Program-made: the position numbers and the translations under genes
The notes under the pieces: model-generated
Databases searched by the model: none
Told to the model about the DNA's origin: nothing
The model's input: only the letters and a program-made list of their open reading frames with translations
Shown here: positions 1 to 47,750 of the stretch, one piece after another
Position numbering within the stretch: position 1 is the first letter of the stretch
How the letters are laid out: every line of letters starts with the position of its first letter
Source: a virus
UHGV virus genome: UHGV-1789659
Direction: 5' to 3' (one strand)
DNA: 47,750 nucleotides

Positions 1-3
1 CTA

Positions 4-570
4 TTAATCATTCAATAATCTATATTTTCTTTTGATTAAATCTTCACCTTTTTTGGTGAACACAAAACCAAATTGCGATTTTTTGTTTAGACGAAGGACT
101 CTGTTATCCAACGCATCGGTTGATGGAATCAATGTTTGATCATCTATCCAATTAAGTAGCGTAAGAAAGTTCAGCAGCCTCAACGTTGTTGTGCGAAGCT
201 CTTTCGATATATTTTCAATGCTGGCAATTCGTCTTTCTTTTTTCTCAGGTGGTACAGATAATTGTTCTTGAGGTTTCGTGGATAGATAATCAATTTCGTT
301 TGCTGCATCGAATGATATGTGTGGCGTAATTTTGCTAAAAAAGCCTTTCGCTGACTCACTTGATAATAAACCAGACCTATTCATATCGTTTGTTATTCTG
401 TACAGGAGTGGACTGTGTTTCATTTCAGGATAACGTTGATAAAAGTTAAGCAATTCAAAAGCAGCATTAGCACCAACAAGAAAATCAGAAGGATCGCTGA
501 CTTTCCAGAAAGAATGATTTTTCTTAGCGCCAGTGGTGTCAACAAATGATAATTCTTTTAACCAACTCAT
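4..570 (-). CDS. hypothetical protein; start moved to the ATG at 570, which follows a GGAG-type RBS (ORF track opens at 603)
   Basis: Long minus-strand ORF; RBS (plus-strand CTCCTTTC at 577-584) lies upstream of the internal Met (MSWLKEL...). No recognisable motif. Confidence 0.45.
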   Translation of the reverse strand: MSWLKELSFVDTTGAKKNHSFWKVSDPSDFLVGANAAFELLNFYQRYPEMKHSPLLYRITNDMNRSGLLSSESAKGFFSKITPHISFDAANEIDYLSTKPQEQLSVPPEKKERRIASIENISKELRTTTLRLLNFLTLLNWIDDQTLIPSTDALDNRVLRLNKKSQFGFVFTKKGEDLIKRKYRLLND

Positions 571-635
571 GATGTGCTCCTTTCTAACAAGTGAGCACAT
601 CATAGAATTAGTTGATAGGGGGTAAATATGAAATG

Positions 636-914
636 TTACGGCAACCTGCTCAGTATTTCCTCTAGATCTTTTTTTGTCATATTGGAGTTTTCATAGATGC
701 GCATGATTTTCTCACGCGTCTTAGCGGAAACCCCAACGGCAGATGTGACTTTGTCAAATTCAGCCATAGTCATCGTCTCCAGAATGGCATTGATAACTTC
801 AGCCTTAGACATCTTGATTTTTTTCTCTTTGAGTTTTATTTGGAATTTTCCAAGTTTTTCATTGGCCTTATCAGACAATGCCACTTGGCAATAAGTTGTT
901 TTCTTTTCGCTCAT
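636..914 (-). CDS. hypothetical small lysine-rich protein
   Basis: 92-aa ORF with ATG start, immediately downstream of the helicase gene on the same strand. Confidence 0.4.
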   Translation of the reverse strand: MSEKKTTYCQVALSDKANEKLGKFQIKLKEKKIKMSKAEVINAILETMTMAEFDKVTSAVGVSAKTREKIMRIYENSNMTKKDLEEILSRLP

Positions 915-916
915 AA

Positions 917-2476
917 CTAATCTCGTTTCAGAACTCCAAAATCGAATGCGCCATCAATAGGCAATACACCTTCTGCAAAGCCAGGTGTGGTGTCGATGAT
1001 GTGTTTTCGCTCATAAGAGTGAGACAACAGGTATTTGTTGCTAATGTCAATGAAATCAGTGATAAAACACACGTTTGCCTGATTCTTCTTGGCTCGTAAG
1101 CCACGACCGACACGTTGTCTCATTTCAACTTCTGCTTTCCCGCCACCAGCAAGAATGACCGCACCAACGCTTGGCACATCAACACCGACATCCAGAATAG
1201 TCGAGCCTATTAAAACATCTATTTCACCAGACGCTAAACTGTTCAGCTTTGCTTGCCTTGTCGCCTGGTTCGATTCCCCATAGATGAAGTCAACTCTAAG
1301 ACCGGACTCCTTCATCATCTCCATCAGGATTTGCCCGTGGCGTTTAAGACGAACCAGAGTCATGCAGTTGAGAGAGTGTTGCTTATAGAGCAATGCTTCG
1401 CGCACAATGGCCTCGTTACGTCCCAAATTATACACGATCCCCAACTGATAAGCCTTTTGGTAGGCAGTGCTCATACCAACTCTAAAATTGAGGTGTTTGT
1501 TAGCAAGTTCTGCCTTGATTCTGACCTCGTCCGGTTTGTAGGCAACTTTATGATAAAGGAAGTATGGCTTTGCCAGAATGCCTTTATCAATCAGGTACTT
1601 TTCCGTGACTTTTATTTCAATTCGCCCGGCCACAGCCATCAGACGCATGTTGGCTTCCGTAGAATCCTTCATGAACGGCGTTGCCGTAAGCGCCAGGCGA
1701 TAGTCTGCGTTCGCACATAATCTGGCAATGTCATAGAAATTAGAGCCTGAAGACTCATGCGCCTCTTCCAGAATAAGAAGAGAGACACTTGAAAGGAAGC
1801 GTTTCACCAACTCCCGACGTTTGAGGTGGTAGCTTTTCTTATCTGGTGTTGCATCGCGTGGTGGTTCTTCGAGGAAACTTGCAAGAGTTTGAACTGTAGC
1901 AACGTTGATATGTCGCGATACCTGGAACTCACCCGAGCCAATTACTCCAACCTTTTGGTCTTTTAACCACGGTTCGCCATTTTCGGCGCGGTAGTCGATG
2001 GATCTCTGGAAGTTTTCGGCCATCTGAAACATCAGAACAGAGCGGGTTGTTAAAAATAATGTCATTCGACCGATACGTGCAGCTGCTTTGCAGGCAACAT
2101 TAGATTTCCCGCCACCAGTAGCGATCTGCGCAATCATCATTCCCTCGCGAACTAGCGTTTCCACAGTCTGATCCTGATACGCATAATCAGGATTGTATGG
2201 GAATGGGTTAACCGCCGGATTTGGCTTTCCAAGCGCCGGGGCTTTGTCTTTGCGGATATGAACACATTTGATGCCCGCCTTGTTCAAGTTCGTCGCTACA
2301 GGCTTGGCAAAGCCAGCAGGGAACGAGTTTTTACTCCAGTTGAACATCGTGCTTGTGCCTTTCCAGTCGCCAGTCTCGACTTCGTAGCTCAACATCTGTT
2401 GCACCAGTTGCTTTACCTTGTCATCTGCGCCAGAAATAAGCGCATTTACTGCGTTAGATACAATCCGAACAGTCAT
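917..2476 (-). CDS. SF2 DEAH-box helicase
   Basis: Motif I ATGGGKS, motif II LILEEAHE (DEAH variant), motif III LTATP, motif VI RQRVGRGLR in the translation; strong RBS (AAGGAAAGAGG) upstream of the ATG at 2476. Confidence 0.8.
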   Translation of the reverse strand: MTVRIVSNAVNALISGADDKVKQLVQQMLSYEVETGDWKGTSTMFNWSKNSFPAGFAKPVATNLNKAGIKCVHIRKDKAPALGKPNPAVNPFPYNPDYAYQDQTVETLVREGMMIAQIATGGGKSNVACKAAARIGRMTLFLTTRSVLMFQMAENFQRSIDYRAENGEPWLKDQKVGVIGSGEFQVSRHINVATVQTLASFLEEPPRDATPDKKSYHLKRRELVKRFLSSVSLLILEEAHESSGSNFYDIARLCANADYRLALTATPFMKDSTEANMRLMAVAGRIEIKVTEKYLIDKGILAKPYFLYHKVAYKPDEVRIKAELANKHLNFRVGMSTAYQKAYQLGIVYNLGRNEAIVREALLYKQHSLNCMTLVRLKRHGQILMEMMKESGLRVDFIYGESNQATRQAKLNSLASGEIDVLIGSTILDVGVDVPSVGAVILAGGGKAEVEMRQRVGRGLRAKKNQANVCFITDFIDISNKYLLSHSYERKHIIDTTPGFAEGVLPIDGAFDFGVLKRD

Positions 2477-2540
2477 AAACCTCTTTCCTTAGTGCCTTTT
2501 GTATGTTATTTGGCTATTATAATAAGTAAGTAATTACTTA

Positions 2541-3239
2541 GTGGATTGTAGCAATAAAATGGATGTAAAAATCACGATTTTGCAGGTTGATGTTGCCAAC
2601 CTTCGCCCGAATACCTGGAACACCAATTCGGTTGGTGCGCAGAATTTTGAAAAACTGAAAGGTTCTATCGAAAAATTGGGCTTTTTTAAGCCAATTTTGG
2701 CTCGTGAACTTGAAGATGGATTTTTTGAAATCCTCGGCGGCGAACATCGCTGGCGTGCTGCTATTGAGCAAGGAATTTCAACGGTTCCGGTGCTTTCTGT
2801 GGGCAAAATTAGCGATGTCGTAGCTAAACAGATGTCACTAGTGGACAACGAGCGATACGGTGAAGACGACCAAATCGCATTGCAACGCTTCATTGAAGAA
2901 ATTCAGTCAGAACTTGACTATCAACTGTCTGAAATCGCCCCGTATGACGACGAAATCTCGATGGTTTTAGCAAAAGAGGCGGCAATCGACCTTGAAGCAC
3001 TGGAGGCGTTGTCTCGTGGTAGTGATGAGCCTGTCGATACCGACAAACGAGAGAAAACCGAACGTGTGGGTGCGGAACATCAGACCATGCGCTTCAAAGT
3101 AACTTTCGATGCGTCAGATCGTGTTGCAGAAACCATAAAAAACATCATCAAAGAGCAGGCTATTAACACCGGTAATGAAATGGAGAACGCTGGTGAGGCT
3201 CTGGTGTGGCTGGTCGACTACTACAAGGAGCGTATGTAA
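2541..3239 (+). CDS. ParB/sulfiredoxin-like N-terminal domain protein with acidic C-terminus
   Basis: ILGGEHRWRAAIEQGISTVPV matches the ParB N-domain GxxRxxA box; stop overlaps the next start (TAATG). Confidence 0.7.
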   Translation: MDCSNKMDVKITILQVDVANLRPNTWNTNSVGAQNFEKLKGSIEKLGFFKPILARELEDGFFEILGGEHRWRAAIEQGISTVPVLSVGKISDVVAKQMSLVDNERYGEDDQIALQRFIEEIQSELDYQLSEIAPYDDEISMVLAKEAAIDLEALEALSRGSDEPVDTDKREKTERVGAEHQTMRFKVTFDASDRVAETIKNIIKEQAINTGNEMENAGEALVWLVDYYKERM

Positions 3240-3907
3240 TGACCAAAAAGTTTGAAATCGTATATCGCGACCCGGCAGATCTTATTCCCTATGAGATGAA
3301 TGCCAAAAAGCATGATGAACAGCAGATCCGAGATCTGGCCGCAGCCATTAAAAAGCGCGGATTTGACCAGCCAATTACGGTCGATAAGAACGACGTAATT
3401 ATTACTGGCCACGGCCGCCGTGAGGCTGCAATTTTTGCTGGACTTGAGCGCGTACCGGTTATTGTTCGCGATGATCTCAGTGATGACGAGGTTCGTGCGA
3501 AGCGCCTTGAAGATAACCGACTTGCCAGCATTGATTACGATGCAATTAAGCTACAGAAAGAGCTTGAGTCGCTTGTTCTGGACGATATCGAGGTTTTCGG
3601 CTTTGAAGAGCGGGAGTTGAATGTTCTCGTTGGCAGCATGACAGAAGAAATGGACACCGACTCGCTAGTTATCGATCTGGGCGAAGAAACTAAACGACAG
3701 AAGGATGAACACACCGAGATCAGTCGTGAAGTTGCAGCGGAAGAAGTACGTGTTGTCGACGTATTGGGCTTTAAAACGCTCCCTGCTGGCTCTGCCATTG
3801 TTGTTGGTGATTTGCTTGCCCACATGGAAGAAATGACGGGAGAAAGCGGGGTAGACGCATTTGTGGCATATGCGGAGAAGATCTCTTCCGGGGAGATGGC
3901 TGCATGA
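3239..3907 (+). CDS. second ParB-like N-terminal domain protein (start set at ATG 3239 with AAGGAG RBS)
   Basis: ITGHGRREAAIFAGLERVPVIV ParB-type box; acidic C-terminal half; translationally coupled on both sides. Confidence 0.7.
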   Translation: MTKKFEIVYRDPADLIPYEMNAKKHDEQQIRDLAAAIKKRGFDQPITVDKNDVIITGHGRREAAIFAGLERVPVIVRDDLSDDEVRAKRLEDNRLASIDYDAIKLQKELESLVLDDIEVFGFEERELNVLVGSMTEEMDTDSLVIDLGEETKRQKDEHTEISREVAAEEVRVVDVLGFKTLPAGSAIVVGDLLAHMEEMTGESGVDAFVAYAEKISSGEMAA

Positions 3908-4569
3908 GCAAATACATCATCAACGTATCGTTTCAGACTCGCGTAAATAAAACCACGCGCACGTTAGAAATCGCCGAATCGTTCGGGCTTGGTCTGGACG
4001 AAAAAGAGTGGACGCTTTACGACAATCTGGAGCTGGAAGTTAGGCAGGGCGATGTGGTGTACATCACCGGCCAATCCGGTTCAGGTAAATCCGTTGTGCT
4101 GCGCGAGCTGCAACGCCAGATGAAGGATGAAGGGCTTTCTGTAGCTTCTATTGATGACTTTACCTTCGATAATGAGGTTAACGTCATTGACCAACTGGGC
4201 AAAACTACCAGTGATGCGCTTGGGTTGTTATCTATGGCAGGTCTGAACGATGCATATCTGTTTGTTCGCAAGCCTTCTGAAATGTCAGACGGTCAGAAAT
4301 ATCGTCTCAAGATTGCCAAACTGATTGAGTCAGGCGCTAAAGTGTGGGCTGCTGACGAGTTCGGTGCTGTTCTCGACCGTGTAACCGCTCAGGTTGTGGC
4401 ATCTAATCTCCAGCGTGCCGCTCGAAAGGTTGGTGCGACGGTAATGGTGGCGACGACTCACGAAGACCTGAAGAACGCGCTGCGCCCGGATATGCAGATC
4501 ACCAAGCACTACAAAGAACGCGTGAAGGTGGAATATCACAATGGTAGTCATGATGAGGTCCATTCATGA
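3904..4569 (+). CDS. small ABC-type ATPase (Walker A/B, signature-like motif, H-loop)
   Basis: Walker A GQSGSGKS, signature-like SDGQKYRL, Walker B VWAADEFG, H-loop ATTHED; ATGA overlap with flanking genes. Confidence 0.65.
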   Translation: MSKYIINVSFQTRVNKTTRTLEIAESFGLGLDEKEWTLYDNLELEVRQGDVVYITGQSGSGKSVVLRELQRQMKDEGLSVASIDDFTFDNEVNVIDQLGKTTSDALGLLSMAGLNDAYLFVRKPSEMSDGQKYRLKIAKLIESGAKVWAADEFGAVLDRVTAQVVASNLQRAARKVGATVMVATTHEDLKNALRPDMQITKHYKERVKVEYHNGSHDEVHS

Positions 4570-5456
4570 CGGACATCATCATTAAACGCTACCGCACTGA
4601 AGAGTTTCCGCGTCATCTGGACTTTCTGGAGCGAATGACTGTTACAAAGGGAACTGTAGAGGACTGGCACGCTCTTAAGTCGCTTCACTACAAAACAGAC
4701 GGCAAACCTTTCGCGCCAACTTACTATCGCTGCGAACTTGATGACCGTCTGGTGGGCGTCGTGGTTATGGCTTACCCGAAACTACTGTTGGCACCTCGCC
4801 ACCGCATGTTTCCTAAGTTGAAACCAACCACTAATACCACCGTGGCTAACCAGTACTGGGGTCGGTACGTGAATAACAACTTTGCGGTGATTAGTCGCTC
4901 AGTTGTGGATACTCAGTATCGTGGCGTAGGCGTCTCTTATCGAATGATTAACCTGGTTAGCAGGATGCATGACCGGCCAATCATTGAGATCCAGTCCTCG
5001 ATGAGCAAATACAATCCCTTCGCCATGAAAGCAGGGTTTAAGTTCATCCGCCCTGAGCGACCGAAGAGCTATGAAAGTGCACTGCGTGTTTTCCAGCGTC
5101 ATTTTCGTTCCGACCCGGGTGATAACGAGGCGATCGTCAAAGAGTTGTTCGCAATGAGCGAGTCACGTCGTCGCCGTGCACTGCGTGATCTGGTGGCGGA
5201 CTACCACAAGAACAGTTCCCTGGCAAAAGCTGGGCGGAATCGCGGCACGACGATTCAGGACATTGCCGACAGTCTGGTGGACGAGGCCAGTATTGTGAAG
5301 CTGCTCAAGGACATTCACAACCTTAGCTTTACGTCTCCGTTGTATGGTGTGTATCGAAACCCTGACTTTGGTCGTCGACTGCCTGACACGCTGCCACTGC
5401 TGGCATTCGACAAACAACCTTTGGATAAACCGTTAGAAATTGCTTTACCGGCATAA
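4566..5456 (+). CDS. hypothetical protein with GNAT-like motif A
   Basis: 296-aa ORF; QYRGVGVSYRMINLV resembles the acetyl-CoA-binding motif A (Q/RxxGxG/A) of GNAT folds; coupled start (ATGA). Confidence 0.5.
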   Translation: MTDIIIKRYRTEEFPRHLDFLERMTVTKGTVEDWHALKSLHYKTDGKPFAPTYYRCELDDRLVGVVVMAYPKLLLAPRHRMFPKLKPTTNTTVANQYWGRYVNNNFAVISRSVVDTQYRGVGVSYRMINLVSRMHDRPIIEIQSSMSKYNPFAMKAGFKFIRPERPKSYESALRVFQRHFRSDPGDNEAIVKELFAMSESRRRRALRDLVADYHKNSSLAKAGRNRGTTIQDIADSLVDEASIVKLLKDIHNLSFTSPLYGVYRNPDFGRRLPDTLPLLAFDKQPLDKPLEIALPA

Positions 5457-5465
5457 GGATTTGCC

Positions 5466-5732
5466 ATGACGTTAACCGACAAACAAAAGGACATCATCAA
5501 AACGCTCAATCTCGGTTATGAGCGAGGTCATCTACTTGATCTGGACGAATTGCTTGAAGTTTTGCCGTACAAGACAACAAAGCAAAGTATCCAGTTCTCA
5601 ATTCGCGCTCTGATAAAAAAGGGGCTGGTGGAGAAAGGGCATACGCGCCAACGCAGTGACAATCGCTATCACCGCCGGACTCTTGGGTTAACCACTTTAG
5701 GTCGAGCCAAAGCGAAGTTACTGGTGATGTAA
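5466..5732 (+). CDS. small basic protein, possible winged-helix DNA binder
   Basis: 88-aa ORF with AAGGA RBS, last gene of the five-gene operon; basic C-terminus. Confidence 0.45.
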   Translation: MTLTDKQKDIIKTLNLGYERGHLLDLDELLEVLPYKTTKQSIQFSIRALIKKGLVEKGHTRQRSDNRYHRRTLGLTTLGRAKAKLLVM

Positions 5733-5756
5733 TCGGTCTGGGACGTTATTTAAAGA

Positions 5757-5811
5757 CCTGCTTCTGTATATATAAATAATAAGTAACTTATTAAATATAT
5801 ACGGAAGCAGG
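5757..5811. repeat. 55-bp near-perfect palindrome (copy 1) with AT-rich core containing AATAAGTAACTTATT
   Basis: Arms CCTGCTTCTGTATAT / ATATACGGAAGCAGG read directly; a second copy lies at 36597-36645. Confidence 0.8.
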
Positions 5812-5875
5812 CTTAGTAAGACATGCCCAGACCTAATTAGACACACCAGAAAACAAGTTGGTTAGCAGATGCAGT

Positions 5876-5890
5876 AAACAAGTTGTTTTA
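5876..5890. promoter_or_regulatory. AAACAAGTTGTTT operator-like inverted repeat upstream of the terminase operon
   Basis: Near-palindrome; a related GAAAACAAGTTGG lies at 5847-5860; similar sites upstream of parA and the dnaB-like gene. Confidence 0.35.
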
Positions 5891-5928
5891 GAGCGCATGG
5901 ACGCGCTCTGTGTGTTTTAGAGGGATCT

Positions 5929-6561
5929 ATGACTGTCGAAAAAGACGAGGTAAAAACTCGCCTGACACCAGCGGAGTGGGCCGAAGCTGAAGCCAAATGG
6001 ACGTCAGGCGAATATACACTCTCAAAGCTGGAGGAAGAGTACGGCATTCGTCGTGAAACACTCTCCAGACATTTCAAAAAGCGAGGATTAGAGAAAGGCG
6101 CGGACTCTGTTGGGAAGATGGTTCGTGAGTCTCTTAAATCTGACGCAGAGCTTCGCGCTAAAGCCCGTGCGGAAAAGATAGAAGAACGTCGTACACGTTA
6201 TGACGGCTGGGCGTATGCGTTGGGGCAGATGGTGATGGTCGAAGTCACTACGGCCAAACGTGAGGGTAAGCCTTTAGGGGCGATTGAGGGTTCTCTCAAG
6301 AGCTTACAGAGAGCCAGTAATACCCTTGCAAAATGCTTTGAAGTTTCGTCCAAAGCATTGGGCATGGATCATGCGGAAAATGACGAGGAAGAAATTCCGA
6401 ACCTGGTATTTGGTGAGCTTACGCCTTCCCAGGTGGCGAAATTACGTCAGGAAGACGACGAGCCTGAAATCATCGATGACGAATTGCTTGAGACGTTGGA
6501 AGAAGAAGCTCTAAGCGAATTTGATGCGACAGATGATGGAAGTGAAGGGGAGGACGAATAA
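5929..6561 (+). CDS. putative terminase small subunit
   Basis: 210-aa ORF directly upstream of and coupled to the large terminase (TAATG); acidic C-terminal tail; GAGGGA RBS. Assignment is by position only. Confidence 0.45.
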   Translation: MTVEKDEVKTRLTPAEWAEAEAKWTSGEYTLSKLEEEYGIRRETLSRHFKKRGLEKGADSVGKMVRESLKSDAELRAKARAEKIEERRTRYDGWAYALGQMVMVEVTTAKREGKPLGAIEGSLKSLQRASNTLAKCFEVSSKALGMDHAENDEEEIPNLVFGELTPSQVAKLRQEDDEPEIIDDELLETLEEEALSEFDATDDGSEGEDE

Positions 6562-7817
6562 TGGTAATCCCGTCCTCGCTCAGTCTTGTGCAACTGCATT
6601 CTGGACAGATGAAAGTCTTCCAGTCTCCGCATCGATTTAAAGTTGTTTGTGCTGGTCGACGCTGGGGAAAATCCCGGTTGTCGATCTCCACTATTATTCG
6701 TGCGGCGGCAAAGGAAAAAAAGCAAAGGGTCTGGTATGTCGCTCCTACTTACCAGATGGCTCGCCAGATTTTGTGGGACGATCTACAGGAAGTTCTGCCC
6801 CGTAAGTGGGTTAGGAAAAAGAACGACACCACGATGACAATCGTGTTGAAGAACGGTTCGGAGATCGCCCTCAAAGGTGCTGATAAACCTGACACTCTGC
6901 GCGGCGTAGCGTTGCATTTTGTAGTGCTTGATGAATTTCAGGATATGAAGGCTGACACCTGGTACAAGGTGTTACGACCTACTCTTTCATCGACACGCGG
7001 CGGTGCACTGATTATTGGTACGCCAAAAGGCTTCTCGGAATTTCACAAACTGTGGACTATAGGCCAGAACGTAGAGCTGCAAAGAAAGGGACAGTGGAAG
7101 AGCTGGCAGTTTGTAACTGCTGATTCGCCGTTTGTGCCTACGGCGGAAATTGAAGCTGCTAAGAACGATATGGACCCTAAATCGTTCGCTCAGGAGTACC
7201 TGGCCAGCTTTGAAAATATGTCCGGGCGCGTTTACTACCCGTTCGATCGAAACGTGCATGTTAAACCGCTTCAGTTCAACCCTCGGTTGCCTATATGGGT
7301 AGGACAGGACTTCAACATTGACCCGATGTCTTCCGTAATTTTGCAACCTCAGCCAAATGGTGAGCTATGGGCAATTGATGAATTGGTGCTCTTTTCCTCT
7401 AACACGGCAGAGGTTTGTGATGAGCTTGAGAGGCGCTTCTGGCGCTGGAAATCACAGATAACGGTATTTCCAGATCCGGCAGGTGCTTATCGCCAACATG
7501 CTCGCGGGGAGTCTGACGTAGACATATTCAAAGAGAAGGGATTCTTACGTGTCGATTATTCGAAAAAGCACCCGCCAATTGCGGATCGTGTTAATGCTGT
7601 TAACCGAATGCTGATGACCGCATCTGGAGATATCCGGCTGTATATCGATCCGAAGTGCAAGCATTTGATTGATTCACTGGAAAAGGTCATCTACAAGCCT
7701 GGAACACGAGATATGGATAAGACAGGTGGCATTGAGCATAGTGCAGACGCATTGGGCTATCCAGTACATCGTAGGTATCCAGTCAAAAACCGTGTTATTC
7801 TTGGTGGTTCTCGATAG
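6561..7817 (+). CDS. terminase large subunit
   Basis: Walker A-like VVCAGRRWGKS and Walker B HFVVLDEFQD in the N-terminal ATPase region; C-terminal nuclease-sized domain; GAGG RBS. Confidence 0.85.
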   Translation: MVIPSSLSLVQLHSGQMKVFQSPHRFKVVCAGRRWGKSRLSISTIIRAAAKEKKQRVWYVAPTYQMARQILWDDLQEVLPRKWVRKKNDTTMTIVLKNGSEIALKGADKPDTLRGVALHFVVLDEFQDMKADTWYKVLRPTLSSTRGGALIIGTPKGFSEFHKLWTIGQNVELQRKGQWKSWQFVTADSPFVPTAEIEAAKNDMDPKSFAQEYLASFENMSGRVYYPFDRNVHVKPLQFNPRLPIWVGQDFNIDPMSSVILQPQPNGELWAIDELVLFSSNTAEVCDELERRFWRWKSQITVFPDPAGAYRQHARGESDVDIFKEKGFLRVDYSKKHPPIADRVNAVNRMLMTASGDIRLYIDPKCKHLIDSLEKVIYKPGTRDMDKTGGIEHSADALGYPVHRRYPVKNRVILGGSR

Positions 7818-7832
7818 GTAAGTAATTATCTA
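7813..7832 (+). promoter_or_regulatory. GATAGGTAAGTAATTATCTA conserved intergenic motif
   Basis: Member of the GATA(A/G)GTA(A/G)GT palindromic family, immediately upstream of the portal gene. Confidence 0.4.
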
Positions 7833-7843
7833 AGGTTATTCAA

Positions 7844-9418
7844 ATGGAATTGAACGACAAACAAATTAAGGATCTGGTGGCGCGACGCCACCCGGAATAC
7901 GAAAAGAAAAAAGAACATTGGGACTTCCTCGCCAGCACTTACGCTGGCGGGCGTGGTTGGTTTACAGACAATATCTTTCGTTACTTTAAAGAGGGAGATC
8001 AGGAGTTTAAGGAGCGAGTTGAGCGTGCTTATCGCTTCAACCACACTCGTGAGGTGGTAAACCTCATCAACAAATATCTCTTTAAAGAAGACATTCATAG
8101 AAATATCGAAGAGGCACCAGAGCAGATCCGCAATTTCTGGAAACGTGCGACCCGCCAGAATGCCTCTATTGACTCATTTATGGCCGCTATTGATTTGCAG
8201 TCGTCTATTTACGGTCGCATATGGGTTGTTGTCGATAGCACGATGAGTGGTGATGTTGAGTCAGTAGCTGACGAGAAAAAGAAAGATGCTCGCGCCTACG
8301 CCTACTGGATTTCACCTCAGCAAATGCTGGATGTGGCATGGGACGACGACGGGAATATGTTGTGGGCGTTAATTGTGGAAGTCGCTCGTGATGACGCAGA
8401 TCCTTTTACTTCTACAGGTCAGGAATACCAACGTTATCGTCTGTGGACACAAAACGAGTGGTATCTGTTTCGTGAGGAAGTGAAGAAGGGCGCTGGTGGA
8501 GCAGGTCGCCGTCAGGCAAAAGTTATTTTAGAGGATAGCGGTGCGCATAATCTCGGCGTAGTTCCTGTGTTTCCTGTTGATTGTATTGGAGAAAGTGAAT
8601 CACCGTATTTCAGCCCATCGTTGATCGATGATATCGCTTATCTTGATCGTGCGGTTGCAAACTATCTGTCAAACCTTGATGCCATTATTCAGGATCAGAC
8701 ATTTAGCCAGTTGGCTATACCGGTACAGTCGCTTTTACCTGGTGATGAAAACCACACTAAAGTGCTTGAAATGGGCACAAAGCGAGTCTTCACCTACGAT
8801 TCTGAAGGTGGAAACCAGCCGTTTTATCTGTCACCAGACCCGAAACAAGCTCAGATGATCATCACTACGATTAAGACGGTGATTAACGAAATCTACCATT
8901 CAGTTGGTGTAGCTGGTGAGCGAACGAAGCAGGACAACGCACAGGGAATCGATAACTCATCTGGTGCCGCAAAAATGTATGACTTCCAGCGTGTAAATAG
9001 CTTGCTTGTCACAAAAGCAGAGCGTCTGGAAAGGGCTGAACGCCAAATCATGCTACTGGTTGCGAAATGGATGGGGGTAGATCTGGACGAAGACCACTCT
9101 TTAATTGCGTATCCAGAAAGTTTCGATATTCGTGGCCTTACTGATGAATTTTCTGTTGCCGAGAAACTGTCGTTACTTCAGGCACCGGACTCTGTACGTC
9201 GTCACCAGATGGAAATGCTGATTGAGAAGATTTTCCCGAACATCACTGAGGCGATGAAGAAGGAATTTGATAAAGATCTCTTGAATTTTCCGCCAAAAAA
9301 TGATCTAAATACCCTTGAAAATAAGTCAGTACTTACTTATGATCAAGACGCAGCCCAAGAAAGCGGGCAAGATCAACCCCGAGGGAATGGGGACTCATCT
9401 ACTCAAGAGAACGAGTGA
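7844..9418 (+). CDS. portal protein (by size and position)
   Basis: 524-aa ORF between large terminase and scaffold; acidic C-terminus. Confidence 0.65.
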   Translation: MELNDKQIKDLVARRHPEYEKKKEHWDFLASTYAGGRGWFTDNIFRYFKEGDQEFKERVERAYRFNHTREVVNLINKYLFKEDIHRNIEEAPEQIRNFWKRATRQNASIDSFMAAIDLQSSIYGRIWVVVDSTMSGDVESVADEKKKDARAYAYWISPQQMLDVAWDDDGNMLWALIVEVARDDADPFTSTGQEYQRYRLWTQNEWYLFREEVKKGAGGAGRRQAKVILEDSGAHNLGVVPVFPVDCIGESESPYFSPSLIDDIAYLDRAVANYLSNLDAIIQDQTFSQLAIPVQSLLPGDENHTKVLEMGTKRVFTYDSEGGNQPFYLSPDPKQAQMIITTIKTVINEIYHSVGVAGERTKQDNAQGIDNSSGAAKMYDFQRVNSLLVTKAERLERAERQIMLLVAKWMGVDLDEDHSLIAYPESFDIRGLTDEFSVAEKLSLLQAPDSVRRHQMEMLIEKIFPNITEAMKKEFDKDLLNFPPKNDLNTLENKSVLTYDQDAAQESGQDQPRGNGDSSTQENE

Positions 9419-9439
9419 TAAGTAACAAAGGGAATTTTT

Positions 9440-10327
9440 ATGAAACTGTGGCAAATGCTTTTGGCCCGTCGTGGTCTGATGGATGTTGCTGAAGCGTATG
9501 AGCGTGGAGGCGCTGGCGGTGTAGCTGCTGATAATGAGCAGAGTACACAAGATCCTGACAAACAGGGTGAACAAAAAGAGCAGCCGAAGGGTGATGACGA
9601 ATACGCTGGCATGACTCATGAAGAGTTACTGGCCGAACTTCGCAAAACCAAGAAAGCTGGTGCTGAACTGCTGAAAGAGAACATGAAGCGCAAAGAGAAA
9701 GAGCGCACATTGGCCGATCAGCTTGCTCAGTACGGTGATATCGACCCGGCGCGTGCTCGCCAGCTTTTAGAAGCTGAACAGGCCGCAGAAAATGCACGTC
9801 GTGAGGCGGAGCAAGCTGAACTGGAGCGTCGTGGTGAGTTCGATGCTGTTAAAAAACAGATGATCGAAGCACACCAGGCAGAGCTGGCACAGCGTGACGA
9901 ACGTTATACAGCACTGGAAAGTGAAAACGCATCACTGAAATCTCAATTAGTCGAGATGACCGTGGGCGCTTCCTTCAGTAACTCTCTCTTCCTACGTGAC
10001 AAAGTTCTGATGACTCCGGCAAAAGCCCGCGTGATCTACGGTTCTCATTTTGAAGTGGGTGAAGACGGTAGCGTAGTGGGTTATGACAAACCGGCAGGTC
10101 ATAAAGAACGAGCTGTTCTGGTTGACGGTGAAGGTAAGCCGTTGCCGTTTGAATCCGCGATTGAACGCATTGTGCGGGCAGATCCGGAAGCTGACGCATT
10201 GATGCGTAGCGAAGCCAAGCAGGGTGTAGGCTCACATTCTAAATCGACCTACACAATATCCCAACCGAAGAACAAGTCGACTATGGATAAGTTGGCCTCC
10301 GGTCTGGGGAAAATTGGACTTAAGTAA
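9440..10327 (+). CDS. scaffolding protein
   Basis: Charged, Ala/Glu/Arg-rich helical sequence (AELERRGEFDAVKKQMIEAHQAELAQRDERY) between portal and capsid genes; AAGGGA RBS. Confidence 0.6.
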   Translation: MKLWQMLLARRGLMDVAEAYERGGAGGVAADNEQSTQDPDKQGEQKEQPKGDDEYAGMTHEELLAELRKTKKAGAELLKENMKRKEKERTLADQLAQYGDIDPARARQLLEAEQAAENARREAEQAELERRGEFDAVKKQMIEAHQAELAQRDERYTALESENASLKSQLVEMTVGASFSNSLFLRDKVLMTPAKARVIYGSHFEVGEDGSVVGYDKPAGHKERAVLVDGEGKPLPFESAIERIVRADPEADALMRSEAKQGVGSHSKSTYTISQPKNKSTMDKLASGLGKIGLK

Positions 10328-10352
10328 CATCTAAATCAAAGGGAATTGATAG

Positions 10353-11228
10353 ATGCCATTACTGCGTGAAGAAGCTGAAAAGCTGTCTAACAACGAACTC
10401 GAACAGGGTGTGATCGAAACTATCATTGATCGCGATGACCTGTTTGCCATCCTGCCTTTTATGAAAATTAATTCAAAGGCATATCTGTACAATCGTGAAA
10501 AAACGCTGAGTGAAGCTACCTTCATCGACGTTAATGACACCATCCCGGAAGGTGCAGCAACCTTCGAAGAATGCGTTGCGAAACTGCGTATTCTGGCTGG
10601 TGACGTAGACGTTGATAAATTCCTGGCAACCACTATGGCCGACACCAATAACCAGTTGGCTATTCAGGTTCGTCAGAAAGTTAAAGGTCTGGCTCGTGCG
10701 TTCCGTCGCAATCTGATTTTGGGTGACTCCAGCACCAACAACAAAGCGTTTGACGGCATTCCACGCCTGATGCACGCAGATCAGAAGATCGATATCGCCG
10801 GTGCATCTATGACTTTCTCTATGTTCGACGAACTGGTCGATGCGGTGAAAGATCTTGGTGCTGACTGCATCATGATGCGTTCAGAGCACCTGCGTGCTTA
10901 CCGTGCGCTGCTGCGTACAGTAAACGTAGGCCCGTCTGAAATCATGATGGAGAACTTCGGTCGTCCGATGCTGTGTCATAACGGCGTTCCGTTCATCATC
11001 AACGACTTCATCCCGACCGATGCTGGCAAAGCAAGCATCTACTGCCTGCATCTGTCAGAAGAGAACGGCGTTACTGGTCTGTATGGCGGCGACAACGCAG
11101 GTATCGTTGTTGAAAACATTGGTACTGTACAGAACAAAGACGCAGTACGTACCCGTGTGAAGTGGTACTGCTCTCTGGCGAATAAGCACGATAAGGCTAT
11201 CGCTGCACTGACCAATGTAAAAATTTAA
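10353..11228 (+). CDS. major capsid protein (by position)
   Basis: 291-aa ORF after the scaffold gene, followed by a strong hairpin terminator. Confidence 0.6.
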   Translation: MPLLREEAEKLSNNELEQGVIETIIDRDDLFAILPFMKINSKAYLYNREKTLSEATFIDVNDTIPEGAATFEECVAKLRILAGDVDVDKFLATTMADTNNQLAIQVRQKVKGLARAFRRNLILGDSSTNNKAFDGIPRLMHADQKIDIAGASMTFSMFDELVDAVKDLGADCIMMRSEHLRAYRALLRTVNVGPSEIMMENFGRPMLCHNGVPFIINDFIPTDAGKASIYCLHLSEENGVTGLYGGDNAGIVVENIGTVQNKDAVRTRVKWYCSLANKHDKAIAALTNVKI

Positions 11229-11237
11229 TCAGTGTGG

Positions 11238-11255
11238 TAGATAAGTAATTATCTA
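11238..11255 (+). promoter_or_regulatory. TAGATAAGTAATTATCTA conserved intergenic palindrome
   Basis: GATAAGTA-family motif between the capsid stop and the hairpin. Confidence 0.4.
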
Positions 11256-11262
11256 TGTTTAA

Positions 11263-11288
11263 GGGTGGGCTATACGCCCACCCTTTTT
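11263..11288 (+). terminator. rho-independent terminator after the capsid gene
   Basis: GGGTGGGC-TATAC-GCCCACCC stem-loop followed by TTTTT. Confidence 0.65.
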
Positions 11289-11301
11289 GTAGGAGCAAGA
11301 A

Positions 11302-12222
11302 ATGCCAGAACAAAAGATGAAGATTACGGAAGAGGCATTTTCGGATTTTACGGGGCATATGTGCCGCGCCGGATTTACCAATTCTATCTCCGATGAACCT
11401 TTAACCGAGCGGCAACAAAGTCAGCTATCTGCTTGTTTGCAGGCGGTTCCCTTCTCCCAATCCGTAAACATAACTCCGGCTTCACCATCAGTTTTGGTTG
11501 GGAAAACTGTTCAACTTAGTGCAGGTATTAGTATGGGTAAGAGTGCCAGTTCATTCACCTGGAAGTCAGCCAATGATCAAATTGCAACCGTTAACGGCAC
11601 TGGATTAGTAACTGGCGTAGCCCCAGGCAAAGTAAAAATTACTGCAACTGATCAGGAAACCCAGCTTTCCGCTTCAGTGGAAGTCACCGTAAATCCGGTA
11701 GCCGTTCAATCCGTAACGGTAACGCCAGACTCAACCTCTGTTGAGAAAGGAAAATCAGTCAGTCTGAAAGCGAATGTTCAGCCGTCAAATGCGACGAATA
11801 AGGCTGTTACCTGGTCTTCCAAAAATGAAGATAAGGCAACGGTAGACCAGAGCGGGAACGTAACTGGTGTAGAAGTTGGCACTGCGACGATTGAGATCGT
11901 TTCCCAAGATGGTAGCAAAAAGGCAACTGCAACGGTGGAAGTAACTGCGCCTGTTGTGGCTGTTACAGGCGTCGAAATCGACCCAAATAGCACAACCGTT
12001 GAGGCAAACAAAACTGTTCAGCTGACCGCAAATGTCGAGCCGGTAGGAGCCACAAATAAAACCGTTACTTGGGAATCCAAAAATACCGAGTTTGCAACGG
12101 TGGACAGCGAAACCGGTGTTGTAACTGGTGTTGCGGCTGGCACTGCCACAATCGAGGTTACTACCCAAGATGGTAGCCACAAAGCGACAGCGACCGTAGA
12201 GGTCACTGCCGCACAGGAATAA
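11302..12222 (+). CDS. Big_2 (bacterial Ig-like) domain protein, likely capsid decoration
   Basis: Three tandem roughly 85-aa Ig-like repeats (VTVTPDSTSVEKGKSVSLKANVQP...ATATVEVTA pattern); AGGAG RBS. Confidence 0.75.
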   Translation: MPEQKMKITEEAFSDFTGHMCRAGFTNSISDEPLTERQQSQLSACLQAVPFSQSVNITPASPSVLVGKTVQLSAGISMGKSASSFTWKSANDQIATVNGTGLVTGVAPGKVKITATDQETQLSASVEVTVNPVAVQSVTVTPDSTSVEKGKSVSLKANVQPSNATNKAVTWSSKNEDKATVDQSGNVTGVEVGTATIEIVSQDGSKKATATVEVTAPVVAVTGVEIDPNSTTVEANKTVQLTANVEPVGATNKTVTWESKNTEFATVDSETGVVTGVAAGTATIEVTTQDGSHKATATVEVTAAQE

Positions 12223-12266
12223 CCGATATTGGGCGGCGAAAGCCGCCCAAGTGGAGAGAAAGCGTT

Positions 12267-12701
12267 ATGAAACCAGCAAAAATTGTTTTATTAGAACCGC
12301 AATTTTCCGGTTATTCGGGAATGCTGTGCGGCGTTCAGTTCGAGAACGGGGTATCCGTAGCGGAGTTGCCTTTTATCGATCAGCAGAGGATTTGTGCTTC
12401 AATGCGAGCGTCAACAGTAGAGGGCAAAAATGTCTCTCCGTCTGCCGCATACAGTGATCGTGGTGAATTGACAGCAGACCTGATTACCGAGCCAGCAGCG
12501 CCTGACATTGTGCCAATGAAACGTGGAACACCAGATGAACCGGCCAAACAGATCCAGGCTTTCACACGAGAAGAGCTGGAGTCCATTGCAGACAACGAAG
12601 GTATTGCCGGTCTACGAGTTATTGGTAATCAGGTTGGTGTCAAAGCGAAAGGAATTGTCGAGATGATTGAAGGCATCCTGAAAGCACAAGGCGGTGAGTA
12701 A
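12267..12701 (+). CDS. hypothetical head/connector-region protein
   Basis: 144-aa ORF in the structural operon. Confidence 0.45.
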   Translation: MKPAKIVLLEPQFSGYSGMLCGVQFENGVSVAELPFIDQQRICASMRASTVEGKNVSPSAAYSDRGELTADLITEPAAPDIVPMKRGTPDEPAKQIQAFTREELESIADNEGIAGLRVIGNQVGVKAKGIVEMIEGILKAQGGE

Positions 12702-13534
12702 TGGCGCAGATCGACTCGTATCGTAGCGGTGAAGCTGTTTCTCTTTCATTTGCCTTCAACGTGCTGGATATCGAATCTGCCACCTACACAGTAAAGGACA
12801 GCACCGGGGCTATTCTCGTTGATGGCGAGCCGCTAGAAATTACCAGCGGGCAAATGTCGATTCCGGTTGTCGTGTCGGCTGAATATAACCAGCTCTCTGA
12901 GAAAGAACGCGATCTGCGGTACGTCATTGTGAAGGCTGTTGCATCGGGTCTGACGCATGAAGAGCGGCAAATGTATGTTCTGCTGAATAGTTTTGAACTG
13001 TCGATACCAGAACAGTCGTTTGCAACTGTCGCTGATGCTCAAATGCAGGCGATTGATATGCTGAATGGGGACACTTTGCTGTCGGATGGTGAAGGCTTAA
13101 TGCGCAAGCGTCTCATTGAGGCTACCAGACGAATTAAAACTTTACCGTTCTCAATCCGCAAAATTCTACGTATCGACTTTGACCGATACGATCGCCCTCA
13201 AAATATGCTGAATGTGTATGACATTCCGTGGGGAGCAGATGGAGCGTACCGGCATGATTTAGTCGATTGGGAAAAGATGACGCAGGAGAAGTTTGAAGAG
13301 TTCCCTGACTACTTCAAAGAAGCGTTGATGCTTGCCGTTGTCAACGAAGCGTGTGAGATCGCAAATGGCAATGATGTTGCCGCAGCACGAGAAGATGGCA
13401 TTTTGTCAGAGTCCATCGGTGAAACAACCAACATGTACCGTACCGGTAAAGCTGCAAACGTGCATGTGGCTCGCAGTACCTGGCGCTTGCTGGTCAGTTA
13501 CATTAACAACCGTATGATTGTTCGCCGTGCGTAA
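12701..13534 (+). CDS. hypothetical structural protein
   Basis: 277-aa ORF, coupled to the previous gene (TAATG). Confidence 0.5.
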   Translation: MAQIDSYRSGEAVSLSFAFNVLDIESATYTVKDSTGAILVDGEPLEITSGQMSIPVVVSAEYNQLSEKERDLRYVIVKAVASGLTHEERQMYVLLNSFELSIPEQSFATVADAQMQAIDMLNGDTLLSDGEGLMRKRLIEATRRIKTLPFSIRKILRIDFDRYDRPQNMLNVYDIPWGADGAYRHDLVDWEKMTQEKFEEFPDYFKEALMLAVVNEACEIANGNDVAAAREDGILSESIGETTNMYRTGKAANVHVARSTWRLLVSYINNRMIVRRA

Positions 13535-13613
13535 CGCTAGTCGCATTATTTACTTTTGGTCGAAATGGTTTTTGGCCAGTAATGAGAGCGACCGACAACA
13601 ACAGGGAGAGAGC

Positions 13614-13958
13614 ATGAATATTTCATGGCAAACAGAAATTGCGATCTACCGCTTTGGCGCAAAGAACGTTTACGGCGAGGCGCAATTGCAATTCGTCAGG
13701 AAGACGAATGTCGGCGTGGTTAAGTTCGAACAGAGTAATGAGAAATCGTCAGTTCGTGCTGATAGCTCTGGTAGCCGTGGTAAGGCGAGTCTGGAGCTGT
13801 TTGATGCTGTGTTAGTTGTCCCTTTAGAAGCGGCTGTACAACTTGATGATGTGCTGATCCTTGAAGGTCAAAAATTAAAGGTGTCCAGTGTTCATCGCCG
13901 CTGGGGGCTACGAGGAAGACCTGGGCATCTTGAAGTGGGGGCGAATATATGGGTCTGA
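13614..13958 (+). CDS. putative head-tail joining protein (start set at ATG 13614 after GGAGAGAG)
   Basis: ORF track begins at 13518 overlapping the previous gene; the in-frame ATG at 13614 has an RBS. Confidence 0.4.
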   Translation: MNISWQTEIAIYRFGAKNVYGEAQLQFVRKTNVGVVKFEQSNEKSSVRADSSGSRGKASLELFDAVLVVPLEAAVQLDDVLILEGQKLKVSSVHRRWGLRGRPGHLEVGANIWV

Positions 13959-14422
13959 AATACGATGCGCATCAGTTCAAACGTGCGGGGAATAGACTCA
14001 ACAACAGCCAGAAAGCATTTAAGCGATATCTTATTCGGGACATGGAAAAGCTGGCGCGTTTGGTTGAGCGTCTCAGCCGTGCAATGGCTCCGCTGGAAAC
14101 CGGATCTCTGGAGACAGCTATCTTTGCCAGGGTGATTAAAGAAGGTTATTCAGGGCTGCGCATTGAGCTTTCTGTGTCTGGAGCAAAACCACGTCAGGGG
14201 CATCCGGGCGTAGAAGTAGGTGACTATGCTAAGTACATGGAGCTGGGTAAATATCGACTCGGTTATCTTTCTCGAATGAAGAACGTGACAAACCCACCAA
14301 TTGCCGGTGTTAAACCTCGTGTTGGGCCACACTTTCTGGAAAGAGCGGTGGAAATTAGCGAGAAGCAGTGCTCAGAAGCGATTCTTGAGGCTGCCAGAAA
14401 AGCCGGTTTTACGAGAGGTTAA
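13949..14422 (+). CDS. putative tail completion protein (by position)
   Basis: 157-aa ORF in the head-tail joining block. Confidence 0.45.
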   Translation: MGLKYDAHQFKRAGNRLNNSQKAFKRYLIRDMEKLARLVERLSRAMAPLETGSLETAIFARVIKEGYSGLRIELSVSGAKPRQGHPGVEVGDYAKYMELGKYRLGYLSRMKNVTNPPIAGVKPRVGPHFLERAVEISEKQCSEAILEAARKAGFTRG

Positions 14423-14423
14423 T

Positions 14424-14807
14424 GTGTTTATCGAAGCGTTTGCAAGTTTGATGCAGAAGGCAAAGATTGGCACGGTCGGGACTGACATTTTCTGTCACTA
14501 CTTGCCTGCCAATGTGAAATCTGGCGTCCTGCTTATTAACCCAAATACCGGCATCAGCATCGATCATGAGCTACAGGGCTTTTATCACGAATCATTCACA
14601 ATCATTGTGCGTGGTTCGTCAATTACTACGACGGTTGATAAAGCCAATAAAATCATTGAGATGTTTCCAGTAGAGGAAACGGAATCTGGTGGTGTTTATT
14701 TTCGACTTGTACGACCGATGGCGATGCCAATCATTTATCCCAAAAATGATGGGGCATTAATAGAAGCAGGCATTCCTGTTGAATTTGCTGGCTATTTATT
14801 GAATTAA
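14424..14807 (+). CDS. putative tail terminator (U-like by position); GTG start after GAGAGG
   Basis: ORF track opens at a TTG (14301) overlapping the previous gene by 120 nt; the in-frame GTG at 14424 has a 5-nt spacer to the RBS. Confidence 0.4.
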   Translation: MFIEAFASLMQKAKIGTVGTDIFCHYLPANVKSGVLLINPNTGISIDHELQGFYHESFTIIVRGSSITTTVDKANKIIEMFPVEETESGGVYFRLVRPMAMPIIYPKNDGALIEAGIPVEFAGYLLN

Positions 14808-14814
14808 GTTAATC

Positions 14815-14832
14815 GGTAAGTATATACTTACC
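14815..14832 (+). promoter_or_regulatory. GGTAAGTATATACTTACC perfect 18-bp palindrome
   Basis: GATAAGTA-family motif upstream of the major tail gene. Confidence 0.4.
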
Positions 14833-14881
14833 ATTAGCGCAATGAATGCGTAGAATTAACGGAAAAAGGAGTTTTCCATCA

Positions 14882-15628
14882 ATGTCTAATACCCATGTAA
14901 AAAACATCAAACTTGGTGCCTGTAAGGTGTCGTTTGGTGGTGTGGATTTGGGTTACACCAAAGGTGGTGTTCAGGTTGAAGTAGCCACTGAAACGCAGAA
15001 AATCACCGTTGACCAGAGAGGTCAAACCGTAGTCTCAGAAGTAGTTATGGGGCGTAACATTACCATTACCGCACCTCTGGCCGAATCTGTGCTCCGAAAC
15101 ATGGTTGACCTGATGCCCGGTTCTACTCTGAGCGAAGATGACAACTCTGTCACGATCACATCTGCTCAGGGCGTAAACCTGATGGATGTAGCGAAGGAGC
15201 TGGTTCTGACTCCGCAGGACACCACCGACTATGTGTTGACCATTCCGAAAGCGGCAACCGCGGGCAACTTCACTATGACCTACCAGTCTGATGATGTTCG
15301 TGTGTTCTCTGTTCAGTTCAGCGCATACCCGGATGATGAAGGCGTTCTGGGCAAAATGAGCGGTCCCAAACCGGTAAAAACTGTGACGATCACACCGGAA
15401 TCTCCAACCGTAAAAGCTGGAGAAACTGTGCAACTGACAGCCGAAATCACTCCAGCTGATGCCGCAGACAAAACCGGTGTTTGGGAATCTGAAGACCAGG
15501 AAAAGGCCACGGTAGATCAAACGGGTCTTGTGCGTGGTGTGGTGCAGGGTACTGCAAACATCTCCTTCACCAGCAATAGCGGTGCTAAGAAGGCAACTAA
15601 GTCAGTAACGATTAACTCCGCAGATTAA
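14882..15628 (+). CDS. major tail protein with C-terminal Big_2 Ig-like domain
   Basis: ATG at 14882 after AAAAGGAG; C-terminal 80 aa carry the Big_2 pattern; sits immediately before the chaperone and tape-measure genes. Confidence 0.7.
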   Translation: MSNTHVKNIKLGACKVSFGGVDLGYTKGGVQVEVATETQKITVDQRGQTVVSEVVMGRNITITAPLAESVLRNMVDLMPGSTLSEDDNSVTITSAQGVNLMDVAKELVLTPQDTTDYVLTIPKAATAGNFTMTYQSDDVRVFSVQFSAYPDDEGVLGKMSGPKPVKTVTITPESPTVKAGETVQLTAEITPADAADKTGVWESEDQEKATVDQTGLVRGVVQGTANISFTSNSGAKKATKSVTINSAD

Positions 15629-15641
15629 TCAGTAATTAAGC

Positions 15642-15668
15642 AGAGGCTCAGGATGAGCCTCTCTTTTA
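15642..15668 (+). terminator. stem-loop terminator after the major tail gene
   Basis: AGAGGCTCA-GGA-TGAGCCTCT followed by CTTTTAAAA. Confidence 0.5.
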
Positions 15669-15683
15669 AAAGGATTTTAACCA

Positions 15684-16001
15684 ATGACCAAATTACTCGA
15701 TCTCGATTCCATTCTGCCTCCGAAGAAAAGTATCAAATTTGGCGGTCAGGAATATCCCATCGTTGAAATGACGGTAGGTCTGTTCGTTTCCATCAAGCAG
15801 ATGGAAGGTAAAGATCTCATGAACATGTCTCCTGTTGAGCAAGTGACAGCTTATGCAGATCTGGTTCGTAAGGTTATCCCTTCAGTACCTGACGAAGTTC
15901 TTGAAAAACTGACTGTTCCGCAACTCCAGCAGATCTTCACCTTCGCTATGGAAGTGATTGATGAAGAAAACGAAAAAGCGGCTGGCGAAGGGGCAAAGTA
16001 A
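15684..16001 (+). CDS. tail assembly chaperone (G-like)
   Basis: 105-aa acidic protein directly upstream of the tape measure; a -1 frame ORF overlaps its 3-prime end. Confidence 0.6.
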   Translation: MTKLLDLDSILPPKKSIKFGGQEYPIVEMTVGLFVSIKQMEGKDLMNMSPVEQVTAYADLVRKVIPSVPDEVLEKLTVPQLQQIFTFAMEVIDEENEKAAGEGAK

Positions 16002-16351
16002 TTTCCCGCGATGAATCCGGGACAAGGACCGTTTCAATAGATCTCGGATTCTATTTCAGTCGTGTAGTTGCTCACTACGCTGTGTCGCCATTAGAGCTAT
16101 TGAACATCCCTCTCACGATGTTCTGGATGCTCAGTCGCAATATAGACCGTCTGCGTGCGGAAGAGGATGTCCGCAACTTACAAGTCGCTCGTGCGTCCCA
16201 GGCGGATGGCGAGGCTGTGAAGGCGTTCATGGAGGGTTTGCAACTCAGGATTGGAAGACCAGTCGTAACAGATAAAGTCTACGATCCAAGCCAGGATAAG
16301 GCAGACCCTGACGCCAAAGAGCAACTGATGCAAATATTTGGCAGAGGATGA
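15965..16351 (+). other. -1 frame ORF overlapping the chaperone 3-prime end; putative G-T frameshift extension
   Basis: The -1 frame is open from 15965 to the stop at 16351, overlapping frame 0 for 34 nt; an A5 run (GAAAAAG, 15972-15978) lies in the overlap. Confidence 0.5.
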
Positions 16352-16358
16352 CAAGGGA

Positions 16359-19300
16359 ATGTCACAAAACGTAGAGTTTATCCTGTCGCTGGAAGACAAA
16401 CAGTTTACAGCGTCAATCGATCGTGCGGGGAAACTGCTTACTCGATTTGGTGAGCAGGTAACAAAGCCTGCTCAAAAAATCCAAACCTTTGAACGCTCTT
16501 TGGGTTCGGTCGCCCGTATCATTGGCGTTCTGGAAAGCAAGCTCGATTCTACGGCAGATAAACTACAGGATGTAGCTGCCGGTTTTGAGCTTGCTTCAGA
16601 TGCTACGCGTAAAATGCGTGGCAACATCACCAGCCTCAATTCTGGTCTTAAAGCCCTGATTGAGCGCGTCGATACGACAACTTCTTCAGTAGATAAACTC
16701 ACCGCGTCATTACGTAAAGTGCAATCAGAGCTAAATGATTTCTCTGATTGGGCGACCTATGCAAGCAAAAGCGCAAGCCGCTTTGGTACGGAGGTCAAAG
16801 AAGCCTCTGCGTCCGTGAGTGGCATGAATACGCGCCTTAATACCACGACGAAGCGACTCAGTAATTGGGGTGTCACAACGAGTCAGGCTGCCGAGGGACT
16901 GAAAAAGGTTCGTGAGCAGATGGACGAAGTTATCGGACGTCAGCAACTGATTAGCAAGCCGGTACGCGTTCGTACATCTGGAAGTGGCGATGGTGGTAGC
17001 GGGCAGCGTAGCGGCAGTTCTGGTCACAGCGGTAAAAATAACGAAGGAGGTATGTTCTCTGGCCTTCGTGGCAACATTTTCCTGCTTGGCGAGATCGGAG
17101 ATGCAGCCAGAACGGTTACTGACATCATGTTTGGGTGGCAGAAGCCTATTGTTGAAGCTGCGGCCGAAATGGAGCGTATGCGGGTGATGCTTCGAGGGTT
17201 GAATAAGGAGAAGTCCAACCCTGGCCAGGCTGCCGCTGATGATATGAAGTACATCGTAGACATGGCTCAAAATGCGCCGTTCGCGATGCAGGCGTTAACA
17301 GATTCCTTCGTGAAGTTTCGTTCTGCTGGCTTAGATCCAACCGATGGTTCTCTGAAGGCGCTGGTGGACTCCGTTGCTCGTTTTGGTGGTGATAGTGAGC
17401 TGTTGAAACGTGCGGCTGTGGCCGTTCAGCAGATGTCCGGTAAGGGCGTCGTGTCAATGGAAGAGCTACGTCAGCAATTAGGTGAAGCCGTTCCTAACGC
17501 GATGCAGGCAATGGCAGACGCCGCAGGCATCACTATGGGGGAACTGACTAAAGCCGTTGCCAGCGGTACGGTTGAGGCAAAACAGGCGTTGTCTCTGATG
17601 TTTGTTGGTCTGCGTGCGGAGAATGAGAACGCAGCGAAAGACATGATGCAAACCTACACAGGTGCGCTGGCGCAACTTCAGACGTCATTCACGTTATTTG
17701 CTGATCGGGTTGGTCAGGCCGGATATCTGGATTCTCTATCGAAGGGGATGAAAGAACTGGTTTCAATCATGAATAGCGCCGAAGGGATTTCGTTTGCCAA
17801 TTCTTTAGGCTCGGGGTTAACGACGGCAATCGATGGGTTGCGTCAGCTTGCTCAATGGTTAGCAAAGAACCAAGAGCTGGTAATTAATCTCGGTAAGGTC
17901 GTGGCCGCGATGGTTGCGTTCAAACTGATGCGAGCAGGGATCATGGGGGTAGTTGGCGCTGGCAGCCAGATGGTTAGCACCTTTGCCACGATGGCGACCG
18001 CCATACAGACTCCATTTAACCTCGGCGCTACAGCAGTAACTCGATTCAATCGTGCGGCACGTATGGGGCTGGCTCCGATCCCCTCTCTTATTTTCGCCAT
18101 CCGTGGGGCGATTACGGGGCTTAAAGGCGCTTTTGCTGGCTTGACTGCGTTTATTGCGGCGAATCCGATAGGTTTTGTTTTCACTGCTGCAATGACCGCT
18201 GTTGCTGGCTTAATCACGTATATGACCATGCTTCGTAGCGAAACTTCAAAGGTCGTTGACGAGATTAGGAAAATACCAGAAGCGATGACGGCGGCCAAAC
18301 GTGCACAGATGGCGGAGTATAAAGCGCGTCTCGAGCAACAAATCACGCAAAAGGAACAACAGTTAAAATCTGGCGAAAAGGTGGTTTATGGGCCGGGTAT
18401 GGCCGGAACCACAGTAAAGATTGATCAGGATGAACGGAAGCGAATAGAAACTGGGCTAAATGATCTTCGTAAGGAACTCGATAAAACTACTGGGGCTATT
18501 GAACGTGGAGACACAGCTGTTGCAAAACGTCTTGCAAAAGATGCGGCAGAATCACAGATAGAGAAAATACTCGAAGAGAATAAAGACTTTGCGGCAACAT
18601 TCGTTAAATCTCGTCAGGAGGCTCTGGAGAAGATTCAGAAAATCAAGGATGACGGTTCACTTTCAGATGACGAAAAGAACAAGCTATTGGCACCGTTACG
18701 TGAAACGGTAAACAAAAGCTATCTGAAACCAGCGCAAGAATTGATTGATTCACTTTCTTCTCGTAAGAATGCTGTCGAGGGGCAAATAGCCACTCTTAAT
18801 GATCAGCTTGAAAAAGCGAAAAGGGAAGGAAACACCGAGCAGATCAAGAAACTGCAAGGCAGTATTCGTGGTTATCAGGAGAATTTGGAAGTCGTCGCTC
18901 AGGAACTGACTCAGGCAGAGTTTAAGAGGGATAACGCGGCCAAAAGTGGTAATGGCTTAGTGTCAATCAATGGAGATGTTCTGGGGTTAGGTACAACTGA
19001 TAAAGCTGCTCAGAAGGCGCTGGCGCAATATATGCGAAACCAGATGGATTCTGCGACTTATCAGCGTACTTTGCCTGACGGCACTCCGATGATGGACTTC
19101 GAAGGTAAGCCGATTATTGGGCCTAAACAACTCAAGACGCAGCTTAATTTGCAGAAAGCATCCAGTGCCAGCTCTCTGGAGAAAATGAGCGATGAAGAGC
19201 GTGCCGCAGCCATTGCTGCACTGACTAAAGCTCGTGAACAGGATGCAGCAGCAGCCGAGAAAGCAGCCCAACGATCAGCTAACGCCTCGCAGCGTGCGGC

Positions 19301-20918
19301 CAAGAAGGAACAGGCAGCGCAACAGAAACTGGCAGCCGGATACCAGAAGGCTCTGGACAAAGCCGATCAGCTTATGGGGCAAATGGGTGAAAGCTCTAAG
19401 GCTACGGTATCGTTTGATCAGTCTCTTCGCGATACAACGAAATCGCTGACAGATTTGGCTAATGCGGTTCCTAACGAGTTCATCACTCAAGAGATGATCG
19501 ACAAGGCGAAAAAACGTCTTGAGGACCTCAAAAATGCGACACCTGAATATCGCGAGATGTTTAATCGCCGCAATGTTGAGCAGATGATCTCCACTTGGGC
19601 ACCGGAGGCGGATTCCATTATTAGTGCTGGCTATACGCCGTCTCGTGAAGAGAAAGTTGCTGATTTCGAAGACACTTACAACCGCAATCTCAAAGCGTTG
19701 ATAGAACTTCGTGATAAGGCGTCTGATCCTAAAGTTGTGGCGCTTTATACAAAGAAAATCAATCAACTTATTGCTGCTGGCAATACCGCGCTTATTAAAG
19801 AGACGGGGACCGCGACGCAGAAGTTGGCACTGGAATACGAAAACCTGGCAGAGCAGATCGAAAGCACCTGGACTGATTTGTTTAGTGGCTTAACGGATGT
19901 TCTGACTGATTTCGTTATTAACGGAAAGATGAGCTTCTCCAGCCTGTCTCAGTCCATTTTGAAAGATATCACCAATATGGTCGTGAAGTCGCAGATCACG
20001 CTGCCTCTAATGAACATGTTGGGGATGGGAACCACCGCAGCTGGTAGTTCACAGAGTGGTAATTTGCTGACCGGGGTTGCTTCCGCCGTTGCCAATCAAG
20101 GGGTACGAATGGGCAACACTGTTAACGGCGACAAGTCGGTAGGAGAAGCCACGAAGGAGACGTCCAGTTCGGTAACTGGATTGGGGCAAACAACACAGCA
20201 GACCACCAGCGCAATTGGCACTGCAACAAATGCGATTGGTAGCTGGGTATCAGGGCTATTTGATAGCACTGAAGCCAAAGATGCCGAGACAAAAGCCGTG
20301 AAGGACTCCATCTTCTCGATGCAGAACCTCAGCTCTGTTACCGGCGCGTTGTCTGCCGCGTTTGCAATGCTTGGAGCTAATGCTTCCGGCTCTGGTAATA
20401 AGTGGTTGAGTTTTGGAGCAACGGTTGCATCTGGTCTTGTTTCAGCTTGGGCTGGCGGTGGTTTCGACAGCGTGACATCAAGCTCTGCTAAAACCGCAAC
20501 CAGCAGTGTGGCTGACGGAACTAAAGGCATTCCTGCAATCCCGAAGTTTGCAAATGGAGGAATATTCGGAAAAGACGGCGTGATCCCGCTCCGGGCATAC
20601 CAGAAAGGCGGTATTGCTAACTCACCTCAATTGGCGTTGTTTGGGGAAGGTTCTATGAATGAGGCGTATGTTCCATTGCCTGATGGCCGAACAATCCCTG
20701 TAACGCTCAGTACCGATGGTATGAGTGGAGGAGGAAATGTTCTTTCTCCGGTATCAATTGAGATCAACGTCCATAGTGACGGTAGCACAACTGAATCCGG
20801 CGATACAGAAAGCATATGGAACAATGCCGCTCAACGGATGAAAGCAATCGCGCTTGAGACTATCGCGCAAGAGAAACGCCCTGGCGGATCACTCAACCCA
20901 AACACTCAACGTAACTAA
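16359..20918 (+). CDS. tail tape measure protein
   Basis: About 1520 aa, Ala/Gln/Lys-rich helical sequence with hydrophobic segments; ATG at 16359 after AAGGGA (ORF track opens at an upstream TTG). Confidence 0.85.
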   Translation: MSQNVEFILSLEDKQFTASIDRAGKLLTRFGEQVTKPAQKIQTFERSLGSVARIIGVLESKLDSTADKLQDVAAGFELASDATRKMRGNITSLNSGLKALIERVDTTTSSVDKLTASLRKVQSELNDFSDWATYASKSASRFGTEVKEASASVSGMNTRLNTTTKRLSNWGVTTSQAAEGLKKVREQMDEVIGRQQLISKPVRVRTSGSGDGGSGQRSGSSGHSGKNNEGGMFSGLRGNIFLLGEIGDAARTVTDIMFGWQKPIVEAAAEMERMRVMLRGLNKEKSNPGQAAADDMKYIVDMAQNAPFAMQALTDSFVKFRSAGLDPTDGSLKALVDSVARFGGDSELLKRAAVAVQQMSGKGVVSMEELRQQLGEAVPNAMQAMADAAGITMGELTKAVASGTVEAKQALSLMFVGLRAENENAAKDMMQTYTGALAQLQTSFTLFADRVGQAGYLDSLSKGMKELVSIMNSAEGISFANSLGSGLTTAIDGLRQLAQWLAKNQELVINLGKVVAAMVAFKLMRAGIMGVVGAGSQMVSTFATMATAIQTPFNLGATAVTRFNRAARMGLAPIPSLIFAIRGAITGLKGAFAGLTAFIAANPIGFVFTAAMTAVAGLITYMTMLRSETSKVVDEIRKIPEAMTAAKRAQMAEYKARLEQQITQKEQQLKSGEKVVYGPGMAGTTVKIDQDERKRIETGLNDLRKELDKTTGAIERGDTAVAKRLAKDAAESQIEKILEENKDFAATFVKSRQEALEKIQKIKDDGSLSDDEKNKLLAPLRETVNKSYLKPAQELIDSLSSRKNAVEGQIATLNDQLEKAKREGNTEQIKKLQGSIRGYQENLEVVAQELTQAEFKRDNAAKSGNGLVSINGDVLGLGTTDKAAQKALAQYMRNQMDSATYQRTLPDGTPMMDFEGKPIIGPKQLKTQLNLQKASSASSLEKMSDEERAAAIAALTKAREQDAAAAEKAAQRSANASQRAAKKEQAAQQKLAAGYQKALDKADQLMGQMGESSKATVSFDQSLRDTTKSLTDLANAVPNEFITQEMIDKAKKRLEDLKNATPEYREMFNRRNVEQMISTWAPEADSIISAGYTPSREEKVADFEDTYNRNLKALIELRDKASDPKVVALYTKKINQLIAAGNTALIKETGTATQKLALEYENLAEQIESTWTDLFSGLTDVLTDFVINGKMSFSSLSQSILKDITNMVVKSQITLPLMNMLGMGTTAAGSSQSGNLLTGVASAVANQGVRMGNTVNGDKSVGEATKETSSSVTGLGQTTQQTTSAIGTATNAIGSWVSGLFDSTEAKDAETKAVKDSIFSMQNLSSVTGALSAAFAMLGANASGSGNKWLSFGATVASGLVSAWAGGGFDSVTSSSAKTATSSVADGTKGIPAIPKFANGGIFGKDGVIPLRAYQKGGIANSPQLALFGEGSMNEAYVPLPDGRTIPVTLSTDGMSGGGNVLSPVSIEINVHSDGSTTESGDTESIWNNAAQRMKAIALETIAQEKRPGGSLNPNTQRN

Positions 20919-20960
20919 CTATCGACTGCCCCGACCGGGGCAGTCTCACAAGGATGTGAG

Positions 20961-21296
20961 ATGGAAAGACAAACGTTTAATTGGTATCCAGATTACGAAT
21001 CTGAAAAAAGCGTAAAACCGAATGTAACGGTACTTAATTTTGGTGATGACTACGAGCAGCGACAGGCTCAAGGTCTTAATCGTATTAAAGAAGAATGGTC
21101 GTTAACCTTTACCAGATCATACAACGAAATTAATGCAATCGATGACTTCCTGACTGAGCGATCAGGCGTTGAATCGTTCTATTGGGTTAATCCAAGAGGC
21201 AAGCAGATTGTAGTTGTATGTGACAGTCATACGGTCAAGCGATATCAGGGGTACTGTGTCTTAACAGCTACATTCAGACAAGTATTTGAGGCTTAA
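20961..21296 (+). CDS. minor tail protein M-like
   Basis: 111-aa ORF that shares a residue pattern with lambda M as recalled from memory (FGDxYxQR...GLN...FL.E..G...F.W); first gene after the tape measure. Confidence 0.6.
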   Translation: MERQTFNWYPDYESEKSVKPNVTVLNFGDDYEQRQAQGLNRIKEEWSLTFTRSYNEINAIDDFLTERSGVESFYWVNPRGKQIVVVCDSHTVKRYQGYCVLTATFRQVFEA

Positions 21297-21303
21297 GCAT
21301 CTG

Positions 21304-21325
21304 GATAAGTAAGTGCTAATTTACT
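21304..21325 (+). promoter_or_regulatory. GATAAGTAAGTGCTAATTTACT conserved motif
   Basis: GATAAGTA-family motif, followed by the GGCGCT...AGCGCC hairpin (21343-21365), upstream of the L-like gene. Confidence 0.4.
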
Positions 21326-21378
21326 ATCATTGTGGCGCTGACAGGATGTTAGCGCCTACTTATTTCAAGGATGAAACA

Positions 21379-22077
21379 ATGGGAATTAAAGCTGATATTC
21401 AGAGCTTATCTCCCTCTGCACTCATTGAGTTGTTCGTACTGGATATGTCGAACACAACTTCAGGGGGGAAGCTATTCTTCCACGCCGGAACAAACGAACT
21501 GATGCAACCGGTCGTCTGGCAAGGAGTGACATACGAGCCGTGGCCAATCAAAGCATCAGGCTTTGACAAAACGGGCCAGGGAACGTTGCCACGTCCAAAA
21601 ATTCAGGTATCGAACTTTGCCGGAACTGTCTCTGCGGAAGTTCAGGCAAACGACGATCTTGTTGGCTGCCGCATTATTCGCAAGATGACGCTGGCTCGCT
21701 TCCTCGATGCCGTTAATTTTAAAGACGGCAACCCAACAGCAGATCCAAACCAACATTTCCCGGATGAAATGTGGTTTATCGAACAGAAAACTCTCGAAAC
21801 TCATCAGGTTGTCGAGTTTGAATTGTCCAGTGTGTTCGATTTGATGGGGGTGCAACTGCCGTATCGTCAGATCATTAAAAATACCTGCCCGTGGAAATAC
21901 CGAGGGCCAGAATGCGGCTATACCGGTCCATATTTCGACAAAAATAACCAGCAGACGTCTATGTCTGGTGCGGATTACTGCACAAAACGTTATGACGCCT
22001 GTAATGCGCGTCGAAATTATTTTGCCGACGGTGTGATCCATTTTGGCGGATTTATTGGAGCTACGCGGTATGGGTAA
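21379..22077 (+). CDS. minor tail protein L-like
   Basis: 232 aa from ATG 21379; shares with lambda L (recalled) VWQG..Y.P.PI...GF, ARFLDAVNF and the Cys cluster CxWxYRGxECGY. Confidence 0.8.
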   Translation: MGIKADIQSLSPSALIELFVLDMSNTTSGGKLFFHAGTNELMQPVVWQGVTYEPWPIKASGFDKTGQGTLPRPKIQVSNFAGTVSAEVQANDDLVGCRIIRKMTLARFLDAVNFKDGNPTADPNQHFPDEMWFIEQKTLETHQVVEFELSSVFDLMGVQLPYRQIIKNTCPWKYRGPECGYTGPYFDKNNQQTSMSGADYCTKRYDACNARRNYFADGVIHFGGFIGATRYG

Positions 22078-22867
22078 TAAAGCAATCCCTGAGCTTGGCT
22101 CTGACGTTATGCAGCAAATCTATCTCTGCGCCATAAATCGCTACCCTAATGAAGCGTGTGGCTTTCTGGTTAGAACTAATGGCGACAAATATCGCTTTAT
22201 GGAAGCGCGGAATGTTTCGGAGAACCCGCAGAACACTTTTGTAATGCACGTTGACGACATTATGGCGGCAGAGGATGCGGGTGATGTTATCGCAATCTGG
22301 CATTCACATACTGATGAATCAGCAGAAGCATCTGATGCCGATCGTGCAGGCTGCGAAGCGACGGAAGTTCCGTGGATGATTCTGGCTATTCGCAAGAATG
22401 TTGAGGGAGATGCCCCTTTCCATTTTAGCGAGATGAATGTGATCACACCTGATGGTTTCGAAATGCCATACCTGGGCAGACCGTATGTATTTGGCGTATT
22501 CGATTGCTGGATGTTGTGTCGGGACTATTTGAAGCGTGAGTTTAACGTCGAACTAAACCCGAACGCACACCTGCATATTCCATCGTGGTACACCGGCGAT
22601 AACGACATTCTCGATCAGAACTACCGTAACGAGGGATTGGTGCGTCTTGCGCCCGGAACAGAGCCTCAACGTGGGGACATCTTCTTTATCCAATACGGGA
22701 AAATGCCTGACCACTGCGCGGTTTATATCGGCGATGGAATGATTCTTCATCACCAGATCGACCGCCTTAGTTGTCGTGCTTATTACGGCGGAATGTATCA
22801 GAAACATACGACGCATCACTTGCGTCACAGAGACTTGCTCAAGGGAGATGAGACGTGTCTGAGTTAG
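22070..22867 (+). CDS. tail assembly protein K-like (JAB/MPN plus NlpC/P60-type domains)
   Basis: JAMM-like WHSHTDESAEASDAD motif and a downstream Cys/His region (DCWMLCRDY...HH); start overlaps the L stop. Confidence 0.75.
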   Translation: MGNKAIPELGSDVMQQIYLCAINRYPNEACGFLVRTNGDKYRFMEARNVSENPQNTFVMHVDDIMAAEDAGDVIAIWHSHTDESAEASDADRAGCEATEVPWMILAIRKNVEGDAPFHFSEMNVITPDGFEMPYLGRPYVFGVFDCWMLCRDYLKREFNVELNPNAHLHIPSWYTGDNDILDQNYRNEGLVRLAPGTEPQRGDIFFIQYGKMPDHCAVYIGDGMILHHQIDRLSCRAYYGGMYQKHTTHHLRHRDLLKGDETCLS

Positions 22868-23448
22868 TTCATGTGCAGCTTGGCGGCTCTATGGCCAAAC
22901 ATTTTGGCCGCCACTGGCATCTAAAGGTGCGCAATACAAAACAGGCTCTGGATTTAATTGAGGCCAACAAGCCTGGGTTTAAAGCATGGATGAAGCGCAA
23001 CATCAAAACCTATGACAGATACCACATCCAGATCACCAATAAACAGGGCCACAAGTGGTCTGTGGACGAGAGTGAATATCAGATGATGGGGCAGTCTGAC
23101 AACATTGCCAAAATCCGCATTACCCCTGTTCCGCGAGGAAGCGGCGGTTCTGCTTTTGGGTGGTTTCAGACGGTAGTAGGAGCCGCTTTGTTGGTTGTAT
23201 CGGCGGTAATGATGCCTGCTTTAGCACCTCTCGGTTTGTCACTAATGATGGGCGGCATATCACAAATCATATCGCCGCAAGCCACTAACGAAAGTGTGAG
23301 GCAGGCGGATAACTCGAACTCTTATTATTTCGACGGCCCTCAAAATACAGAAAACCAGGGCAACCCAGTACAACTTATCTATGGTGAGGAAATTCTGGTT
23401 GGCTCACAGGTTGTGAGTTCTTCAATCACGATTGACCAGCTAATGTAA
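22855..23448 (+). CDS. tail assembly protein I-like
   Basis: 197-aa ORF between K-like and J-like genes with a hydrophobic C-terminal segment; GTG start as called by the ORF track. Confidence 0.6.
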   Translation: MSELVHVQLGGSMAKHFGRHWHLKVRNTKQALDLIEANKPGFKAWMKRNIKTYDRYHIQITNKQGHKWSVDESEYQMMGQSDNIAKIRITPVPRGSGGSAFGWFQTVVGAALLVVSAVMMPALAPLGLSLMMGGISQIISPQATNESVRQADNSNSYYFDGPQNTENQGNPVQLIYGEEILVGSQVVSSSITIDQLM

Positions 23449-23465
23449 ACAAGGATTTTTTGAAC

Positions 23466-26400
23466 ATGGAACAGTTCAAGAAGAAAAAGTTACCGCTGTT
23501 TATTGCAGGTGCGGGTGGTAAAAAAAGCAGCAAAAGCTCCAGCCGTACACCGGTTGAAGCCGACGATACCGTAAATTCTCGTGCAATGGCCGCTATCCTC
23601 GATCTTCTTGGGGAAGGTGTAATTGGCGGCTTGGTAAATGGCGCAAGATCTATTTTTATCGACGATCTGCCGATTGTAAATGAAGACGGTTCCTCCAACT
23701 TCAGCGGAATCACATGGGATTTTCGCGACGGTTCGCAAGACCAGACTCCAATGTCTGGCTTTGATTTCGTTGAAACGCCTAAATCCGTCAATATCCAGTT
23801 AAAAAAAACACATTATGTAACGGTTTCAATCGATAACGATGAAGCTGATCGGGTTCGTGTCATCATGAAGTTTCCTTCTTTGCGAAGCATAGATAAAAAA
23901 ACTGGTGACACGAACGGCACAACCGTTGAGTACAAGTTCCAGATAGCAAATGGCGACTCAACATTTGTAGATGTGGGCGCAGAAGGTGAAAAAAGCGTTG
24001 GCATTAAGCTAACAGCAAAAAAGACAGGTGTTTATTACCGTAGCTATGAGCTGAAGCTGCCTAAGCCTGGACGCGCGTACAAGGTTCGTGTAGTCCGTAT
24101 TACCGATGATAACAGCAGCCAGTATCTCTATAACGATACATGGGTGGACTCAATAGGTGAGATTGTAGATACACCGATGAACTACCCAAACTCTGTGCTG
24201 GTGGGTCTGAAGGTTAATTCTGAGCAGTTTGGTAGCACCATGCCATCTCGTTCGTATTTGGTACGTGGATTAAAAATTCGCGTGCCGTCAAACTACAACG
24301 AGGCCAGCAACACTTATGATGGTGTATGGGATGGCACTTTTAAGCTGTTGTCTTCTTCAAACCCCGCGTGGATTCTCTTTGATTTGCTTACCAATGCTCG
24401 ATATGGCCTTGGTCAGTATGTGTCGGAATCTATGATTGACCTCGGCCAGCTATACCAGATCGGTCGATATTGTGACGAAGAGGTTGATGATGGCTTTGGT
24501 GGTAAAGAGAAACGCTTTGCAATCAATACGCAGATCACCAGTCGACAGGACGCATACCGATTAATTCAGGATATTGCCGGTGCATTCCGCGGTATGGTGT
24601 TTTGGGCTGGTGGCATGGTTAACATCATGCAGGATAGCCCATCAGATCCGGTAATGATGTTTACCAACTCCAACGTCAAAGATGGATTGTTTACCTATAA
24701 AGGTTCTGCGCGTAAAGATCGCCCATCCGTTGCGCTCGTAACCTACAACAACAAGGAGGACGGTTATAAGCAAAACATCGAGTACGTTGAAGATCAGGAC
24801 GCAATGCGCCGTTATGGTGAGCGTAAAACAGAAGTCGTAGCATTTGGATGTACAAGCCGAGGCCAGGCTCACCGAGTTGGTTTGTGGCTTTTGTATACCG
24901 CCAGAATGGAGTCGGATGTAATTACATTTACTGCCGGCTTAGACGCCTCATTTCTGATGCCCGGTGAAACCGTTCTGATTCAGAACAAATATCGTGCAGG
25001 TAAACGTAACTCCGGTCGAATTGTGGAGTTTACCAAAAACAGCATCACTCTCGATGCGCCTGTGTCGTTAGCTAAAAGCGGCAGCTTTATTCGGATATTG
25101 AATCAGGAAGGCAAAATCGTTGAACGCGATGTTCTTGAAACTGGCGAAAACGTAACAAAGGTTACGTTTTCAAAAGCTCTGTCGTCAGCGGAAACGCCTG
25201 TTTTGAACGGTGTCTGGACAATTACAGAACCAGATCTCGAACCTATGCGCGTTCGCATCGTTAACATCGCGCAGGGGGAAACGCCGGGTAGCTTTGACAT
25301 CACCGCTGTTGAAAACAATCCGTCTAAATATGAGGCGATCGACAATGGTGCAACGCTTATCCCGCAGAATACGACGGTATTGGACCCGACTTACTCCAAG
25401 CCGTCTAATTTGCAAATCACTGAAGGGACTTACCTCTCAAGCCCGGGCAACCTGTCGGTAAAACTGACTGCAACATGGGAAGGGAAATCTCCAGAGTATT
25501 GGATCAGTTGGCGACGTTCTGATGAAAACAATGTATCGAACTGGCAATCGGCGCGTGTAACCGAAGAGCAATACGAAATCGTTAATGTCGCGGAGAATGG
25601 ACGCTACGACTTCCAGCTGTATGCGGTTTCATTCAACGGTAAAAAAACAGAGATTATCAGTACCGTTTATCAGGTGTTGGGCACAATGACACCGCCGGAT
25701 GCCCCAACGTCATTAACGGCCGTTGGAGACTATCGTAATGTGATACTGAATTGGGTTAATCCAGATTCGGTAGACCTTGATCACATTAATGTTTACGCAT
25801 CCCAGACCAACAATCTGGATACGGCGAAACTGATCGCAGAGTCTGCAAGCACCACCTTGACACATGCTGGTCTTGGGGATAGCGAAACGTGGTATTACTG
25901 GGTTCGAGCATCGAACAAGCGCGGCATGTTAAGTCCTCCGAACTCAAACTTGGGTACAGAGGCGACAACTCGCGATGTACTGTCGTTCCTGACTGGCAAA
26001 ATTACATCTTCCGAGCTTGGTCAGGCTCTGCTTGAGGACATCAACAGCAAAGCCTCTCAAGAAGCAGTTGACGAGTTAAATGAGCATATTAACCAGAGCG
26101 TCGAATCTTTGGAGGGGGCGGTAAACGACGTTAAGGAAGATATAGCTGAATTAGATAAGCAGTTCAGCGATAACCTCGCGGATTTTGAAATAAAATTCAA
26201 CGAGCGTAGCGATGCTTTGGAGAGCGCGCAAACCGAGCTTAAAGGTGAGGTTTCGGCAACGATCGACAAGGTCAATGAAGCGTTTGAAAAAATTGATGCT
26301 ACTGATGCTGCAATTGTTGAAATCGAAAACACCGTATCTGAACACGATAAAGCTCTCGCTAATACAGTCGAGGCAATAAAGGCTGCAAGAGACGAAGCGG

Positions 26401-28193
26401 CGGCTCTTATTGCTAAGGAAAGCGAGGCTCGTGTTGAAGGCGATGCTGCAAACGCTAAACAACTGGAAGTGTTGCAGTCAATGGTAGAGGAAAGCTCCGC
26501 TGCCGTTGAAGAAATGAAAAAGACGGTTGCAGAGGTCGATCGTGCAAGTGCAGAGCTGACTACGAACATTGAGGCGTTGGCCAAAACAAATATTGACCTG
26601 GCTCTTCGTCAAGATGAAGACCAGCACAAGCAGATGGTCAATAACGCGAAGATCGCAACAACACAGAAAACCTTTGCTGATGATATGTCTGCAATGGCCA
26701 CGAAGGTTGAGGAAATTCGCGTAGAAATTGGCGAAGACATTAAGGCCAGTATTCTGGAAGAGTCCACCGCTCGTGCCGATGGCGATGAAGCGTTGGCAAA
26801 GCGTGTCACTCAGCTGCAATCTAAGTTTGAAGGAGATATCAGCGCGGCGATTAGTACAGAGCAGGAGGCTCGTACATCTGCCGATGAAGCTCTGACGACA
26901 CAGATCACTCAGCTTGAGTCGAAAGTAAGCAACGATATCGTCGCAGCTATTAAGGAAGAGCAAGAAGCCCGAGCAACGGAAGATTCGGCTCTGGCAAGCC
27001 AGATCACCCAACTTCAGGCAAAGGTTGATGATGATATTTCTGCTGCAATACGTAGTGAGCAGGAGGCTCGAGCAAGCGGGGACTCTGCGTTAGCCAAACA
27101 AATAAACCAGCTTCAGTCAAAGGTTGACGGTGATATATCCGCTGCCATCACTCAGGAGCAGGAGGCCAGGGCAAGTGCTGACCAGGCTCTCTCACGAGAA
27201 ATTAACAGCCTGCGAGCACAGACCGGAACTGATATTGCCGCAGCGGTTGCTGTAGAGACAAAGGCAAGGACTGATGCCGATAGTGCATTGTCCACTCAGA
27301 TTACGTCTCTTACAGCAAAAGCTAATGATCTCGAGGCATCTCTTGCCAGAGAAACAACGGCTCGTGCAGATGGTGATACCGCTTTAACAAAAGAGGTTTC
27401 AAGTTTAAAAGCACAGACTGCGAAAGATATTAGTGCGGCCGTTGCAGTTGAAACGAAGGCTCGAACTGATGCTGACTCGGCGTTGTCATCTCAGATCACC
27501 AAGCTGACCTCTCAATATAAAGAGGATATTAAAGCGGCTGTAGCAACCGAAACGAAAACGCGTACAGAGCAAGATGCGGCACTGGCGACTCAAATCACAA
27601 ACTTAGAGTCTCAAACAGCAGCCAACATTTCTGCGGCGGTCGCAACTGAAACGACAGCGAGAACGCAGGCAGATAATGCTCTAAGTGGGCGAATCGATAC
27701 TCTGAAAGCAGAGGTGGATGGAAATACCGCGACAATTCAACAGCAGGCAACAGCCATTGCTGACACCAACAAAAAAGTCTCAACCGCGTGGACGTTGAAA
27801 ATGGAGACTTCAACGAGCGGAGGGCAGAAGTATGTTGCTGGTATTGCGCTTGGTATCGACACCACTGGCCTTTCTCAGTTTTTGGTGCAGGCGGACAGAT
27901 TTGGTTTGGTCAACTCTGTTAACGGGAAGATCACCACACCATTTGTTATCGAAAACAGCATCGCCTATATGAATGGTGCGTATATCAAGGATGGCACAAT
28001 CACCAATGCAAAGGTAGGCGATCTGCAATCGACCAATTTTGTTAGCGGTAGATCTGGATGGCGATTCGGCAAAAATGGAACGCTTGAGATCAACGGTAAT
28101 AGCGGCGGCAATGGGCGATTGGTCATAAATGGTCAGCGGATTGACGTTTATGACGATAACAACGTCCTCCGAGTGAGAATTGGCCTTCTGTGA
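23466..28193 (+). CDS. central tail fibre / host specificity protein J-like, with a long coiled-coil repeat insertion
   Basis: N-terminal 600 aa align by eye to lambda J (YPNSVLVGLKVNSEQFGS..., RVPSNYN...WDGTF, FGCTSRGQAHRVGLWLL); FN3-like segment; about ten tandem 33-aa repeats; ATG at 23466. Confidence 0.85.
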   Translation: MEQFKKKKLPLFIAGAGGKKSSKSSSRTPVEADDTVNSRAMAAILDLLGEGVIGGLVNGARSIFIDDLPIVNEDGSSNFSGITWDFRDGSQDQTPMSGFDFVETPKSVNIQLKKTHYVTVSIDNDEADRVRVIMKFPSLRSIDKKTGDTNGTTVEYKFQIANGDSTFVDVGAEGEKSVGIKLTAKKTGVYYRSYELKLPKPGRAYKVRVVRITDDNSSQYLYNDTWVDSIGEIVDTPMNYPNSVLVGLKVNSEQFGSTMPSRSYLVRGLKIRVPSNYNEASNTYDGVWDGTFKLLSSSNPAWILFDLLTNARYGLGQYVSESMIDLGQLYQIGRYCDEEVDDGFGGKEKRFAINTQITSRQDAYRLIQDIAGAFRGMVFWAGGMVNIMQDSPSDPVMMFTNSNVKDGLFTYKGSARKDRPSVALVTYNNKEDGYKQNIEYVEDQDAMRRYGERKTEVVAFGCTSRGQAHRVGLWLLYTARMESDVITFTAGLDASFLMPGETVLIQNKYRAGKRNSGRIVEFTKNSITLDAPVSLAKSGSFIRILNQEGKIVERDVLETGENVTKVTFSKALSSAETPVLNGVWTITEPDLEPMRVRIVNIAQGETPGSFDITAVENNPSKYEAIDNGATLIPQNTTVLDPTYSKPSNLQITEGTYLSSPGNLSVKLTATWEGKSPEYWISWRRSDENNVSNWQSARVTEEQYEIVNVAENGRYDFQLYAVSFNGKKTEIISTVYQVLGTMTPPDAPTSLTAVGDYRNVILNWVNPDSVDLDHINVYASQTNNLDTAKLIAESASTTLTHAGLGDSETWYYWVRASNKRGMLSPPNSNLGTEATTRDVLSFLTGKITSSELGQALLEDINSKASQEAVDELNEHINQSVESLEGAVNDVKEDIAELDKQFSDNLADFEIKFNERSDALESAQTELKGEVSATIDKVNEAFEKIDATDAAIVEIENTVSEHDKALANTVEAIKAARDEAAALIAKESEARVEGDAANAKQLEVLQSMVEESSAAVEEMKKTVAEVDRASAELTTNIEALAKTNIDLALRQDEDQHKQMVNNAKIATTQKTFADDMSAMATKVEEIRVEIGEDIKASILEESTARADGDEALAKRVTQLQSKFEGDISAAISTEQEARTSADEALTTQITQLESKVSNDIVAAIKEEQEARATEDSALASQITQLQAKVDDDISAAIRSEQEARASGDSALAKQINQLQSKVDGDISAAITQEQEARASADQALSREINSLRAQTGTDIAAAVAVETKARTDADSALSTQITSLTAKANDLEASLARETTARADGDTALTKEVSSLKAQTAKDISAAVAVETKARTDADSALSSQITKLTSQYKEDIKAAVATETKTRTEQDAALATQITNLESQTAANISAAVATETTARTQADNALSGRIDTLKAEVDGNTATIQQQATAIADTNKKVSTAWTLKMETSTSGGQKYVAGIALGIDTTGLSQFLVQADRFGLVNSVNGKITTPFVIENSIAYMNGAYIKDGTITNAKVGDLQSTNFVSGRSGWRFGKNGTLEINGNSGGNGRLVINGQRIDVYDDNNVLRVRIGLL

Positions 28194-28222
28194 TGTAGAA
28201 AAAAATATTTACATCGGTAAAA

Positions 28223-28240
28223 ATAAGTAGGTACTTACTT
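28223..28240 (+). promoter_or_regulatory. ATAAGTAGGTACTTACTT conserved motif followed by GGTGGGC hairpin
   Basis: GATAAGTA-family motif, then GTGGTGGGC-AAGGATA-GCCCACCA hairpin (28244-28268), upstream of the side fibre gene. Confidence 0.4.
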
Positions 28241-28285
28241 TGTGGTGGGCAAGGATAGCCCACCAAATCAAGGAGCATATTCAAC

Positions 28286-31200
28286 ATGTGGTACAGGGAA
28301 GGTACTATCACATTTACACAGGGTAGCAATACTCTGGTTGGTGTTGGAACAGCCTGGAACGTAACAGCTAATGGTGTGTTGCCGGGCATGATCGTCATTG
28401 GTCCCGACAATAAGCTGTATGAGATCAAGCGCGTAACAAGCGATACGAATATTGTTCTCTCAGAACCTTATACCGGCGAAACTCAGTCTGAAGTTCCGTG
28501 CCGAATCATTACGACCTATGAAGGCGACTTAACACAGTTTAGCGCGCGCTTTACTGCGCTAATGTCGCGTATGTCGGCTGATTCCAAGTCCATGCGCAGT
28601 TGGTTGACTGCTCTGGATGAGGTGACAATCGAGCGTGAAGACGGTACAGAAGTGACCGTTAAGCCGCTAATGCAGATCGTCAACGAGCACAACGAAAACG
28701 TTGAGTGGTATAAAAATAACACCGACGCGATAGACGCTGCTGGCGACAAAGCTCGTGAGGCGGCGGCCAGTGCTGCCGCAGCAGCAGAAAGCGCCAATAC
28801 CGCTGGAGAAAAAGCCTCTCAAGCGTCTCAAAGTGCATCCGCTGCGGCTTCCTCACAAAGTGCTGCAAGTGCGAGTGCAACTGCTGCGAAAAAATCTGAA
28901 ACGAACGCAGAAGCCGCAAAAGAAGCGGCAGCAGAATCAGCGTCTGTAGCATCGACCAAAGCATCGGAGGCTGCAACATCTGCGTCCAGTGCCTCTGCAT
29001 CTAAGGATGCAGCCAAAGCATCAGAGACTAACGCTTCATCGAGTGCAAACGCGGCGGCATCATCGGCAACAGAAGCTGCAAATTCGTCTAAGGCAGCAAA
29101 AACGTCAGAGACAAACGCAAAAGCATCTGAAAAGGCAGCCGAACAGAGTGCATCGTCTGCAAACAGTTCGAAATCTGCGGCAGAAGCGTCAGCCAGCGCA
29201 GCCTCAGCAAGTGCGGATAGTGCTTCATCGAGTGCAACTGCGGCAGGAAGAGCTGCGGAAAGCGCGTCTTCATCCGCGACAACAGCTACCACAAAAGCGA
29301 CAGAGGCGACGAGTCAGGCTACAGCTGCTAAAAATTCAGCATCGGCAGCAAAAACCTCTGAAACAAATGCAAAGGCCTCAGAAGACAATGCTGCTTCCTC
29401 TAAGGCGGCAGCTGCTGAATCTGCAAGTTCTGCGTCTGCATCAGCCACCTCGGCATCCGCTTCAAAAGATGAGGCGACCAAGCAGGCATCAGCAGCGAAG
29501 GGTAGTGCTTCAACGGCATCCACAAAGGCAACAGAGGCGGCAGGCAGTGCGACGGCTGCATCTCAGAGCAAAACTGCTGCCGAATCTGCTGCGACTCGTG
29601 CAGAAGCTGCTGCTGATCGTGCTGAAGAGATTGCCGGTGCAGTTGCGATGGAAGACGCAAGCCTTACAACTAAAGGTGTTGTGAAACTTAGTAGTGCGAC
29701 AGATAGCACCAGTGAATCACTGGCTGCAACTCCAAAGGCAGTTAAAGCTGCGAATGACAATGCGAATAGCCGATTGGCGAAGAACCAGAATGGTGCTGAT
29801 ATACCAGGTAAGGATACCTTCACGAAAAATATTGGCGCTGGTCGAGCATTTGGAGGCTCTGTAAGCACAACAGCAGGAAACTGGACTACGGCACAGTTTG
29901 TCGAATGGTTGGACTCTCAAGGGGCCTTTAATCATCCGTACTGGATGTGTAAAGGCTCATGGTCGTATGGCAACAACAAAATCATTACTGATACTGGTTG
30001 TGGCGATATTCATCTTGCCGGGGCAGTAATTGAGGTAATGGGGATAAAGTCCGCAATGACGATCCGCGTTACCACACCAACAACATCTAGCGGTGGTGGT
30101 ACTGCTAACGCTCAATTTACTTATATTAACCACGGGACAGATTATTCTCCAGGCTGGCGACGAGACTACAATACAAAATACAAACCTACGCCATCGGATA
30201 TAGGTGCATTATCAACATCAGGAGGGACGGTTTCAGGTCCGTTGTCTGTTACTGGTGGGTTAACTGGTTCATTGAATGGCAATGCGAGTACCGCCACGAA
30301 ATTGCAGACTGCAAGAACTATCGGCGGCGTGGCCTTCGATGGATCTGCGAACATAAATTTGCCTGGTGTAAACACGGCAGGTAATCAGAGCACCACTGGT
30401 AATGCCGCAACCGCTACAAAACTTCAAACGGCAAGAACGATTGGTGGCGTTTCATTTAACGGAACTGCCAACATCGACTTGCCCGGAGTTAACAAAGCTG
30501 GCAACCAAAGCACCACAGGTAATGCTGCTACAGCTACTAAATTGCAGACAGCAAGAACCATCGGTGGTGTTAGCTTCGATGGCACTGCGAATATTAATTT
30601 GCCTGGTGTTAATGCTGCCGGTAATCAGAACACTACCGGTAACGCGGCTACAGCGACCAAGTTGCAAACTGCGAGAACTATTAACGGGGTGTCGTTTAAC
30701 GGCTCTGCGAATATTTCGATACCAACAATTACGTCCAGAGGACGCGTTACTGCGCTCACAGGCACAACGCAAGGCGCTACTACTGGATTGCAGATGTACG
30801 AGGCATATAACAACGGCTATCCTTCGACTTACGGGAATGTGCTTCATCTTAAGGGGGCAACAGCCGTTGGTGAAGGCGAGTTGTTCATAGGTTGGAGCGG
30901 TACAAGTGGCGCTCATGCACCTGTACATGTACGTTCGCGACGAGATACTGATACAGCCAGTTGGTCAGAGTGGGCGCAAGTTTATACGTCCAAAGACTCA
31001 ATTCCAGGTGTCAATGCCACCGGTAATCAGAACACTACTGGCAATGCAGCATCAGCAACGAAGTTGCAAACTGCCAGAACAATTGGAGGTGTATCGTTTA
31101 ATGGTACCGCCAATATTAACTTGCCGGGCGTCAATATAGCGGGTAATCAGAATACGACTGGTAACGCTGCTTCAGCCACGAAGTTACAAACGGCTCGTAC

Positions 31201-31813
31201 TATTGGTGGTGTTAGTTTTAACGGTACAGCCAATATTAACTTACCTGGTGTGAATACGACCGGTAATCAGAACACTACTGGTAATGCTGCAACCGCCACA
31301 AAATTGCAGACAGCAAGGAAAATTGCTGGTGTGGCGTTTGATGGCTCTGCCGATATAACTTTGACTGCGGCTAACCTTAATGCTTATACGAAAACAGAGG
31401 TAACAAACCTTCTCAGTTCCTATGTGAAGAGTAGTTCTCTTCCAAGCATGACTGTGCGAACTTCCTCTGTTTCTGGTGGGGATATGGGCATGAGTTTGTC
31501 CACATTCATTAGCCACCTTAAATCAAATGGGGCATTTAGCAAAAGTTATTGGATTGGCTTTGGCGATGCTATGGGATTCAATGCTGGCAGTATCAACAAT
31601 ATAACGGGATTTGGTGCTGTAGAATTAGCAGAATCCATAATCGAAGTTTTTAATCTACCGAATGGTGATTATACAATTCGTTTAACGACGTCACACAAAG
31701 CTGACTACGGTGGGATTACAAACGCAATCCTCGTTTATCACTACCGCAGTAATAGAAACCCGACAGGTCAATGGCTTAAATTTGCCGGTACTCTTGGGGC
31801 TACAAACAACTGA
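28286..31813 (+). CDS. side tail fibre protein (Stf-like) with Ala/Ser-rich region and tail-fibre repeats
   Basis: AAKTSETNAKAS-type low-complexity region as in lambda Stf (recalled); eight copies of a roughly 40-aa repeat NQ.TTGNAATATKLQTARTIGGV.F.G.ANI.LPGVN. Confidence 0.8.
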   Translation: MWYREGTITFTQGSNTLVGVGTAWNVTANGVLPGMIVIGPDNKLYEIKRVTSDTNIVLSEPYTGETQSEVPCRIITTYEGDLTQFSARFTALMSRMSADSKSMRSWLTALDEVTIEREDGTEVTVKPLMQIVNEHNENVEWYKNNTDAIDAAGDKAREAAASAAAAAESANTAGEKASQASQSASAAASSQSAASASATAAKKSETNAEAAKEAAAESASVASTKASEAATSASSASASKDAAKASETNASSSANAAASSATEAANSSKAAKTSETNAKASEKAAEQSASSANSSKSAAEASASAASASADSASSSATAAGRAAESASSSATTATTKATEATSQATAAKNSASAAKTSETNAKASEDNAASSKAAAAESASSASASATSASASKDEATKQASAAKGSASTASTKATEAAGSATAASQSKTAAESAATRAEAAADRAEEIAGAVAMEDASLTTKGVVKLSSATDSTSESLAATPKAVKAANDNANSRLAKNQNGADIPGKDTFTKNIGAGRAFGGSVSTTAGNWTTAQFVEWLDSQGAFNHPYWMCKGSWSYGNNKIITDTGCGDIHLAGAVIEVMGIKSAMTIRVTTPTTSSGGGTANAQFTYINHGTDYSPGWRRDYNTKYKPTPSDIGALSTSGGTVSGPLSVTGGLTGSLNGNASTATKLQTARTIGGVAFDGSANINLPGVNTAGNQSTTGNAATATKLQTARTIGGVSFNGTANIDLPGVNKAGNQSTTGNAATATKLQTARTIGGVSFDGTANINLPGVNAAGNQNTTGNAATATKLQTARTINGVSFNGSANISIPTITSRGRVTALTGTTQGATTGLQMYEAYNNGYPSTYGNVLHLKGATAVGEGELFIGWSGTSGAHAPVHVRSRRDTDTASWSEWAQVYTSKDSIPGVNATGNQNTTGNAASATKLQTARTIGGVSFNGTANINLPGVNIAGNQNTTGNAASATKLQTARTIGGVSFNGTANINLPGVNTTGNQNTTGNAATATKLQTARKIAGVAFDGSADITLTAANLNAYTKTEVTNLLSSYVKSSSLPSMTVRTSSVSGGDMGMSLSTFISHLKSNGAFSKSYWIGFGDAMGFNAGSINNITGFGAVELAESIIEVFNLPNGDYTIRLTTSHKADYGGITNAILVYHYRSNRNPTGQWLKFAGTLGATNN

Positions 31814-31933
31814 TTTAGGGATTATTTATATGGCTGTGTGGTTTAAAAATGCGATCTCACAGCCGCAATCATAGGGATATATTTGTGAGTTACCTGATAC
31901 GAATATGAACAGCCGTTAAACGGTATATGTGTT

Positions 31934-31954
31934 GATAGGTAAGTGCATACCTAT
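31934..31954 (+). promoter_or_regulatory. GATAGGTAAGTGCATACCTAT conserved motif
   Basis: GATAAGTA-family imperfect palindrome upstream of the lysis cassette. Confidence 0.4.
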
Positions 31955-32016
31955 AATTGAAAGGAGAAGTGTGATATAAATCCGCCATCCCGATTTGACT
32001 TTTCACGGAGGAAAAC

Positions 32017-32340
32017 ATGTCGAACGAGATGGCGGGCGTTACAACAGAGCAAGTTGAGCGTATTGCCGCGATCGTTGCTCGGGAGGTTGTTGGCAAATTA
32101 GGTAAAGAGCTACGTGAAGAAATTGGCCAGGAGGTCAATGATCAGCTGAAAACCTACTTTGGTGATATGACCCCGGCGCAACATAGTATTCAACACTCTA
32201 ATTTGGACAAACTCCTTAATCGGTTAGATTCCATCTCCAGTGGGTTCTTTGGCGGCATTGTTTCTAAAATAACGTCGTTCATTATTACTGCACTGCTTTT
32301 GGGATTAGCCGCGTATGGCGTAAAAAATGGACTGCAATAA
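32017..32340 (+). CDS. putative holin-like membrane protein (single C-terminal TM helix)
   Basis: 107-aa ORF with strong RBS (GGAGGAAAAC) directly upstream of the lysis genes; C-terminal hydrophobic helix ITSFIITALLLGLAAYGV. Confidence 0.35.
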   Translation: MSNEMAGVTTEQVERIAAIVAREVVGKLGKELREEIGQEVNDQLKTYFGDMTPAQHSIQHSNLDKLLNRLDSISSGFFGGIVSKITSFIITALLLGLAAYGVKNGLQ

Positions 32341-32353
32341 CAGGAGATCAAGG

Positions 32354-33046
32354 ATGAAGACTCCGAGAGGCATTCGTAATAATAACCCCGGTAATCTTGA
32401 TAAAGGATCACCGTGGCAAGGTCTGGTTGCGAATCCAGACGAACCGCGCTTTTGCACGTTTAAAGACCCTGTTTGGGGGATTCGTGCGCTGGCGGTGACT
32501 CTAATTACCTACCACGACAAACGTCGCGCAAAAGACGGCTCAAGTATCGATACCATTCGTGAAGTTATTGAACGTTGGGCACCGCCGAATGAAAACAACA
32601 CTGACGCCTACATTAATGAGGTGTCTAAAGCCGTTGGTGTAACCGCAGACATGATCATCGATCTGCATGATTACGACATCCTTAGACCTTTGGTTGAGGC
32701 AATCATTCGCCACGAGAATGGTCGAGGTCCACTAAAAACGCTGAACACCTGGTATGCGGCAGAAGTTATTGAGGAAGGTCTGCGTCGAGCTGGCGTCGTT
32801 AAGCCGGTGAAAACCGTGAAGGCTGTTCCTGTAACTAAAGAAACCGCAGGCGCAACTGTCACAGCAGGTATTGGTCTGGCGCAGCTTGCCGATGTTATGC
32901 CGCAGGTTTCCGCTGCTATGGATAAAGCACAAGGTCATATCTCTAGCGGGGATACAGTACGCATCATCTTCGGTATTGCCACTATTGTTGTGGCAGGATT
33001 CATTGCCTGGTCGCAGGTAAGAAAACACCAGAAAGGGATGGTCTAA
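32354..33046 (+). CDS. putative endolysin / cell-wall-active protein with C-terminal TM anchor (function uncertain)
   Basis: 230 aa from ATG 32354 (RBS CAGGAG); position between holin-like and spanin genes; conserved-looking GIRNNNPGNL box; C-terminal hydrophobic helix. No catalytic motif recognised by eye. Confidence 0.35.
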   Translation: MKTPRGIRNNNPGNLDKGSPWQGLVANPDEPRFCTFKDPVWGIRALAVTLITYHDKRRAKDGSSIDTIREVIERWAPPNENNTDAYINEVSKAVGVTADMIIDLHDYDILRPLVEAIIRHENGRGPLKTLNTWYAAEVIEEGLRRAGVVKPVKTVKAVPVTKETAGATVTAGIGLAQLADVMPQVSAAMDKAQGHISSGDTVRIIFGIATIVVAGFIAWSQVRKHQKGMV

Positions 33047-33261
33047 TATGCTAGGCAGCCTGATGATAAAGCTAAAAGTTGCTTTATTCATTGCCTGGTC
33101 GCAGGTAAGAAAACACCAGAAAGGGATGGTCTAATATGCTAGGCAGCCTGATGATAAAGCTAAAAGTTGCTTTATTCATTGCCTGGTCGCAGGTAAGAAA
33201 ACACCAGAAAGGGATGGTCTAATATGCTAGGCAGCCTGATGACAAAGCTAAAAGTTGCTTT
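32998..33261. repeat. 88-bp tandem repeat, three copies (two identical, third slightly diverged) across the endolysin/spanin junction
   Basis: Unit ATTCATTGCCTGGTCGCAGGTAAGAAAACACCAGAAAGGGATGGTCTAATATGCTAGGCAGCCTGATGATAAAGCTAAAAGTTGCTTT repeats at 32998, 33086 and 33174. Confidence 0.9.
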
Positions 33262-33475
33262 GATTACGCTGGCTGCCGTTCTTTTCGTTCTGGTCGGCGC
33301 TTACACGATGGGTGGGAATGCAGCACGACGAGCAATGGAAGAGAAGGCAAAACAGGAAGACAGAAAACGACTTCAAAACACAGTGGAAGTGGTGAATGAG
33401 ACGAGCAATAAAATACGTCAGAAAGATGCTTCTGCCGTTCATCGTGAGTTGTATGATAAGTGGGTGCGTCATTAA
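33224..33475 (+). CDS. i-spanin (Rz-like)
   Basis: N-terminal TM helix (ALITLAAVLFVLVGAYTMGG) followed by a charged segment; an embedded lipoprotein ORF overlaps the 3-prime end. Confidence 0.65.
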   Translation: MLGSLMTKLKVALITLAAVLFVLVGAYTMGGNAARRAMEEKAKQEDRKRLQNTVEVVNETSNKIRQKDASAVHRELYDKWVRH

Positions 33476-33611
33476 ACCACAAACCGCCAGCGTATTGTTC
33501 TGCGATGGAGCTGAGCCTATCTATATCAGCAATAATGATGTGATGACCGAAGAAACCGAACGCCAAATCCTTTTTCACAATACGATGGGAGAGAGAGTTT
33601 GCGGTTGGTGA
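33426..33611 (+). CDS. o-spanin (Rz1-like lipoprotein), overlapping the i-spanin in another frame
   Basis: Signal peptide with lipobox MLLPFIVSCMISG-C; in-frame ATG at 33426 inside the ORF-track ORF 33396..33611. Confidence 0.6.
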   Translation: MLLPFIVSCMISGCVIKPQTASVLFCDGAEPIYISNNDVMTEETERQILFHNTMGERVCGW

Positions 33612-33619
33612 TGCGAAGT

Positions 33620-33637
33620 TCCCCTCACTTGAGGGGA
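33620..33637. terminator. hairpin between convergent spanin and toxin genes
   Basis: CCCCTC-ACTT-GAGGGG stem-loop; flanking T/A runs are weak. Confidence 0.4.
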
Positions 33638-33642
33638 GTACA

Positions 33643-34164
33643 TTATTCTTCGAACAATTTTTCGATAGATTTTGTAGGATAGAACAAAGAACGCTCGTTG
33701 TTACCAACCAGCTGGATAAAGCCTAAACTTTTATAAAACGCCTTGGCTTTGTCATTTAACGCCTCAACGAAAAGTCCATGAATGCCTACAGCAAGAGATG
33801 CATTGTACACAACCCGCATTGCATGTGTTACAAGCATTGAGCCAAATCCTTGACCTTGAAGGGACTTGTCCAAAGCCAGCCTACCCAAAGTAACACTTGG
33901 AACATTCCGATAAGGAACCTTCTTTTGCTGGCTTCTTGAAGGTAAGGACTCCTTTTCAAAGCAGCTGCCTGACAAAGTGTAATACCCTAACACTTTTGGT
34001 CTGTCTTCTTTAGTGCAAAGCACATAAGCGCGAAGAATTTTTCCCTCATGCTGCCTTTTTAAGTGGTTGGTTAAAAAGGCATTTAGTGATTCTTCACCGC
34101 AATCAAAACCATTCAAATCATAATCTTTCTCTCCAGAGAAAATTTCTATCTTTATATTATCCAC
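33643..34164 (-). CDS. GNAT-family acetyltransferase toxin (TacT/KacT/AtaT-type)
   Basis: GNAT motif A QGQGFGSMLV; about 170 aa; immediately downstream of a DUF1778-type antitoxin ORF on the same strand; GTG start. Confidence 0.75.
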   Translation of the reverse strand: MDNIKIEIFSGEKDYDLNGFDCGEESLNAFLTNHLKRQHEGKILRAYVLCTKEDRPKVLGYYTLSGSCFEKESLPSRSQQKKVPYRNVPSVTLGRLALDKSLQGQGFGSMLVTHAMRVVYNASLAVGIHGLFVEALNDKAKAFYKSLGFIQLVGNNERSLFYPTKSIEKLFEE

Positions 34165-34171
34165 GAGTAAA

Positions 34172-34441
34172 CTACTCCATGCTTTTCAGACGATCAGCAG
34201 CTCGTTTCAGCTTGTCGTTCGGTGCCGGAGGATTGCTTATAGCGTCCATAACCAGATTCCAGGATTCTTCATTCAGAACTAGTCTACGGTGTTGCTCTAT
34301 AACTTTCACGGCACGTTCAGATGCACTGCTAACCATAAACTGAGTAATGCTCTGGTTAGACATTGCGGCAGCTTCCTCGATGATGCTTTTATCGTCATCG
34401 GTTAATCTCAAATCGATGCGCTGCTTTTTTAGTGCTGACAT
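34172..34441 (-). CDS. DUF1778-type RHH antitoxin (TacA/KacA-like)
   Basis: Start set at MSALKKQRIDLRLTDDDKSI after an AGGAGG RBS (plus-strand CCTCCT at 34446-34451); the N-terminal RIDLRL plus helical region is typical of DUF1778 antitoxins paired with GNAT toxins. Confidence 0.7.
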   Translation of the reverse strand: MSALKKQRIDLRLTDDDKSIIEEAAAMSNQSITQFMVSSASERAVKVIEQHRRLVLNEESWNLVMDAISNPPAPNDKLKRAADRLKSME

Positions 34442-34710
34442 GTATTCCTCCTGATGGCCGTGATGTAGGAAGGCCATCAATCTCCTCTGTTCAAACTGAG
34501 TTTTCGACTCAAAAATTACTTTAAAAGGCTATAGCCCATTACGTGTGCATTATCAAATTGTGTACGGCATATCACCGTACTTGTAATATAGAGGTCATTG
34601 TTACTTTTTTCAACAGACAAATACAAGCTATGATTGCCAATTGTTAATCACAACCTACCATTTAACCTTTACACCGCAGCCGTAGGCATTTAGGCTATAT
34701 CACATATAAG

Positions 34711-34724
34711 AAAACAAGTTGTTT
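34711..34724. promoter_or_regulatory. AAAACAAGTTGTTT operator-like site upstream of parA
   Basis: Near-palindrome shared with sites at 5876 and 37512. Confidence 0.35.
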
Positions 34725-34759
34725 CAGACGATAATTATATACGCAAAGGGAACTCTCCA

Positions 34760-35428
34760 ATGACCAAGATCTTTGTGGTTGGCGGCACAAAGGGCGGGCC
34801 TGGCAAATCCACCGTTGCCCAGCAAATTGCCGTTTGCCTGAAAGTCAAAAAGAAGAAGAAGGTTTATATCACTGATATAGATATTCAGCGCACGACAACA
34901 AGCTGGTGTGAAGACCGTCGGCAGAACGAAGACCTTGAGCTGATTCCTTTTGCATACGTTCAGGATGACATCATTAAGCACCTAAAATCGCTTCAGGGTA
35001 GAGCTGAGTTTGTCGTGGTAGATGCTGGTGGCTTTGACTCCGAAATTCAGCGACAAGCGATGCTGATGGCCGACGTTATCATTATCCCGCTGCGTCCTAA
35101 GCGTCGTGATTTGAAATCTCTGCGTGACATCGATCCTATTATCGACAATGTTCGTAATGTAAACAATAAAGTGAAGGTCCGCGCTGTCATGAACCAGTGC
35201 CCGGCTTTGCCATCACAAGTGTCTCGCATTCTGGCGGCTAAAGAGATTGTTGAGACGTTTGGCATCGAGTCTGCGCCAGTCAATCTATATAACCGCAACG
35301 TCTATGATGATGCGGAAGAGTCTGGTCGTTCTATCTTTGAAATGACCGGTAGCGAGCGCGACAAAAAGGCGGAAGCCGAGTTTGAAGAATTTGTAGATTA
35401 TCTGTTGAGTCTGGAGGAAGAAGAATAA
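34760..35428 (+). CDS. parA: ParA-family partition ATPase (small, type Ib-like)
   Basis: Deviant Walker A GGTKGGPGKST at the N-terminus; 222 aa; followed by a coupled small DNA-binding protein gene. Confidence 0.85.
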   Translation: MTKIFVVGGTKGGPGKSTVAQQIAVCLKVKKKKKVYITDIDIQRTTTSWCEDRRQNEDLELIPFAYVQDDIIKHLKSLQGRAEFVVVDAGGFDSEIQRQAMLMADVIIIPLRPKRRDLKSLRDIDPIIDNVRNVNNKVKVRAVMNQCPALPSQVSRILAAKEIVETFGIESAPVNLYNRNVYDDAEESGRSIFEMTGSERDKKAEAEFEEFVDYLLSLEEEE

Positions 35429-35787
35429 TGTCCATGAAAATGGGTGACCTAGCAAAGCGCAAAGAGCCTGATGCACCGGCTAAGAACACAACTCCTTTGC
35501 GCCAACCAGTCAGACCACAGGGACGCCCGACTCGTGGCAAAGAGAAAATTAAAAGCCGCACAATGTCACTGGAGGACGAATACTTCGAACTGCTGGAGAT
35601 GATGAAGTTCATCCCTCGCTTCGAGAAATTCACCCGCTCTGATGTGATTCGTGCTGCTATTTTCCATCTTGCGGAGAAGACACCGCAGGAAATCGAGGAC
35701 ATCGTGAAACTTAACGAGGCGATCACAGCTGCCGACGTTACGATGCGTACCGATGAAATTAAACGAGAGTTGATGAAGAAAGGTTGA
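35428..35787 (+). CDS. ParG-like RHH centromere-binding protein
   Basis: 119 aa; basic flexible N-terminus and C-terminal beta-alpha-alpha pattern (RTMSLEDEYFELLE...SDVIRAAIFHLAEK); TAATG coupling to parA. Confidence 0.6.
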   Translation: MSMKMGDLAKRKEPDAPAKNTTPLRQPVRPQGRPTRGKEKIKSRTMSLEDEYFELLEMMKFIPRFEKFTRSDVIRAAIFHLAEKTPQEIEDIVKLNEAITAADVTMRTDEIKRELMKKG

Positions 35788-35788
35788 C

Positions 35789-35818
35789 AAGAGAAGGCGT
35801 GATTAGACGCCTTCTCTT
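35789..35818 (+). terminator. 12-bp-stem hairpin after the partition operon
   Basis: AAGAGAAGGCGT-GATTAG-ACGCCTTCTCTT read directly. Confidence 0.5.
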
Positions 35819-35831
35819 AAAAGGTATATTT

Positions 35832-36572
35832 ATGCTTTACAAATATGTTGGAAGTAGCGTCCCGGAAGACACAATAAATTATTTAAAGTATTACTTAGAA
35901 GATGGGAAAATTCGAGATTTCAACGATCCTGCCGAGTTTAAAGTTAATTTTGATTATGATGCTGATATAGACGCCATTAAGAAAAGATTTTTTGAGCTTT
36001 GGCCTAATCATCACAATGATGAATTTGAACGCTGGTTATTGAGTCAAACAGAACATAGTCGCAGTTTTGATAACTATATGATTAGAACGACTTTTCTGCA
36101 GCGTCGGGGAGTTATTTGTTTGACAAAAAGACCAGATAATTATCTTATGTGGTCGCATTATGCGCATTCTCACTCTGGTTTTTGCATCGGATTTGATGAT
36201 GGTTTTATAAATGCGTTTGATGATGTTTTTTTTGTTCGCGGTGAGGTCAAATATTCCTCTGATGTTCCGGTTGTAAATTTTTTTACCGACTCAGCTAAAG
36301 AGATTGCAGCGGCTCTTTGCCTAAATAAAAGCGATGTCTGGGAATATGAAGAGGAGGTTAGAATCGTAACCGAGAATTGTGGCGTGAAATTATTTGATAA
36401 ATCCTTAATTAAGGAAATAACAATAGGTTGTAAGGCTAGCAGTCAACTTCAAAATTATGTTCATCAACTATTTGATTCAGGTATCGAAATCTACAAAATG
36501 AAGTGCCCTACAGGATCGTATAAGCTGGAAAAAATAAGATTAGAGAAAGATACTGATTTTCTTGGATACTAG
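35832..36572 (+). CDS. AT-rich orphan gene; hypothetical protein (possibly DUF2971-like, unverified)
   Basis: 246 aa from ATG 35832; visibly AT-rich versus neighbours; conserved-looking core LMWSHYAHSHSGFCIGFD...WEYEEEVRIV; bounded by hairpin and palindrome. Confidence 0.5.
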   Translation: MLYKYVGSSVPEDTINYLKYYLEDGKIRDFNDPAEFKVNFDYDADIDAIKKRFFELWPNHHNDEFERWLLSQTEHSRSFDNYMIRTTFLQRRGVICLTKRPDNYLMWSHYAHSHSGFCIGFDDGFINAFDDVFFVRGEVKYSSDVPVVNFFTDSAKEIAAALCLNKSDVWEYEEEVRIVTENCGVKLFDKSLIKEITIGCKASSQLQNYVHQLFDSGIEIYKMKCPTGSYKLEKIRLEKDTDFLGY

Positions 36573-36596
36573 TATTGGTAGTATCAACAATTATGA

Positions 36597-36645
36597 CCTG
36601 CTTCCGTATATAATAAGTATCTTAGTATATATATACGGAAGCAGG
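36597..36645. repeat. 49-bp palindrome (copy 2) with AT-rich AATAAGTATCTTAGTAT core
   Basis: Arms CCTGCTTCCGTATAT / TATACGGAAGCAGG; same family as 5757-5811. Confidence 0.8.
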
Positions 36646-36728
36646 TCTTTTAAAGACACCCACCAGAACAACTCCCTTCTGTTTCCACTTCCAAAAACTG
36701 CCACCAGTCGCTATCATCCGCTCATTGT

Positions 36729-36750
36729 GATAAGTAAGTATCTACCTACC
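36729..36750 (+). promoter_or_regulatory. GATAAGTAAGTATCTACCTACC conserved motif
   Basis: GATAAGTA-family motif directly upstream of the replication-module first gene. Confidence 0.4.
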
Positions 36751-36761
36751 AGGTGAGCCAC

Positions 36762-37502
36762 ATGAGCCAAATCTTTTTCGATACCATCGACAACGACCAG
36801 TACGACTTCATGACAGAGTGGAATACCGCTGCTATGGACAAGTGGGTCGCTGAAAACATTGGTTTGTCGCGCTGTAAAGACGAGGCTGAACTCTTCGAGA
36901 CGAAGTGGTTTGATTACCGCGACATGCATCCTCTTATGGCCACCTGTCTATTTACGGAGGCATACAAACGTCAGTACTCAAATATCATGCTGACGCACGG
37001 TCGTGAACACTTTGAAACAGCTCCGTTCACCACCGGGTTAAAACGCCTGCCTTATCAGGAGTTGTCGACTGCCAATAAAACGTCGCTATGGAAAGCACGC
37101 CAGTTTGCTGATCGCTATTGCTGTTCATACGACTACTTTATCTCCACGGTTCTTTCCGCAGCTGCACGGCGTCTGTGGGACAAGTTGCCGCGCCCACAGC
37201 ATTTATGGCAGCCAGAGCTGATTGAGATATTTGAAGAGAAATTAGCCAGACGCGCAACAACCCGTCTGGATGACTCTCTGGTTAGCTTTAAGCATATGGG
37301 AGACATGCAGTTCAACCCGATTCAGGAAAGCTATTTTGAGTGGATTCTGGAGCGTTTACGCACCATCCCCCGCAGCAAGCGCATACGCGCAATTTTCTCC
37401 GCTATCTGGCTAATGGAAATTGTTCCAGAGCGCCTTATTTCCGCCCACTTTCCAGAAGAACTGGAAGAAGCACGGCGGTTTATTGATCCCCTATCTAATT
37501 AA
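36762..37502 (+). CDS. hypothetical replication-module protein (possible initiator or helicase loader, by position only)
   Basis: 246 aa from ATG 36762 (ORF track opens at GTG 36753); immediately upstream of the DnaB-like helicase. Confidence 0.45.
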   Translation: MSQIFFDTIDNDQYDFMTEWNTAAMDKWVAENIGLSRCKDEAELFETKWFDYRDMHPLMATCLFTEAYKRQYSNIMLTHGREHFETAPFTTGLKRLPYQELSTANKTSLWKARQFADRYCCSYDYFISTVLSAAARRLWDKLPRPQHLWQPELIEIFEEKLARRATTRLDDSLVSFKHMGDMQFNPIQESYFEWILERLRTIPRSKRIRAIFSAIWLMEIVPERLISAHFPEELEEARRFIDPLSN

Positions 37503-37511
37503 CTAATACTA

Positions 37512-37526
37512 GAAAACAATTTGTTT
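37512..37526. promoter_or_regulatory. GAAAACAATTTGTTT operator-like near-palindrome upstream of the helicase gene
   Basis: AACAA-T-TTGTT inverted repeat; same family as the sites at 5876 and 34711. Confidence 0.35.
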
Positions 37527-37545
37527 AAAAAACAAAGGAAAGCAC

Positions 37546-38886
37546 ATGACCGAACTTTGCCATACAGGACGCGGGCTGTCCGAAGAGTTTGATGAAGATT
37601 TCCAGAACAGACTGACGGCATATTTTTGTCGTGATCACGAGTTTCTTACTCGTGCGGGAGATCTGGTTGTGCCTAGCCAATTTGCCAATGCGGCCAATGC
37701 CATATTGGTTAATATGGTTTCGGGCTATTACCGTATGTACAAGAGCGCGCCCTCTTCATCTGCAATTCTGGATATGCTTAAGCGTGCGAAACGCGATAAG
37801 ACTATCCGTGAGGAACTATTCGCCGATGTTGTTGCTGCGTTTAAGCGCATCCTTGCAGAAAAATTGTCCGATACCTCGTACATGGTTGACCAGGTATCAA
37901 CCTTCGCAAAAAGCGTAGCGTTTGATGATGCTCTGATTAAGGCTGCTGAACTGAAAGAGAAGGGCGACTTTCAGGGGGCGATGGCAATCATGGCCAAGGT
38001 TCAGCAGATTGGATCGAACGAAGCGACCGGAATCTATGACTACTACACCTCCGCAAGTGAGCGATTGAAAGCGCGTGAATATGAGGCTTCAGAGGAGTAT
38101 GTACCAAACAGTATTACAACTGGACTCCCTCTTCTCGATAGGTTGCTGTACCAAAAAGGCTGGGCAAAGCGCGAAATGGTGCTCTTCATGGGGTTCGCTA
38201 AATCCGGGAAATCGACCGCAATGGGTGAGTTTTCCATAAACGCAACGCTTGCTGGCTACAATGTTCTGTATCTCTCGCTGGAGGTTCACACCAACATTTT
38301 GTCCGACCGCTTTGATGCAAGATTGTCGGAGACGGAAATGTCCAAGCTGGTGGAACGGCGCGATGAAGTTCATCGTAAGTTGGCAGAGTTGGGAGCCACT
38401 AAGGGGATTGGTAGTTTGTGGGTGGTTGAGCGCCCGTCAGGAAGTATGTCACCGGCAGATCTGGACCGTATGCTTAACAGCATGAAAGCCAATGGCATGG
38501 TGCCTGACATGGTTGTTGTCGACTACGCAGATTTGATGCGTGCCAGTTATGACCTTCGTGATGATCGCGCCAATATTCGTAGTATCTACACCGATTTACG
38601 TGCTCTTTATGACAAACATAACGTTGCTGGGATCACGGCATCGCAGACAAACCGTGAAGGTGGCGCGTCAGAAGTTGCCACAATGATGCACGCTGCCGAC
38701 AACATCGAAAAAGTACGTATTGCTGACCTGGTAATAACGATCAACAAAACCGAAGAAGAAGAAGCGAAAGGAGAGGCTCGTCTCTACTTTGCTGGTTCGC
38801 GTAACCAGCAGGGAGGGATCAGCATTCGCGTTAAACAAAACCTCGAACAAATGCGCTTCATTGAGCGAATCTTAGACGTTACCTAA
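37546..38886 (+). CDS. DnaB-like replicative helicase
   Basis: C-terminal RecA-like domain with Walker A GFAKSGKST, Walker B VVVDYADLM and ITASQTNREG; N-terminal helical domain; about 445 aa. Confidence 0.8.
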   Translation: MTELCHTGRGLSEEFDEDFQNRLTAYFCRDHEFLTRAGDLVVPSQFANAANAILVNMVSGYYRMYKSAPSSSAILDMLKRAKRDKTIREELFADVVAAFKRILAEKLSDTSYMVDQVSTFAKSVAFDDALIKAAELKEKGDFQGAMAIMAKVQQIGSNEATGIYDYYTSASERLKAREYEASEEYVPNSITTGLPLLDRLLYQKGWAKREMVLFMGFAKSGKSTAMGEFSINATLAGYNVLYLSLEVHTNILSDRFDARLSETEMSKLVERRDEVHRKLAELGATKGIGSLWVVERPSGSMSPADLDRMLNSMKANGMVPDMVVVDYADLMRASYDLRDDRANIRSIYTDLRALYDKHNVAGITASQTNREGGASEVATMMHAADNIEKVRIADLVITINKTEEEEAKGEARLYFAGSRNQQGGISIRVKQNLEQMRFIERILDVT

Positions 38887-38891
38887 AAAAT

Positions 38892-38916
38892 AAGCGTGGA
38901 GAACACCTCCACGCTT
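38892..38916 (+). terminator. hairpin after the helicase gene
   Basis: AAGCGTGGAG-loop-CTCCACGCTT; no strong T-run. Confidence 0.35.
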
Positions 38917-38968
38917 GATTCATTGCGTGAAACAACTTTTCTTTTGCCAAACCACAAAAGAAAAACAC

Positions 38969-40150
38969 ATGAGCCTTTATGTTATATCAACATTTAGGTT
39001 GGTCACAATATTGCCTGTTAAAAGTGGAATTATCGTGAGCGAGCTGAAAGAGCTAATTGCCGAATTAGATTTTGAACAATGGTTGGATACTGAAGGTATC
39101 GTTTATCGACGTGGAGGCGTGAGTGCTCGCGGTCGTGAAGTGAATATCAAGGAGTGTCCGGTATGCGGCAGCTCCAACTGGAAGGTATATTTCAATCTGA
39201 CCAGCGGCGTCGGTAAATGCTTCGCTGGTGATCATCCCGAAGAGATTCAGTTCAATAAGCTGGTCTTCCTCAAGCACCACAGCGGTAAATCACGACGACA
39301 GTTCGAGGAATATGTGCAGAACGCTCTTCTTTCCCAGGGGTGGGCACCAAAGAAAGAAGAGATAGTGCTTGCAAGCACAGTCGAGTTAGAGGGACCACTT
39401 GCACTCCCTCGTCATTACGAACTTCCTATAGATGGCCGTCTTCCAGACTATCTGGTTGAACGAAACATATCGCCTGAAATGGCAAAGTATTTTGACCTAC
39501 GATACTGCGTCGAAGGCAAGCACGCTTATGTTGATCCGTATACAGATCAGGTTAAAGGACAGATATTCGATATGCGAATACTGATACCGGTTTACGATCT
39601 GGATGGGGTAATGAAGACATTTCAGGGACGAGACATTACCGGTACAGCAGAACGCCGCTACCTCTTTCCTATGCAGCTTCCAGCTTCAGGTAAGTTTCTC
39701 TACAACGGCCATAATGCGGTCGGCAAACAGACTGTAGTTGTCTGTGAGGGGGCGTTCGATGTTATGGGGGTTAAACGAGCTATTTTTGATGAAGAAACAT
39801 TACGTGATTACGTGGAACCGATAGGAACGTTCGGGATGCATCTATCTGGTAACACCACTCAGGATGCAGAAGATCAGTTAGGCGCGTTCCTGACGCTCAA
39901 GGCGCGTGGATTACGTAATGTGATCATGATGTGGGATAGTGAAAAGCAAGCTATACGCAACACGATGGCCGCAGCCAGGCGACTGACCAGTATTGGTCTT
40001 AATGTCAAAGTTGCGTGTTTGGGCGAGGAAGGACTCGACCCCGGCGATGCGACACCGGGGCAGATTATCAAAGCCTACTATTGCGCAAAACCTTACTCAC
40101 GACAGCTTGAACTTTTAAGCAAGGTAAAAGGTATAGCAGCATTAGTTTGA
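38969..40150 (+). CDS. DNA primase (zinc-ribbon plus TOPRIM)
   Basis: CPVCGSSNW...CFAGDH zinc-ribbon-like N-terminus; TOPRIM VVVCEGAFDVMG. Start uncertain: ATG 38969, or GTG 39036; ORF track opens at 38915. Confidence 0.7.
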   Translation: MSLYVISTFRLVTILPVKSGIIVSELKELIAELDFEQWLDTEGIVYRRGGVSARGREVNIKECPVCGSSNWKVYFNLTSGVGKCFAGDHPEEIQFNKLVFLKHHSGKSRRQFEEYVQNALLSQGWAPKKEEIVLASTVELEGPLALPRHYELPIDGRLPDYLVERNISPEMAKYFDLRYCVEGKHAYVDPYTDQVKGQIFDMRILIPVYDLDGVMKTFQGRDITGTAERRYLFPMQLPASGKFLYNGHNAVGKQTVVVCEGAFDVMGVKRAIFDEETLRDYVEPIGTFGMHLSGNTTQDAEDQLGAFLTLKARGLRNVIMMWDSEKQAIRNTMAAARRLTSIGLNVKVACLGEEGLDPGDATPGQIIKAYYCAKPYSRQLELLSKVKGIAALV

Positions 40151-41395
40151 ACCAGTATTAGTCACGTAAACATTGACCGAAAATGATTTAACTTCTGTGT
40201 TGAAGTTGTCAGTCATTACCGCGAGGTAGGCATTCTTGGTATCTCTGAATTGCTTCAGGATGATTTGAACGTTATCGGTGCAAACAAACGAGGTAGCCAG
40301 ATTGCCTCCTTTCTCTGAAAAATCCTTCAAGAAGGTGCAGTCAACTTTGCCATCATTAGCGGTAAAGACGGCATCATCACCCTGCCAGGTAAATGTTGCG
40401 TTAACGCCTTTATCAATGGATTTAGCAATAAGTCGCTGAGTGTCAGATTTGGCATTTTGCTGTTTTGAAGGCGAACGGAACGTACCTTTTGCTTTCATTG
40501 CAGCAACGTTTTCGCAGCCCGTTTCGTCATCTTTATCGCAAGCAGCTTGGTAAAGCTCTGATGCTTTCCGATAATCCTGTTTGACGCCCAATCCCTTAAG
40601 ATACATGTAACCAAGGTGGTTCATGGCATAATCATTTCCTAAGCTGATTGCTTGTTCTAAAAGACTTCTGGCCTTCGAATAGTCTTTTTTTATACCTTCT
40701 CCATGCATCAACTTGTATCCAAGCGCGCTCATGGCGTTATTATTTCCTAATTCAGCTGCTTTCAAGTACCACTTAATTGCCTCTTTATTGTTGCGCTTAA
40801 CAGCAACACCATCGTCGTACATAGAGCCTAGCCCATACATTCCTGCGGCATTTCCACTATCCGCAGCCTTTTTATAAGATTTAAATGCTTTCTTGTAATC
40901 TTTCGGAACTCCCTTACCGTATTGATATAAATATCCCATATAGGCAAGCGAAGGTATATCACCAGCTTCTACTGCTAGTTTGTGATATTTTAAAGCAGCT
41001 TCTGGGTCCTCCTTTCCAGTCCAACCTCGTTCGTATATAACGGCAAGATTATGGTAAGCACTGCCGTTGCGAGCATTTCCTGCTAGTTTGTAGTACTCAA
41101 CGGCCTTATTTAGATCTTTATCTACTCCCTTCCCAATTGTGTACATAACCCCAAGCGCATAATATGCTACTTTATCTCCCTTTTCTGCGGCGAGATCGAT
41201 CCACTTCTTGGCCTCTACTAAATCCTCATCAAAGCCATTAGCCCCATCCAAATAATTTGTCCCTAACGCACTTTGTGCTGTGGTATCTCCTGCGGTGGCG
41301 GCGTCGATCAGCGTTTGTTTATTATCTGCGTTAACGTATCCAGGGCCGAAAAGCAAAGCTAATGCCAGCAACGATGAAGGTTTTATGAGTTTCAT
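40142..41395 (-). CDS. secreted Sel1-like repeat (SLR/TPR-like) protein
   Basis: Signal peptide MKLIKPSSLLALALLFGPGYVNA; about eight 36-aa Sel1-type repeats; C-terminal 110-aa non-repeat domain; 3-prime end overlaps the primase stop convergently. Confidence 0.75.
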   Translation of the reverse strand: MKLIKPSSLLALALLFGPGYVNADNKQTLIDAATAGDTTAQSALGTNYLDGANGFDEDLVEAKKWIDLAAEKGDKVAYYALGVMYTIGKGVDKDLNKAVEYYKLAGNARNGSAYHNLAVIYERGWTGKEDPEAALKYHKLAVEAGDIPSLAYMGYLYQYGKGVPKDYKKAFKSYKKAADSGNAAGMYGLGSMYDDGVAVKRNNKEAIKWYLKAAELGNNNAMSALGYKLMHGEGIKKDYSKARSLLEQAISLGNDYAMNHLGYMYLKGLGVKQDYRKASELYQAACDKDDETGCENVAAMKAKGTFRSPSKQQNAKSDTQRLIAKSIDKGVNATFTWQGDDAVFTANDGKVDCTFLKDFSEKGGNLATSFVCTDNVQIILKQFRDTKNAYLAVMTDNFNTEVKSFSVNVYVTNTGSN

Positions 41396-41622
41396 ATTTT
41401 ATGTTCTGTTGATATAGGATGAACAGTTTAGACGCGGCAAGCGTCAAGTGTGCGAAAAGGGTACTTAAATTTAGTTAATCTGTCAGCTTTGATAATTTAT
41501 GAACTGTAAAGTTGATGTGATATTAATCACCGATGGAAATAATGAGCTATGGAATTATTGTGACACGGCTCGTGTTTTGGTTAACTAATACCTACGATAA
41601 ATATAAATAAAGGGAAGTCAAA

Positions 41623-42036
41623 ATGAGCAAAAAGAAGTTGATTTTAACAGGTGCTTTATTGTCGTTGTTTGCATTAGTTGGGTGTAAGCCTACAGACGAG
41701 AAGGCTATTACTCTGGGCCAACAGGCAATTGCGGATGATATGAAAGATCCCACGTCGGTGATGTTTAGGAAAGATAAGTTTGTCAGGACTGATCATGATG
41801 ATGGGAGTGTGACAGGCTTTGTGTGTGGTGAATTAAACGCCAAAAATGGCTTTGGTGCATACGTGGGCTATCACTCATATGTTGTTGAACTCGAAATGAA
41901 GCCAAAGGGCATGTTTTCAAAAGGGGTGGTATACAAAATCCTATCGAAGTCGTTGGCACCTAATGATCCTCATGATTTACAGCGTTATAAGCAGGTCTAC
42001 AGAAAGATGTGCAACAGTGAGGCTGTAGCTCATTAA
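41623..42036 (+). CDS. putative lipoprotein
   Basis: Signal peptide with lipobox LVG-C (MSKKKLILTGALLSLFALVGC); RBS AAAGGGAAG. Confidence 0.6.
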   Translation: MSKKKLILTGALLSLFALVGCKPTDEKAITLGQQAIADDMKDPTSVMFRKDKFVRTDHDDGSVTGFVCGELNAKNGFGAYVGYHSYVVELEMKPKGMFSKGVVYKILSKSLAPNDPHDLQRYKQVYRKMCNSEAVAH

Positions 42037-42099
42037 AGGTGAATGCTGGGCTGAGGATATGCCCAGCATCTTAGTATAAAGAACTATTGCACCTAAAAT

Positions 42100-42118
42100 G
42101 ATAAGTAGATACATACTT
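42100..42118 (+). promoter_or_regulatory. GATAAGTAGATACATACTT conserved motif
   Basis: GATAAGTA-family motif upstream of the 42162 gene. Confidence 0.4.
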
Positions 42119-42161
42119 AAGTTTTTGTAAGAATACTTTCATCCGTTAGCTAGGAGTTGGT

Positions 42162-42944
42162 ATGAAAGAAGAAATTAAGAGATTAGCCTGCAACATCATT
42201 GATAAAACTGGTTTAGAAATCAGCGAGAGCAATCGGCTAGACATCATTGAAAAAGCCGTCAATACGGCAATGGATCATATCGCCACTCGTTTGGTCGAGA
42301 TCCCTCTACCGGGGCTACCTTATCTGAAGGTTAAGTTGTGCGTATGGGGCGAACCTGCACATGCACGACGTTCTGCATTAGTTGTTTTTGTACGCAAAGA
42401 AAACTTACGAACTCTAAAAGTGCAGGTTGGGGCGTGGTTTGATGGCAGAGTCATCTATACAGATACCATTATCTGTCCTCCAGGTGACGAACATATTGAA
42501 GCCGTTATTCGAGAATCAATTCGAGCTATGCGTAGTTTAGCTTTGCTGGAAGACAAGCAAAACTTTGAATATTACTTGCTGTCGGTAAAAGCTGAACCAA
42601 CATTGTCTCTGAAAGCCGATTTCGTCACCCCGACAAATCTGTTGGAGGTTTTGATTAATAAAGGGGCTAATGATGCTGTAAACCTAATCAGGGAGAGCGA
42701 ATATTCGACTCTTTGGGACATGTGCAAAAGCCAGTTGGATCTTGTGCATATCATTGTTGATGCGGGTAAGGCGTGTGATGGCATAATGGCGGAATTTGCT
42801 GGGAAGATGGTCAGGATTGCTAACGAATTACCGATGATAGAGCAAGAGGCCAAATCATACGCCACCAATCATGTCACAGAGCTTCTTGCCCCCTATCGCT
42901 TAGAAAGCGATCAGCGCAAGATGATTAGCTGGGGAAGTTGGTAA
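42162..42944 (+). CDS. hypothetical protein
   Basis: 260-aa ORF with AGGAG RBS; no motif recognised. Confidence 0.5.
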   Translation: MKEEIKRLACNIIDKTGLEISESNRLDIIEKAVNTAMDHIATRLVEIPLPGLPYLKVKLCVWGEPAHARRSALVVFVRKENLRTLKVQVGAWFDGRVIYTDTIICPPGDEHIEAVIRESIRAMRSLALLEDKQNFEYYLLSVKAEPTLSLKADFVTPTNLLEVLINKGANDAVNLIRESEYSTLWDMCKSQLDLVHIIVDAGKACDGIMAEFAGKMVRIANELPMIEQEAKSYATNHVTELLAPYRLESDQRKMISWGSW

Positions 42945-42976
42945 GCTCTCTGTGTGTCGTTTTTTACGCAAATAAT

Positions 42977-42995
42977 GATAGGTAAGCACAAGATT
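42977..42995 (+). promoter_or_regulatory. GATAGGTAAGCACAAGATT conserved motif
   Basis: GATAAGTA-family motif upstream of the 43012 ORF. Confidence 0.35.
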
Positions 42996-43011
42996 ATTTC
43001 TGGCGGTAATT

Positions 43012-43482
43012 GTGAAAGCTGATTTGTCAAAAATCCCTTCTATTTCAGGAAATAACGGTTATTCACTTCGTTGTGAGGAAGTAAAGATAAACGGTGAGTC
43101 GGCATATTGCAGCTACTCCGTTTGCCAGCACACCATTGTTGCCTTCAAAGAAAACCGTCTTCCTCGAACGTCTTTCCAGTCGTGCGCAACCGCTATTAAA
43201 GCAGGCAAATGCAAGGCATTAAAAATGATGGTTGAAGAGATTCGTAAAGGAGAATCTCTGTATTTCGAAGATATGACCGCACTCATTAGGGAGGTTGAAG
43301 AACGGAATAAACAAGCCAGAACTATAAAACGAAAACGTGACAGTGTAACAATTAATAGCATGGTTAAGAAGATCACCACATCACAAACAGCGATCACTGA
43401 CGTGTATGCGGCGTTGCTTGAAGAAACAACAAAAGAAACACATGAGCAAATCGATCAACATATGGAGGCAAAACAACAATGA
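43012..43482 (+). CDS. hypothetical Cys-containing protein (GTG start per ORF track)
   Basis: 156-aa ORF whose stop overlaps the ligase start (ATGA); start codon uncertain. Confidence 0.4.
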   Translation: MKADLSKIPSISGNNGYSLRCEEVKINGESAYCSYSVCQHTIVAFKENRLPRTSFQSCATAIKAGKCKALKMMVEEIRKGESLYFEDMTALIREVEERNKQARTIKRKRDSVTINSMVKKITTSQTAITDVYAALLEETTKETHEQIDQHMEAKQQ

Positions 43483-44801
43483 AAAAGTTGATCGCACTTA
43501 AGCATAAGCTGGACGAAATGAAAGCTATGGGAACCAATGCAAAAAAAGAGGCATTGGCCAACATGGATGACTTCGAGCAAAGCATGGTTTCATTGATGCT
43601 CAACCCTTTCATCCGTTTTGGGGTAAAGAAATACAAAGTGGCAGAGCCGCTTAGTGAGTCCGTCCCTAGTGACGAAAAAGCCATTGATATACTGAATAAG
43701 CTGGCCTCTCGCGAGCTAACGGGGAACGCAGCAATAGCTGCTGTTGAGTCTATCGTGGCGTCAATGTGCGCCGATGGGCAGGACGTGTTCCGTCGTTTCC
43801 TCTTAAAAGACCCGAAAGCGGGCGTTGGGATTAGCCTATGCAACAAGGTTTTTGAAAATCCCATTCCGAAATTCGAGGTGCAGCTGGCGTCGCCGTATAA
43901 AGAAAAAGGCGACAAATACCCCTTCAAGCCAAATCCTAAAGCAAAATGGCCGATGATTGGCAGCCTTAAGCTCGATGGTTTGCGAGTAATTTGCGAGGTT
44001 ATTGTTGACGAGGAAGAGGTTAACTTCCTTTCTCGTACTGGTAATCCAATCACGTCTCTCGATCACCTAAAGCCAGCCATGCTCGAATTAGGCAAACTTT
44101 CAGGCCACAAACACATCTTCTTCGATGGTGAAGGAACTGCCGGTTCATTTAACCAGTCCGTATCTGCATTGCGCAAAAAGAACGTGCAGGCAATTGGCGC
44201 TATTTATCATGTTTTCGACTTCTTCCTACCGGAATGGCGGACACAGGCTAAATCCAAAGAGTATGCAAAGACAGGTATGAAGCTGAAAGAGCGCCTGGCT
44301 ATGCTCGTGGCGTTGTTCAAAAACGATCGCAGTGAAGGCTACACACAAGACATTCACCTGCATCCGTTCTATATCATCCATAGCCACGAAGACTTCATCG
44401 AACGCTTCATGAAACGCCTGGACGATAACGAAGAAGGGGAGATGGGCAAAGATCCGAACTCTGTTTACGAGTTTAAACGTACCCGCAGCTGGTGGAAGTT
44501 AAAAGACGAAGATTCAGAAGATGGTGAAATTATCGACTTTGAGCCGGGCGACCCGGACTCTGGTTTTGCCAACACACTTGGAAAAATTGTTATTCGTCTT
44601 GAAAACGGCGTCATCGTTCGTGCGAGCGGCATTAAGCATAAATATCTGGACGAGATCTGGAACAACAAAGAGAAGTACCGTGGTCGTATTGTCGAGGTTC
44701 ATTGTCACGAGAAAACACCGGACGGCAGCTTACGCCACCCACGACTGAAATGGCCGCGTTGCTTACGCGATACAGAAGATCGAATCGGAGATAAAGAATG
44801 A
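43479..44801 (+). CDS. ATP-dependent DNA ligase
   Basis: Adenylation motif I KLDGLR (lysine in SLKLDGLRV), motif III FFDGEG, motif V WWKLK, in correct order and spacing. Confidence 0.8.
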   Translation: MKKLIALKHKLDEMKAMGTNAKKEALANMDDFEQSMVSLMLNPFIRFGVKKYKVAEPLSESVPSDEKAIDILNKLASRELTGNAAIAAVESIVASMCADGQDVFRRFLLKDPKAGVGISLCNKVFENPIPKFEVQLASPYKEKGDKYPFKPNPKAKWPMIGSLKLDGLRVICEVIVDEEEVNFLSRTGNPITSLDHLKPAMLELGKLSGHKHIFFDGEGTAGSFNQSVSALRKKNVQAIGAIYHVFDFFLPEWRTQAKSKEYAKTGMKLKERLAMLVALFKNDRSEGYTQDIHLHPFYIIHSHEDFIERFMKRLDDNEEGEMGKDPNSVYEFKRTRSWWKLKDEDSEDGEIIDFEPGDPDSGFANTLGKIVIRLENGVIVRASGIKHKYLDEIWNNKEKYRGRIVEVHCHEKTPDGSLRHPRLKWPRCLRDTEDRIGDKE

Positions 44802-44977
44802 TGCTCGGCTGGATGATTGCATTTTTAGCGGTTGGTTTTTTAATCGGTATTGTGGTGATGTCCAGTTGCATCAATGACTACATTAAAAGCGGTGTTATAG
44901 AACGACGCGGTCGTATTTATCGCATTGTAGAAATAACCCACACAGTGAAGGAGATTAAGGATGATCGTATTAAGTAA
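44798..44977 (+). CDS. small single-TM membrane protein (59 aa)
   Basis: ATGATG start overlapping the ligase stop; hydrophobic N-terminus MMLGWMIAFLAVGFLIGIVVM; falls below the ORF-track size cutoff. Confidence 0.4.
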   Translation: MMLGWMIAFLAVGFLIGIVVMSSCINDYIKSGVIERRGRIYRIVEITHTVKEIKDDRIK

Positions 44978-45176
44978 GCGGGAGAAGGAAACGCTTCATG
45001 AAATCAGTAAGTGGCCGGAGTTCCCTGAGTACTGGAGGCCTAAAACGCGGGCTAAGTTAGAGCGTTTAGGGTTGGTTGCAAACGTTTCTGAAACGAAGTG
45101 TTCGGCCAACTACCAGTTAACTGATAACGGGAAAGTATTGCTACAGCAATTAGTAGAATCAGGAGCATTAGAATGA
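44961..45176 (+). CDS. hypothetical small protein
   Basis: 71-aa ORF with GGAG-containing RBS region, overlapping the previous small ORF. Confidence 0.4.
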   Translation: MIVLSKREKETLHEISKWPEFPEYWRPKTRAKLERLGLVANVSETKCSANYQLTDNGKVLLQQLVESGALE

Positions 45177-45199
45177 TTCCATACATCTAATTAGCTTTT

Positions 45200-45325
45200 A
45201 TGGTTGGCTTCCTTATCGGCTTCGGCATCTGTCGTGATTTAATTAAGCAGGAACTTAAAACCAAAACACTGTGCATCGGAAAGCGCGTGTATCGGGTAGT
45301 TCATGAAACAAAGGTGAAAAAATGA
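45200..45325 (+). CDS. small ORF (41 aa), truncated paralogue of the 44798 membrane protein
   Basis: VGFLIG...C...IK.....G.R.YR.V..T shared with the 44798..44977 product; stop overlaps the next start (ATGA). Confidence 0.3.
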   Translation: MVGFLIGFGICRDLIKQELKTKTLCIGKRVYRVVHETKVKK

Positions 45326-45612
45326 GCAAATTAACTTCTTGGGAATGGTGGTTGGCCACCTATTTCTTAGCGGCCGGAGTCGCATTCGCCTTTTACGTAG
45401 GTCAGTTAGTCGTAAAACTGTTGCTTATTAAATTTGCTAGTCATAAACGTATCGATGATGGTCTGTGGCGTCTTGGTACCCTGGTGGAAACTCGCTACGG
45501 GCAACTTAAGGAGAACGAAACCATTACTATCCAAGCGAAACGATTCACTGCCACCATCACAAGAACACCTGATCGTAGAGTGGCCTTGATCAAAAAAGTC
45601 ACAACCGAATAA
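45322..45612 (+). CDS. small membrane protein
   Basis: 96-aa ORF with N-terminal TM helix (WWLATYFLAAGVAFAFYVGQLVV). Confidence 0.45.
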   Translation: MSKLTSWEWWLATYFLAAGVAFAFYVGQLVVKLLLIKFASHKRIDDGLWRLGTLVETRYGQLKENETITIQAKRFTATITRTPDRRVALIKKVTTE

Positions 45613-45621
45613 AAATACAAT

Positions 45622-45643
45622 GATAAGTATTTACTTACTTATC
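45622..45643. promoter_or_regulatory. GATAAGTATTTACTTACTTATC palindrome
   Basis: GATAAGTA / TACTTATC arms with 6-nt spacer at the start of the noncoding tRNA region. Confidence 0.4.
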
Positions 45644-46391
45644 TTTTATGTATAAGATGACTTTGTTTTCGTTGAGACGCGACTGTTTGAACTTAAATAC
45701 AAGTGCAAACGAAGAAGTCTATCTGGCAGTAGCCTAATAAGCCAAACACCAGCGAGGTCAGTTTCCAGCCTCGTTACCGAAATGGGACACACTGAGCGAG
45801 TGTGATTGCAGAACGCAGGAGGGAACATGAGTGTTCCCTCCGATGAAGTAACAGAATGGGCGGTCGGTATATTTTCAACTCCATATGACTCCCGGATTCT
45901 TAGCCACTGACCGCCCATCCTGTTACGTCATTTTGTTCAATTATGTCGTTTATACTGGGTTAAAAAGCGGCGACGTAGCCCGGCTGGTATGGTTAGCCAG
46001 CACACAACGTTGAGGCCATTACATTTTTATCAATTCTAAGGTTCTATTCACAGAGATACCGGCGAGCGTTGATATGTAACATGTTGGGCAAACATTCAAT
46101 CGGAGTAGTGGCCTCAACGTTGTGAAGACAGGATTGTTGTGTAGGTTTAACCACTGTTGCCATTGGTGCCTGTTTTCACAACAAATGATTCCATACATCA
46201 CATTGTATAAATTACAAAGTAGGTGCTGTCCTCAGAAACATCATCTACTTAAAGAGTTTGCCTTCTACTATTGAGCGAAGTCGAAAGCGTCTGGCACTAA
46301 CGAAAAGTGCAAGTAGCGGTGCGTTTCTTGGCAGAAACTAACACCGCCGCGATTGGCACTGTTGAGTAATAAATACTGTCAGTGCTGAATT

Positions 46392-46466
46392 GATGGTGTA
46401 GCTCAGCGGTAGAGCAGTTGGCTGTTAACCAACTGGTCGGTGGTTCGACTCCATCACTCCCCACCA
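46392..46466 (+). tRNA. tRNA-Asn(GTT)-like; acceptor stem pairs poorly, so possibly a pseudogene
   Basis: D-arm GCTC-AGCGGTA-GAGC, anticodon loop CTGTTAA, T-arm GGTGG-TTCGACT-CCATC, 3-prime ACTCCCC-A-CCA; 5-prime strand GATGGTG gives only 3 of 7 pairs. Confidence 0.5.
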
Positions 46467-46470
46467 AATT

Positions 46471-46546
46471 GCCGGTTTAGCTCAGTTGGTAGAGCAGTCG
46501 CTTTGTAAGCGAATGGCCAGCGGTTCGAGTCCGTTAACCGGCACCA
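46471..46546 (+). tRNA. tRNA-Thr(TGT)
   Basis: Acceptor GCCGGTT/AACCGGC pairs perfectly; D-arm GCTC...GAGC; anticodon loop TTTGTAA; T-arm AGCGG-TTCGAGT-CCGTT; encoded CCA. Confidence 0.8.
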
Positions 46547-47192
46547 ACATAATATTGAGAACATTGGCGTAACGGGGTCATATCCCAATCTATGAATAAA
46601 TGTTGCGTTGCCGCGTGACAACCAGTGTTCTCAACATTGTGGTGAATGCACAGGCTGATGTGCCGCAACTACAGTAGTGCGCGCTTTGCGGGGCTTGCTA
46701 CAACCCTGTGTCGGAGCTCAGCACCGACCATCACAATTTGGCTCTCTTGCAACAGCATAACGCTGGAATATGTCCAACCTGGTGCGGTCTGATCACCCGC
46801 CGTTAGCTCCACGAAACGGAGCGCACAACAGATAAGAGAACTTCCCATATGGGGCTTGTCTTAAATGCATCGAGTTCTCTTATCGCTGTGTCACAGACAA
46901 AATTCCGACAGCCCTGTTTATCATCGGACGCAACCTAAAAGGTCGAGGCAAAGCCAGGTAATAGCGGAGGGAGTGACACAGCACACAACAGGTAAGAGCA
47001 TTTTCAGAGTTCGACTCTCTGAGTTGCCATTCGTGGTGGCACGCGAGACGTGAATGCTCTTTCCGTTGTGGTGAATGTGGCTAAGCGCACGCGGGGAAAT
47101 GGTTATATTGATCATTTTATGACATCTGTGGCCCCGTTCACGGTGGATAACCAGCCAAAGGACACCGGGAGGCACCCGGCACCACAACAATT

Positions 47193-47278
47193 GGAGAGTA
47201 GGGAGCATGGTGCTCAAGCGGTCTTGAAAACCGCCCCATTGCGCAAGCGATGATGGTTCGATTCCATTACTCTCCGCC
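47193..47278 (+). tRNA. tRNA-Ser(TGA)-like with long variable arm
   Basis: Acceptor GGAGAGT/ACTCTCC, anticodon stem-loop GCGGT-CTTGAAA-ACCGC, T-loop TTCGATT, encoded CCA; D-arm spacing atypical. Confidence 0.6.
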
Positions 47279-47433
47279 AGACACAGCGTTGAGCGGTTTG
47301 GCCTTTTAATCACCCAGATTAAGACTCCGCTAACATAAACCAGACCGCTCAACGCTGTGATAGACAATTACGGCAGACGTTCTTAACCATAGCTTGCTAA
47401 CATCCTAGCAACACTTTTTTCAGCGCAAAATTC

Positions 47434-47456
47434 AAAGGGGCTTCGGCCCCTTTTTT
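47434..47456. terminator. bidirectional rho-independent terminator
   Basis: AAA-GGGGC-TTCG-GCCCC-TTTTTT between the tRNA region and a convergent minus-strand gene. Confidence 0.7.
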
Positions 47457-47458
47457 GG

Positions 47459-47750
47459 TTACTGATTATCTAAGTATGCTATTAACTCATTTTTAATGAT
47501 CAGTGAATATTCTAAAATCTCACCTAATAAATATTCTGCTTTATAAAAATACCGCCCCATATAGCCTAATTTTTTTGAAGGTCCTTCTAACAACATTATA
47601 ATATCGCTGTCTTGCTCTTTAGCAATGTATTGTCTTATTTCTATCTCCAAATTATTTCTTGTCTTTCCACTTATTGATGATTCATCCAAAACTTTAGTTA
47701 TAAACTTTTCCGTGTCGGTGAACTTTCCTGCATTATGCACAATTGTATGT
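47459..47750 (-). CDS. AT-rich hypothetical protein, N-terminus at or beyond the window edge
   Basis: 93-aa or longer minus-strand ORF ending at the terminator; the start may lie beyond 47750. Confidence 0.4.
   Translation of the reverse strand, partial: HTIVHNAGKFTDTEKFITKVLDESSISGKTRNNLEIEIRQYIAKEQDSDIIMLLEGPSKKLGYMGRYFYKAEYLLGEILEYSLIIKNELIAYLDNQ

Follow-up and report, generated by a model that had tools for sequence, protein, structure and literature searches.

A symmetric palindrome repeated at the lytic transcription units of an SSU5-like phage-plasmid: a candidate operator for a phage-encoded regulator

The window, that is, the whole stretch of 47,750 nucleotides that was analysed, shares 97.5% identity with the SSU5-like phage-plasmid Escherichia phage Cyrano (pLF82) and is itself a part of such a phage-plasmid from E. 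coli. A symmetric palindrome of 18-26 bp recurs in the intergenic gaps 5' of its plus-strand lytic transcription units and is most likely the common docking site of one phage-encoded regulator that would switch all the lytic genes jointly. We estimate at about one in two the probability that the motif serves as operator for a DNA-binding regulator of symmetric build (a dimer or a dimer of dimers) encoded by the phage-plasmid; this regulator would probably be a repressor of the lytic operons. The sequences establish that the sites exist, their symmetry, copy number and placement, their conservation throughout the family and their overlap with promoters; protein binding at the sites, repression and the identity of the binder are each something that we infer. 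Such a device would be of an ordinary kind, yet it is apparently undescribed for the widespread SSU5-like plasmid family.

The core of the motif is TARGTA-N6-TACYTA and its full consensus is ATGATARGTAAGT followed by ACTTACYTATCAT. The first-pass annotation had presented it as an 11-mer plus an incomplete inverted half. The exact GATARGTARGT does recur in the window (5 matches vs 0.03 expected), but an 18-bp palindrome, or 26 bp with its flanks, is the better description. Allowing one mismatch at most, the core occurs 9 times in the window for 0.20 expected, a number reached in none of 100 shuffles. Eleven sites reach a weighted 18-mer score of at least 21 and are called strong copies here; dinucleotide shuffles give 0.16 such sites (maximum 2). 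All eleven positions initially listed carry the element, the one at 42977 being weak, but a strong copy at the 3' end of the portal gene had been overlooked. The whole 108-kb genome has approximately 26-32 copies. The copies in the window (unstranded), the two large palindromes inside which related cores had rightly been noticed, and the accompanying hairpins are as follows:

2523-2540: strong copy TAAGTAAGTAATTACTTA, score 25, 0 mismatches to TARGTA-N6-TACYTA
5735-5833: large unstranded palindrome upstream of terS, motif-like centre ATAAGTAACTTAT (centre score 20)
7815-7832: strong copy at the terminase-large/portal junction, score 23
9322-9339: strong copy within the portal gene 3' end, score 25, kept in 50 of 54 distinct relatives
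11238-11255: strong copy after the major capsid gene, score 21, orthologous copy in SSU5
11263-11279: terminator-like hairpin after the 11238 copy
14813-14830: strong copy before the major tail gene, score 22, overlapped by sigma70-like matches
21306-21323: strong copy between minor tail genes M and L, score 22
21334-21356: hairpin after the 21306 copy
28224-28241: strong copy between tail tip gene J and the tail fibre gene, score 23
31936-31953: strong copy before the holin gene, score 24, right end merging into TATAAT
36595-36647: large unstranded palindrome, second copy of the 5735-5833 element, with perfect 18-nt arms
36731-36748: strong copy, score 24, orthologous copies found
42102-42119: strong copy, score 23
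42979-42996: weak copy TAGGTAAGCACAAGATTA, score 19 (20 in its Cyrano orthologue)
45624-45641: strong copy, score 24, 0 mismatches

Ten of the eleven strong copies in the window are intergenic, in agreement with the earlier claim that almost all copies lie in short gaps. The motif contains stop codons in two of the three frames; once these are allowed for, the probability of finding at most one of eleven copies in coding sequence is 1e-7, so the intergenic bias persists after this correction. In the whole Cyrano genome, 28 of 32 motif clusters are intergenic, whereas intergenic sequence makes up only 13% of the genome. The distance from motif to start codon ranges from 2 to 63 nt, and the ribosome-binding site is sometimes overlapped. 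The copy at 7815 shares bases with the terL stop codon and is followed 11 nt downstream by the portal ATG, that at 36731 is followed after 13 nt by the start codon (ATG) of the gene that precedes the replicative helicase, and that at 2523 stands between a leftward uvsW-like operon and a rightward ParB-like operon. GC-rich hairpins do follow the copies at 11238, 21304 and 28223, as had been reported; the last one, read straight from the sequence, has no T run, and its copy has orthologues in Cyrano and SSU5. Across the window, Cyrano and SSU5, the copies keep company with their downstream gene through gene insertions: the 42102 copy stays with its gene despite genes inserted upstream in this window and in SSU5, and the SSU5 holin-gene copy still adjoins the holin gene despite four extra genes after the tail fibre gene.

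Since accessory-gene insertions adjoin copies and the best-scoring copy is just upstream of two ParB_N-domain genes, the motif could have a role at the DNA level apart from transcription, either as a centromere-like site for the two ParB-like proteins or as a module-exchange sequence. We regard this as very unlikely, as the copies are tied to gene starts genome-wide instead of being clustered, and 18-26 bp is short for homologous exchange. Moreover, the ParB-like proteins, which the first-pass annotation had put forward as candidate binders, match the ParB N-terminal domain only and are silent in the lysogen, i.e. in the plasmid state.

The mirror symmetry extends approximately 13 bp to each side of the motif centre, flanks included. 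Positions 14815-14832 form a perfect 18-bp palindrome (GGTAAGTATATACTTACC) and positions 45622-45643 an extended one (GATAAGTA-N6-TACTTATC). A -10-like TAnnnT hexamer is found at the same frequency on the mirrored side of the motif. With such mirror-symmetric flanks, the motif is not a directional promoter. Promoter use by an RNA polymerase or sigma factor specific to the phage might be suspected from the many copies that precede operons and from the scarcity of sigma70-like promoters (38 in the window vs approximately 65 expected), yet this is the least probable of the explanations that we considered: the motif has no directional part, start codons come as near as 2-13 nt within the variable distance given above, copies sit within ordinary sigma70 promoters, and the deposited annotations of Cyrano and SSU5 name no polymerase or sigma factor. 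The element-specific promoter originally envisaged is not supported, whereas the other initial suggestion, the binding site of a dimeric regulator, is supported by the symmetry, by half-sites that vary independently and by the family-wide conservation.

Conservation in related genomes was looked at, and the motif is kept family-wide while the neighbouring non-coding bases are not. At the terL/portal junction, it is retained in 48 of 49 distinct relatives, with an identity of 0.88 in the outer half-sites, 0.65 in the inner 6 nt and 0.37 in the adjacent 11 non-coding nt. Copies located 2-63 nt before start codons, some overlapping the ribosome-binding site and some with folding energies of -6 to -8 kcal/mol, could also act in RNA, as a 5' leader hairpin recognised by a processing enzyme or by a repressor of translation. 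A possible partner would be the Flag1_repress protein (FljA family, E = 1e-80) encoded on the element; the target of FljA is the fliC mRNA. Nevertheless, compensatory covariation is absent (paired cells make up 78.1% vs 76.5% in shuffles), the 9-22 pair is unpaired, with A·C mismatches, in 11 of 29 sequences, and mixed sites are more often A..C than G..T (11 vs 3), i.e. A..C is commoner than G..U on the transcribed strand. The hairpins are weak, their folding registers are inconsistent, two copies fold no better than shuffles and an Rfam search gave no match. The motif is conserved as half-site sequence, not as structure, and is not an RNA hairpin; we consider a role in RNA highly improbable.

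The family has hosts in Escherichia, Salmonella, Klebsiella, Yersinia, Xenorhabdus and Providencia, and the half-sites are the same in relatives from all these genera. This could mean that a transcription factor common to Enterobacterales binds them and couples the lytic genes to a host signal. The half-sites may correspond to the degenerate NarL heptamer TACYYMT, and the 14-bp version may resemble an RcsB box, but the heptamer orientation and spacing differ from what we take to be the 7-2-7 arrangement of known sites. The exact 20-bp palindrome has 39 matches in 2.9 million viral contigs and, among these contigs, it is confined to the SSU5-like phage family (the matching contigs that were new beyond the portal search are SSU5-like by tblastn and the rest were recognised by name). 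We consider a host factor very improbable as the binder.

The relationship with promoters supports the operator reading. The best sigma70-like match in positions 1-20000 of the window, which precedes the scaffold and major capsid genes, and another match are:

9315-9343, plus strand: sigma70-like promoter TTGAAA-17-TATGAT, 10/12 matches, same in Cyrano
21302-21330: sigma70-like match overlapping the 21306 copy

In Cyrano, 10 of 40 plus-strand sigma70-like promoter matches overlap a motif copy, an overlap that is inflated since the motif supplies letters to some of these matches. A promoter match is found in 9 of 20 Cyrano gaps with the motif vs 5 of 46 without it (Fisher p = 0.003). The earlier assertion that the sites behave as something other than a sigma70 promoter was too strong, as a quarter of the sigma70-like matches of the genome overlap a copy, although about half of the copies lack a recognisable promoter. 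In both 10/12 promoters, TTGAAA-17-TATGAT and TTGAAA-17-TATCAT, the motif is exactly the 17-bp spacer; at 9315-9343 this spacer is the 9322 copy, and the -35 and -10 hexamers are kept in three distant clades (L068, L080 and L081). The genes downstream of both promoters are at background level in the LF82 lysogen (the expression data stem from a population with weak induction or none, and they do not inform on start sites). Silence behind these two best promoters calls for repression. Under partial induction, Cyrano genes 4 and 5, downstream of the 9315-9343-type promoter, and genes 12 and 13, downstream of the 14813-type copy, go up. The motif overlaps the -10 by 2 nt or precedes it by 1 or 9 nt, and such variable geometry, typical of operators and not of activator sites, favours an operator. 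Six nt after the 42102 copy there is an extended -10-like box, TGTAAGAAT, which recurs behind the motif at the orthologous sites of Cyrano and SSU5 as well as at one further, non-orthologous Cyrano site. On the minus strand, TATAAT lies 1 nt past the 2523 copy and this leftward -10 is retained in most clades; in the LF82 lysogen, only the leftward of the two operons is expressed, the other being silent. Since the leftward operon is expressed, a repressor fits only if this promoter is autoregulated or escapes.

In the lysogenic (plasmid) state, the proposed regulator would sit on the motif copies. At sigma70 promoters in which a copy constitutes the spacer or -35 region, the protein on it would keep RNA polymerase out, and copies within operons that lack a recognisable promoter could be auxiliary or roadblock sites. 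Upon induction, loss of the regulator would release all the motif-bearing units simultaneously. Two proteins encoded in the window are candidate binders:

5466-5732, plus strand: 88-aa MarR-like winged-helix protein, directly upstream of terS (pLDDT 82.7)
636-914, minus strand: 92-aa protein of the leftward operon beginning at the 2523 copy, expressed in the lysogen

The first, initially singled out as a basic protein, is the one DNA-binding candidate of the window with a confident fold; its predicted structure has Foldseek matches to MepR, ZitR and MarR (TM 0.72-0.78), suggestive of a MarR-like winged helix, and it may bind the motif. Yet its gene is silent in the lysogen, which does not fit a maintenance repressor. 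The second is expressed at 12 times background in the LF82 lysogen and its sequence suggests a strand-helix-helix pattern, in a low-confidence model (pLDDT 49); it is fast-evolving and family searches gave no match.

The main rival, which we consider possible but clearly less probable than the operator, is that the palindrome binds a phage-encoded activator that replaces the -35 contact at lytic or late promoters, as the Lpa box does in P1, in which case the 5466-5732 protein would be the activator. Its gene goes up under partial induction, as do genes downstream of several copies, it precedes terS as lpa precedes pacA, and its recognition helix hardly varies between clades, as is true of the outer half-sites. 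Most copies lack a good -35. P1 late promoters carry AAGT(G/T)ACTT-N4-TAnnnT, whose AAGT/ACTT words are shared with the motif, the P1 palindrome, placed between -35 and -10, is bound by an activator, and P1 boxes precede portal, packaging, lysis and tail fibre genes. Nevertheless, the motif has no directional module, given the mirrored -10-like hexamers, and its geometry to the -10 varies. With -35 and -10 hexamers close to consensus, the two strongest promoters should work without an activator. The P1 box is not enriched here (2 vs 1.0 expected), P1 positions 1-42000 contain no SSU5 motif, searches for an Lpa homologue gave no match, and the copies also precede replication and nucleotide-metabolism genes.

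Among known systems, the P1 Lpa boxes likewise are a multi-copy palindrome (11 in P1) in an enterobacterial phage-plasmid; these 9-bp inverted repeats at approximately -22 share with the motif the AAGT/ACTT words and the location between -35 and -10. However, the P1 module is directional and activator-bound, with the box followed by TAnnnT at a distance of 4 nt in six of the seven annotated promoters that were read and 9 nt in LPhot, while the motif described here is 18-26 bp long and mirror-symmetric and stands at variable distances from any -10; the 9-bp box is not enriched here and no Lpa homologue was found. MarR operators are palindromes of 16-20 bp that overlap the -35/-10 region, and a MarR-like protein is encoded in the window, but MarR proteins usually control one local operon vs approximately 30 sites here, and the 5466-5732 protein is only a candidate partner of the motif. 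The stoperators of mycobacteriophage L5 and the repeated element of SPbeta are present in dozens of copies in short intergenic gaps, some of them in promoterless operons, and the immunity repressor bound at stoperators silences the whole prophage; stoperators are asymmetric and oriented with transcription, whereas the motif is a palindrome for which there are candidate binders. Finally, the C1 operators of P1 are annotated as 17-bp sites that we take to be asymmetric and unrelated in sequence to the motif, and no C1 homologue was found here, but their organization is the same: one regulator with many sites over a plasmid prophage of approximately 100 kb, each at the promoter of a lytic function.

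Over positions 6000-26000, the window shares 97.5% identity with Escherichia phage Cyrano (pLF82 of E. coli LF82) and 80% with Salmonella phage SSU5, and 797 plasmid records from Escherichia, Klebsiella, Enterobacter, Yersinia, Salmonella and other hosts match the window, which is therefore a piece of an SSU5-like phage-plasmid. Its layout is as follows.

Parts of the phage-plasmid contained in the window
Leftward operon end: uvsW-like helicase and small genes
ParB-like, terminase and virion genes
Lysis genes, toxin-antitoxin pair and parA
Replication genes, beginning only

The first-pass annotation had pointed to an imperfect palindrome, GATARGTARGT, repeated at intergenic sites. The exact 11-mer occurs five times in the window against 0.03 expected. 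When half-site pairs are counted at all spacings, TAAGTA and TACTTA are found 6 bp apart, hence the element is a palindrome; the 4-bp periodicity of AAGT within it also yields half-site spacings of 2 and 10. In a frequency table built from 217 distinct copies, the core reads T-A-R-G-T-A-A-G-T-A-C-T-T-A-C-Y-T-A. Eleven copies in the window reach a weighted score of at least 21, compared to 0.16 in dinucleotide shuffles, and specifying the outer half-sites alone retrieves nine against 0.20. Every position in the original list carries the element, although the copy at 42977 is weak and a strong copy at 9322, within the portal gene, had been overlooked. It is a real, statistically overwhelming and family-wide feature.

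All but one of the 11 strong copies lie between genes. Two of the three frames of the motif contain stop codons and some depletion from genes is thus expected, but the intergenic placement is significant once these are allowed for (P = 1e-7 for the window and about 1e-10 for the complete genome). The complete Cyrano genome holds 32 clusters at up to two mismatches, 28 of them intergenic where only 13% of the genome is, and 26 copies at a score of at least 20, a value that about four positions per shuffled genome reach; the Cyrano range is thus 26-32 copies, including those at the terL/portal and tail M/L junctions. SSU5 has copies at orthologous places. The plus-strand genes behind the copies serve virion formation, lysis, replication, recombination and nucleotide metabolism, and their start codons lie 2 to 63 nt away. 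None of the genes clearly expressed in the LF82 lysogen is preceded by a copy, the divergent region at 2523 excepted. At the SSU5 holin gene, and at the gene at 42162 in both the window and SSU5, the copy has stayed with its downstream gene although other genes have been inserted upstream; the element thus belongs to the 5' side of genes and not to the 3' side. Between the primase gene and the copy at 42102 lie a minus-strand gene for a Sel1-repeat protein (40142-41395) and a small ORF (41623-42036), both missing there in Cyrano; SSU5 has another minus-strand gene at that place. Two plus-strand tRNA genes (46395-46463 and 46471-46543) are found 3' of the last copy.

Conservation was evaluated in 80 related loci fetched around the portal gene, with portal identities from 100% down to 69%. 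The copy at the terminase/portal junction is kept in 48 of 49 distinct sequences, and its mean identity (0.80 for the 18-mer, 0.88 for the outer half-sites and 0.65 for the inner six bases) far exceeds that of the next 11 non-coding bases (0.37). Distant clades alter the inner bases (GGTTAAC, TTTAAA) or the third half-site base (TATGTA in one of them) and keep the architecture; the hosts of one clade are Xenorhabdus, Providencia and Moellerella. A search of 2.9 million viral contigs gave 39 hits to the exact 20-bp palindrome. Five of the contigs were new relative to the portal search and all proved SSU5-like by tblastn; the remaining ones were identified by their names as contigs of the portal search.

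A palindrome this close to gene starts could act as an RNA hairpin or an intrinsic terminator. The GC-rich hairpins that had been noticed after the copies at 11238, 21304 and 28223 are real, the last one likewise from direct reading of the sequence; they are separate structures 3' of these three copies, and the stems of the motif itself are AT-rich. The RNA hairpins predicted for the motif are weak (-2 to -8 kcal/mol) and form in differing registers, in two cases no better than shuffles. Keeping a hairpin predicts compensated changes in the arms. Nevertheless, 15 distinct copies have A/T at the third position and its partner, 13 have G/C, 11 have A/C and three have G/T; an A·C mismatch sits mid-stem in 11 of 29 junction sequences, and no covariation was detected at the junction beyond column composition (78.1% paired cells versus 76.5% in shuffled columns). 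The changes are thus not compensated. Rfam gave no match for the motif. On these mixed half-sites, weak and inconsistent folds, Rfam result and absence of covariation we reject an RNA hairpin, and the weak AT-rich stems do not fit an intrinsic terminator. The conserved feature is the sequence of the two half-sites, and the evidence favours double-stranded DNA that would be read by a symmetric protein.

The first reading had left two possibilities, an element-specific promoter or the site of a dimeric regulator. Mirror symmetry extends past the core of the motif. A -10-like TAnnnT starting at motif position 17 is found downstream versus on the mirrored side in 10 versus 8 of 20 Cyrano sites and in 10 versus 14 of 21 SSU5 sites; being equally frequent on the mirrored side, it provides no directional module of the kind that a promoter needs. 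This control rules out a directional promoter, and the variable distance to the start codon (2-63 nt) does not bear out an element-specific promoter either. The dimeric-regulator site fares better: symmetry including the flanks, half-sites that change without compensation and family-wide conservation all point to one.

The copies nevertheless go together with ordinary promoters. A sigma70 promoter has its -35 and -10 hexamers 16-18 nt apart; of 40 plus-strand sigma70-like matches in Cyrano, 10 overlap a copy and two are 10-of-12 matches, while about half of the copies have none; a promoter match is present in 9 of 20 gaps with a copy versus 5 of 46 without (p = 0.003). In the two best promoters the spacer is exactly the motif: one, TTGAAA-17-TATGAT, lies inside the portal gene and the other, TTGAAA-17-TATCAT, precedes Cyrano gene 56. 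The hexamers of the portal-gene promoter are kept in distant clades, where the spacer tracks the local variant of the motif. Other copies lie 1 nt or 9 nt from a -10 box. In the window as a whole, sigma70-like matches are rarer than in shuffles (18 versus 22.4, 14 versus 28.3 and 6 versus 14.7 in three segments; 38 versus about 65 expected in total). An extended -10-like box, TGTAAGAAT, occurs at 42126-42134 and at Cyrano 34755 and 84644, that is, 5-6 nt past the motif at two unrelated Cyrano genes and at the orthologous window and SSU5 sites; Cyrano gene 34, behind the box at 34755, stands 4.5 times above background in the lysogen.

Expression values were taken from the supplementary table of the published LF82 transcriptomes (PMC9928086). 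The genes behind the strong promoters (Cyrano genes 4-5, 12-13, 56-57, 60-62 and 107) are at background level in the lysogen and are among the few that rise in macrophage samples, a rise that we interpret as weak induction. No rise is seen for genes whose copy lacks a promoter match. The authors of that study concluded that the Cyrano lytic cycle appears repressed in macrophages. The best explanation of the motif is a multi-copy operator for the lytic transcription units, bound by a putative symmetric regulator that the phage encodes. Promoters close to the consensus are silent in the plasmid state, and this, together with the variable geometry, favors a repressor sitting on the motif, a mode of action to which we would give a probability of about 0.5. 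The main rival is that the bound regulator would be an activator, since phage P1 is a precedent for a palindrome so placed that serves an activator; by analogy with P1 it deserves consideration, but we regard it as somewhat unlikely.

Several proteins may be considered as binders. Cyrano gene 45, annotated as a putative repressor, is ruled out because SSU5 has the same motif and no counterpart of this gene. The 88-aa basic protein proposed by the first-pass annotation (5466-5732, plus strand) is a candidate that folds with confidence as a MarR-like winged helix (pLDDT 82.7; TM 0.72-0.78 to MepR, ZitR and MarR). Its gene, just 5' of terS, is silent in the lysogen. Across clades its recognition helix is almost unchanged, and its wing varies. 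Operators of MarR-family dimers are 16-20 bp palindromes at promoters, a shape that the motif fits, and this protein would be a possible binder. Distant relatives of it were sought outside the family, to see whether they co-occur with the motif; all hits were SSU5-like elements. In the clade of one related locus, L085 (contig IMGVR_UViG_3300045988_137065; sites 4224, 11632 and 13528), most half-sites read TATGTA/TACATA in place of TARGTA, and the MarR-like protein has Ile for Ala in the recognition helix (FSIRILIKK versus FSIRALIKK), a possible co-variation. The 92-aa protein (636-914, minus strand) is expressed 12 times above background in the lysogen from an operon that begins at the 2523 copy. 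Its sequence suggests a strand-helix-helix start; its structure model is poor (pLDDT 49), profile searches assigned it to no family, and its would-be DNA-facing residues differ between clades that share the motif. ParB/KorB-type sites are palindromes recognised by ParB-family proteins with an HTH domain; the two ParB-like proteins, also proposed earlier, match only the N-terminal ParB_N domain and are silent in the lysogen. Outside the window, Cyrano encodes on the leftward strand (100780-101301) a FljA-family protein (Flag1_repress, E = 1e-80), kept in SSU5 and other clades, that might target host flagellin expression or phage messages.

A second dispersed palindrome, AACAAnTTGTT, often follows TAAGAA and is found in the window at 5877-5887, 34713-34723 and 37515-37525. 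Cyrano has 12 exact copies against 0.17 expected, all of them intergenic and placed 12-65 nt before genes of the plus strand (terS, parA, helicase, nrdB and others), a gene set that does not overlap with that of the first motif. The two large palindromes previously noticed (5735-5833 and 36595-36647) do have a motif-like centre, and both are copies of one element with arms GACCTGCTTCCGTATATA / TATATACGGAAGCAGGTC and an AT-rich centre. They flank the virion/lysis/parA block, one just 5' of terS and the other 5' of the replication genes, and SSU5 also carries a copy; possible roles for them are those of an origin, a packaging signal or a recombination site. A bolder scenario, which we consider unlikely, is that the operator family of about 30 copies and the 12-copy AACAAnTTGTT would form a two-code switchboard of the whole 100-kb SSU5-type phage-plasmid, run by the lysogen-expressed 92-aa and the MarR-like 88-aa regulators, both of uncharacterised families, with some copies acting as stoperator-like in-operon roadblocks in a Gram-negative plasmid prophage.

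Clinical Enterobacterales commonly carry SSU5-like phage-plasmids. The literature searched gave no description of the motif or its arrangement in these elements, of an SSU5-like repressor or SSU5 regulation, or of how their decision between lysis and the plasmid state is made; a search with the letters of the motif gave unrelated papers only. One conserved, putative operator before nearly every lytic unit offers a direct experimental handle on the regulator, its regulon, reporters and induction-proof derivatives, and a simple sequence signature for recognising family members. A phage specialist would not be surprised by it, yet it opens the lysis-lysogeny switch of a common clinical plasmid family to direct testing.

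Comparison with known systems starts with P1, whose late-promoter module is AAGT(G/T)ACTT-N4-TAnnnT in the annotated record. The words AAGT and ACTT are common to the Lpa box of P1 and the SSU5-type motif, and a perfect P1-type box, AAGTAACTT at 5781, makes up the centre of the large palindrome 5' of terS. Nevertheless, the 9-bp box AAGTnACTT is not enriched in the window (2 versus 1.0 expected), only the 5781 copy being near a gene start. The P1 box has its -10 on one side only, at 4 nt in six of the seven annotated promoters read and at 9 nt in LPhot, whereas no one-sided -10 of this type accompanies the motif at the Cyrano and SSU5 sites. P1 positions 1-42000 contain no copy of the SSU5 motif. 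No Lpa homologue was found (best BLAST E = 0.17 in a 123-protein database; Lpa is phrog_1704, which contains no candidate), nor a homologue of P1 C1. Membership in the P1 Lpa system thus fails on every feature tested (box enrichment, directional -10, Lpa homologue), and homology to Lpa or C1 is rejected for lack of a homologue. The C1 operators of P1 are annotated as 17-bp sites, compared to the 18-bp palindrome described here; they are asymmetric and unrelated to it in sequence. Stoperator-type silencing, in which the immunity repressor is the binder, relies on many copies in short intergenic gaps and also within operons, and the motif is alike in this respect (26-32 copies, 28 of 32 intergenic), but stoperators are asymmetric and oriented with transcription, unlike this palindrome. 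The arrangement belongs, then, to a known kind, that of P1 C1 operators, Lpa boxes and stoperators.

What the first reader, a model, noticed from the sequence alone, without database searches (positions are those of the whole stretch)
5757..5811. Two copies of a roughly 50-bp near-perfect palindrome bounding gene modules
CCTGCTTC(T/C)GTATAT ... ATATACGGAAGCAGG arms with an AT-rich core containing an AATAAGTA motif occur at 5757-5811 and 36597-36645. Copy 1 separates the ParB/ATPase operon from the packaging operon. Copy 2 separates the AT-rich orphan gene from the replication module. They could be bidirectional terminators, origin or centromere-like sites for the ParB-like proteins, or recombination hotspots marking module boundaries.
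Basis: seen in the sequence. Interest (0 to 1): 0.6.

Follow-up and report, generated by a model that had tools for sequence, protein, structure and literature searches.

The report
Triplicated boundary hairpins of SSU5-like phage-plasmids
The two palindromes are real and are two of three conserved copies of a long hairpin-forming element that sits just after the last gene of an operon in SSU5-like phage-plasmids, most likely acting as a strong transcription stop between gene modules, although a role in DNA packaging at the copy next to the terminase genes is not excluded.

Summary
The window is an SSU5-like phage-plasmid, closest to E. coli phage Cyrano/pLF82. Copy 1 (5757-5811) and copy 2 (36595-36647) share 16-18-nt arms (CCTGCTTCYGTATATA) that occur nowhere else in the window.

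They belong to a three-copy family. The third copy lies outside the window, after an adenine methylase gene. All 113 copies recovered from IMG/VR fall in the same three syntenic slots. Each lies 22-27 nt after an upstream stop codon and 107-118 nt before the next start codon, always between co-oriented genes.

Each palindrome is nested in an outer inverted repeat (GGTCTGGGAG...CTCCCAGACC). The RNA hairpins are very stable (-29 kcal/mol; -48 with the outer stem). At sites 2 and 3 a T-run follows directly. In a diverged Klebsiella lineage the palindrome has decayed and an ordinary terminator stands at each slot.

Best reading: strong intrinsic terminators that insulate modules. Not explained by that alone:
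- the sequence changes in concert at the three sites;
- Acinetobacter relatives keep a homologous single site before terS;
- the SSU5 GenBank record begins inside copy 1.

A packaging or protein-binding role therefore stays open. A centromere for ParA is not supported. No published description was found.

The parts
5757..5811 (.). Palindrome copy 1 (site 1): arms CCTGCTTCTGTATATAT / ATATATACGGAAGCAGG with an AT-rich core containing AAGTAACTT
   Evidence: Conserved upstream of terS in all 55 IMG/VR loci whose TerL is at least 95% identical.
5735..5744 (.). Outer-left arm GGTCTGGGAC of the nested palindrome at site 1
   Evidence: Pairs with 5826-5833 in the fold. Compensatory changes occur in this outer stem across relatives.
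5825..5833 (.). Outer-right arm GCCCAGACC of the nested palindrome at site 1
   Evidence: A CCCAGAC-like motif is shared downstream of all three sites.
36595..36647 (.). Palindrome copy 2 (site 2): 18-nt perfect arms GACCTGCTTCCGTATATA and a shortened 17-nt core
   Evidence: (I5). Same slot in Cyrano (31159-31211) and SSU5 (33458-33513).
36648..36651 (+). T-run (TTTT) directly after the copy 2 hairpin
   Evidence: The tail TCTTTTAAA is found in 12 of 16 distinct site 2 variants.
36660..36669 (+). CCACCAGAAC, the outer-right-like motif downstream of copy 2. The matching left arm was lost where the orphan gene abuts the palindrome.
5466..5732 (+). 88-aa gene (PHROG 900), last gene of the ParB_N/ABC operon. 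Its stop codon lies 24 nt before copy 1.
5929..6561 (+). terS, first gene of the packaging and structural operon. It starts 117 nt after copy 1.
35784..36572 (+). AT-rich orphan cargo gene (35% G+C). Its stop codon lies 24 nt before copy 2. Most relatives lack it.
36753..37502 (+). 249-aa gene (PHROG 2500), first gene of the helicase/primase module. It starts 107 nt after copy 2.
5851..5888 (+). Two copies of the separate AAACAA-N-TTGTTT palindromic motif in the terS leader (5851-5863 and 5876-5888). These are the likely regulatory site of the downstream operon and are not part of the palindrome.

Best explanation
The two palindromes are paralogous copies (sites 1 and 2 of three) of a conserved hairpin element that marks the 3' end of a transcription unit in SSU5-like phage-plasmids.

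Proposed mechanism. Transcribed from the + strand, each copy forms a 17-18-bp stem, extended by an inner and, at site 1, an outer stem. At sites 2 and 3 a U-tract follows directly. RNA polymerase coming from the upstream operon therefore terminates about 25-80 nt after the last stop codon. The upstream operons are the ParB_N/ABC/88-aa genes, the ParA/119-aa pair plus variable cargo, and the methylase.

This insulates the next module from read-through. Those modules are terS/structural/lysis, helicase/primase replication, and a third set of small genes. Each has its own regulatory region in the 107-118 nt that follow.

Shown: the anatomy, the fixed positions, hairpin stability, the T-runs, conservation, and replacement by ordinary terminators in a diverged lineage.

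Inferred: that termination actually occurs, and that insulating the following operons from upstream transcription is the selective reason.

Site 1 is the ancestral copy and has only a weak U-tract. It probably carries an additional sequence-specific role at the DNA level.
For: 1. Position. All copies lie between co-oriented + strand genes, 22-27 nt after a stop codon and 107-118 nt before the next start. This holds in the window, Cyrano and SSU5, whatever the upstream gene is.

2. Synteny. All 113 IMG/VR copies fall in the same three slots.

3. Stability. RNA hairpins fold at -28 to -30 kcal/mol with z about -8.

4. U-tracts. The tails are TCTTTTAAA (12 of 16 distinct site 2 variants) and CTTTTTAAG or CTTTTAAAG (10 of 14 site 3 variants) on the + strand. 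The T count is lower on the - strand.

5. Replacement. In the K. michiganensis lineage, and at site 1 also in K. oxytoca, the palindrome is degenerate. At each slot examined there is a different short G+C hairpin, followed by a clear T-run at sites 1 and 3 and a weaker one at site 2, for example CAGAGCacgGCTCTG+T8.

6. A lineage with TerL about 90% identical keeps a palindrome with an altered, still symmetric core, followed by CTTTTT.

7. Pairing is maintained by compensatory changes: 3 of 29 pairs changed on both sides. At site 1 many of the departures are G-U on the sense strand.

8. Cargo genes are inserted between the upstream operon and the palindrome, as expected if they use an existing terminator.

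9. The regulatory-looking motif of the downstream operon (AAACAA-N-TTGTTT) lies after the palindrome.
Against: 1. Ordinary terminators do not keep the same sequence at three loci and across genera. Here the arms are nearly invariant while the flanks diverge.

2. The sequence changes in concert at the sites in two diverged lineages. That points to a trans-acting reader or to gene conversion.

3. Site 1 has only a weak T-tract.

4. The Acinetobacter homologue of site 1 has none.

5. At site 3 the arm mismatches are C-A on the sense strand, not G-U.

6. The simple terminator scan does not call the palindromes, because their loops exceed its limit.

7. No transcript data were available.
Confidence: 0.45

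Rival explanations
1. Packaging site. The palindrome is the recognition and cleavage site of the terminase, either pac (start of headful packaging) or cos. Site 1 is the primary site. Sites 2 and 3 are extra copies that are tolerated or used.
For: - Site 1 lies directly upstream of terS/terL.
- The linear GenBank record of the virion-derived phage SSU5 ends ...ACTTATTA and begins AATATATACGG, inside site 1. The join reconstitutes the palindrome exactly.
- A homologous nested palindrome exists as a single copy at the same place in Acinetobacter phage-plasmids, whose proteins are only 30-60% identical. Conservation that deep suits an essential cis site.
- Nested symmetry around an AT-rich centre resembles the symmetric layout of cosN and of P1 pac. 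This comparison rests on my own knowledge; the P1 pac position is.
- TerS is more diverged than TerL in the lineages where the site sequence changed: 65% against 89%.
Against: - Three near-identical copies per genome are hard to reconcile with cos.
- The Cyrano record start was copied from SSU5 by re-orientation, so it is not independent evidence.
- No other phage record starts there.
- Some loci end or begin inside a palindrome, so assembly breaks there remain a possible cause (L031, L119, L120).
- The nearest characterised TerL relatives (about 25-28% identity) are Jersey-, Kaguna-, Dhillon- and T5-like phages. From my own knowledge these are headful or terminal-repeat packagers, not cos phages.
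- The constant spacing from upstream stop codons and the T-runs are not explained.
Confidence: 0.2
2. DNA-binding site of an element-encoded protein. The protein would bind the two arms, or the core, as a symmetric dimer. It could be a repressor acting as a roadblock or operator at the entrance of three lytic operons. Alternatively it could be a loading site for the Spo0J-like ParB_N protein encoded just upstream of site 1.
For: - Arm sequence is conserved across the three sites and across E. coli, Salmonella, Klebsiella and Yersinia, while the flanks diverge.
- The sequence changes in concert at the sites in two lineages.
- Compensatory changes keep the symmetry.
- ParB1 matches Spo0J over residues 13-160, including the DNA-binding region, and is encoded in the operon that ends 24 nt before site 1.
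- The core AAGTAACTT has the form of the P1 late-promoter -22 box AAGTTACTT.
Against: - No partner protein is identified.
- The half-sites are about 39 bp apart centre to centre, which is unusual for a dimer.
- There is no resemblance to the canonical parS.
- A separate palindromic motif family with 18-20 copies already looks like the general operator of these elements.
- For the P1-type reading: no TANNNT lies 4 nt after the box, the motif is not repeated elsewhere, and the only Lpa-like similarity is weak.
- For the ParA/119-aa centromere reading: site 2 is separated from that pair in SSU5, and site 1 persists without it in pMT1.
Confidence: 0.2
3. DNA-structure site for replication or recombination. 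The palindromes would extrude hairpins or cruciforms. These would serve as lytic origins, or as break sites for the element's own SbcCD-, RuvC- and RecA-like machinery, and would incidentally be junctions for module exchange.
For: - Long AT-centred palindromes of about 100-125 bp including the outer arms.
- The elements encode homologues of SbcC/SbcD, RuvC, RecA, UvsY, gp32 and UvsW.
- Site 2 lies directly before the helicase/primase module.
- The left flank of site 2 is variable and begins at the palindrome edge.
Against: - The evidence is circumstantial only.
- Cumulative GC skew rises steadily around the genome with no turn at the sites.
- Gene order and orientation between the sites are the same in every relative seen, so inversion or deletion between copies is not evident.
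- No jump in identity is seen across site 1.
Confidence: 0.08

Closest known systems
Rho-independent (intrinsic) transcription terminators at phage operon ends
   Same: A stable hairpin lies immediately after the last stop codon of a co-oriented operon. A T-run follows at sites 2 and 3. A diverged lineage has ordinary terminators at the same slots.
   Different: The stem is much longer (17-18 bp plus inner and outer stems) and the centre is AT-rich. The same sequence is kept at three loci and across genera. The T-tract at site 1 is weak.
cosN of lambda and pac of P1 (terminase cleavage sites)
   Same: Site 1 is next to the terminase genes and has two-fold symmetry around an AT-rich centre. The SSU5 record ends fall inside it.
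   Different: There are three copies per genome, and no virion-end data exist. The nearest characterised TerL relatives are, from my own knowledge, headful or terminal-repeat packagers rather than cos phages.
Dispersed centromere or operator palindromes of plasmids and phage-plasmids (N15 sopC-like sites, RK2 KorB operators, P1 C1 operators)
   Same: A few identical palindromes are scattered over a plasmid-prophage genome at operon boundaries. One lies next to ParB-family genes. (This comparison rests on my own knowledge.)
   Different: Those sites are 13-17 bp long with adjacent half-sites. Here the arms are 16-18 bp and about 20 bp apart. No binding protein is identified, and the link to ParA/119-aa fails the co-occurrence test.
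P1 late promoters (Lpa -22 box AAGTTACTT plus a -10 element)
   Same: The core of copy 1 is AAGTAACTT, and in P1 one such promoter (LPpac) precedes pacA.
   Different: There is no TANNNT at the P1 spacing. The copy 2 core differs (AAGTATCTT). No clear Lpa homologue is present. In the diverged lineage terminators follow the shared motif, which argues against a promoter.
Repetitive extragenic palindromes (REP/ERIC-type elements)
   Same: Imperfect palindromes of about 55-125 bp in transcribed intergenic regions, with a possible role in stabilising or terminating RNA.
   Different: They are not dispersed or mobile. All 113 copies found lie in three fixed syntenic slots of one element family.

Membership tests
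Intrinsic terminator | Stable stem-loop in the transcript at the end of a transcription unit | tested here: met
   -28.8 and -29.6 kcal/mol, z about -8. The palindromes start 24 nt after the stop codons of co-oriented genes.
Intrinsic terminator | U-tract immediately 3' of the stem | tested here: inconclusive
   Copy 2 has TCTTTT directly after the stem. Sites 2 and 3 average 5.1 and 4.4 T in 8 nt. Copy 1 has CTTAGTAAG and site 1 averages 3.1 T.
Intrinsic terminator | Transcript 3' ends at the site | not testable with these tools
   No transcript-end data were available. A Y. pestis sRNA survey lists two RNAs on pMT1. sR082 was checked and lies elsewhere; sR083 was placed elsewhere only by a rough coordinate estimate.
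cos site | Virion DNA ends map to the site | tested here: inconclusive
   The SSU5 record starts and ends inside site 1. The Cyrano start was copied from SSU5. No other record starts there.
cos site | One functional site per genome | tested here: not met
   Three near-identical copies are present in Cyrano and SSU5.
cos site | Adjacent to terminase genes | tested here: inconclusive
   True for copy 1 and false for copy 2.
ParB/parS centromere | Sequence of parS type (16-bp palindrome tGTTNCACGTGAAACa) | tested here: not met
   There is no resemblance. No canonical parS is found above chance in the window or relatives.
ParB/parS centromere | Co-occurrence and adjacency with the partition genes (ParA plus the 119-aa protein) | tested here: not met
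   SSU5 has four genes between the pair and site 2. pMT1 keeps site 1 but lacks the pair. The Acinetobacter site is not near its ParA.
ParB/parS centromere | Binding by the ParB-family protein | not testable with these tools
   ParB1 is Spo0J-like and is encoded beside site 1. No binding data exist.
P1-type late promoter | 9-bp inverted repeat AAGTNACTT followed after 4 nt by TANNNT | tested here: not met
   The box is present in copy 1 only. No TANNNT lies at that spacing. The copy 2 core is AAGTATCTT.
P1-type late promoter | Lpa activator encoded by the element | tested here: inconclusive
   The only similarity is 35% over 52 aa to ORF 4-603(-). That ORF belongs to PHROG 13473, not to the Lpa PHROG 1704, and it is absent from pMT1 and the K. 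michiganensis plasmid.
REP/ERIC/MITE-like repeats | Many dispersed copies at non-syntenic positions | tested here: not met
   All 113 copies lie in three syntenic slots of SSU5-like elements.
Known RNA families (Rfam) | Match to a curated covariance model | tested here: not met
   Only two tRNAs reach the gathering score in the window.

The most novel reading that the evidence does not exclude
The palindromes are DNA-level cis sites read by the packaging machinery. SSU5-like phage-plasmids would then carry three dispersed, co-evolving terminase entry or cleavage sites (multiple pac sites), with the ancestral one before terS. The hairpin and terminator property would be a second use of the same sequence.
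Probability: 0.15. Interest if true: 0.65.

Novelty: new variant of a known kind. Interest (0 to 1): 0.38.

Why it matters
SSU5-like phage-plasmids are common in clinical Enterobacterales, including pHCM2, pMT1, pLF82 and carriers of CTX-M/KPC resistance genes. Their gene regulation is almost unstudied.

A conserved three-site boundary element gives a concrete handle on how the plasmid state keeps the packaging and replication operons shielded from neighbouring transcription. It also marks where cargo genes are taken up: the slot just before site 2.

If site 1 proves to be the packaging site, that would define how these elements are encapsidated and what they can transduce.

Tried and rejected
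- Scan of genome contigs with CCTGCTTCYGTATAT. With 14 specified bases it returned almost only chance hits in unrelated MAGs, and only a Kluyvera contig looked real. The scan was wasted.
- Literature. No paper in the library mentions cos, cohesive ends, termini or palindromes for SSU5-like elements. The SSU5 announcement and the Gilcrease and Casjens paper are not held.
- Rfam: nothing at the sites.
- Sigma-70 promoter and terminator scans call nothing at the palindromes.
- T4-type late promoter. TATAAATA lies on the + strand in most copies but not in copy 2 of the window. No gp55-like or other sigma gene is found, and the Acinetobacter sigma has no homologue here. In the diverged lineage terminators follow the shared motif. 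Rejected.
- P1 Lpa-box promoter: rejected, see the membership test.
- Canonical parS: absent.
- Cumulative GC skew rises steadily and is uninformative.
- Divergence of candidate DNA-binding proteins against the site changes singles out no protein.
- A gapless centre-out palindrome scan failed, because the inner and outer dyads are offset by 1 nt. It was replaced by a seed-based scan.
- Y. pestis sRNAs on pMT1 are not at site 1. sR082 was checked directly; sR083 was placed only by a rough coordinate estimate.
The contig ranges do not support this, so the idea was dropped.
- A recalled resemblance to ERIC was not tested beyond showing that the copies are not dispersed.

Full report
**What the window is**

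Megablast places the window in the SSU5 group of phage-plasmids. It is 97-99% identical over the tested regions (5000-7000 and 35700-37500) to Escherichia phage Cyrano (= pLF82), CMS-2020a and PhiR41_1. It is about 78-80% identical to Klebsiella relatives and to Salmonella phage SSU5. Almost all genes are on the + strand.

**The observation**

- Copy 1 (5757-5811) is 55 nt long with 17-nt arms and one T/G mismatch.
- Copy 2 has perfect 18-nt arms (36595-36612 and 36630-36647) and a 17-nt AT-rich spacer.
- The 15-nt arm occurs exactly four times in the window, all in these arms. About 0.0002 exact hits are expected by chance.
- As single strands they fold at -28.8 and -29.6 kcal/mol, z about -8.

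Gene contexts are as described.
- Copy 1 follows an operon of two ParB_N proteins, two ABC-type ATPases and an 88-aa protein. It precedes terS and terL.
- Copy 2 follows an orphan gene of 35% G+C. It precedes a 249-aa gene, a DnaB-like helicase and a primase.

**A three-copy family with fixed positions**

- Cyrano has exactly three copies: before terS, at 31159-31211, and at 78084-78138 after an adenine methylase gene.
- SSU5 has the same three.
- A scan of IMG/VR with one arm returned more than 120 loci. Of these, 113 are full palindromes of 51-57 nt. Every one lies in one of the same three syntenic slots: 55, 35 and 23 copies.
- In a sample chosen by TerL homology rather than by the arm, all 55 loci with TerL at least 95% identical have both arms within 2 mismatches.
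- In the window, Cyrano and SSU5 the palindrome starts 22-27 nt after the upstream stop codon. It ends 107-118 nt before the next start codon, at all sites.

**Extended anatomy**

Oriented alignments show an outer inverted repeat, GGTCTGGGAG and CTCCCAGACC. It lies about 12 nt to the left and 9-26 nt to the right of the palindrome. The full unit is therefore an imperfect palindrome of about 100-125 bp. For copy 1 this extended hairpin folds at -48.4 kcal/mol.

Pairing is kept by changes on both sides in 3 of 29 consensus pairs, for example GTCTGG/CCAGAC becoming AACTGG/CAGTT.

At copy 2 of the window the outer-left arm is missing, because the orphan gene abuts the palindrome.

**Evidence for termination**

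- On the + strand, site 2 is followed by TCTTTTAAA and site 3 by CTTTTTAAG in most variants. Site 1 has only weak tails on either strand.
- In the K. michiganensis and K. oxytoca lineage (TerS 58-65% identical) the site 1 palindrome is degenerate. Its right part now pairs with a new partner to give CAGAGCacgGCTCTG followed by T8.
- In the K. michiganensis plasmid, sites 2 and 3 each have their own, different, short G+C hairpin, followed by a clear T-run at site 3 and a weaker one at site 2.
- Another lineage (TerL about 90%) keeps a palindrome with a new, still symmetric core (AATAACTGGTTATT), followed by CTTTTT.
- Upstream cargo differs between relatives but always ends about 24 nt before the palindrome: none, the orphan gene, or four genes in SSU5.
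- The motif that looks like the regulatory site of the downstream operon lies after the palindrome.

Together these fit a strong hairpin terminator. It would close the upstream unit and shield the packaging, replication and third modules from read-through.

**What termination alone does not explain**

- The arms are nearly invariant across three loci and across E. coli, Salmonella, Klebsiella and Yersinia, while adjacent intergenic sequence diverges.
- In the K. michiganensis plasmid, sites 2 and 3 share an identical non-palindromic motif of about 55 nt. Its right end is recognisably the old right arm.
- In the lineage with TerL about 90% identical, the cores of sites 1 and 3 changed together. 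Either a trans-acting factor reads the sequence, or the copies are homogenised by gene conversion.
- Acinetobacter phage-plasmids (proteins 30-60% identical) have one homologous nested palindrome. It begins 26 nt after the last gene of the operon that includes the ParB/ABC and 88-aa homologues, upstream of terS, and has no T-run. The arm sequence is not found elsewhere in that plasmid. Site 1 is therefore ancient, and its role is probably not only termination.

**Packaging**

The SSU5 GenBank record ends ...ACTTATTA and starts AATATATACGGAAGCAGG. It is split inside site 1 with no bases lost or duplicated. This is the only hint of a physical end.

The identical start of the Cyrano record is not independent. 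That record is pLF82 re-annotated and compared with SSU5.

Points against cos:
- There are three copies per genome.
- The nearest characterised TerL relatives are, from my own knowledge, headful or terminal-repeat packagers.
- Some IMG/VR loci end inside a palindrome, which may reflect assembly breaks.

Headful packaging from several pac-like sites is not excluded.

**Centromere and ParB**

The ParA/119-aa pair is not the partner.
- SSU5 has four genes between the pair and site 2.
- pMT1 has lost the pair and sites 2 and 3 but keeps a perfect site 1.
- The Acinetobacter site is not near its ParA.

ParB1 is Spo0J-like through its DNA-binding region and is encoded beside site 1, so binding by it remains possible. 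The site is unlike the canonical parS, and no canonical parS exists in these elements.

**Promoter ideas**

- The core of copy 1, AAGTAACTT, has the form of the P1 late-promoter -22 box.
- It lacks the -10 element at the P1 spacing, is not repeated elsewhere, and has no convincing Lpa partner.
- TATAAATA on the + strand resembles a T4 late promoter. No matching sigma factor is encoded, and copy 2 lacks the motif.

**Prior knowledge**

I found no description of these palindromes in the searchable literature. Nothing in Rfam matches them.

**Verdict**

This is a real, conserved, three-copy boundary element. It is most likely a strong intrinsic terminator and insulator (confidence 0.45). The copy before terS probably has a second, sequence-specific DNA-level role. 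Packaging recognition (0.2) and binding by an element-encoded protein (0.2) are the main candidates for that role.

Noticed in passing
window 5851-5863, 5876-5888, 34712-34724, 37514-37526: A second repeat family: the palindrome (AG)AAAACAA-N-TTGTTT. It has 4 copies in the window, 18 in Cyrano, 20 in SSU5 and 12 in a K. michiganensis plasmid, against about 0.2 expected. The copies I checked against annotated genes lie a few tens of nt (about 25-85) upstream of start codons. It is probably the operator or promoter element of a global regulator of these phage-plasmids.
   Followed up: partly
window 5889-5910: A conserved hairpin (GAGCGC...GCGCTC) followed by TGTGTTTT in the terS leader, just before the ribosome-binding site. 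The K. michiganensis relative keeps a hairpin there with a different sequence (GGCGTC...GATGCC). This suggests an attenuator or a translational control structure.
   Followed up: partly
window 45843-47359: Several inverted-repeat units of about 80-120 nt. Three of them share the ends CACA(A/G)CGTTGAG...CTCAACG(T/C)TGTG or a close variant. They lie around two tRNA genes (46395-46463 and 46471-46543). Cyrano has the same units.
   Followed up: no
L258-L260 (Acinetobacter plasmid NZ_CP061522.1), e.g. record 33297-33318, 40337-40358, 47329-47350: About 25 intergenic copies of a 26-bp palindrome, ATTATTAGTAAGCGCTTACTAATAAT. Some lie inside the structural operon. This plasmid also encodes its own sigma-70-family factor. 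The motif core TAAG..CTTA resembles the core of the SSU5-type palindromes.
   Followed up: partly
window 35784-36572 and the slot left of site 2 in relatives: The position between the ParA/119-aa pair and site 2 is a variable cargo slot. It is empty in most relatives, holds the AT-rich orphan gene here and in Cyrano, and holds four other genes in SSU5. At least six different left flanks were seen.
   Followed up: partly
window 4-603 (- strand): This 199-aa ORF (PHROG 13473, function unknown) shows weak similarity to the N-terminus of the P1 late-promoter activator Lpa: 35% over 52 aa, pairwise E 0.001. It is absent from pMT1 and the K. michiganensis plasmid.
   Followed up: partly
window 2541-5456: An operon of two ParB_N proteins and two ABC-type ATPases, conserved as far as Acinetobacter phage-plasmids. 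The first ParB_N protein is Spo0J-like over residues 13-160. Its function is unknown, and no canonical parS is present in the element.
   Followed up: partly

What the first reader, a model, noticed from the sequence alone, without database searches (positions are those of the whole stretch)
5847..37526. AAACAAGTTGTTT-type operator-like sites upstream of partition, packaging and replication operons
Near-palindromic GAAAACAA(G/T)TTGTTT occurs upstream of the terminase operon (5847-5860 and 5876-5890), upstream of parA (34711-34724) and upstream of the dnaB-like gene (37512-37526). A shared operator in front of maintenance, replication and packaging operons suggests co-regulation by one repressor or activator, possibly ParA/ParG autoregulation extended to other operons.
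Basis: seen in the sequence. Interest (0 to 1): 0.5.

Follow-up and report, generated by a model that had tools for sequence, protein, structure and literature searches.

The report
Shared operator of a phage-plasmid regulon
A 13-base palindrome (AAACAA-N-TTGTTT) sits just downstream of the predicted promoters of the packaging, partition and helicase operons, and of about 15 more operons in the rest of this SSU5-type phage-plasmid, so it is very probably the binding site of one still unidentified regulator controlling most of the element.

Summary
The window holds four AAACAANTTGTTT sites with at most one mismatch (0.32 expected), at the stated places. One of them is imperfect (TTGGTT).

The window is part of an SSU5/pHCM2/pLF82-type phage-plasmid. 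In complete relatives the motif marks a regulon:
- 9 exact sites in phage Cyrano, all intergenic and 12-48 nt before a same-strand start codon;
- 20 sites in SSU5 (0.24 expected);
- 14 sites in 40 kb of a divergent Klebsiella plasmid.

Anchored alignment shows a -10-like element about 13 nt upstream. That puts the dyad centre near +14 of the predicted transcript. A conserved cassette carries a second copy near -38.

In published RNA-seq of a Cyrano lysogen, 12 of the 15 first genes after a site are at background. parA is at about 5 times background.

My best reading is a DNA operator for one element-encoded repressor. The effector is unresolved. The leading candidate is the small protein after parA, which looks ribbon-helix-helix (omega/ParG-like). 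The rival is a core FljA-family tandem-Sm (Hfq-fold) protein acting on leader RNA.

I found no description of this motif in the searched literature. It is a new variant of a known kind.

The parts
5846..5863 (+). Operator copy terS-a: CCAGA-AAACAAGTTGGTT (one mismatch in the right half)
   Evidence: Conserved in SSU5 (56-68) and pMT1. Absent as a second copy in the Klebsiella relatives, which have a single site.
5876..5888 (+). Operator copy terS-b: AAACAAGTTGTTT (perfect), 25 bp from copy a and 40 nt before the terS ATG
5832..5837 (+). Inferred weak -10-like hexamer CCTAAT, in the same register as the GATAAT of the stronger cassettes
   Evidence: Anchored alignment. This is inference only: the standard sigma-70 scan finds no canonical promoter here.
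5889..5920 (+). Terminator-like hairpin (AGAGCGC-loop-GCGCTCT followed by a T-run) in the terS leader, between the operators and the start codon
   Evidence: In Klebsiella p4727 the stem is conserved and the loop differs. RNA fold.
5929..6561 (+). Small-terminase-like ORF, first gene of the packaging/structural operon
   Evidence: Annotated TerS in Cyrano. phrog_867. Followed by the terminase large subunit.
34707..34724 (+). Operator copy upstream of parA: TAAGA-AAACAAGTTGTTT (perfect), 35 nt before the ATG
   Evidence: Conserved in SSU5 (30449) and in the divergent Klebsiella plasmid CP027615 (AAACATCTTGTTT).
34760..35428 (+). parA: small Walker-type (type Ib-like) partition ATPase, 222 aa
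   Evidence: Pfam matches to MipZ, AAA_31, CbiA and ParA. 91% identical to SSU5 ParA.
35428..35787 (+). 119-aa ParG/omega-like candidate centromere-binding protein and regulator. It has a basic, probably disordered N-terminal part, then the invariant stretches IKSRTxSxEDE and RSDV(I/F)RAA.
   Evidence: Alignments A3 and A8. 90-99% identical across hosts. The single-sequence AF2 model gives helix-helix-long helix at pLDDT 64. No Pfam or PDB sequence match. The ribbon-helix-helix assignment is my inference.
37510..37526 (+). Operator copy upstream of the DnaB-like helicase: TAGA-AAACAATTTGTTT (perfect), 19 nt before the ATG
   Evidence: SSU5 has AAACAAATTATTT at the orthologous place. CP027615 has a perfect copy.
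37546..38886 (+). DnaB-like replicative helicase ORF
   Evidence: Pfam DnaB_C.
889..901 (-). Weak motif match AAACAACTTATTG (AAAGA-AAACAACTTATTG with its flank), inside codons 2-8 of the 92-aa ORF. Status doubtful.
   Evidence: PWM score 18.2 against 24-30 for the four good sites. Sequence.
636..914 (-). 92-aa ORF (CYRAN_117 homologue), a second ribbon-helix-helix-like candidate regulator. It is transcribed in lysogens.
   Evidence: RNA-seq value 114 against a background of 9.8. Conserved in SSU5, pMT1 and Moellerella, but only 58% identical between E. coli and SSU5. phrog_1466, unknown function.
5466..5732 (+). Weak winged-helix (LexA_DNA_bind) hit only.
   Evidence: Pfam E = 0.07, below threshold. 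phrog_900. At background in lysogens, 7.8.

Best explanation
The palindrome AAACAA-N-TTGTTT is a double-stranded DNA operator. On its upstream side it extends to (A)TAAGA-AAACAA-N-TTGTTT. About 17-20 promoters of this SSU5-type phage-plasmid share it.

It lies just downstream of a -10-like element. In the stronger cassettes this is an extended -10, TGnGATAAT. The dyad centre falls at about +14 of the predicted transcript. In a conserved cassette a second copy lies at about -38.

A dimeric or tetrameric repressor encoded by the element binds these sites in the plasmid-prophage state. It blocks initiation or promoter escape. This keeps the packaging operon, the early and replication operons and the helicase operon near silence, and holds the parA operon at a moderate autoregulated level.

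The most likely effector, about one chance in three, is the 119-aa protein encoded directly after parA. It looks like an omega/ParG-type ribbon-helix-helix centromere-binding protein. If so, the same sites would also serve as dispersed centromeres.

Status of each step:
- Shown: the sites, their enrichment, their positions and their conservation. Published RNA-seq shows low expression of the downstream genes in a lysogen.
- Inferred: the transcription start, the repression itself and the identity of the protein.
For: 1. Enrichment and conservation (observed against expected at up to 1 mismatch):
- window 4 / 0.32;
- Cyrano, 9 exact sites, all intergenic;
- SSU5 20 / 0.24;
- Klebsiella p4727 6 / 0.24 in 40 kb;
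- Klebsiella pfekpn2511-2 14 / 0.15 in 40 kb.

2. Position. Every exact site is 12-48 nt upstream of a same-strand start codon. The anchored alignment of 17 sites has an information peak at a -10-like AATTA/ATAAT segment ending about 13 nt upstream of the motif, often preceded by TGn.

3. Copies that the adjacent promoter does not transcribe. A conserved cassette has two copies 51 bp apart flanking TGAGATAAT. It precedes three differently annotated genes in three genomes. Two more promoters carry only the upstream copy. This fits protein binding to DNA and does not fit a purely RNA element.

4. Dyad symmetry. Both halves are conserved. The half-site centres are 7 bp apart, which is the spacing of adjacent omega heptads (established knowledge of pSM19035 omega).

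5. Expression in a lysogen. In LF82(Cyrano), 12 of the 15 first genes after a site are at background (5.7-12.9 against a median of 9.8). parA is at 50, the next two genes at 89 and 55, and dnaB at 21 (PMC9928086 supplement).

6. The ParG-like candidate:
- It is encoded next to a type-Ib-like ParA.
- Its stretches IKSRTxSxEDE and RSDVxRAA are invariant down to 28-30% overall identity.
- It is 90-99% identical across hosts, whereas the element's DNA is only about 80% identical to SSU5 and the Klebsiella relatives over the aligned segments.
- It is transcribed in lysogens.
- A perfect site sits in its own operon's promoter region.
- No other repeat array that could serve as a centromere lies near parA.
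Against: - No transcription start sites are known. The standard sigma-70 scan finds no canonical -35/-10 promoter directly upstream of the terS, parA or dnaB sites. The -10-like hexamers of these three sites are weak (CCTAAT, TAGGCT/TATAT, TCTAAT).
- The upstream flank (TAAG) is asymmetric and always in the gene's orientation. A pure dyad operator does not need that.
- The ribbon-helix-helix assignment has no Pfam or PDB sequence support, and the AF2 model is of low confidence.
- Known ParG/omega sites are arrays of many units, not isolated pairs.
- In the distant Moellerella relative the ribbon-helix-helix-like core is unchanged, but the palindrome is not enriched: 2 sites against 1.6 expected. 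Only the parA promoter there keeps a pair of units, in another arrangement.
- pMT1 has lost parA and the ParG-like gene but keeps 4 sites. This is uninformative because that deletion is evolutionarily recent.
- parA carries a perfect site yet is the best-expressed target.
Confidence: 0.55

Rival explanations
1. RNA-level operator. The conserved element is the 5' leader AAGAAAACAANUUGUUU of the transcripts. It is bound by the element's core FljA-family protein, a tandem Sm/Hfq-fold protein encoded about 1.3 kb before the window start. Binding blocks ribosome access or destabilises the mRNA, as reported for Salmonella FljA on the fliC 5'UTR.
For: - CYRAN_114/SSU5_121 matches Pfam PF03614 (phase-1 flagellin repressor) at E = 1e-80, with a weak Hfq hit.
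- It is present in all 12 SSU5-like phages of the phage collection and, apart from two short fragment records, in no other phage. It is found in 835 plasmid records, pMT1 included.
- FljA-like proteins are reported to block fliC mRNA translation (PMC2652032).
- The sites lie in the predicted leaders close to the ribosome-binding sites, always on the sense strand with an asymmetric flank.
- The Salmonella fliC leader contains AACAUCAAGUUGUAAU just before its Shine-Dalgarno sequence and shares CAAGUUGU with the motif.
- The gene is transcribed in lysogens, at 18 rising to log2 7-8.
Against: - Copies at about -38, upstream of the -10 and not transcribed from that promoter, are conserved.
- An RNA site gives no reason for exact dyad symmetry. 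The motif alone does not fold (-0.4 to -0.7 kcal/mol).
- The match to fliC is only a core 8-mer, with 4 mismatches to the 12 specified positions. The E. coli fliC leader lacks it.
- The protein is only 34% identical in a Klebsiella subgroup that keeps an unchanged motif.
- Most target mRNAs are at background in lysogens. This points to transcriptional silence, although mRNA decay could also produce it.
Confidence: 0.15
2. The element is a promoter-associated or initial-transcribed sequence, or a host-factor site, and not a dedicated operator. It could be part of a promoter type used by this phage family (conserved ATAAGAAAACAA after the -10), or a site for a conserved enterobacterial protein such as IHF.
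For: - The left half plus its TAAG flank (ATAAGAAAACAA) is the only part kept in the distant Moellerella relative, at several promoters.
- The distance to the -10-like element is fixed.
- The motif is identical in elements from three host genera.
- It resembles an IHF core (AACAAnnnnTT against WATCAANNNNTTR; consensus from my own knowledge).
Against: - The right half is as conserved as the left throughout the Enterobacteriaceae clade.
- Copies at -38 and tandem copies 25 bp apart do not fit a start-site element.
- The IHF consensus is missed at two of its nine specified positions, and IHF sites are normally degenerate, not 13/13 conserved.
- No element-encoded sigma factor or RNA polymerase was seen in the annotation.
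Confidence: 0.15
3. The sites are dispersed centromeres only. The ParG-like protein binds them for ParA-driven partition, and their position near promoters has no regulatory meaning.
For: - No other centromere-like repeat array lies near parA.
- N15 and RK2 are precedents for dispersed partition sites (established knowledge).
- The ParG-like protein is very strongly conserved.
Against: - Every site is placed within a few nucleotides of the same position relative to a -10-like element and a start codon. A purely structural centromere does not require this.
- The targets are silent in lysogens.
- pMT1 uses another partition system and still carries four sites.
Confidence: 0.08

Closest known systems
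Omega (with delta ParA) of Streptococcus plasmid pSM19035/pIP501-type inc18 plasmids
   Same: - A small ribbon-helix-helix protein is encoded with a type Ib Walker ParA.
- Its sites lie in the promoters of copy-control, partition and maintenance operons, so one protein is both global repressor and centromere-binding protein.
- Adjacent 7-bp units, including the converging arrangement, form the binding unit. Here the half-site centres are 7 bp apart.
   Different: - Omega sites are arrays of 7-10 heptads (WATCACW) at three promoters. Here isolated two-unit palindromes of a different sequence sit at about 20 promoters, most of them lytic phage genes.
- The ribbon-helix-helix fold and DNA binding of the 119-aa protein are not demonstrated.
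KorB/KorA global regulon of IncP plasmid RK2
   Same: - 12-13-bp palindromes are scattered over the replicon at promoters of replication, partition and transfer operons.
- KorB is the partner of the ParA protein IncC, so partition and global repression are coupled.
   Different: - KorB is a large ParB-family helix-turn-helix CTPase, and its OB sites lie at varied distances from promoters.
- The two ParB_N proteins of this element (2541-3907) are at background in lysogens, and nothing links them to the motif.
C1 repressor and its dispersed operators in phage-plasmid P1
   Same: - A plasmid prophage in which one repressor holds many separate operons silent through operators spread round the genome. 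These operons include a DnaB-type helicase (ban).
   Different: - P1 operators are asymmetric 17-mers (ATTGCTCTAATAAATTT) bound by a monomeric C1.
- No C1 homologue was seen in the annotations here.
- The partition operon of P1 is not under C1 control.
ParF-ParG of plasmid TP228 (type Ib partition)
   Same: - The gene order is a small Walker ATPase followed by a small protein with a flexible basic N-terminal tail and a C-terminal dimeric DNA-binding part.
- Autoregulation works through sites upstream of the ATPase gene.
   Different: - ParG binds arrays of ACTC tetramer boxes at one locus only.
- There is no detectable sequence similarity.
FljA and the fliC 5'UTR of Salmonella (flagellar phase variation)
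   Same: - A homologue is a core gene of these phage-plasmids (PF03614, about 40% identity to chromosomal FljA).
- Its known target lies in a 5' leader next to the Shine-Dalgarno sequence and shares CAAGUUGU with the motif.
   Different: - FljA has one known target and acts mainly on translation.
- Here there are about 20 dyad-symmetric sites, some of them not transcribed from the adjacent promoter.
- Binding of the phage-plasmid protein to anything is untested.
Dispersed SopB centromere sites of linear phage-plasmid N15
   Same: - Partition sites of a phage-plasmid are scattered in regions that control replication and lytic genes.
   Different: - N15 has four sites with F-sopC-like sequence, bound by a large type Ia ParB.
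- They are not placed at a fixed distance from promoters.

Membership tests
Type Ib partition cassette (small Walker ParA plus small centromere-binding protein, e.g. ParF-ParG, delta-omega) | Small deviant-Walker ParA without an N-terminal DNA-binding domain | tested here: met
   222 aa. Pfam MipZ, AAA_31, CbiA and ParA matches start at residue 2-6.
Type Ib partition cassette | The downstream small protein has a ribbon-helix-helix DNA-binding fold | tested here: inconclusive
   By eye the sequence fits a strand-helix-helix pattern (IKSRTMSLEDE ... RSDVIRAAI), invariant in A3 and A8. AF2 gives helices 48-60 and 70-83 at pLDDT 64. There is no Pfam or PDB sequence match.
Type Ib partition cassette | An array of repeated binding units (centromere) next to the operon | tested here: not met
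   Only one 13-bp palindrome lies upstream of parA. The repeat finder shows no array in 34100-37600.
Type Ib partition cassette | The centromere-binding protein binds the sites and stimulates ParA | not testable with these tools
   Needs EMSA, ATPase and plasmid-stability assays.
Global plasmid regulon of the omega/KorB type | The same binding site in the promoter regions of several functionally distinct operons (replication, partition, others) | tested here: met
   Sites precede terS, parA, dnaB, cobT, nrdB and many early genes.
Global plasmid regulon of the omega/KorB type | The targets are repressed when the regulator is present | tested here: inconclusive
   12 of the 15 first genes after a site are at background in a lysogen. 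No regulator mutant is available.
FljA family (Pfam PF03614) translational repressor with a leader-RNA operator | An FljA-family protein is encoded by the element | tested here: met
FljA family translational repressor with a leader-RNA operator | The target element lies in the transcribed 5' leader near the ribosome-binding site | tested here: inconclusive
   Most sites are 12-48 nt before start codons. Conserved copies also lie at about -38. No TSS data are available.
P1 C1-type operator | Asymmetric 17-mer ATTGCTCTAATAAATTT and a C1 homologue | tested here: not met
   The motif is a 13-bp dyad of unrelated sequence. No C1-like gene appears in the Cyrano or SSU5 annotation. The operator consensus is from my own knowledge.
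LexA (SOS) box | CTGT-N8-ACAG | tested here: not met
   The motif lacks CTGT/ACAG. True LexA boxes occur elsewhere in Cyrano (seen).
IHF site | WATCAANNNNTTR with a degenerate AT-rich flank | tested here: not met
   Two of the nine specified positions differ in every copy. The 13/13 conservation is not IHF-like. The consensus is from my own knowledge.
Known RNA families (Rfam) | A match at the gathering threshold at or near the sites | tested here: not met
   Only two tRNAs, at 46395-46543.

The most novel reading that the evidence does not exclude
The master switch of SSU5-type phage-plasmids is not a classical helix-turn-helix repressor but their core FljA-family protein, a tandem Hfq-fold RNA binder. 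It would clamp the AAGAAAACAANUUGUUU leader of about 20 operons. On this reading Salmonella FljA, the phase-variation repressor of fliC, is a domesticated copy of this phage-plasmid regulator that still recognises a related leader (…AUCAAGUUGUAAU…).
Probability: 0.13. Interest if true: 0.85.

Novelty: new variant of a known kind. Interest (0 to 1): 0.58.

Why it matters
SSU5-type phage-plasmids are common: about 800 of the 72,556 plasmid records searched match this element. They include pHCM2 of S. Typhi, pLF82/Cyrano of adherent-invasive E. coli and the backbone of Y. pestis pMT1. [quoted passage not shown]

I found no description of how these elements choose between plasmid maintenance and lytic growth. 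No paper in the searched library mentions an operator for them.

A single 13-bp site in front of nearly every forward-strand operon gives a direct experimental handle:
- It defines the regulon.
- It predicts about 20 promoters.
- It narrows the search for the regulator to a few small proteins.

If the ParG-like protein is the binder, partition and lysogenic silencing would be mechanically coupled. That would explain why the par operon shares its operator with the lytic genes.

Tried and rejected
- **Chance.** Rejected by shuffles and by conservation.
- **Known RNA family.** Rfam gives only tRNAs.
- **RNA hairpin.** The motif alone folds at -0.4 to -0.7 kcal/mol.
- **Canonical sigma-70 promoters at the three window sites.** None were found by the standard scan. 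The -10 assignment rests only on the anchored alignment.
- **LexA box, IHF site, KdgR box, 434-type operator.** These were compared from memory. None fits in sequence or spacing.
- **Centromere-like repeat array near parA.** None found.
- **Natural experiments to separate the candidate proteins.** All were inconclusive.
  - The Klebsiella rep_cluster_2469 subgroup keeps the motif, with the ParG-like protein at 47% identity and the FljA-like protein at 34%.
  - Moellerella pW18-2-b loses the palindrome. Its ParG-like protein is at 30% identity with an unchanged core, and its FljA-like protein is at 25%.
  - Y. pestis pMT1 lacks parA and the ParG-like gene but keeps four sites. It is too recent a deletion derivative to count.
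- **ParG-like homologues outside SSU5-like elements.** None were found, and one hit was an IS-flanked fragment. No independent genomic context was available.
- **Sequence searches of the ParG-like protein against PDB and Pfam.** No match.
- **CYRAN_45, the helix-turn-helix 'putative repressor' of Cyrano.** No counterpart is annotated in SSU5, which has the full regulon, so I set it aside without a direct comparison.
- **The 88-aa and 71-aa small proteins.** They are at background in lysogens, so they are unlikely lysogenic repressors.
- **The original FljA papers.** They could not be read.

Full report
**What the window is.** The window is 96-98% identical to the E. coli phage-plasmid Cyrano (pLF82) and about 82% identical to Salmonella phage SSU5. 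More than 800 plasmid records from Escherichia, Klebsiella, Enterobacter, Salmonella, Yersinia and Citrobacter share its backbone. Window position 5795 corresponds to base 1 of the Cyrano and SSU5 records. Window 1-5794 is the end of those genomes. The rest runs through the structural, lysis, partition and replication genes.

**The observation.** All four sites exist within a few bases of the stated coordinates:
- 5851-5863, AAACAAGTTGGTT (one mismatch);
- 5876-5888, AAACAAGTTGTTT;
- 34712-34724, AAACAAGTTGTTT;
- 37514-37526, AAACAATTTGTTT.

AAACAANTTGTTT with at most one mismatch occurs 4 times against 0.32 expected, and no shuffle reached 4. The sites lie 65/40, 35 and 19 nt before the start codons of the small-terminase-like gene, parA and the DnaB-like helicase gene. 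A position-weight scan adds only one weak candidate, at 889-901 on the minus strand, inside the first codons of a 92-aa ORF.

**The motif marks a genome-wide regulon.** The complete Cyrano genome has nine exact copies. By the deposited annotation all nine are intergenic and lie 12-48 nt upstream of a forward-strand gene: terS, parA, the helicase, CYRAN_58, 85, 87, 101 (two copies) and 106. One-mismatch copies precede nrdB, cobT, CYRAN_93, 105, 108, 110 and 111.

| Element | Sites at up to 1 mismatch | Expected |
|---|---|---|
| SSU5 (100 kb scanned) | 20 | 0.24 |
| Klebsiella p4727, 40 kb | 6 | 0.24 |
| Klebsiella pfekpn2511-2, 40 kb | 14 | 0.15 |
| Y. pestis pMT1 | 4 | 0.39 |
| Moellerella pW18-2-b (100 kb scanned) | 2 | 1.6 |

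SSU5 includes the orthologous terS pair, parA, helicase, cobT and nrdB sites. The distant Moellerella relative is therefore not enriched. There only the left half with its flank (ATAAGAAAACAA) recurs at some promoters.

**Anatomy.**
- Seventeen sites aligned on the motif give the extended, asymmetric consensus (c)ATAAGA-AAACAA-N-TTGTTT-a.
- A second information peak lies at an AATTA/ATAAT segment that ends about 13 nt upstream of the motif.
- In the early-gene region this segment is a good extended -10 (TGCGATAAT, TGAGATAAT, TGGTATTAT).
- At the three window promoters it is weak (CCTAAT, TAGGCT/TATAT, TCTAAT). The generic sigma-70 scan finds nothing canonical there.
- If these are the -10 elements, transcription starts a few bases before the motif and the dyad centre lies near +14. 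This is inference, because no TSS data exist.
- A conserved cassette of about 75 bp carries two copies 51 bp apart around TGAGATAAT, at about -38 and +14. It precedes three differently annotated genes in Cyrano, SSU5 and a Klebsiella plasmid. Two further Cyrano promoters have only the upstream copy.
- Several sites directly follow terminator hairpins, so they stand at the start of new transcription units.
- Upstream of terS the two copies are 25 bp apart and are followed by a conserved terminator-like hairpin before the start codon. The Klebsiella relatives have one copy there.

**Expression.** The supplement of PMC9928086 gives RNA-seq values for every Cyrano gene in LF82 lysogens, with a median background of 9.8. 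Values for the first genes after a site are:

| Gene | Value |
|---|---|
| terS | 7.1 |
| cobT | 7.8 |
| CYRAN_58 | 5.7 |
| nrdB | 12.9 |
| CYRAN_85 | 7.0 |
| CYRAN_87 | 7.1 |
| CYRAN_93 | 6.3 |
| CYRAN_101 | 7.5 |
| CYRAN_105 | 12.8 |
| CYRAN_106 | 12.2 |
| CYRAN_108 | 5.7 |
| CYRAN_110 | 6.7 |
| CYRAN_111 | 25.5 |
| helicase | 21 |
| parA (next two genes 89 and 55) | 50 |

The site-bearing promoters are therefore off or low in the plasmid state. The same paper reports that ciprofloxacin induces Cyrano.

**DNA or RNA?** Four points favour a DNA operator:
- both halves are exact reverse complements and equally conserved;
- conserved copies sit at -38, where the adjacent promoter does not transcribe them;
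- the distance to the -10 is fixed;
- the motif does not fold as RNA (-0.4 to -0.7 kcal/mol).

Three points favour an RNA element:
- the asymmetric TAAG flank is always in the sense orientation;
- the sites lie close to ribosome-binding sites;
- an RNA-binding candidate protein exists (below).

I weigh the DNA reading as clearly more likely, but it is not proven.

**Candidate effectors.**

(a) *The 119-aa protein after parA (35428-35787).*
- It has a basic N-terminal region, probably disordered, followed by IKSRTMSLEDE...RSDVIRAAI. I read this as the strand and second helix of a ribbon-helix-helix domain.
- These residues are invariant even in homologues of 28-30% identity.
- The protein is 90-99% identical across hosts and is transcribed in lysogens.
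- It sits next to a type-Ib-like ParA. No other centromere-like array is nearby.
- The 7-bp spacing of the half-site centres equals that of adjacent omega heptads.
- Against it: no Pfam or PDB match, a low-confidence model, and the unchanged core in Moellerella, where the regulon is absent. The Moellerella parA promoter does keep TTGTTT-N12-AAACAA.

(b) *The FljA-family protein (CYRAN_114/SSU5_121, outside the window).*
- It matches PF03614 at E = 1e-80.
- It is a core gene of all SSU5-like phages in the collection and, apart from two short fragment records, is absent from other phages.
- FljA-like proteins are reported to block translation of fliC mRNA (PMC2652032).
- The Salmonella fliC leader, read here from two genomes, has AACATCAAGTTGTAAT next to its Shine-Dalgarno sequence.
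- Against it: the match is only an 8-mer, the E. coli fliC leader lacks it, and the protein is only 34% identical in a subgroup with an unchanged motif.

(c) *The 92-aa protein at 636-914 (minus strand).* It is also ribbon-helix-helix-like by eye and is well transcribed in lysogens (114). It is only 58% identical between two genomes that share an identical motif.

(d) *Others.* The 88-aa and 71-aa proteins are at background in lysogens. The Cyrano helix-turn-helix 'repressor' CYRAN_45 has no annotated counterpart in SSU5.

**Comparison with known systems.** The arrangement works like the global regulons of low-copy plasmids and plasmid prophages:
- omega of pSM19035, a ribbon-helix-helix protein that is the partner of a type Ib ParA and binds 7-bp units in copy-control, partition and maintenance promoters;
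- KorB/KorA of RK2, with 12-13-bp palindromes at many promoters and a ParB partner of IncC;
- C1 of P1, with dispersed operators that include one controlling the ban helicase;
- the dispersed SopB sites of N15.

It is not a member of any of these by sequence. It differs in three ways: isolated two-unit palindromes in place of arrays, a fixed position at about +14 (with an optional -38 copy), and the joining of the partition operon to nearly the whole lytic programme. Literature searches for an operator, promoter motif or repressor of SSU5/pHCM2-type elements found nothing.

**Verdict.** The shared-operator interpretation is supported. The ParG-based mechanism is a live candidate, and the leading one, but it is unproven. 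This is a new variant of a known kind of system, with a concrete and testable regulon in a clinically widespread family of elements.

Noticed in passing
window 5755-5813 and 36595-36647: There are two long, near-perfect hairpins of one family (…CTGCTTCCGTATATA … TATATACGGAAGCAG…), with 4 arm matches against 0.08 expected. One follows the 88-aa gene and the other follows the parA operon. A third copy was seen in Cyrano near 78.5 kb. The deposited SSU5 and Cyrano records start inside the first hairpin (window 5795). They could be bidirectional terminators or something connected with the genome ends.
   Followed up: partly
window 5889-5920: A terminator-like hairpin followed by a T-run lies inside the terS leader, after the operators and before the start codon. 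In Klebsiella p4727 the stem is conserved and the loop is changed. The late operon may also need antitermination or read-through control.
   Followed up: partly
Cyrano 100780-101301 (L004:780-1301, minus strand), about 1.3 kb before the window start: An FljA-family (PF03614) protein is a core gene of SSU5-type phage-plasmids. Its predicted structure is a tandem Sm/Hfq fold. Chromosomal FljA proteins are only about 40% identical to it. This raises the possibility that the Salmonella phase-variation repressor derives from such elements.
   Followed up: partly
window 35428-35787: The gene after parA is annotated 'RelE/ParE putative toxin' in the Cyrano record, and PMC9928086 counts it among toxin morons. 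Its sequence looks like a ParG/omega-type centromere-binding protein instead, so the annotation is probably wrong.
   Followed up: partly
window 33643-34480 (minus strand): A GNAT toxin with a TacA-type antitoxin (Pfam TacA1) is transcribed divergently from parA. Its promoter shares the 34480-34760 intergenic region with the parA operator. In lysogens it is among the most highly expressed Cyrano genes (values 344 and 592).
   Followed up: no
window 2541-5456: Two consecutive ParB_N-domain proteins are followed by an ABC-type ATPase and a 296-aa protein, directly upstream of the 88-aa gene and terS. All are at background in lysogens. Their function is unknown, and they are not the partition ParB.
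   Followed up: no
Cyrano about 41050 and about 89280 (outside the window; seen in the alignment rows): Perfect LexA boxes are present: TACTGTTTACTTATACAGTG before the integrase gene and TACTGTATGTGTATACAGTA before the UmuD-like gene. They may connect the element to SOS induction, since ciprofloxacin induces Cyrano.
   Followed up: no
window 40142-41395 (minus strand): A 417-aa Sel1/TPR-repeat protein is present here and in some relatives but not in Cyrano. This is a variable-cargo position between the primase and ligase genes.
   Followed up: no
Cyrano 40268-40822 (minus strand; L002): CYRAN_43 is a 184-aa protein of unknown function (phrog_28788, no Pfam match). It is by far the most highly expressed Cyrano gene in lysogens (value 7084 against a background of 9.8). 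Its role is unknown.
   Followed up: no
window 46395-46543: Two tRNA genes (Rfam RF00005).
   Followed up: no
Cyrano 93114-93177, SSU5 88319-88382, Klebsiella pfekpn2511-2 (L025 30239-30302): A conserved promoter module of about 75 bp, with two operator copies 51 bp apart around TGAGATAAT, precedes three differently annotated genes in three genomes. It may have been duplicated or moved as a unit.
   Followed up: partly

Follow-up and report, generated by a model that had tools for sequence, protein, structure and literature searches.

By its sequence, the window, i.e. the entire 47,750-nucleotide stretch of viral DNA analysed here, is about 48 kb of an ordinary enterobacterial phage-plasmid; it belongs to the SSU5 supergroup and, within it, to the Cyrano/pLF82 type of E. 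coli. The explanation in which we have high confidence is that of an SSU5-type member with an ancestral arrangement of tail and backbone, in which exchange would have been limited to the fibre, cargo genes and short patches. The nearest relatives of the window, at 95-97% DNA identity, are some 150 E. coli plasmids with sizes of about 110 kb; in Cyrano/pLF82 and many E. coli plasmids, this identity extends over 93-97% of positions 14000-36000, and in 149 plasmids coverage of that interval reaches at least 80%. Identity of this level to E. coli plasmids and to Cyrano places the window in the published SSU5 phage-plasmid supergroup and in an enterobacterial host; the sequence-only reading was right in taking it for a phage-plasmid with such a host. 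The arrangement of tail and backbone is ordinary and already known.

Cyrano, an inducible siphovirus phage-plasmid (PMC9928086), is plasmid pLF82 of E. coli LF82 (OV696614/NC_011917) and belongs to the SSU5_pHCM2 group. It is collinear with window positions 5795-47457 at about 96-97% DNA identity, the annotation of the window is likewise collinear with its record, and nearly all core proteins (V to J, lysis, KacT-type toxin-antitoxin, ParA, helicase, primase and ligase) are 96-100% identical. The other SSU5-type elements compared were Salmonella phage SSU5 (JQ965645), pHCM2, Enterobacter and Klebsiella pKpn-type elements and Yersinia pMT1. Synteny and gene families are common throughout this set, with core protein identities of 78-96% in SSU5 and 71-95% in Klebsiella pJN2-26, and the palindrome elements described below occur at the same junctions. 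In contrast, Stf is followed in SSU5 by an adhesin and a Cor-like gene, J of the Klebsiella types has at least 4,000 aa, the GNAT/TacA cassette is absent from the set and its DUF2971 protein is only 50% identical.

Table 1. Features of the window and the evidence on which they were assigned
Feature	Coordinates	Strand	Evidence or remark
ParB-like genes, two	2541-3907		
Large hairpin/palindrome, copy 1, upstream of terS	5755-5813		dG about -31 kcal/mol
18-bp palindrome upstream of V	14813-14834		Motif enrichment and conservation in relatives
V-like major tail (tube) protein, C-terminal Ig-like (Big_2) domain	14882-15628	+	Big_2 E=1.6e-24
G-like tail assembly chaperone	15684-16001	+	Position between V and H; phrog_893 match
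T-like ORF, -1 frame relative to G	15965-16351 (T listed 16082-16351)	+	-1 frame open from 15965
Tape measure protein (H-like)	16359-20918	+	TMP_3 95.5 bits, Tape_meas_lam_C 49.1 bits
M-like tail tip protein	20961-21296	+	Phage_min_tail 121.5 bits; 31% identity to lambda M
18-bp palindrome at M/L junction, inside tail module	21306-21323		Followed by hairpin 21334-21356
L-like tail tip protein	21346-22077	+	Phage_tail_L 322 bits; 40% identity to lambda L
K-like tail tip assembly protein	22070-22867	+	Prok-JAB and NLPC_P60; 32% identity to lambda K
I-like tail assembly protein	22873-23448	+	29% identity to lambda I, E=1e-16; phrog_32 'tail assembly protein' E=3e-62
J-like central tail fibre/tip attachment protein	23466-28193	+	FNIII-A_GpJ, Phage-tail_3, Phage_Tail_Tip
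18-bp palindrome at J/Stf junction, inside tail module	28220-28241		
Stf-like side tail fibre	28286-31813	+	Residues 202-496: 55-73% identity to lambda Stf
18-bp palindrome between Stf and holin gene	31936-31953		SSU5 alignment restarts exactly at 31936
GNAT toxin/TacA antitoxin cassette, variable cargo	33643-34480	-	Acetyltransferase and TacA1 domains
ParA-type partition ATPase	34760-35428	+	MipZ, AAA_31, CbiA and ParA domains
Large hairpin/palindrome, copy 2, between partition and replication blocks	36595-36647		18-nt arms, 100% complementary
DnaB-like replicative helicase	37546-38886	+	DnaB_C 50.2 bits
Toprim-type DNA primase	38915-40150	+	DNAG_N and Toprim_2 slightly below cut-offs; annotated 'DNA primase' in relatives
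ATP-dependent DNA ligase	43479-44801	+	DNA_ligase_A_M 49.5 bits

The tail operon and its likeness to lambda

The tail gene order V, G/T, H, M, L, K, I, J, Stf, which had been read from the letters at 14882-31813, was confirmed by ORF analysis, Pfam and BLASTP; the ORFs from V-like to Stf form one array on the + strand, and the lambda-type reading holds for gene order and protein families (Pfam, BLASTP against lambda). The Pfam assignments of H, M, L, K and J scored above the gathering score, at which G and T matched no family, and I had no Pfam match. The start of the V-like gene agrees with the Cyrano annotation (CYRAN_12); its product matches phrog_885 ('major tail protein') over aa 4-244 and its resemblance to lambda V is limited to the Ig domain at the C-terminus (last 80 aa, 34% identity). 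The G-like proteins of Cyrano, SSU5 and pJN2-26 have 94-100% identity to that of the window. T lies in the -1 frame in the window and in seven relatives, with an overlap with G of 13-97 nt in the latter, and the motif AAAGTAA at the G stop is common to the window and these seven. A G-T fusion is probably made by a programmed -1 frameshift at A-AAG (15995-15998), just 5' of the G stop. The H-like tape measure has 1,519 aa; its Cyrano homologue has 1,525 aa and the Cyrano virion a tail of about 259 nm (PMC9928086). The L-like protein, which starts at 21346 or possibly at the ATG at 21379, matches the tail tip protein L of lambda in PDB (8iyk_L) with E=4e-44, and the J-like protein shows 32% identity to lambda J over 877 aligned aa (BLASTP), its C-terminal third being divergent from SSU5 and pJN2-26. 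Positions 14882-31813 are the siphovirus tail operon, which specifies an Ig-domain tube protein, G and G-T chaperones probably produced by -1 frameshifting, a tape measure of 1,519 aa, an M-L-K-I-J tip complex and a side fibre.

The lambda tail agrees with that of the window in gene order and in the protein families of M, L, K, I, J and the C-terminal domain of H. In both, the tube protein has an Ig domain at its C-terminus, G and T are arranged so that a -1 shift would link them, and the side fibres have segments in common. However, sequence similarity is missing in G and T, in the tube domain of V and over most of H, H has about 1,520 aa in the window and 853 aa in lambda, J has 1,575 and 1,132 aa, respectively, the window has no lom or tfa gene after the tail genes, and the two have unrelated genes for head, replication and immunity. 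By BLASTP, M, L, K, I and J share only 29-40% identity with their lambda counterparts, and the terminase, portal, capsid and packaging proteins have no match to lambda. No DNA-level match to lambdoid phages was found in V-J, the lambdoid DNA match being confined to Stf.

Among phage records, 12 L proteins are at least 80% identical to that of the window, none falls between 60 and 80% and the other 1734 are below 60%; for the helicase, 11 are at least 90% identical and the remaining 3195 are below 60% (about 25%). The best L outside the SSU5 group among phage records is that of Ralstonia prophages (49%, against 40% for lambda), and the closest L beyond the supergroup comes from further phage-plasmids of ~110 kb whose synteny is the same (Moellerella 60%, Acinetobacter 48-53%). 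The N15/phiKO2 group is another phage-plasmid lineage in which a lambda-type tail tip goes with plasmid partition functions. These linear plasmid prophages with lambda-like virion genes differ from the window in genome size, replication (telomerase/RepA) and partition systems, and N15-like Klebsiella plasmids (about 54 kb) contain an L homologue of only about 33% identity.

Probable co-divergence of head, tail and replication genes

Domain searches agreed with the earlier assignment of the helicase, primase, ligase, ParA and toxin-antitoxin genes as non-lambdoid; the start of the primase is annotated further downstream in relatives. With the window as reference and in the order Cyrano, SSU5, pJN2-26, Kp STEFF_14, Moellerella and Acinetobacter, identities were 100/96/95/90/80/60% for terL, 100/96/88/75/60/53% for L, 100/92/86/76/57/39% for K, 100/93/93/70/62/38% for the helicase and 99/91/82/74/50/32% for ParA, the same gradient being found in every module. 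The synteny of ParB-like, packaging, head, lambda-type tail, lysis, ParA and helicase-primase-ligase genes is kept in phage-plasmids of Salmonella, Enterobacter, Klebsiella, Moellerella and Acinetobacter. Trees of the head, tail and replication modules, built by neighbour joining on p-distances of tblastn best-HSP sequences rather than curated orthologues, and without bootstrap or topology test, had one topology for 7-9 phage-plasmids of six genera, and the pairwise distance matrices of the modules were correlated (Spearman 0.90-0.97, Pearson 0.98-0.995).

We infer that the lambda-style tail genes and the replication and partition genes evolved together over a long time. The order SF2 helicase, two ParB-like genes, ABC ATPase, terS/terL, portal, capsid, V-J tail, lysis, ParA, DnaB-like helicase, primase and ligase would be ancestral to a clade of ~100-110-kb phage-plasmids in Enterobacterales and Acinetobacter and would have diverged in step, with no recent joining of the tail to the replication and partition genes. 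In pMT1 of Yersinia pestis, the head and tail are kept and the lysis, ParA and helicase region is lost or replaced, so that large module replacement does occur within the group.

The sequence-only reading had suggested that a lambdoid phage and a phage-plasmid backbone exchanged modules, and had named consistent phylogenies for all modules as the outcome that would speak against it; the congruent trees are that outcome and, together with the 29-40% lambda identity and the missing DNA match in V-J, leave the exchange unsupported. In its most direct form, a relatively recent donation of the tail module by a lambdoid phage with the palindromes as joints, it would account for the gene order and protein families of a lambda tail, the Stf segments 55-73% identical to lambda Stf and the palindromes at both operon ends, but we consider it extremely improbable, as the same tail and backbone are found together in Moellerella and Acinetobacter phage-plasmids and palindromes are found inside modules too. 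Furthermore, the GC content is even (0.46-0.51) across the head/tail boundary, drops only in cargo regions and shows no discontinuity at 14.9 kb in the composition along the window.

A much older exchange is possible, if rather unlikely: an ancestor that predated the divergence of the Enterobacterales and Acinetobacter phage-plasmids might have taken M-L-K-I-J from an unrelated siphovirus, with co-evolution thereafter. Since the tail-tip genes are recognisably of the lambda family and the terminase, portal and capsid lack BLASTP similarity to lambda, the tail may conceivably have had its own, very ancient origin. M-L-K-I-J also occur in Ralstonia, Pseudomonas, Burkholderia, Moraxella, Vibrio and T1-like phages and in N15-like plasmids, a spread over very different siphoviruses that module-wise inheritance predicts. 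However, plain vertical descent with unequal rates of head and tail divergence fits the data equally, and no donor stands out, the best L outside phage-plasmids (Ralstonia prophages, 49%) being level with that of Acinetobacter (48-53%).

Gene-junction palindromes and sites of recent exchange

An 18-bp palindrome family with the consensus TAAGTAAGTACTTACTTA had 20 matches versus 1.2 expected. It is located at both ends of the tail module and at nine other gene junctions, with at least five sites inside modules (terL/portal, portal 3' end, MCP/Ig, M/L and J/Stf). The copy upstream of V, GTAAGTATATACTTAC, is kept in five of six relatives, while pJN2-26 differs by one substitution. Downstream of this copy lies a hairpin, and its stem shows co-variation between the relatives. 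Two larger hairpins of ~60 bp (5755-5813 and 36595-36647) bracket the packaging-to-partition block and not the tail module; in the records of SSU5 and Cyrano, linearisation falls within the first of them. The proposed coincidence of palindromes with module boundaries is thus true of both tail-module ends (14813-14834 and 31936-31953), but the elements also lie inside modules and the large hairpins miss the tail module. That the 18-bp element is also present at other junctions, including at least five within modules, argues for an expression signal rather than a module joint, and the 18-bp palindromes most likely act at gene junctions as operators or promoters, usually followed by a hairpin, a Shine-Dalgarno sequence and a start codon.

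It is doubtful that the palindromes and large hairpins serve, instead or in addition, as recombination linkers for cassette or module exchange. Homology to SSU5 restarts exactly at the element at 31936, that to Cyrano at 42101, adjoining the element at 42102, and that to SSU5 and pJN2-26 at 36557/36588, adjoining the hairpin at 36595, and the elements are conserved islands amid diverging intergenic DNA. However, these breakpoints are only a handful, the left-hand cassette boundaries are at stop codons and not at elements, and at least 7 of 13 sites are at junctions invariant among relatives (terL/portal, portal 3' end, MCP/Ig, upstream of V, M/L, J/Stf and upstream of ParB). The co-varying hairpin, Shine-Dalgarno sequence and start codon after the element suggest control of transcription or translation, and some cassette boundaries would abut palindromes because these are conserved together with the downstream gene. 

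Under the preferred reading of an ancestral arrangement, recent mosaicism is seen only in the distal Stf, the toxin-antitoxin cassette, the DUF2971 gene and the Sel1-repeat insertion. Exchange would have affected the receptor-binding tail end (distal Stf and J C-terminus), small cargo cassettes placed between conserved transcription units and short patches of homologous recombination among group members. Stf, which contains internal periodic repeats of 120 nt, is the only tail gene that is clearly mosaic. Its alignment with Cyrano is limited to the first 517 aa (86% identity), the distal part (29770-31244) being replaced, and its distal 680 aa comprise segments that match P1-type S fibres (gene S of P1, P7 and D6), lambdoid side fibres, phage Goslar and phi458 with 73-82% identity in protein and about 80% in DNA. 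Such sharing is the classic pattern of segment exchange between fibre genes. Only segments are in common, and the window has neither an invertible C-segment nor a tail-fibre-assembly (U/Tfa) gene between Stf and the holin gene.

The GNAT/TacA cassette is present in Cyrano; SSU5, Enterobacter, pJN2-26 and the remaining relatives tested lack it. Further differences from Cyrano are a 1.98-kb insertion with the Sel1-repeat gene (40126-42100), two additional copies of an 88-bp unit where endolysin meets Rz, w42162 with only 84% identity and patches of 91-94% identity within V, H and J. Overall, identity to Cyrano is patchy (91-100%), which shows recombination within the group.

Affiliation of the element and its tail genes

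The annotated phage and plasmid collections were searched by megablast with positions 14000-36000 of the window. The best phage match was Cyrano (plasmid pLF82 of E. coli LF82), with 95.7% identity over 95% of the query, followed by the E. coli phage-plasmids CMS-2020a and PhiR41_1, and the Salmonella phage-plasmid SSU5 showed ~80% DNA identity over 71% of this region. In the plasmid collection, 913 records matched the same region and 149 of them covered at least 80% of it; among the matches listed, the top plasmids were nearly all from E. coli or E. albertii, 107-120 kb in size and 95-97% identical. The window is a 47.75-kb fragment; the elements nearly identical to it are circular plasmids in this size range of 107-120 kb. 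It contains the gene repertoire and synteny of SSU5 and its plasmid relatives, and the Cyrano annotation is collinear with it from terS through the tRNA cluster. Three tRNA genes are present, as in Cyrano, whereas SSU5 and the Klebsiella phage-plasmid pJN2-26 carry tRNA-Asn only. The virion and lysis genes are complete (terS/terL, portal, capsid, connector, V to Stf, holin, endolysin and Rz) and are accompanied by maintenance genes for ParA, two ParB_N proteins, GNAT/TacA, a DnaB-like helicase, a primase and a ligase.

The SSU5 supergroup of phage-plasmids has a conserved and co-localised phage gene core and is akin to the Acinetobacter 'AB' group (PMC7969092). The Cyrano plasmid is maintained at ~5.5 copies per cell, and ciprofloxacin leads to siphovirus particles with a tail of ~259 nm (PMC9928086). 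The window is a routine member of this published and abundant group, of the SSU5_pHCM2/Cyrano type, and its kind is already known. The result matters little; it also shows that a tail of lambda type cannot be taken as evidence for a lambdoid donor.

The order of tail genes proposed from the sequence alone (V, G/T, H, M, L, K, I, J, Stf) was confirmed. According to Pfam, H contains TMP_3 and the lambda tape-measure C-terminal domain, both above gathering scores, whereas G, T, I and Stf had no Pfam match and were placed by position, BLASTP, PHROGs and comparative frame analysis. M, L, K, I and J fall in the lambda tail-tip protein families: M by Phage_min_tail above cut-off (31% identical to lambda M), L by Phage_tail_L with 322 bits (40% identical to lambda L, and E=4e-44 to 8iyk_L, the solved lambda tip protein L), K by JAB and NlpC/P60 above cut-offs (32% identical to lambda K), I by 29% identity to lambda I (BLASTP E=1e-16) and by phrog_32 'tail assembly protein', and J by FNIII-A_GpJ, Phage-tail_3 and Phage_Tail_Tip above cut-offs (32% identical to lambda J over 877 aligned amino acids). 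Two local segments of Stf are 55-73% identical to lambda Stf (BLASTP). The likeness of the V-like protein to lambda V is confined to the C-terminal Ig domain, and its N-terminal domain weakly matches phrog_885 'major tail protein'.

Relative to G, the T ORF is in the -1 frame; it extends back to position 15965 and so overlaps the G stop codon (15999-16001). The arrangement recurs in seven relatives, down to that of Moellerella (44-52% identity): in each, T uses the -1 frame and overlaps the end of G, stop codon included, by at least 13 nt, and AAAGTAA is kept at this stop. This recurrence is good comparative evidence for a programmed -1 frameshift yielding G and G-T, with the slip itself predicted at A-AAG.

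J is 1,575 amino acids long, compared to 1,132 in lambda. Its homologues in Klebsiella, Acinetobacter and Moellerella phage-plasmids are giant proteins of about 2,540-4,290 amino acids, of which only the N-terminal 850-1,120 are shared.

Co-divergence of head, tail and replication genes

The replication and maintenance genes had been described as non-lambdoid, and indeed a DnaB_C helicase, a Toprim primase (with borderline domain scores), an ATP-dependent ligase, ParA and GNAT/TacA were found, the helicase, primase and ligase standing in place of the O/P-type replication genes of lambda. Two ParB_N proteins and an ABC-type ATPase are encoded upstream of terS. The terS, terL, portal and capsid products gave no BLASTP match to lambda Nu1, A, B or E.

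The sequence-only reading had further proposed that the tail module was acquired by exchange with a lambdoid phage. This was not supported, given congruent module trees, an identity gradient shared by the modules and the lack of any DNA-level match of V to J to a lambdoid phage (megablast, window 14000-36000). Matches to non-SSU5 DNA were confined to the interior of Stf, and the lambda tail-tip proteins are 29-40% identical to those of the window. L was at least 80% identical to 12 phage records and less than 60% identical to all 1734 others, the best outside the group being Ralstonia prophages (49%, compared to 40% for lambda). Similarly, the helicase was at least 90% identical to 11 phage records, and all 3195 others fell below 60%, at ~25%. 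Neither the tail module, represented by L, nor the replication module, represented by the helicase, has close relatives outside the group.

Among plasmids, the identities of L form a continuous gradient, from E. coli (99-100%) through Enterobacter, Yersinia pMT1 and Salmonella (95-96%), Klebsiella (88%), Klebsiella STEFF_14 (75%), Moellerella (60%) and Acinetobacter (48-53%) to lambda-like elements (40%). The order of declining identity was the same in every module.

Identity (%) of window genes to their counterparts in six relatives
Gene	Cyrano	SSU5	pJN2-26	STEFF_14	Moellerella	Acinetobacter
terL	100	96	95	90	80	60
L	100	96	88	75	60	53
K	100	92	86	76	57	39
Helicase	100	93	93	70	62	38
ParA	99	91	82	74	50	32

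All fetched loci share their synteny: an SF2 helicase, ParB-like genes and the ABC ATPase precede terS/terL, portal and capsid, which are followed by V/G/T/TMP/M/L/K/I/J, holin, lysin, ParA or Rep and then the genes for the DnaB-like helicase, the primase and the ligase. Neighbour-joining trees were built from concatenated head (terL, portal, MCP), tail (M, L, K, I and residues 1-860 of J) and replication proteins (helicase, ParA and the product of the window ORF w36753). Consistent phylogenies, the outcome that the sequence-only reading had itself named as refuting mosaicism, were obtained: the three sets gave one topology in these simple trees of few taxa without support values, and their pairwise distance matrices were correlated (Spearman 0.91-0.97). 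No change in GC content marks the head-tail boundary, and only the cargo regions have lower values. Based on the isolation of the modules, their shared gradient and synteny, the congruent trees and the even GC content, the tail module appears as an old, co-evolving part of the phage-plasmid clade, not as a recent lambdoid graft.

A separate origin of the tail-tip module in the very distant past is nevertheless conceivable, as M-L-K-I-J sets occur in many siphoviruses that are not related to one another and the head genes are without similarity to lambda. A derivation of the lambda-like tail from N15-type phage-plasmids was rejected, the N15-type L being only ~33% identical. A by-product of the comparison is that co-divergence of the head, tail and replication modules of this group is cleanly demonstrated across six genera.

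Sites of exchange

Compared to Cyrano, the window is collinear except for the distal part of Stf, two extra copies of an 88-bp unit (33086-33173) and an insertion in the replication region. Compared to SSU5 and pJN2-26, the breaks are at the J C-terminus, most of Stf, the toxin-antitoxin cassette, a DUF2971 gene (50% identical) and the 40-43 kb region. A by-product of these comparisons is a map of the sites of real exchange, namely the distal fibre and the cargo slots.

In the distal Stf, segments have 73-82% identity with S fibres of the P1 type, with phage Goslar and phi458 and with side fibres of lambdoid phages, which is the familiar exchange of fibre segments. Taken together, segments of Stf are 55-82% identical to fibres of unrelated phages, as in mosaic fibre genes of the lambda Stf/P1 S type. 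In lambda, P1, pMT1 and SSU5 an adhesin or assembly gene lies downstream of the fibre gene, whereas the window is without one: the interval from the Stf stop (31813) to the start of the holin gene (32017) has no plus-strand ORF of at least 80 codons, no Tfa/U-type chaperone gene follows Stf, and the same holds for Cyrano. Stf also contains internal repeats with a period of 120 nt.

The insertion, with a GC content of ~0.42, separates the primase gene from the conserved gene that follows it, and its right end is exactly at a palindrome element. It is not present in Cyrano, SSU5 or pJN2-26, but is found with 99.5-99.8% identity in six plasmids of Escherichia or uncultured sources. An insertion sequence was considered and rejected, as the segment carries a Sel1-repeat gene and a small ORF and no transposase domain. 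The Stf variant and the Sel1 insertion are each 97-99.8% identical in other E. coli plasmids. Searches with these two segments ranked different plasmids at the top, and identity to Cyrano ranges from 91 to 100% per 500-bp window; both observations point to homologous recombination within the group.

The toxin-antitoxin cassette, of the GNAT (KacT/TacT) type with a TacA antitoxin, is shared with Cyrano but is not found at the same position in the SSU5, Enterobacter, Klebsiella, Moellerella and Acinetobacter relatives; in Enterobacter and Klebsiella STEFF_14 a HEPN-domain gene fills this slot.

The 88-bp unit spans the endolysin stop and the Rz start. It occurs as three tandem copies in the window and as a single copy in Cyrano, SSU5, pJN2-26 and the best plasmid match. 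Endolysin is intact with the first copy and Rz with the third, and the triplication may reflect either true duplication by slippage or an error of assembly.

Yersinia pMT1 has kept the head and tail genes, and its lysis/ParA/DnaB-like helicase block is missing. It is a true large-scale mosaic, found in a relative and not in the window, and is probably defective.

Coordinates of features in the window and, where named, in relatives
Feature	Position	Strand	Remark
Tail gene array, V to Stf	14882-31813	+
Distal Stf segment	29770-31244		differs from Cyrano
Stf internal repeats	30242-31423		120-nt period
88-bp tandem copies	32998-33261		three exact copies (100%, 100%, 99%)
GNAT/TacA cassette	33643-34480	-
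Insertion	40126-42100		1.98 kb
Sel1-repeat protein gene	40142-41395	-	417 aa, within insertion
Small ORF	41623-42036		137 aa, within insertion
tRNA-Asn(GTT), tRNA-Thr(TGT), tRNA-Ser(TGA)	46393-46546, 47193-47279
TAAGTAAGTACTTACTTA family	2523-2540, 7815-7832, 9322-9339, 11238-11255, 14813-14834, 21306-21323, 28220-28241, 31936-31953, 36731-36748, 42102-42119, 45240-45257, 45620-45641		also in hairpin loop, 5780-5793
AAACAAGTTGTTT	5851-5863, 5876-5888		upstream of terS
AAACAAGTTGTTT	34712-34724		upstream of ParA gene
AAACAAGTTGTTT	37514-37526		upstream of DnaB-like helicase gene
~60-bp hairpin, first copy	5755-5813		upstream of terS
~60-bp hairpin, second copy	36595-36647		upstream of replication block
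Giant J homologues, relatives' loci	L004 29476-41613; L008 22106-34975; L007 22023-33701; L006 11183-18793
IS100, IS256-family and IS1618 elements with unrelated genes, pMT1 of Yersinia pestis (locus L009)	31394-38657		after tail fibre genes

Palindromes and hairpins

The motif TAAGTA-NN-TACTTA was found 20 times with at most 2 mismatches, compared to 1.2 expected, and its extended consensus is the 18-bp palindrome TAAGTAAGTACTTACTTA, present at 13 loci. Non-coding DNA makes up 8% of the window, yet holds 12 of these 13 loci. Each site lies at most ~140 nt upstream of a plus-strand gene, and the site at 45620 also abuts a minus-strand ORF. The palindromes had been thought to coincide with module boundaries. 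They do flank the tail operon (14813 and 31936), but are also found at terL/portal, the portal 3' end, MCP/Ig, M/L and J/Stf; further sites lie upstream of the ParB-like operon and of three replication-region genes. Rather than marking module joints, they are found at junctions between genes and operons in general. On the right-hand side, some cassettes end directly at these elements (31936, 42101 and about 36560-36590), which would follow if cargo is placed after a stop codon and ahead of the conserved region that controls the next unit.

Cyrano, SSU5, pMT1, Enterobacter and the two Klebsiella types keep the sites at corresponding junctions, whereas Moellerella and Acinetobacter have few of them and lambda has none. 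In alignments, the palindrome forms an island of conservation; ~5 nt downstream there is often a hairpin whose stem shows co-variation, ahead of a Shine-Dalgarno sequence and an ATG start codon. Full-text search of the literature library gave no paper with the palindrome sequence, and Rfam contains no family for it, an Rfam scan having given only two tRNAs. The palindromes cannot be classed as ordinary sigma-70 promoters, since a consensus scan of positions 14000-33900 gave 10 promoter-like sites, fewer than the 24.8 in shuffled sequences; the overlap of a few palindromes with weak -10-like hexamers was not counted as evidence.

This conserved palindrome-plus-hairpin junction element is the only, and mildly, novel item and could be a candidate regulatory signal of the group. 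It is possible, if rather doubtful, that TAAGTAAGTACTTACTTA controls transcription, as a signal particular to the SSU5 group and not described before. It might then act as the operator or promoter of a global regulator encoded by the phage-plasmid, which would switch the virion genes between plasmid and lytic states, and would also define slots for the insertion of cargo cassettes.

A further palindrome, AAACAAGTTGTTT, had 13 matches with at most 2 mismatches, compared to 2.6 expected. It lies upstream of terS, in two copies, and of the ParA and helicase genes, and is a candidate operator or centromere-like site.

The two larger hairpins (GACCTGCTTCCGTATATA ... TATATACGGAAGCAGGTC) are ~60 bp long and near-perfect (~-30 kcal/mol), lie 30.8 kb apart and bracket the packaging-to-partition block. 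The E. coli, Salmonella and Enterobacter relatives have both copies, and the stretch of pMT1 that was fetched has the first; neither was found in the Klebsiella types at up to 3 mismatches. The database records of SSU5 and Cyrano are linearised so that they start inside the first hairpin copy.

Follow-up and report, generated by a model that had tools for sequence, protein, structure and literature searches.

In phage lambda, the tail assembly chaperones gpG and gpGT are reportedly produced through a frameshift, a system said to have been worked out by Levin, Hendrix, and Casjens in 1993 and by Xu, Hendrix, and Duda in 2004, 2013, and 2014. The lambda site is the heptamer G_GGA_AAG, located several codons before the stop of G. 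A signal of another kind, the “shifty stop,” is said to go back to Weiss et al. in 1987 and to include the +1 shift of prfB at CUU_UGA; there, a slip-prone peptidyl-tRNA codon lies directly before a stop, and slow decoding of the stop could allow re-pairing. The lambda gpG/gpGT frameshift has been summarized elsewhere (PMC5009743), as has the use of a single tRNA-Lys for both lysine codons in roughly half of known bacteria, among them E. coli (PMC5009743).

Sites of -1 frameshifting built on the tetramer A_AAG have been described in IS1222 (G_CGA_AAG) and in Bacillus subtilis cdd (A_CGA_AAG) (Sharma et al. 2014; PMC4066793). At these sites, one tRNA-Lys re-pairs from AAG to AAA while the P-site codon cannot re-pair, and the sites depend on a stimulator (pseudoknot, hairpin, or Shine-Dalgarno sequence) placed at the standard distance. 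Of the -1 tetramers in E. coli, A_AAG shifts most readily, and A_AAA is far weaker; frameshifting at A_AAG reached up to 5.6% with a strong pseudoknot and was 0.147% against a background of 0.112% in reporters without a stimulator (PMC4066793).

Here, we analyzed a 47,750-nt stretch of viral DNA (UHGV virus genome UHGV-1789659; referred to as the window), in which a short gene, here called G, is overlapped by an open reading frame (ORF) in the -1 frame, here called T. We consider it very probable, from comparison of homologous sequences, that a programmed -1 frameshift at A_AAG (positions 15995-15998) yields a G-T fusion of 222 aa. The locus resembles lambda in its two overlapping ORFs between the major tail and tape measure genes, the second in the -1 frame and without a start; in the proposed shift at a lysine AAG codon close to the 3′ end of G, with the long fusion the expected minority product; and possibly in a chaperone-like fold of G. 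It differs from lambda in that the P-site half of the site is GCA or GUA, so that only the tetramer A_AAG is present, and in that the stop follows immediately; furthermore, sequence similarity to lambda G or T is undetectable, and Pfam chaperone families give no significant match. As at IS1222 and cdd, one tRNA-Lys would re-pair from AAG to AAA, and the hosts here are enterobacteria, in which one tRNA-Lys reads both lysine codons. In the published descriptions consulted, the IS1222 and cdd sites have no directly adjoining zero-frame stop, unlike the site in the window, where the adjacent stop and a stem 11 to 14 nt away are the only conserved stimulator candidates. Nickievirus, RHEph10-like and V1VFA-like phages, and phage ANB28 share with the window the protein families phrog_893 and phrog_1131, the gene order, and the -1 overlap, but they carry canonical heptamers, whereas the window has a tetramer next to the stop.

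Gene order and annotation of the G/T region

Over positions 14800-17000, the window matches Escherichia phage Cyrano at 97.7% identity and Salmonella phage SSU5 at 84.7%. Segment 15684-16360 shares 100% identity with an E. coli plasmid and matches 786 plasmid records from Klebsiella, Escherichia, Enterobacter, Yersinia, Salmonella, Citrobacter, and Cronobacter, 763 of which are classified as non-mobilizable. Because of the identity to Cyrano and SSU5 and the plasmid-record matches, the window is identified as an SSU5-like phage-plasmid, a member of the group that includes pHCM2 and Yersinia pestis pMT1. In the annotated phage records examined and in the 786 plasmid records, G and T appear as two separate hypothetical proteins, and the distant homologous loci (Nickievirus, RHEph10-like, V1VFA-like, and ANB28) are likewise labeled only as hypothetical proteins. 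The families to which the G/T loci belong, phrog_893 and phrog_1131, are both of “unknown function,” and literature searches on SSU5 yielded no paper that connects the G/T locus with a frameshift or a tail assembly chaperone.

The features of the region are collected in Table 1. The gene order is major tail, G, T, and tape measure, such that two short ORFs lie between the major tail and tape measure genes, and the flanking genes fit a siphovirus tail module. From G to the tape measure gene, we found no terminator and no meaningful promoter. The -1 frame, closed by a TGA at 15962-15964, is open for 128 codons from 15965 to the TGA at 16349-16351, and thus from inside G to just before the tape measure gene; these limits, given in the original prediction, hold, as do its 34-nt overlap between the -1 ORF and G ahead of the G stop and its A5 run (GAAAAAG, 15972-15978) within that overlap. 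Base composition gives a probability of about 7e-4 for 128 open codons, and a chance opening of the frame is unlikely; the +1 frame is closed after 18 codons. The G/T arrangement recurs in homologues as distant as about 25-30% protein identity.

TABLE 1 Positions of tail genes and of the proposed frameshift features in the window
Feature	Position	Strand	Product	Details
Major tail protein, upstream neighbor	14882..15628	+		phrog_1280 and major-tail PHROGs; C-terminal Ig-like Big_2 (E 1.6e-24)
G gene, likely G-like tail assembly chaperone	15684..16001	+	105 aa, 11.7 kDa	ATG 15684, TAA 15999-16001; 3′ end ...GCA AAG TAA
Proposed shift site G_GCA_AAG	15992..15998	+		Putative functional core A_AAG 15995-15998
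Zero-frame stop UAA	15999..16001	+		Directly 3′ of the proposed shift codon
T segment, -1 frame	15998..16351	+	117 aa	GUA 15998 to stop TGA 16349-16351
Predicted G-T fusion	join(15684..15998,15998..16351)	+	222 aa, 24.9 kDa	Predicted junction ...AGEGAK|VISRDESG...
Candidate stem-loop	16013..16051	+		GAAUCCGGG (16013-16021) pairs with CUCGGAUUC (16043-16051); 9-11 bp
Tape measure protein, downstream neighbor	16359..20918	+	1519 aa	phrog_1292 (E 0); Pfam TMP_3, Tape_meas_lam_C

The boundaries of the neighboring genes follow from their ribosome-binding signals and from related records. The mechanical ORF of the major tail gene opens at ATG 14846, where Shine-Dalgarno pairing is absent (+1.3 kcal/mol). 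The true start is probably 14882 rather than 14846, given the strong Shine-Dalgarno sequence of ATG 14882 (-8.2 kcal/mol, spacing 9) and the fit to the gene of 747 nt annotated in Cyrano and SSU5. ATG 16359 is the tape measure start annotated in relatives, with a Shine-Dalgarno duplex of -5.8 kcal/mol located 10 nt upstream; a longer version starting at TTG 16338 is mechanically possible, and Shine-Dalgarno pairing there is weak. The T stop at 16349-16351 sits between the tape measure Shine-Dalgarno sequence (AGAGGA, 16343-16348) and its ATG, a tight spacing that points to possible coupling of tape measure translation with termination of G-T.

Profile searches gave little indication of what G is. 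The window G and T had no hit in Pfam, and a search with G, T, and seven homologues returned nothing above threshold, with Phage_TAC_7 below threshold (E 0.03-0.17) in three of the seven homologues. A profile of 16 G sequences found no chaperone among PDB sequences. The structures 3FGX and 2OB9 have been treated as chaperones (PMC9603447), and HK97 2OB9, 3FGX, and 3KLU exemplify the tail assembly chaperone fold. The AlphaFold2 model of G (pLDDT 72.6) is a beta-hairpin followed by helices. Its best match in BFVD is a “Tail assembly chaperone” (E 5.2e-4), and chaperones make up the majority of the named proteins among its top 50 BFVD matches. From the model comparison together with gene position, G is likely a tail assembly chaperone, an assignment for which the fold alone is no proof.

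Evidence for translation of the -1 frame past the G stop

We compared the locus across 98 SSU5-like copies and ten distant relatives from Pseudomonas, Rhizobium, and Stenotrophomonas phages. A tblastn search with the 128-aa -1 ORF gave end-to-end matches in all SSU5-like elements. At about 27-37% identity, it also reached Pseudomonas Nickievirus phages, Rhizobium phages (RHEph10-like ones among them), and the Stenotrophomonas phage ANB28. Full-length conservation, with the 39 codons ahead of GTG 16082 included, holds in the SSU5-like elements and likewise in the Nickievirus, RHEph10-like, and Stenotrophomonas phages. In most of the records from distant phages, the match covers two annotated “hypothetical proteins.” Within the T alignment, D15 is invariant and F18, R22, and Y27 are near-invariant, and all of these precede residue 29, which in the window corresponds to GTG 16082; the T-frame sequence ahead of this residue (V29) includes TVSIDLGFYFSR. 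The overlap between G and T was checked in 19 loci, 78 further loci from IMG/VR, and the 10 distant loci, and was found in every one of them.

Two contigs with an enterobacterial phage-plasmid tail region are filed under other names: L016 (JAEWTL010000011.1, “MAG: Bacillota bacterium”) and L019 (DALYYK010000001.1, “Candidatus Fimivivens sp.”), in which T-protein identity is 93% and 82%, respectively. Both are more probably phage-plasmid contigs that were binned wrongly than elements of Firmicutes.

Substitutions were counted by codon position over 19 distinct SSU5-like sequences, where position 2 of the G frame equals position 3 of the -1 frame. At G-frame positions 1, 2, and 3, respectively, there were 97, 61, and 172 substitutions in the body of G (15684-15962); 3, 5, and 14 in the overlap (15963-16001); 9, 33, and 13 in the linker (16002-16081); and 34, 115, and 50 in the rest of T (16127-16348). 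The periodicity follows the G frame through the overlap and the -1 frame in the linker and T, with the switch located exactly at the G stop.

These data bear on one alternative, in which there is no frameshift and T is an independent small protein that starts at GTG 16082 or at ATG 16118 or 16127. The separate listing of two hypothetical proteins in every annotated record is in keeping with such a protein, as is the extent of phrog_1131, which models just the part of T past the candidate starts. However, Shine-Dalgarno pairing is absent at all three starts (+0.6 kcal/mol at GTG 16082, +0.4 at ATG 16118, and -0.9 at ATG 16127; the value for G is -5.4 kcal/mol), and annotators have made three different choices of T start. 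GTG 16082, the first ATG, GTG, or TTG of the -1 frame and the codon for residue 29 past the junction, is replaced by Ile or Asp in relatives; M44 alone is semi-conserved, and a start there would drop the invariant residues D15, F42, and W43. Since the region from 16002 to 16081 also shows the substitution pattern of -1-frame coding sequence and is retained in distant phages, and since the distant homologues carry canonical heptamers, we regard independent initiation of T as very unlikely. In every member tested, the phrog_1131 profile starts 27 to 44 residues past the frameshift junction; the ORFs that went into it had evidently been cut short at false starts. In Pseudomonas phage Nican01, the T ORF (L007, 1642-1872) is labeled “lnt: apolipoprotein N-acyltransferase,” which looks like a misannotation.

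A canonical in-frame heptamer lies inside the overlap in all ten of the distant homologous loci, which amount to about five independent lineages: C_CCA_AAG in nickie, ZY21, and Nican01; G_GGA_AAA in hairong; G_GGA_AAC in RHEph10, Y2_11, and N1_10; G_GGA_AAG in V1VFA-S and B1VFA; and A_AAA_AAA in ANB28. By chance, an in-frame heptamer would be expected in a few percent of such short overlaps. The heptamers are located 1 to about 10 codons ahead of the stop. The corresponding overlap of Stenotrophomonas phage ANB28 includes an A8 run (L010, 1519-1528; GAAAAAAAAG), where slippage could conceivably be transcriptional as well as ribosomal (on A_AAA_AAA). When the 222-aa fusion was used as a protein query, the six hits were for the most part metagenome ORFs that were chimeric or full of errors, and none was a natural G-T fusion in a single frame.

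The comparative evidence therefore supports well the original prediction that a -1 frameshift of the G/G-T type gives a fusion product of about 220 aa, encoded just ahead of the tape measure gene. That part of its interpretation stands; the slip site that it named does not.

Probable position of the shift and candidate stimulators

The site first put forward was the A5 run, with a -1 shift at GAAAAAG (15972..15978, plus strand) and a junction 8 codons earlier (...EENEK|SGWRRGKVISR...). The run is inside the 34-nt overlap of the window, and a single tRNA-Lys could re-pair there from AAA to AAA. Read in the G frame as GAA_AAA_GCG, the run does not have the register that tandem slippage requires and thus forms no X_XXY_YYZ heptamer; A_AAA is, moreover, the far weaker tetramer in the E. 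coli work cited above. In many relatives, a -1-frame TGA stands between the run and T. This TGA is present in the SSU5, pHCM2, Y. pestis pMT1, Kluyvera, Cronobacter, and K. oxytoca copies and in 31 of the 78 IMG/VR copies; it arises by the synonymous change GGC>GGT and leaves an overlap of 10 nt. In Photorhabdus, two Klebsiella lineages, and Providencia, the run is replaced by GAAGCCG or GAAGAAC, and GAAAAAG is missing from loci L021, L024, L025, L026, and L109. Because of the TGA past the run, the loss of the run in relatives, and the G-frame pattern of substitutions in the overlap, the alignments indicate that the shift must lie in the last codons of G, where A_AAG and the stop codon are invariant. 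We consider a shift at the A5 run highly improbable.

One record reads exactly the junction expected from the A5 run. P0001 (ENA; contig of 111,509 bp) encodes a 139-aa protein that passes from G into the -1 frame after ...EENEK, with A5 read as A4. The fusion in this record arises from a 1-nt deletion at the DNA level, in a contig with more frame breaks, and the frame breaks again after SIDL. It most likely reflects homopolymer sequencing errors rather than a natural G-T fusion.

The end of G has the form xxA_AAG followed by UAA or UAG, with no codon between, in each of the 98 SSU5-like copies, which comprise 24 distinct sequences over 90 nt; the codons are GCA or GTA, then AAG, and then TAA or TAG. 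Codons 104 and 105 do not vary at their third positions, which belong to the only 9 invariant ones among the 105 in the G frame, and all four synonyms are seen at the Gly codon adjoining the slip site. Within the 10-nt overlap of the SSU5-type copies, A_AAG is the sole slip-capable element; it is also the only conserved one. AAG is a zero-frame codon (GCA_AAG, 15993-15998), so its cognate tRNA-Lys could re-pair on AAA. Neither the window overlap nor any SSU5-like copy contains a canonical X_XXY_YYZ heptamer, and only the tetramer Z_ZZN A_AAG is present. The window has three tRNA genes, located at 46393-47279 (Asn-GTT, Thr-TGT, and Ser-TGA), and no tRNA-Lys gene; decoding of lysine at the shift site therefore depends on host tRNA.

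A second way to reach T at this position is termination at the G stop followed by a restart, with the ribosome still on the mRNA, at the near-cognate AUU codon at 16001-16003, which would make a separate T protein of about 116 aa. AUU can serve as a weak start in E. coli. Such reinitiation would agree with conservation of the -1 frame just from the G stop on and with a stop that is always directly adjacent. Among the copies, however, the codon varies between AUU, AUA, GUU, and GUA, so there is no conserved reinitiation start, and the only Shine-Dalgarno sequence ahead of it is the non-conserved GAAGGGG. Reinitiation also leaves the invariance of the synonymous A_AAG unexplained, and the distant homologues use heptamers several codons ahead of the stop. 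On this evidence, we judge reinitiation very unlikely.

A third alternative is transcriptional slippage, in which RNA polymerase drops one A and some mRNAs encode G-T in a single frame. Productive transcriptional slippage is known at runs of about 7 to 9 or more (reviewed in PMC5009743). The outcome at the protein level would be the same, and the process is conceivable at the A8 run of the Stenotrophomonas relative, but the window offers only runs of A5 and A3, the former of which is excluded by the downstream TGA in relatives. We consider this explanation exceedingly improbable for the window.

Frameshifting at A_AAG alone was about at background in the E. coli reporters, and a stimulator would thus be needed. 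The adjoining stop may be part of the signal, through an A site that is slow to decode. A stem-loop at 16013-16051 (Table 1), which begins 14 nt past the AAG codon and 11 nt past the UAA, is a possible second component. It is present in both the minimum free energy (MFE) and centroid folds and was independently predicted by RNAalifold. Across 10 distinct sequences, 95.6% of the cells are paired, with compensatory changes at two pairs, and further sequence variants are wobble-compatible; 5 of 500 shuffles did equally well. The folding z-score of the region is -0.02, both arms also encode conserved residues (ESG and LGF), two of the pairs are broken in Providencia, and the spacing of 11 to 14 nt compares with a usual 5 to 9 nt. 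We regard this conserved stem as a possible stimulator, on the basis of its pairing pattern.

Three other elements were considered as stimulators and set aside. A hairpin at 16004-16022 (UCCCG/CGGGA) has the textbook spacing of 5 nt; it shows no covariation, and its outer pairs are broken in 3 to 4 of the 10 sequences. The upstream GAAGGGG, a candidate Shine-Dalgarno-like stimulator, is GAAGAAG or GAAGACG elsewhere and is also too near the site, against a spacing of about 10 to 14 nt for such elements. RNAalifold further predicted an outer helix that pairs GGGCAA (15991-15996), which overlaps the shift site, with UUGCUC some 80 nt downstream (16074-16079), with three compensatory and two broken cases: GGG changes to GAA in three divergent copies, in which the partner CUC becomes CUU, and two other copies break the pair. 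It is not counted as a stimulator because its 5′ strand would be inside the ribosome at the time of the slip.

Proposed mechanism and significance

For the frameshift at A_AAG, which we favor, we propose the following course. The majority of ribosomes would make G (105 aa) and terminate at the UAA at 15999-16001, while a minority would shift by -1 at the last sense codon of G. The single enterobacterial tRNA-Lys (anticodon UUU) would move from AAG (15996-15998) to re-pair with AAA (15995-15997); slippage would involve this single tRNA because the P-site codon, GCA or GUA, cannot re-pair. GUA (15998-16000) would be read next, and the ribosome would stay in the -1 frame until the TGA at 16349-16351, giving the 222-aa G-T protein. 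By analogy with lambda gpG and gpGT, G and the G part of G-T would coat the tape measure protein, the T part would recruit the major tail protein, and both G and G-T would be absent from the virion.

As for the moment of the slip, we favor, over a slip in the A site, a model in which peptidyl-tRNA-Lys slips from the P site before a release factor has reached the UAA or UAG, because the stop abuts the site in every SSU5-like copy and the heptamer lies earlier in the distant relatives. Tentatively, the SSU5 clade might have exchanged an ancestral heptamer for a -1 “shifty stop” made of a bare A_AAG and an adjacent UAA or UAG, perhaps helped by the stem. Classic shifty stops give +1 shifts, and a -1 shift driven in this way at a tail chaperone gene is what we infer here.

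We thus read the locus as the lambda G/GT strategy in a protein family so far unlabeled, with a tetranucleotide-plus-stop signal in place of a heptamer. A frameshift as such is expected for a siphovirus tail module, yet it is unannotated across a very large family, and only the variant of the signal is mildly surprising. A signal of A_AAG plus stop falls in a known blind spot of heptamer-based frameshift predictors. The minimal A_AAG abutting a stop would be a clean natural example and a convenient test case for competition between termination and -1 slippage. If the shifty-stop reading is true, the ratio of G to G-T would be set by that competition and would be responsive to release-factor activity or growth state, and this would apply to hundreds of enterobacterial phage-plasmids. 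The right annotation would name two genes of the SSU5-like phage-plasmids, including those of Yersinia pestis pMT1 and Salmonella Typhi pHCM2.
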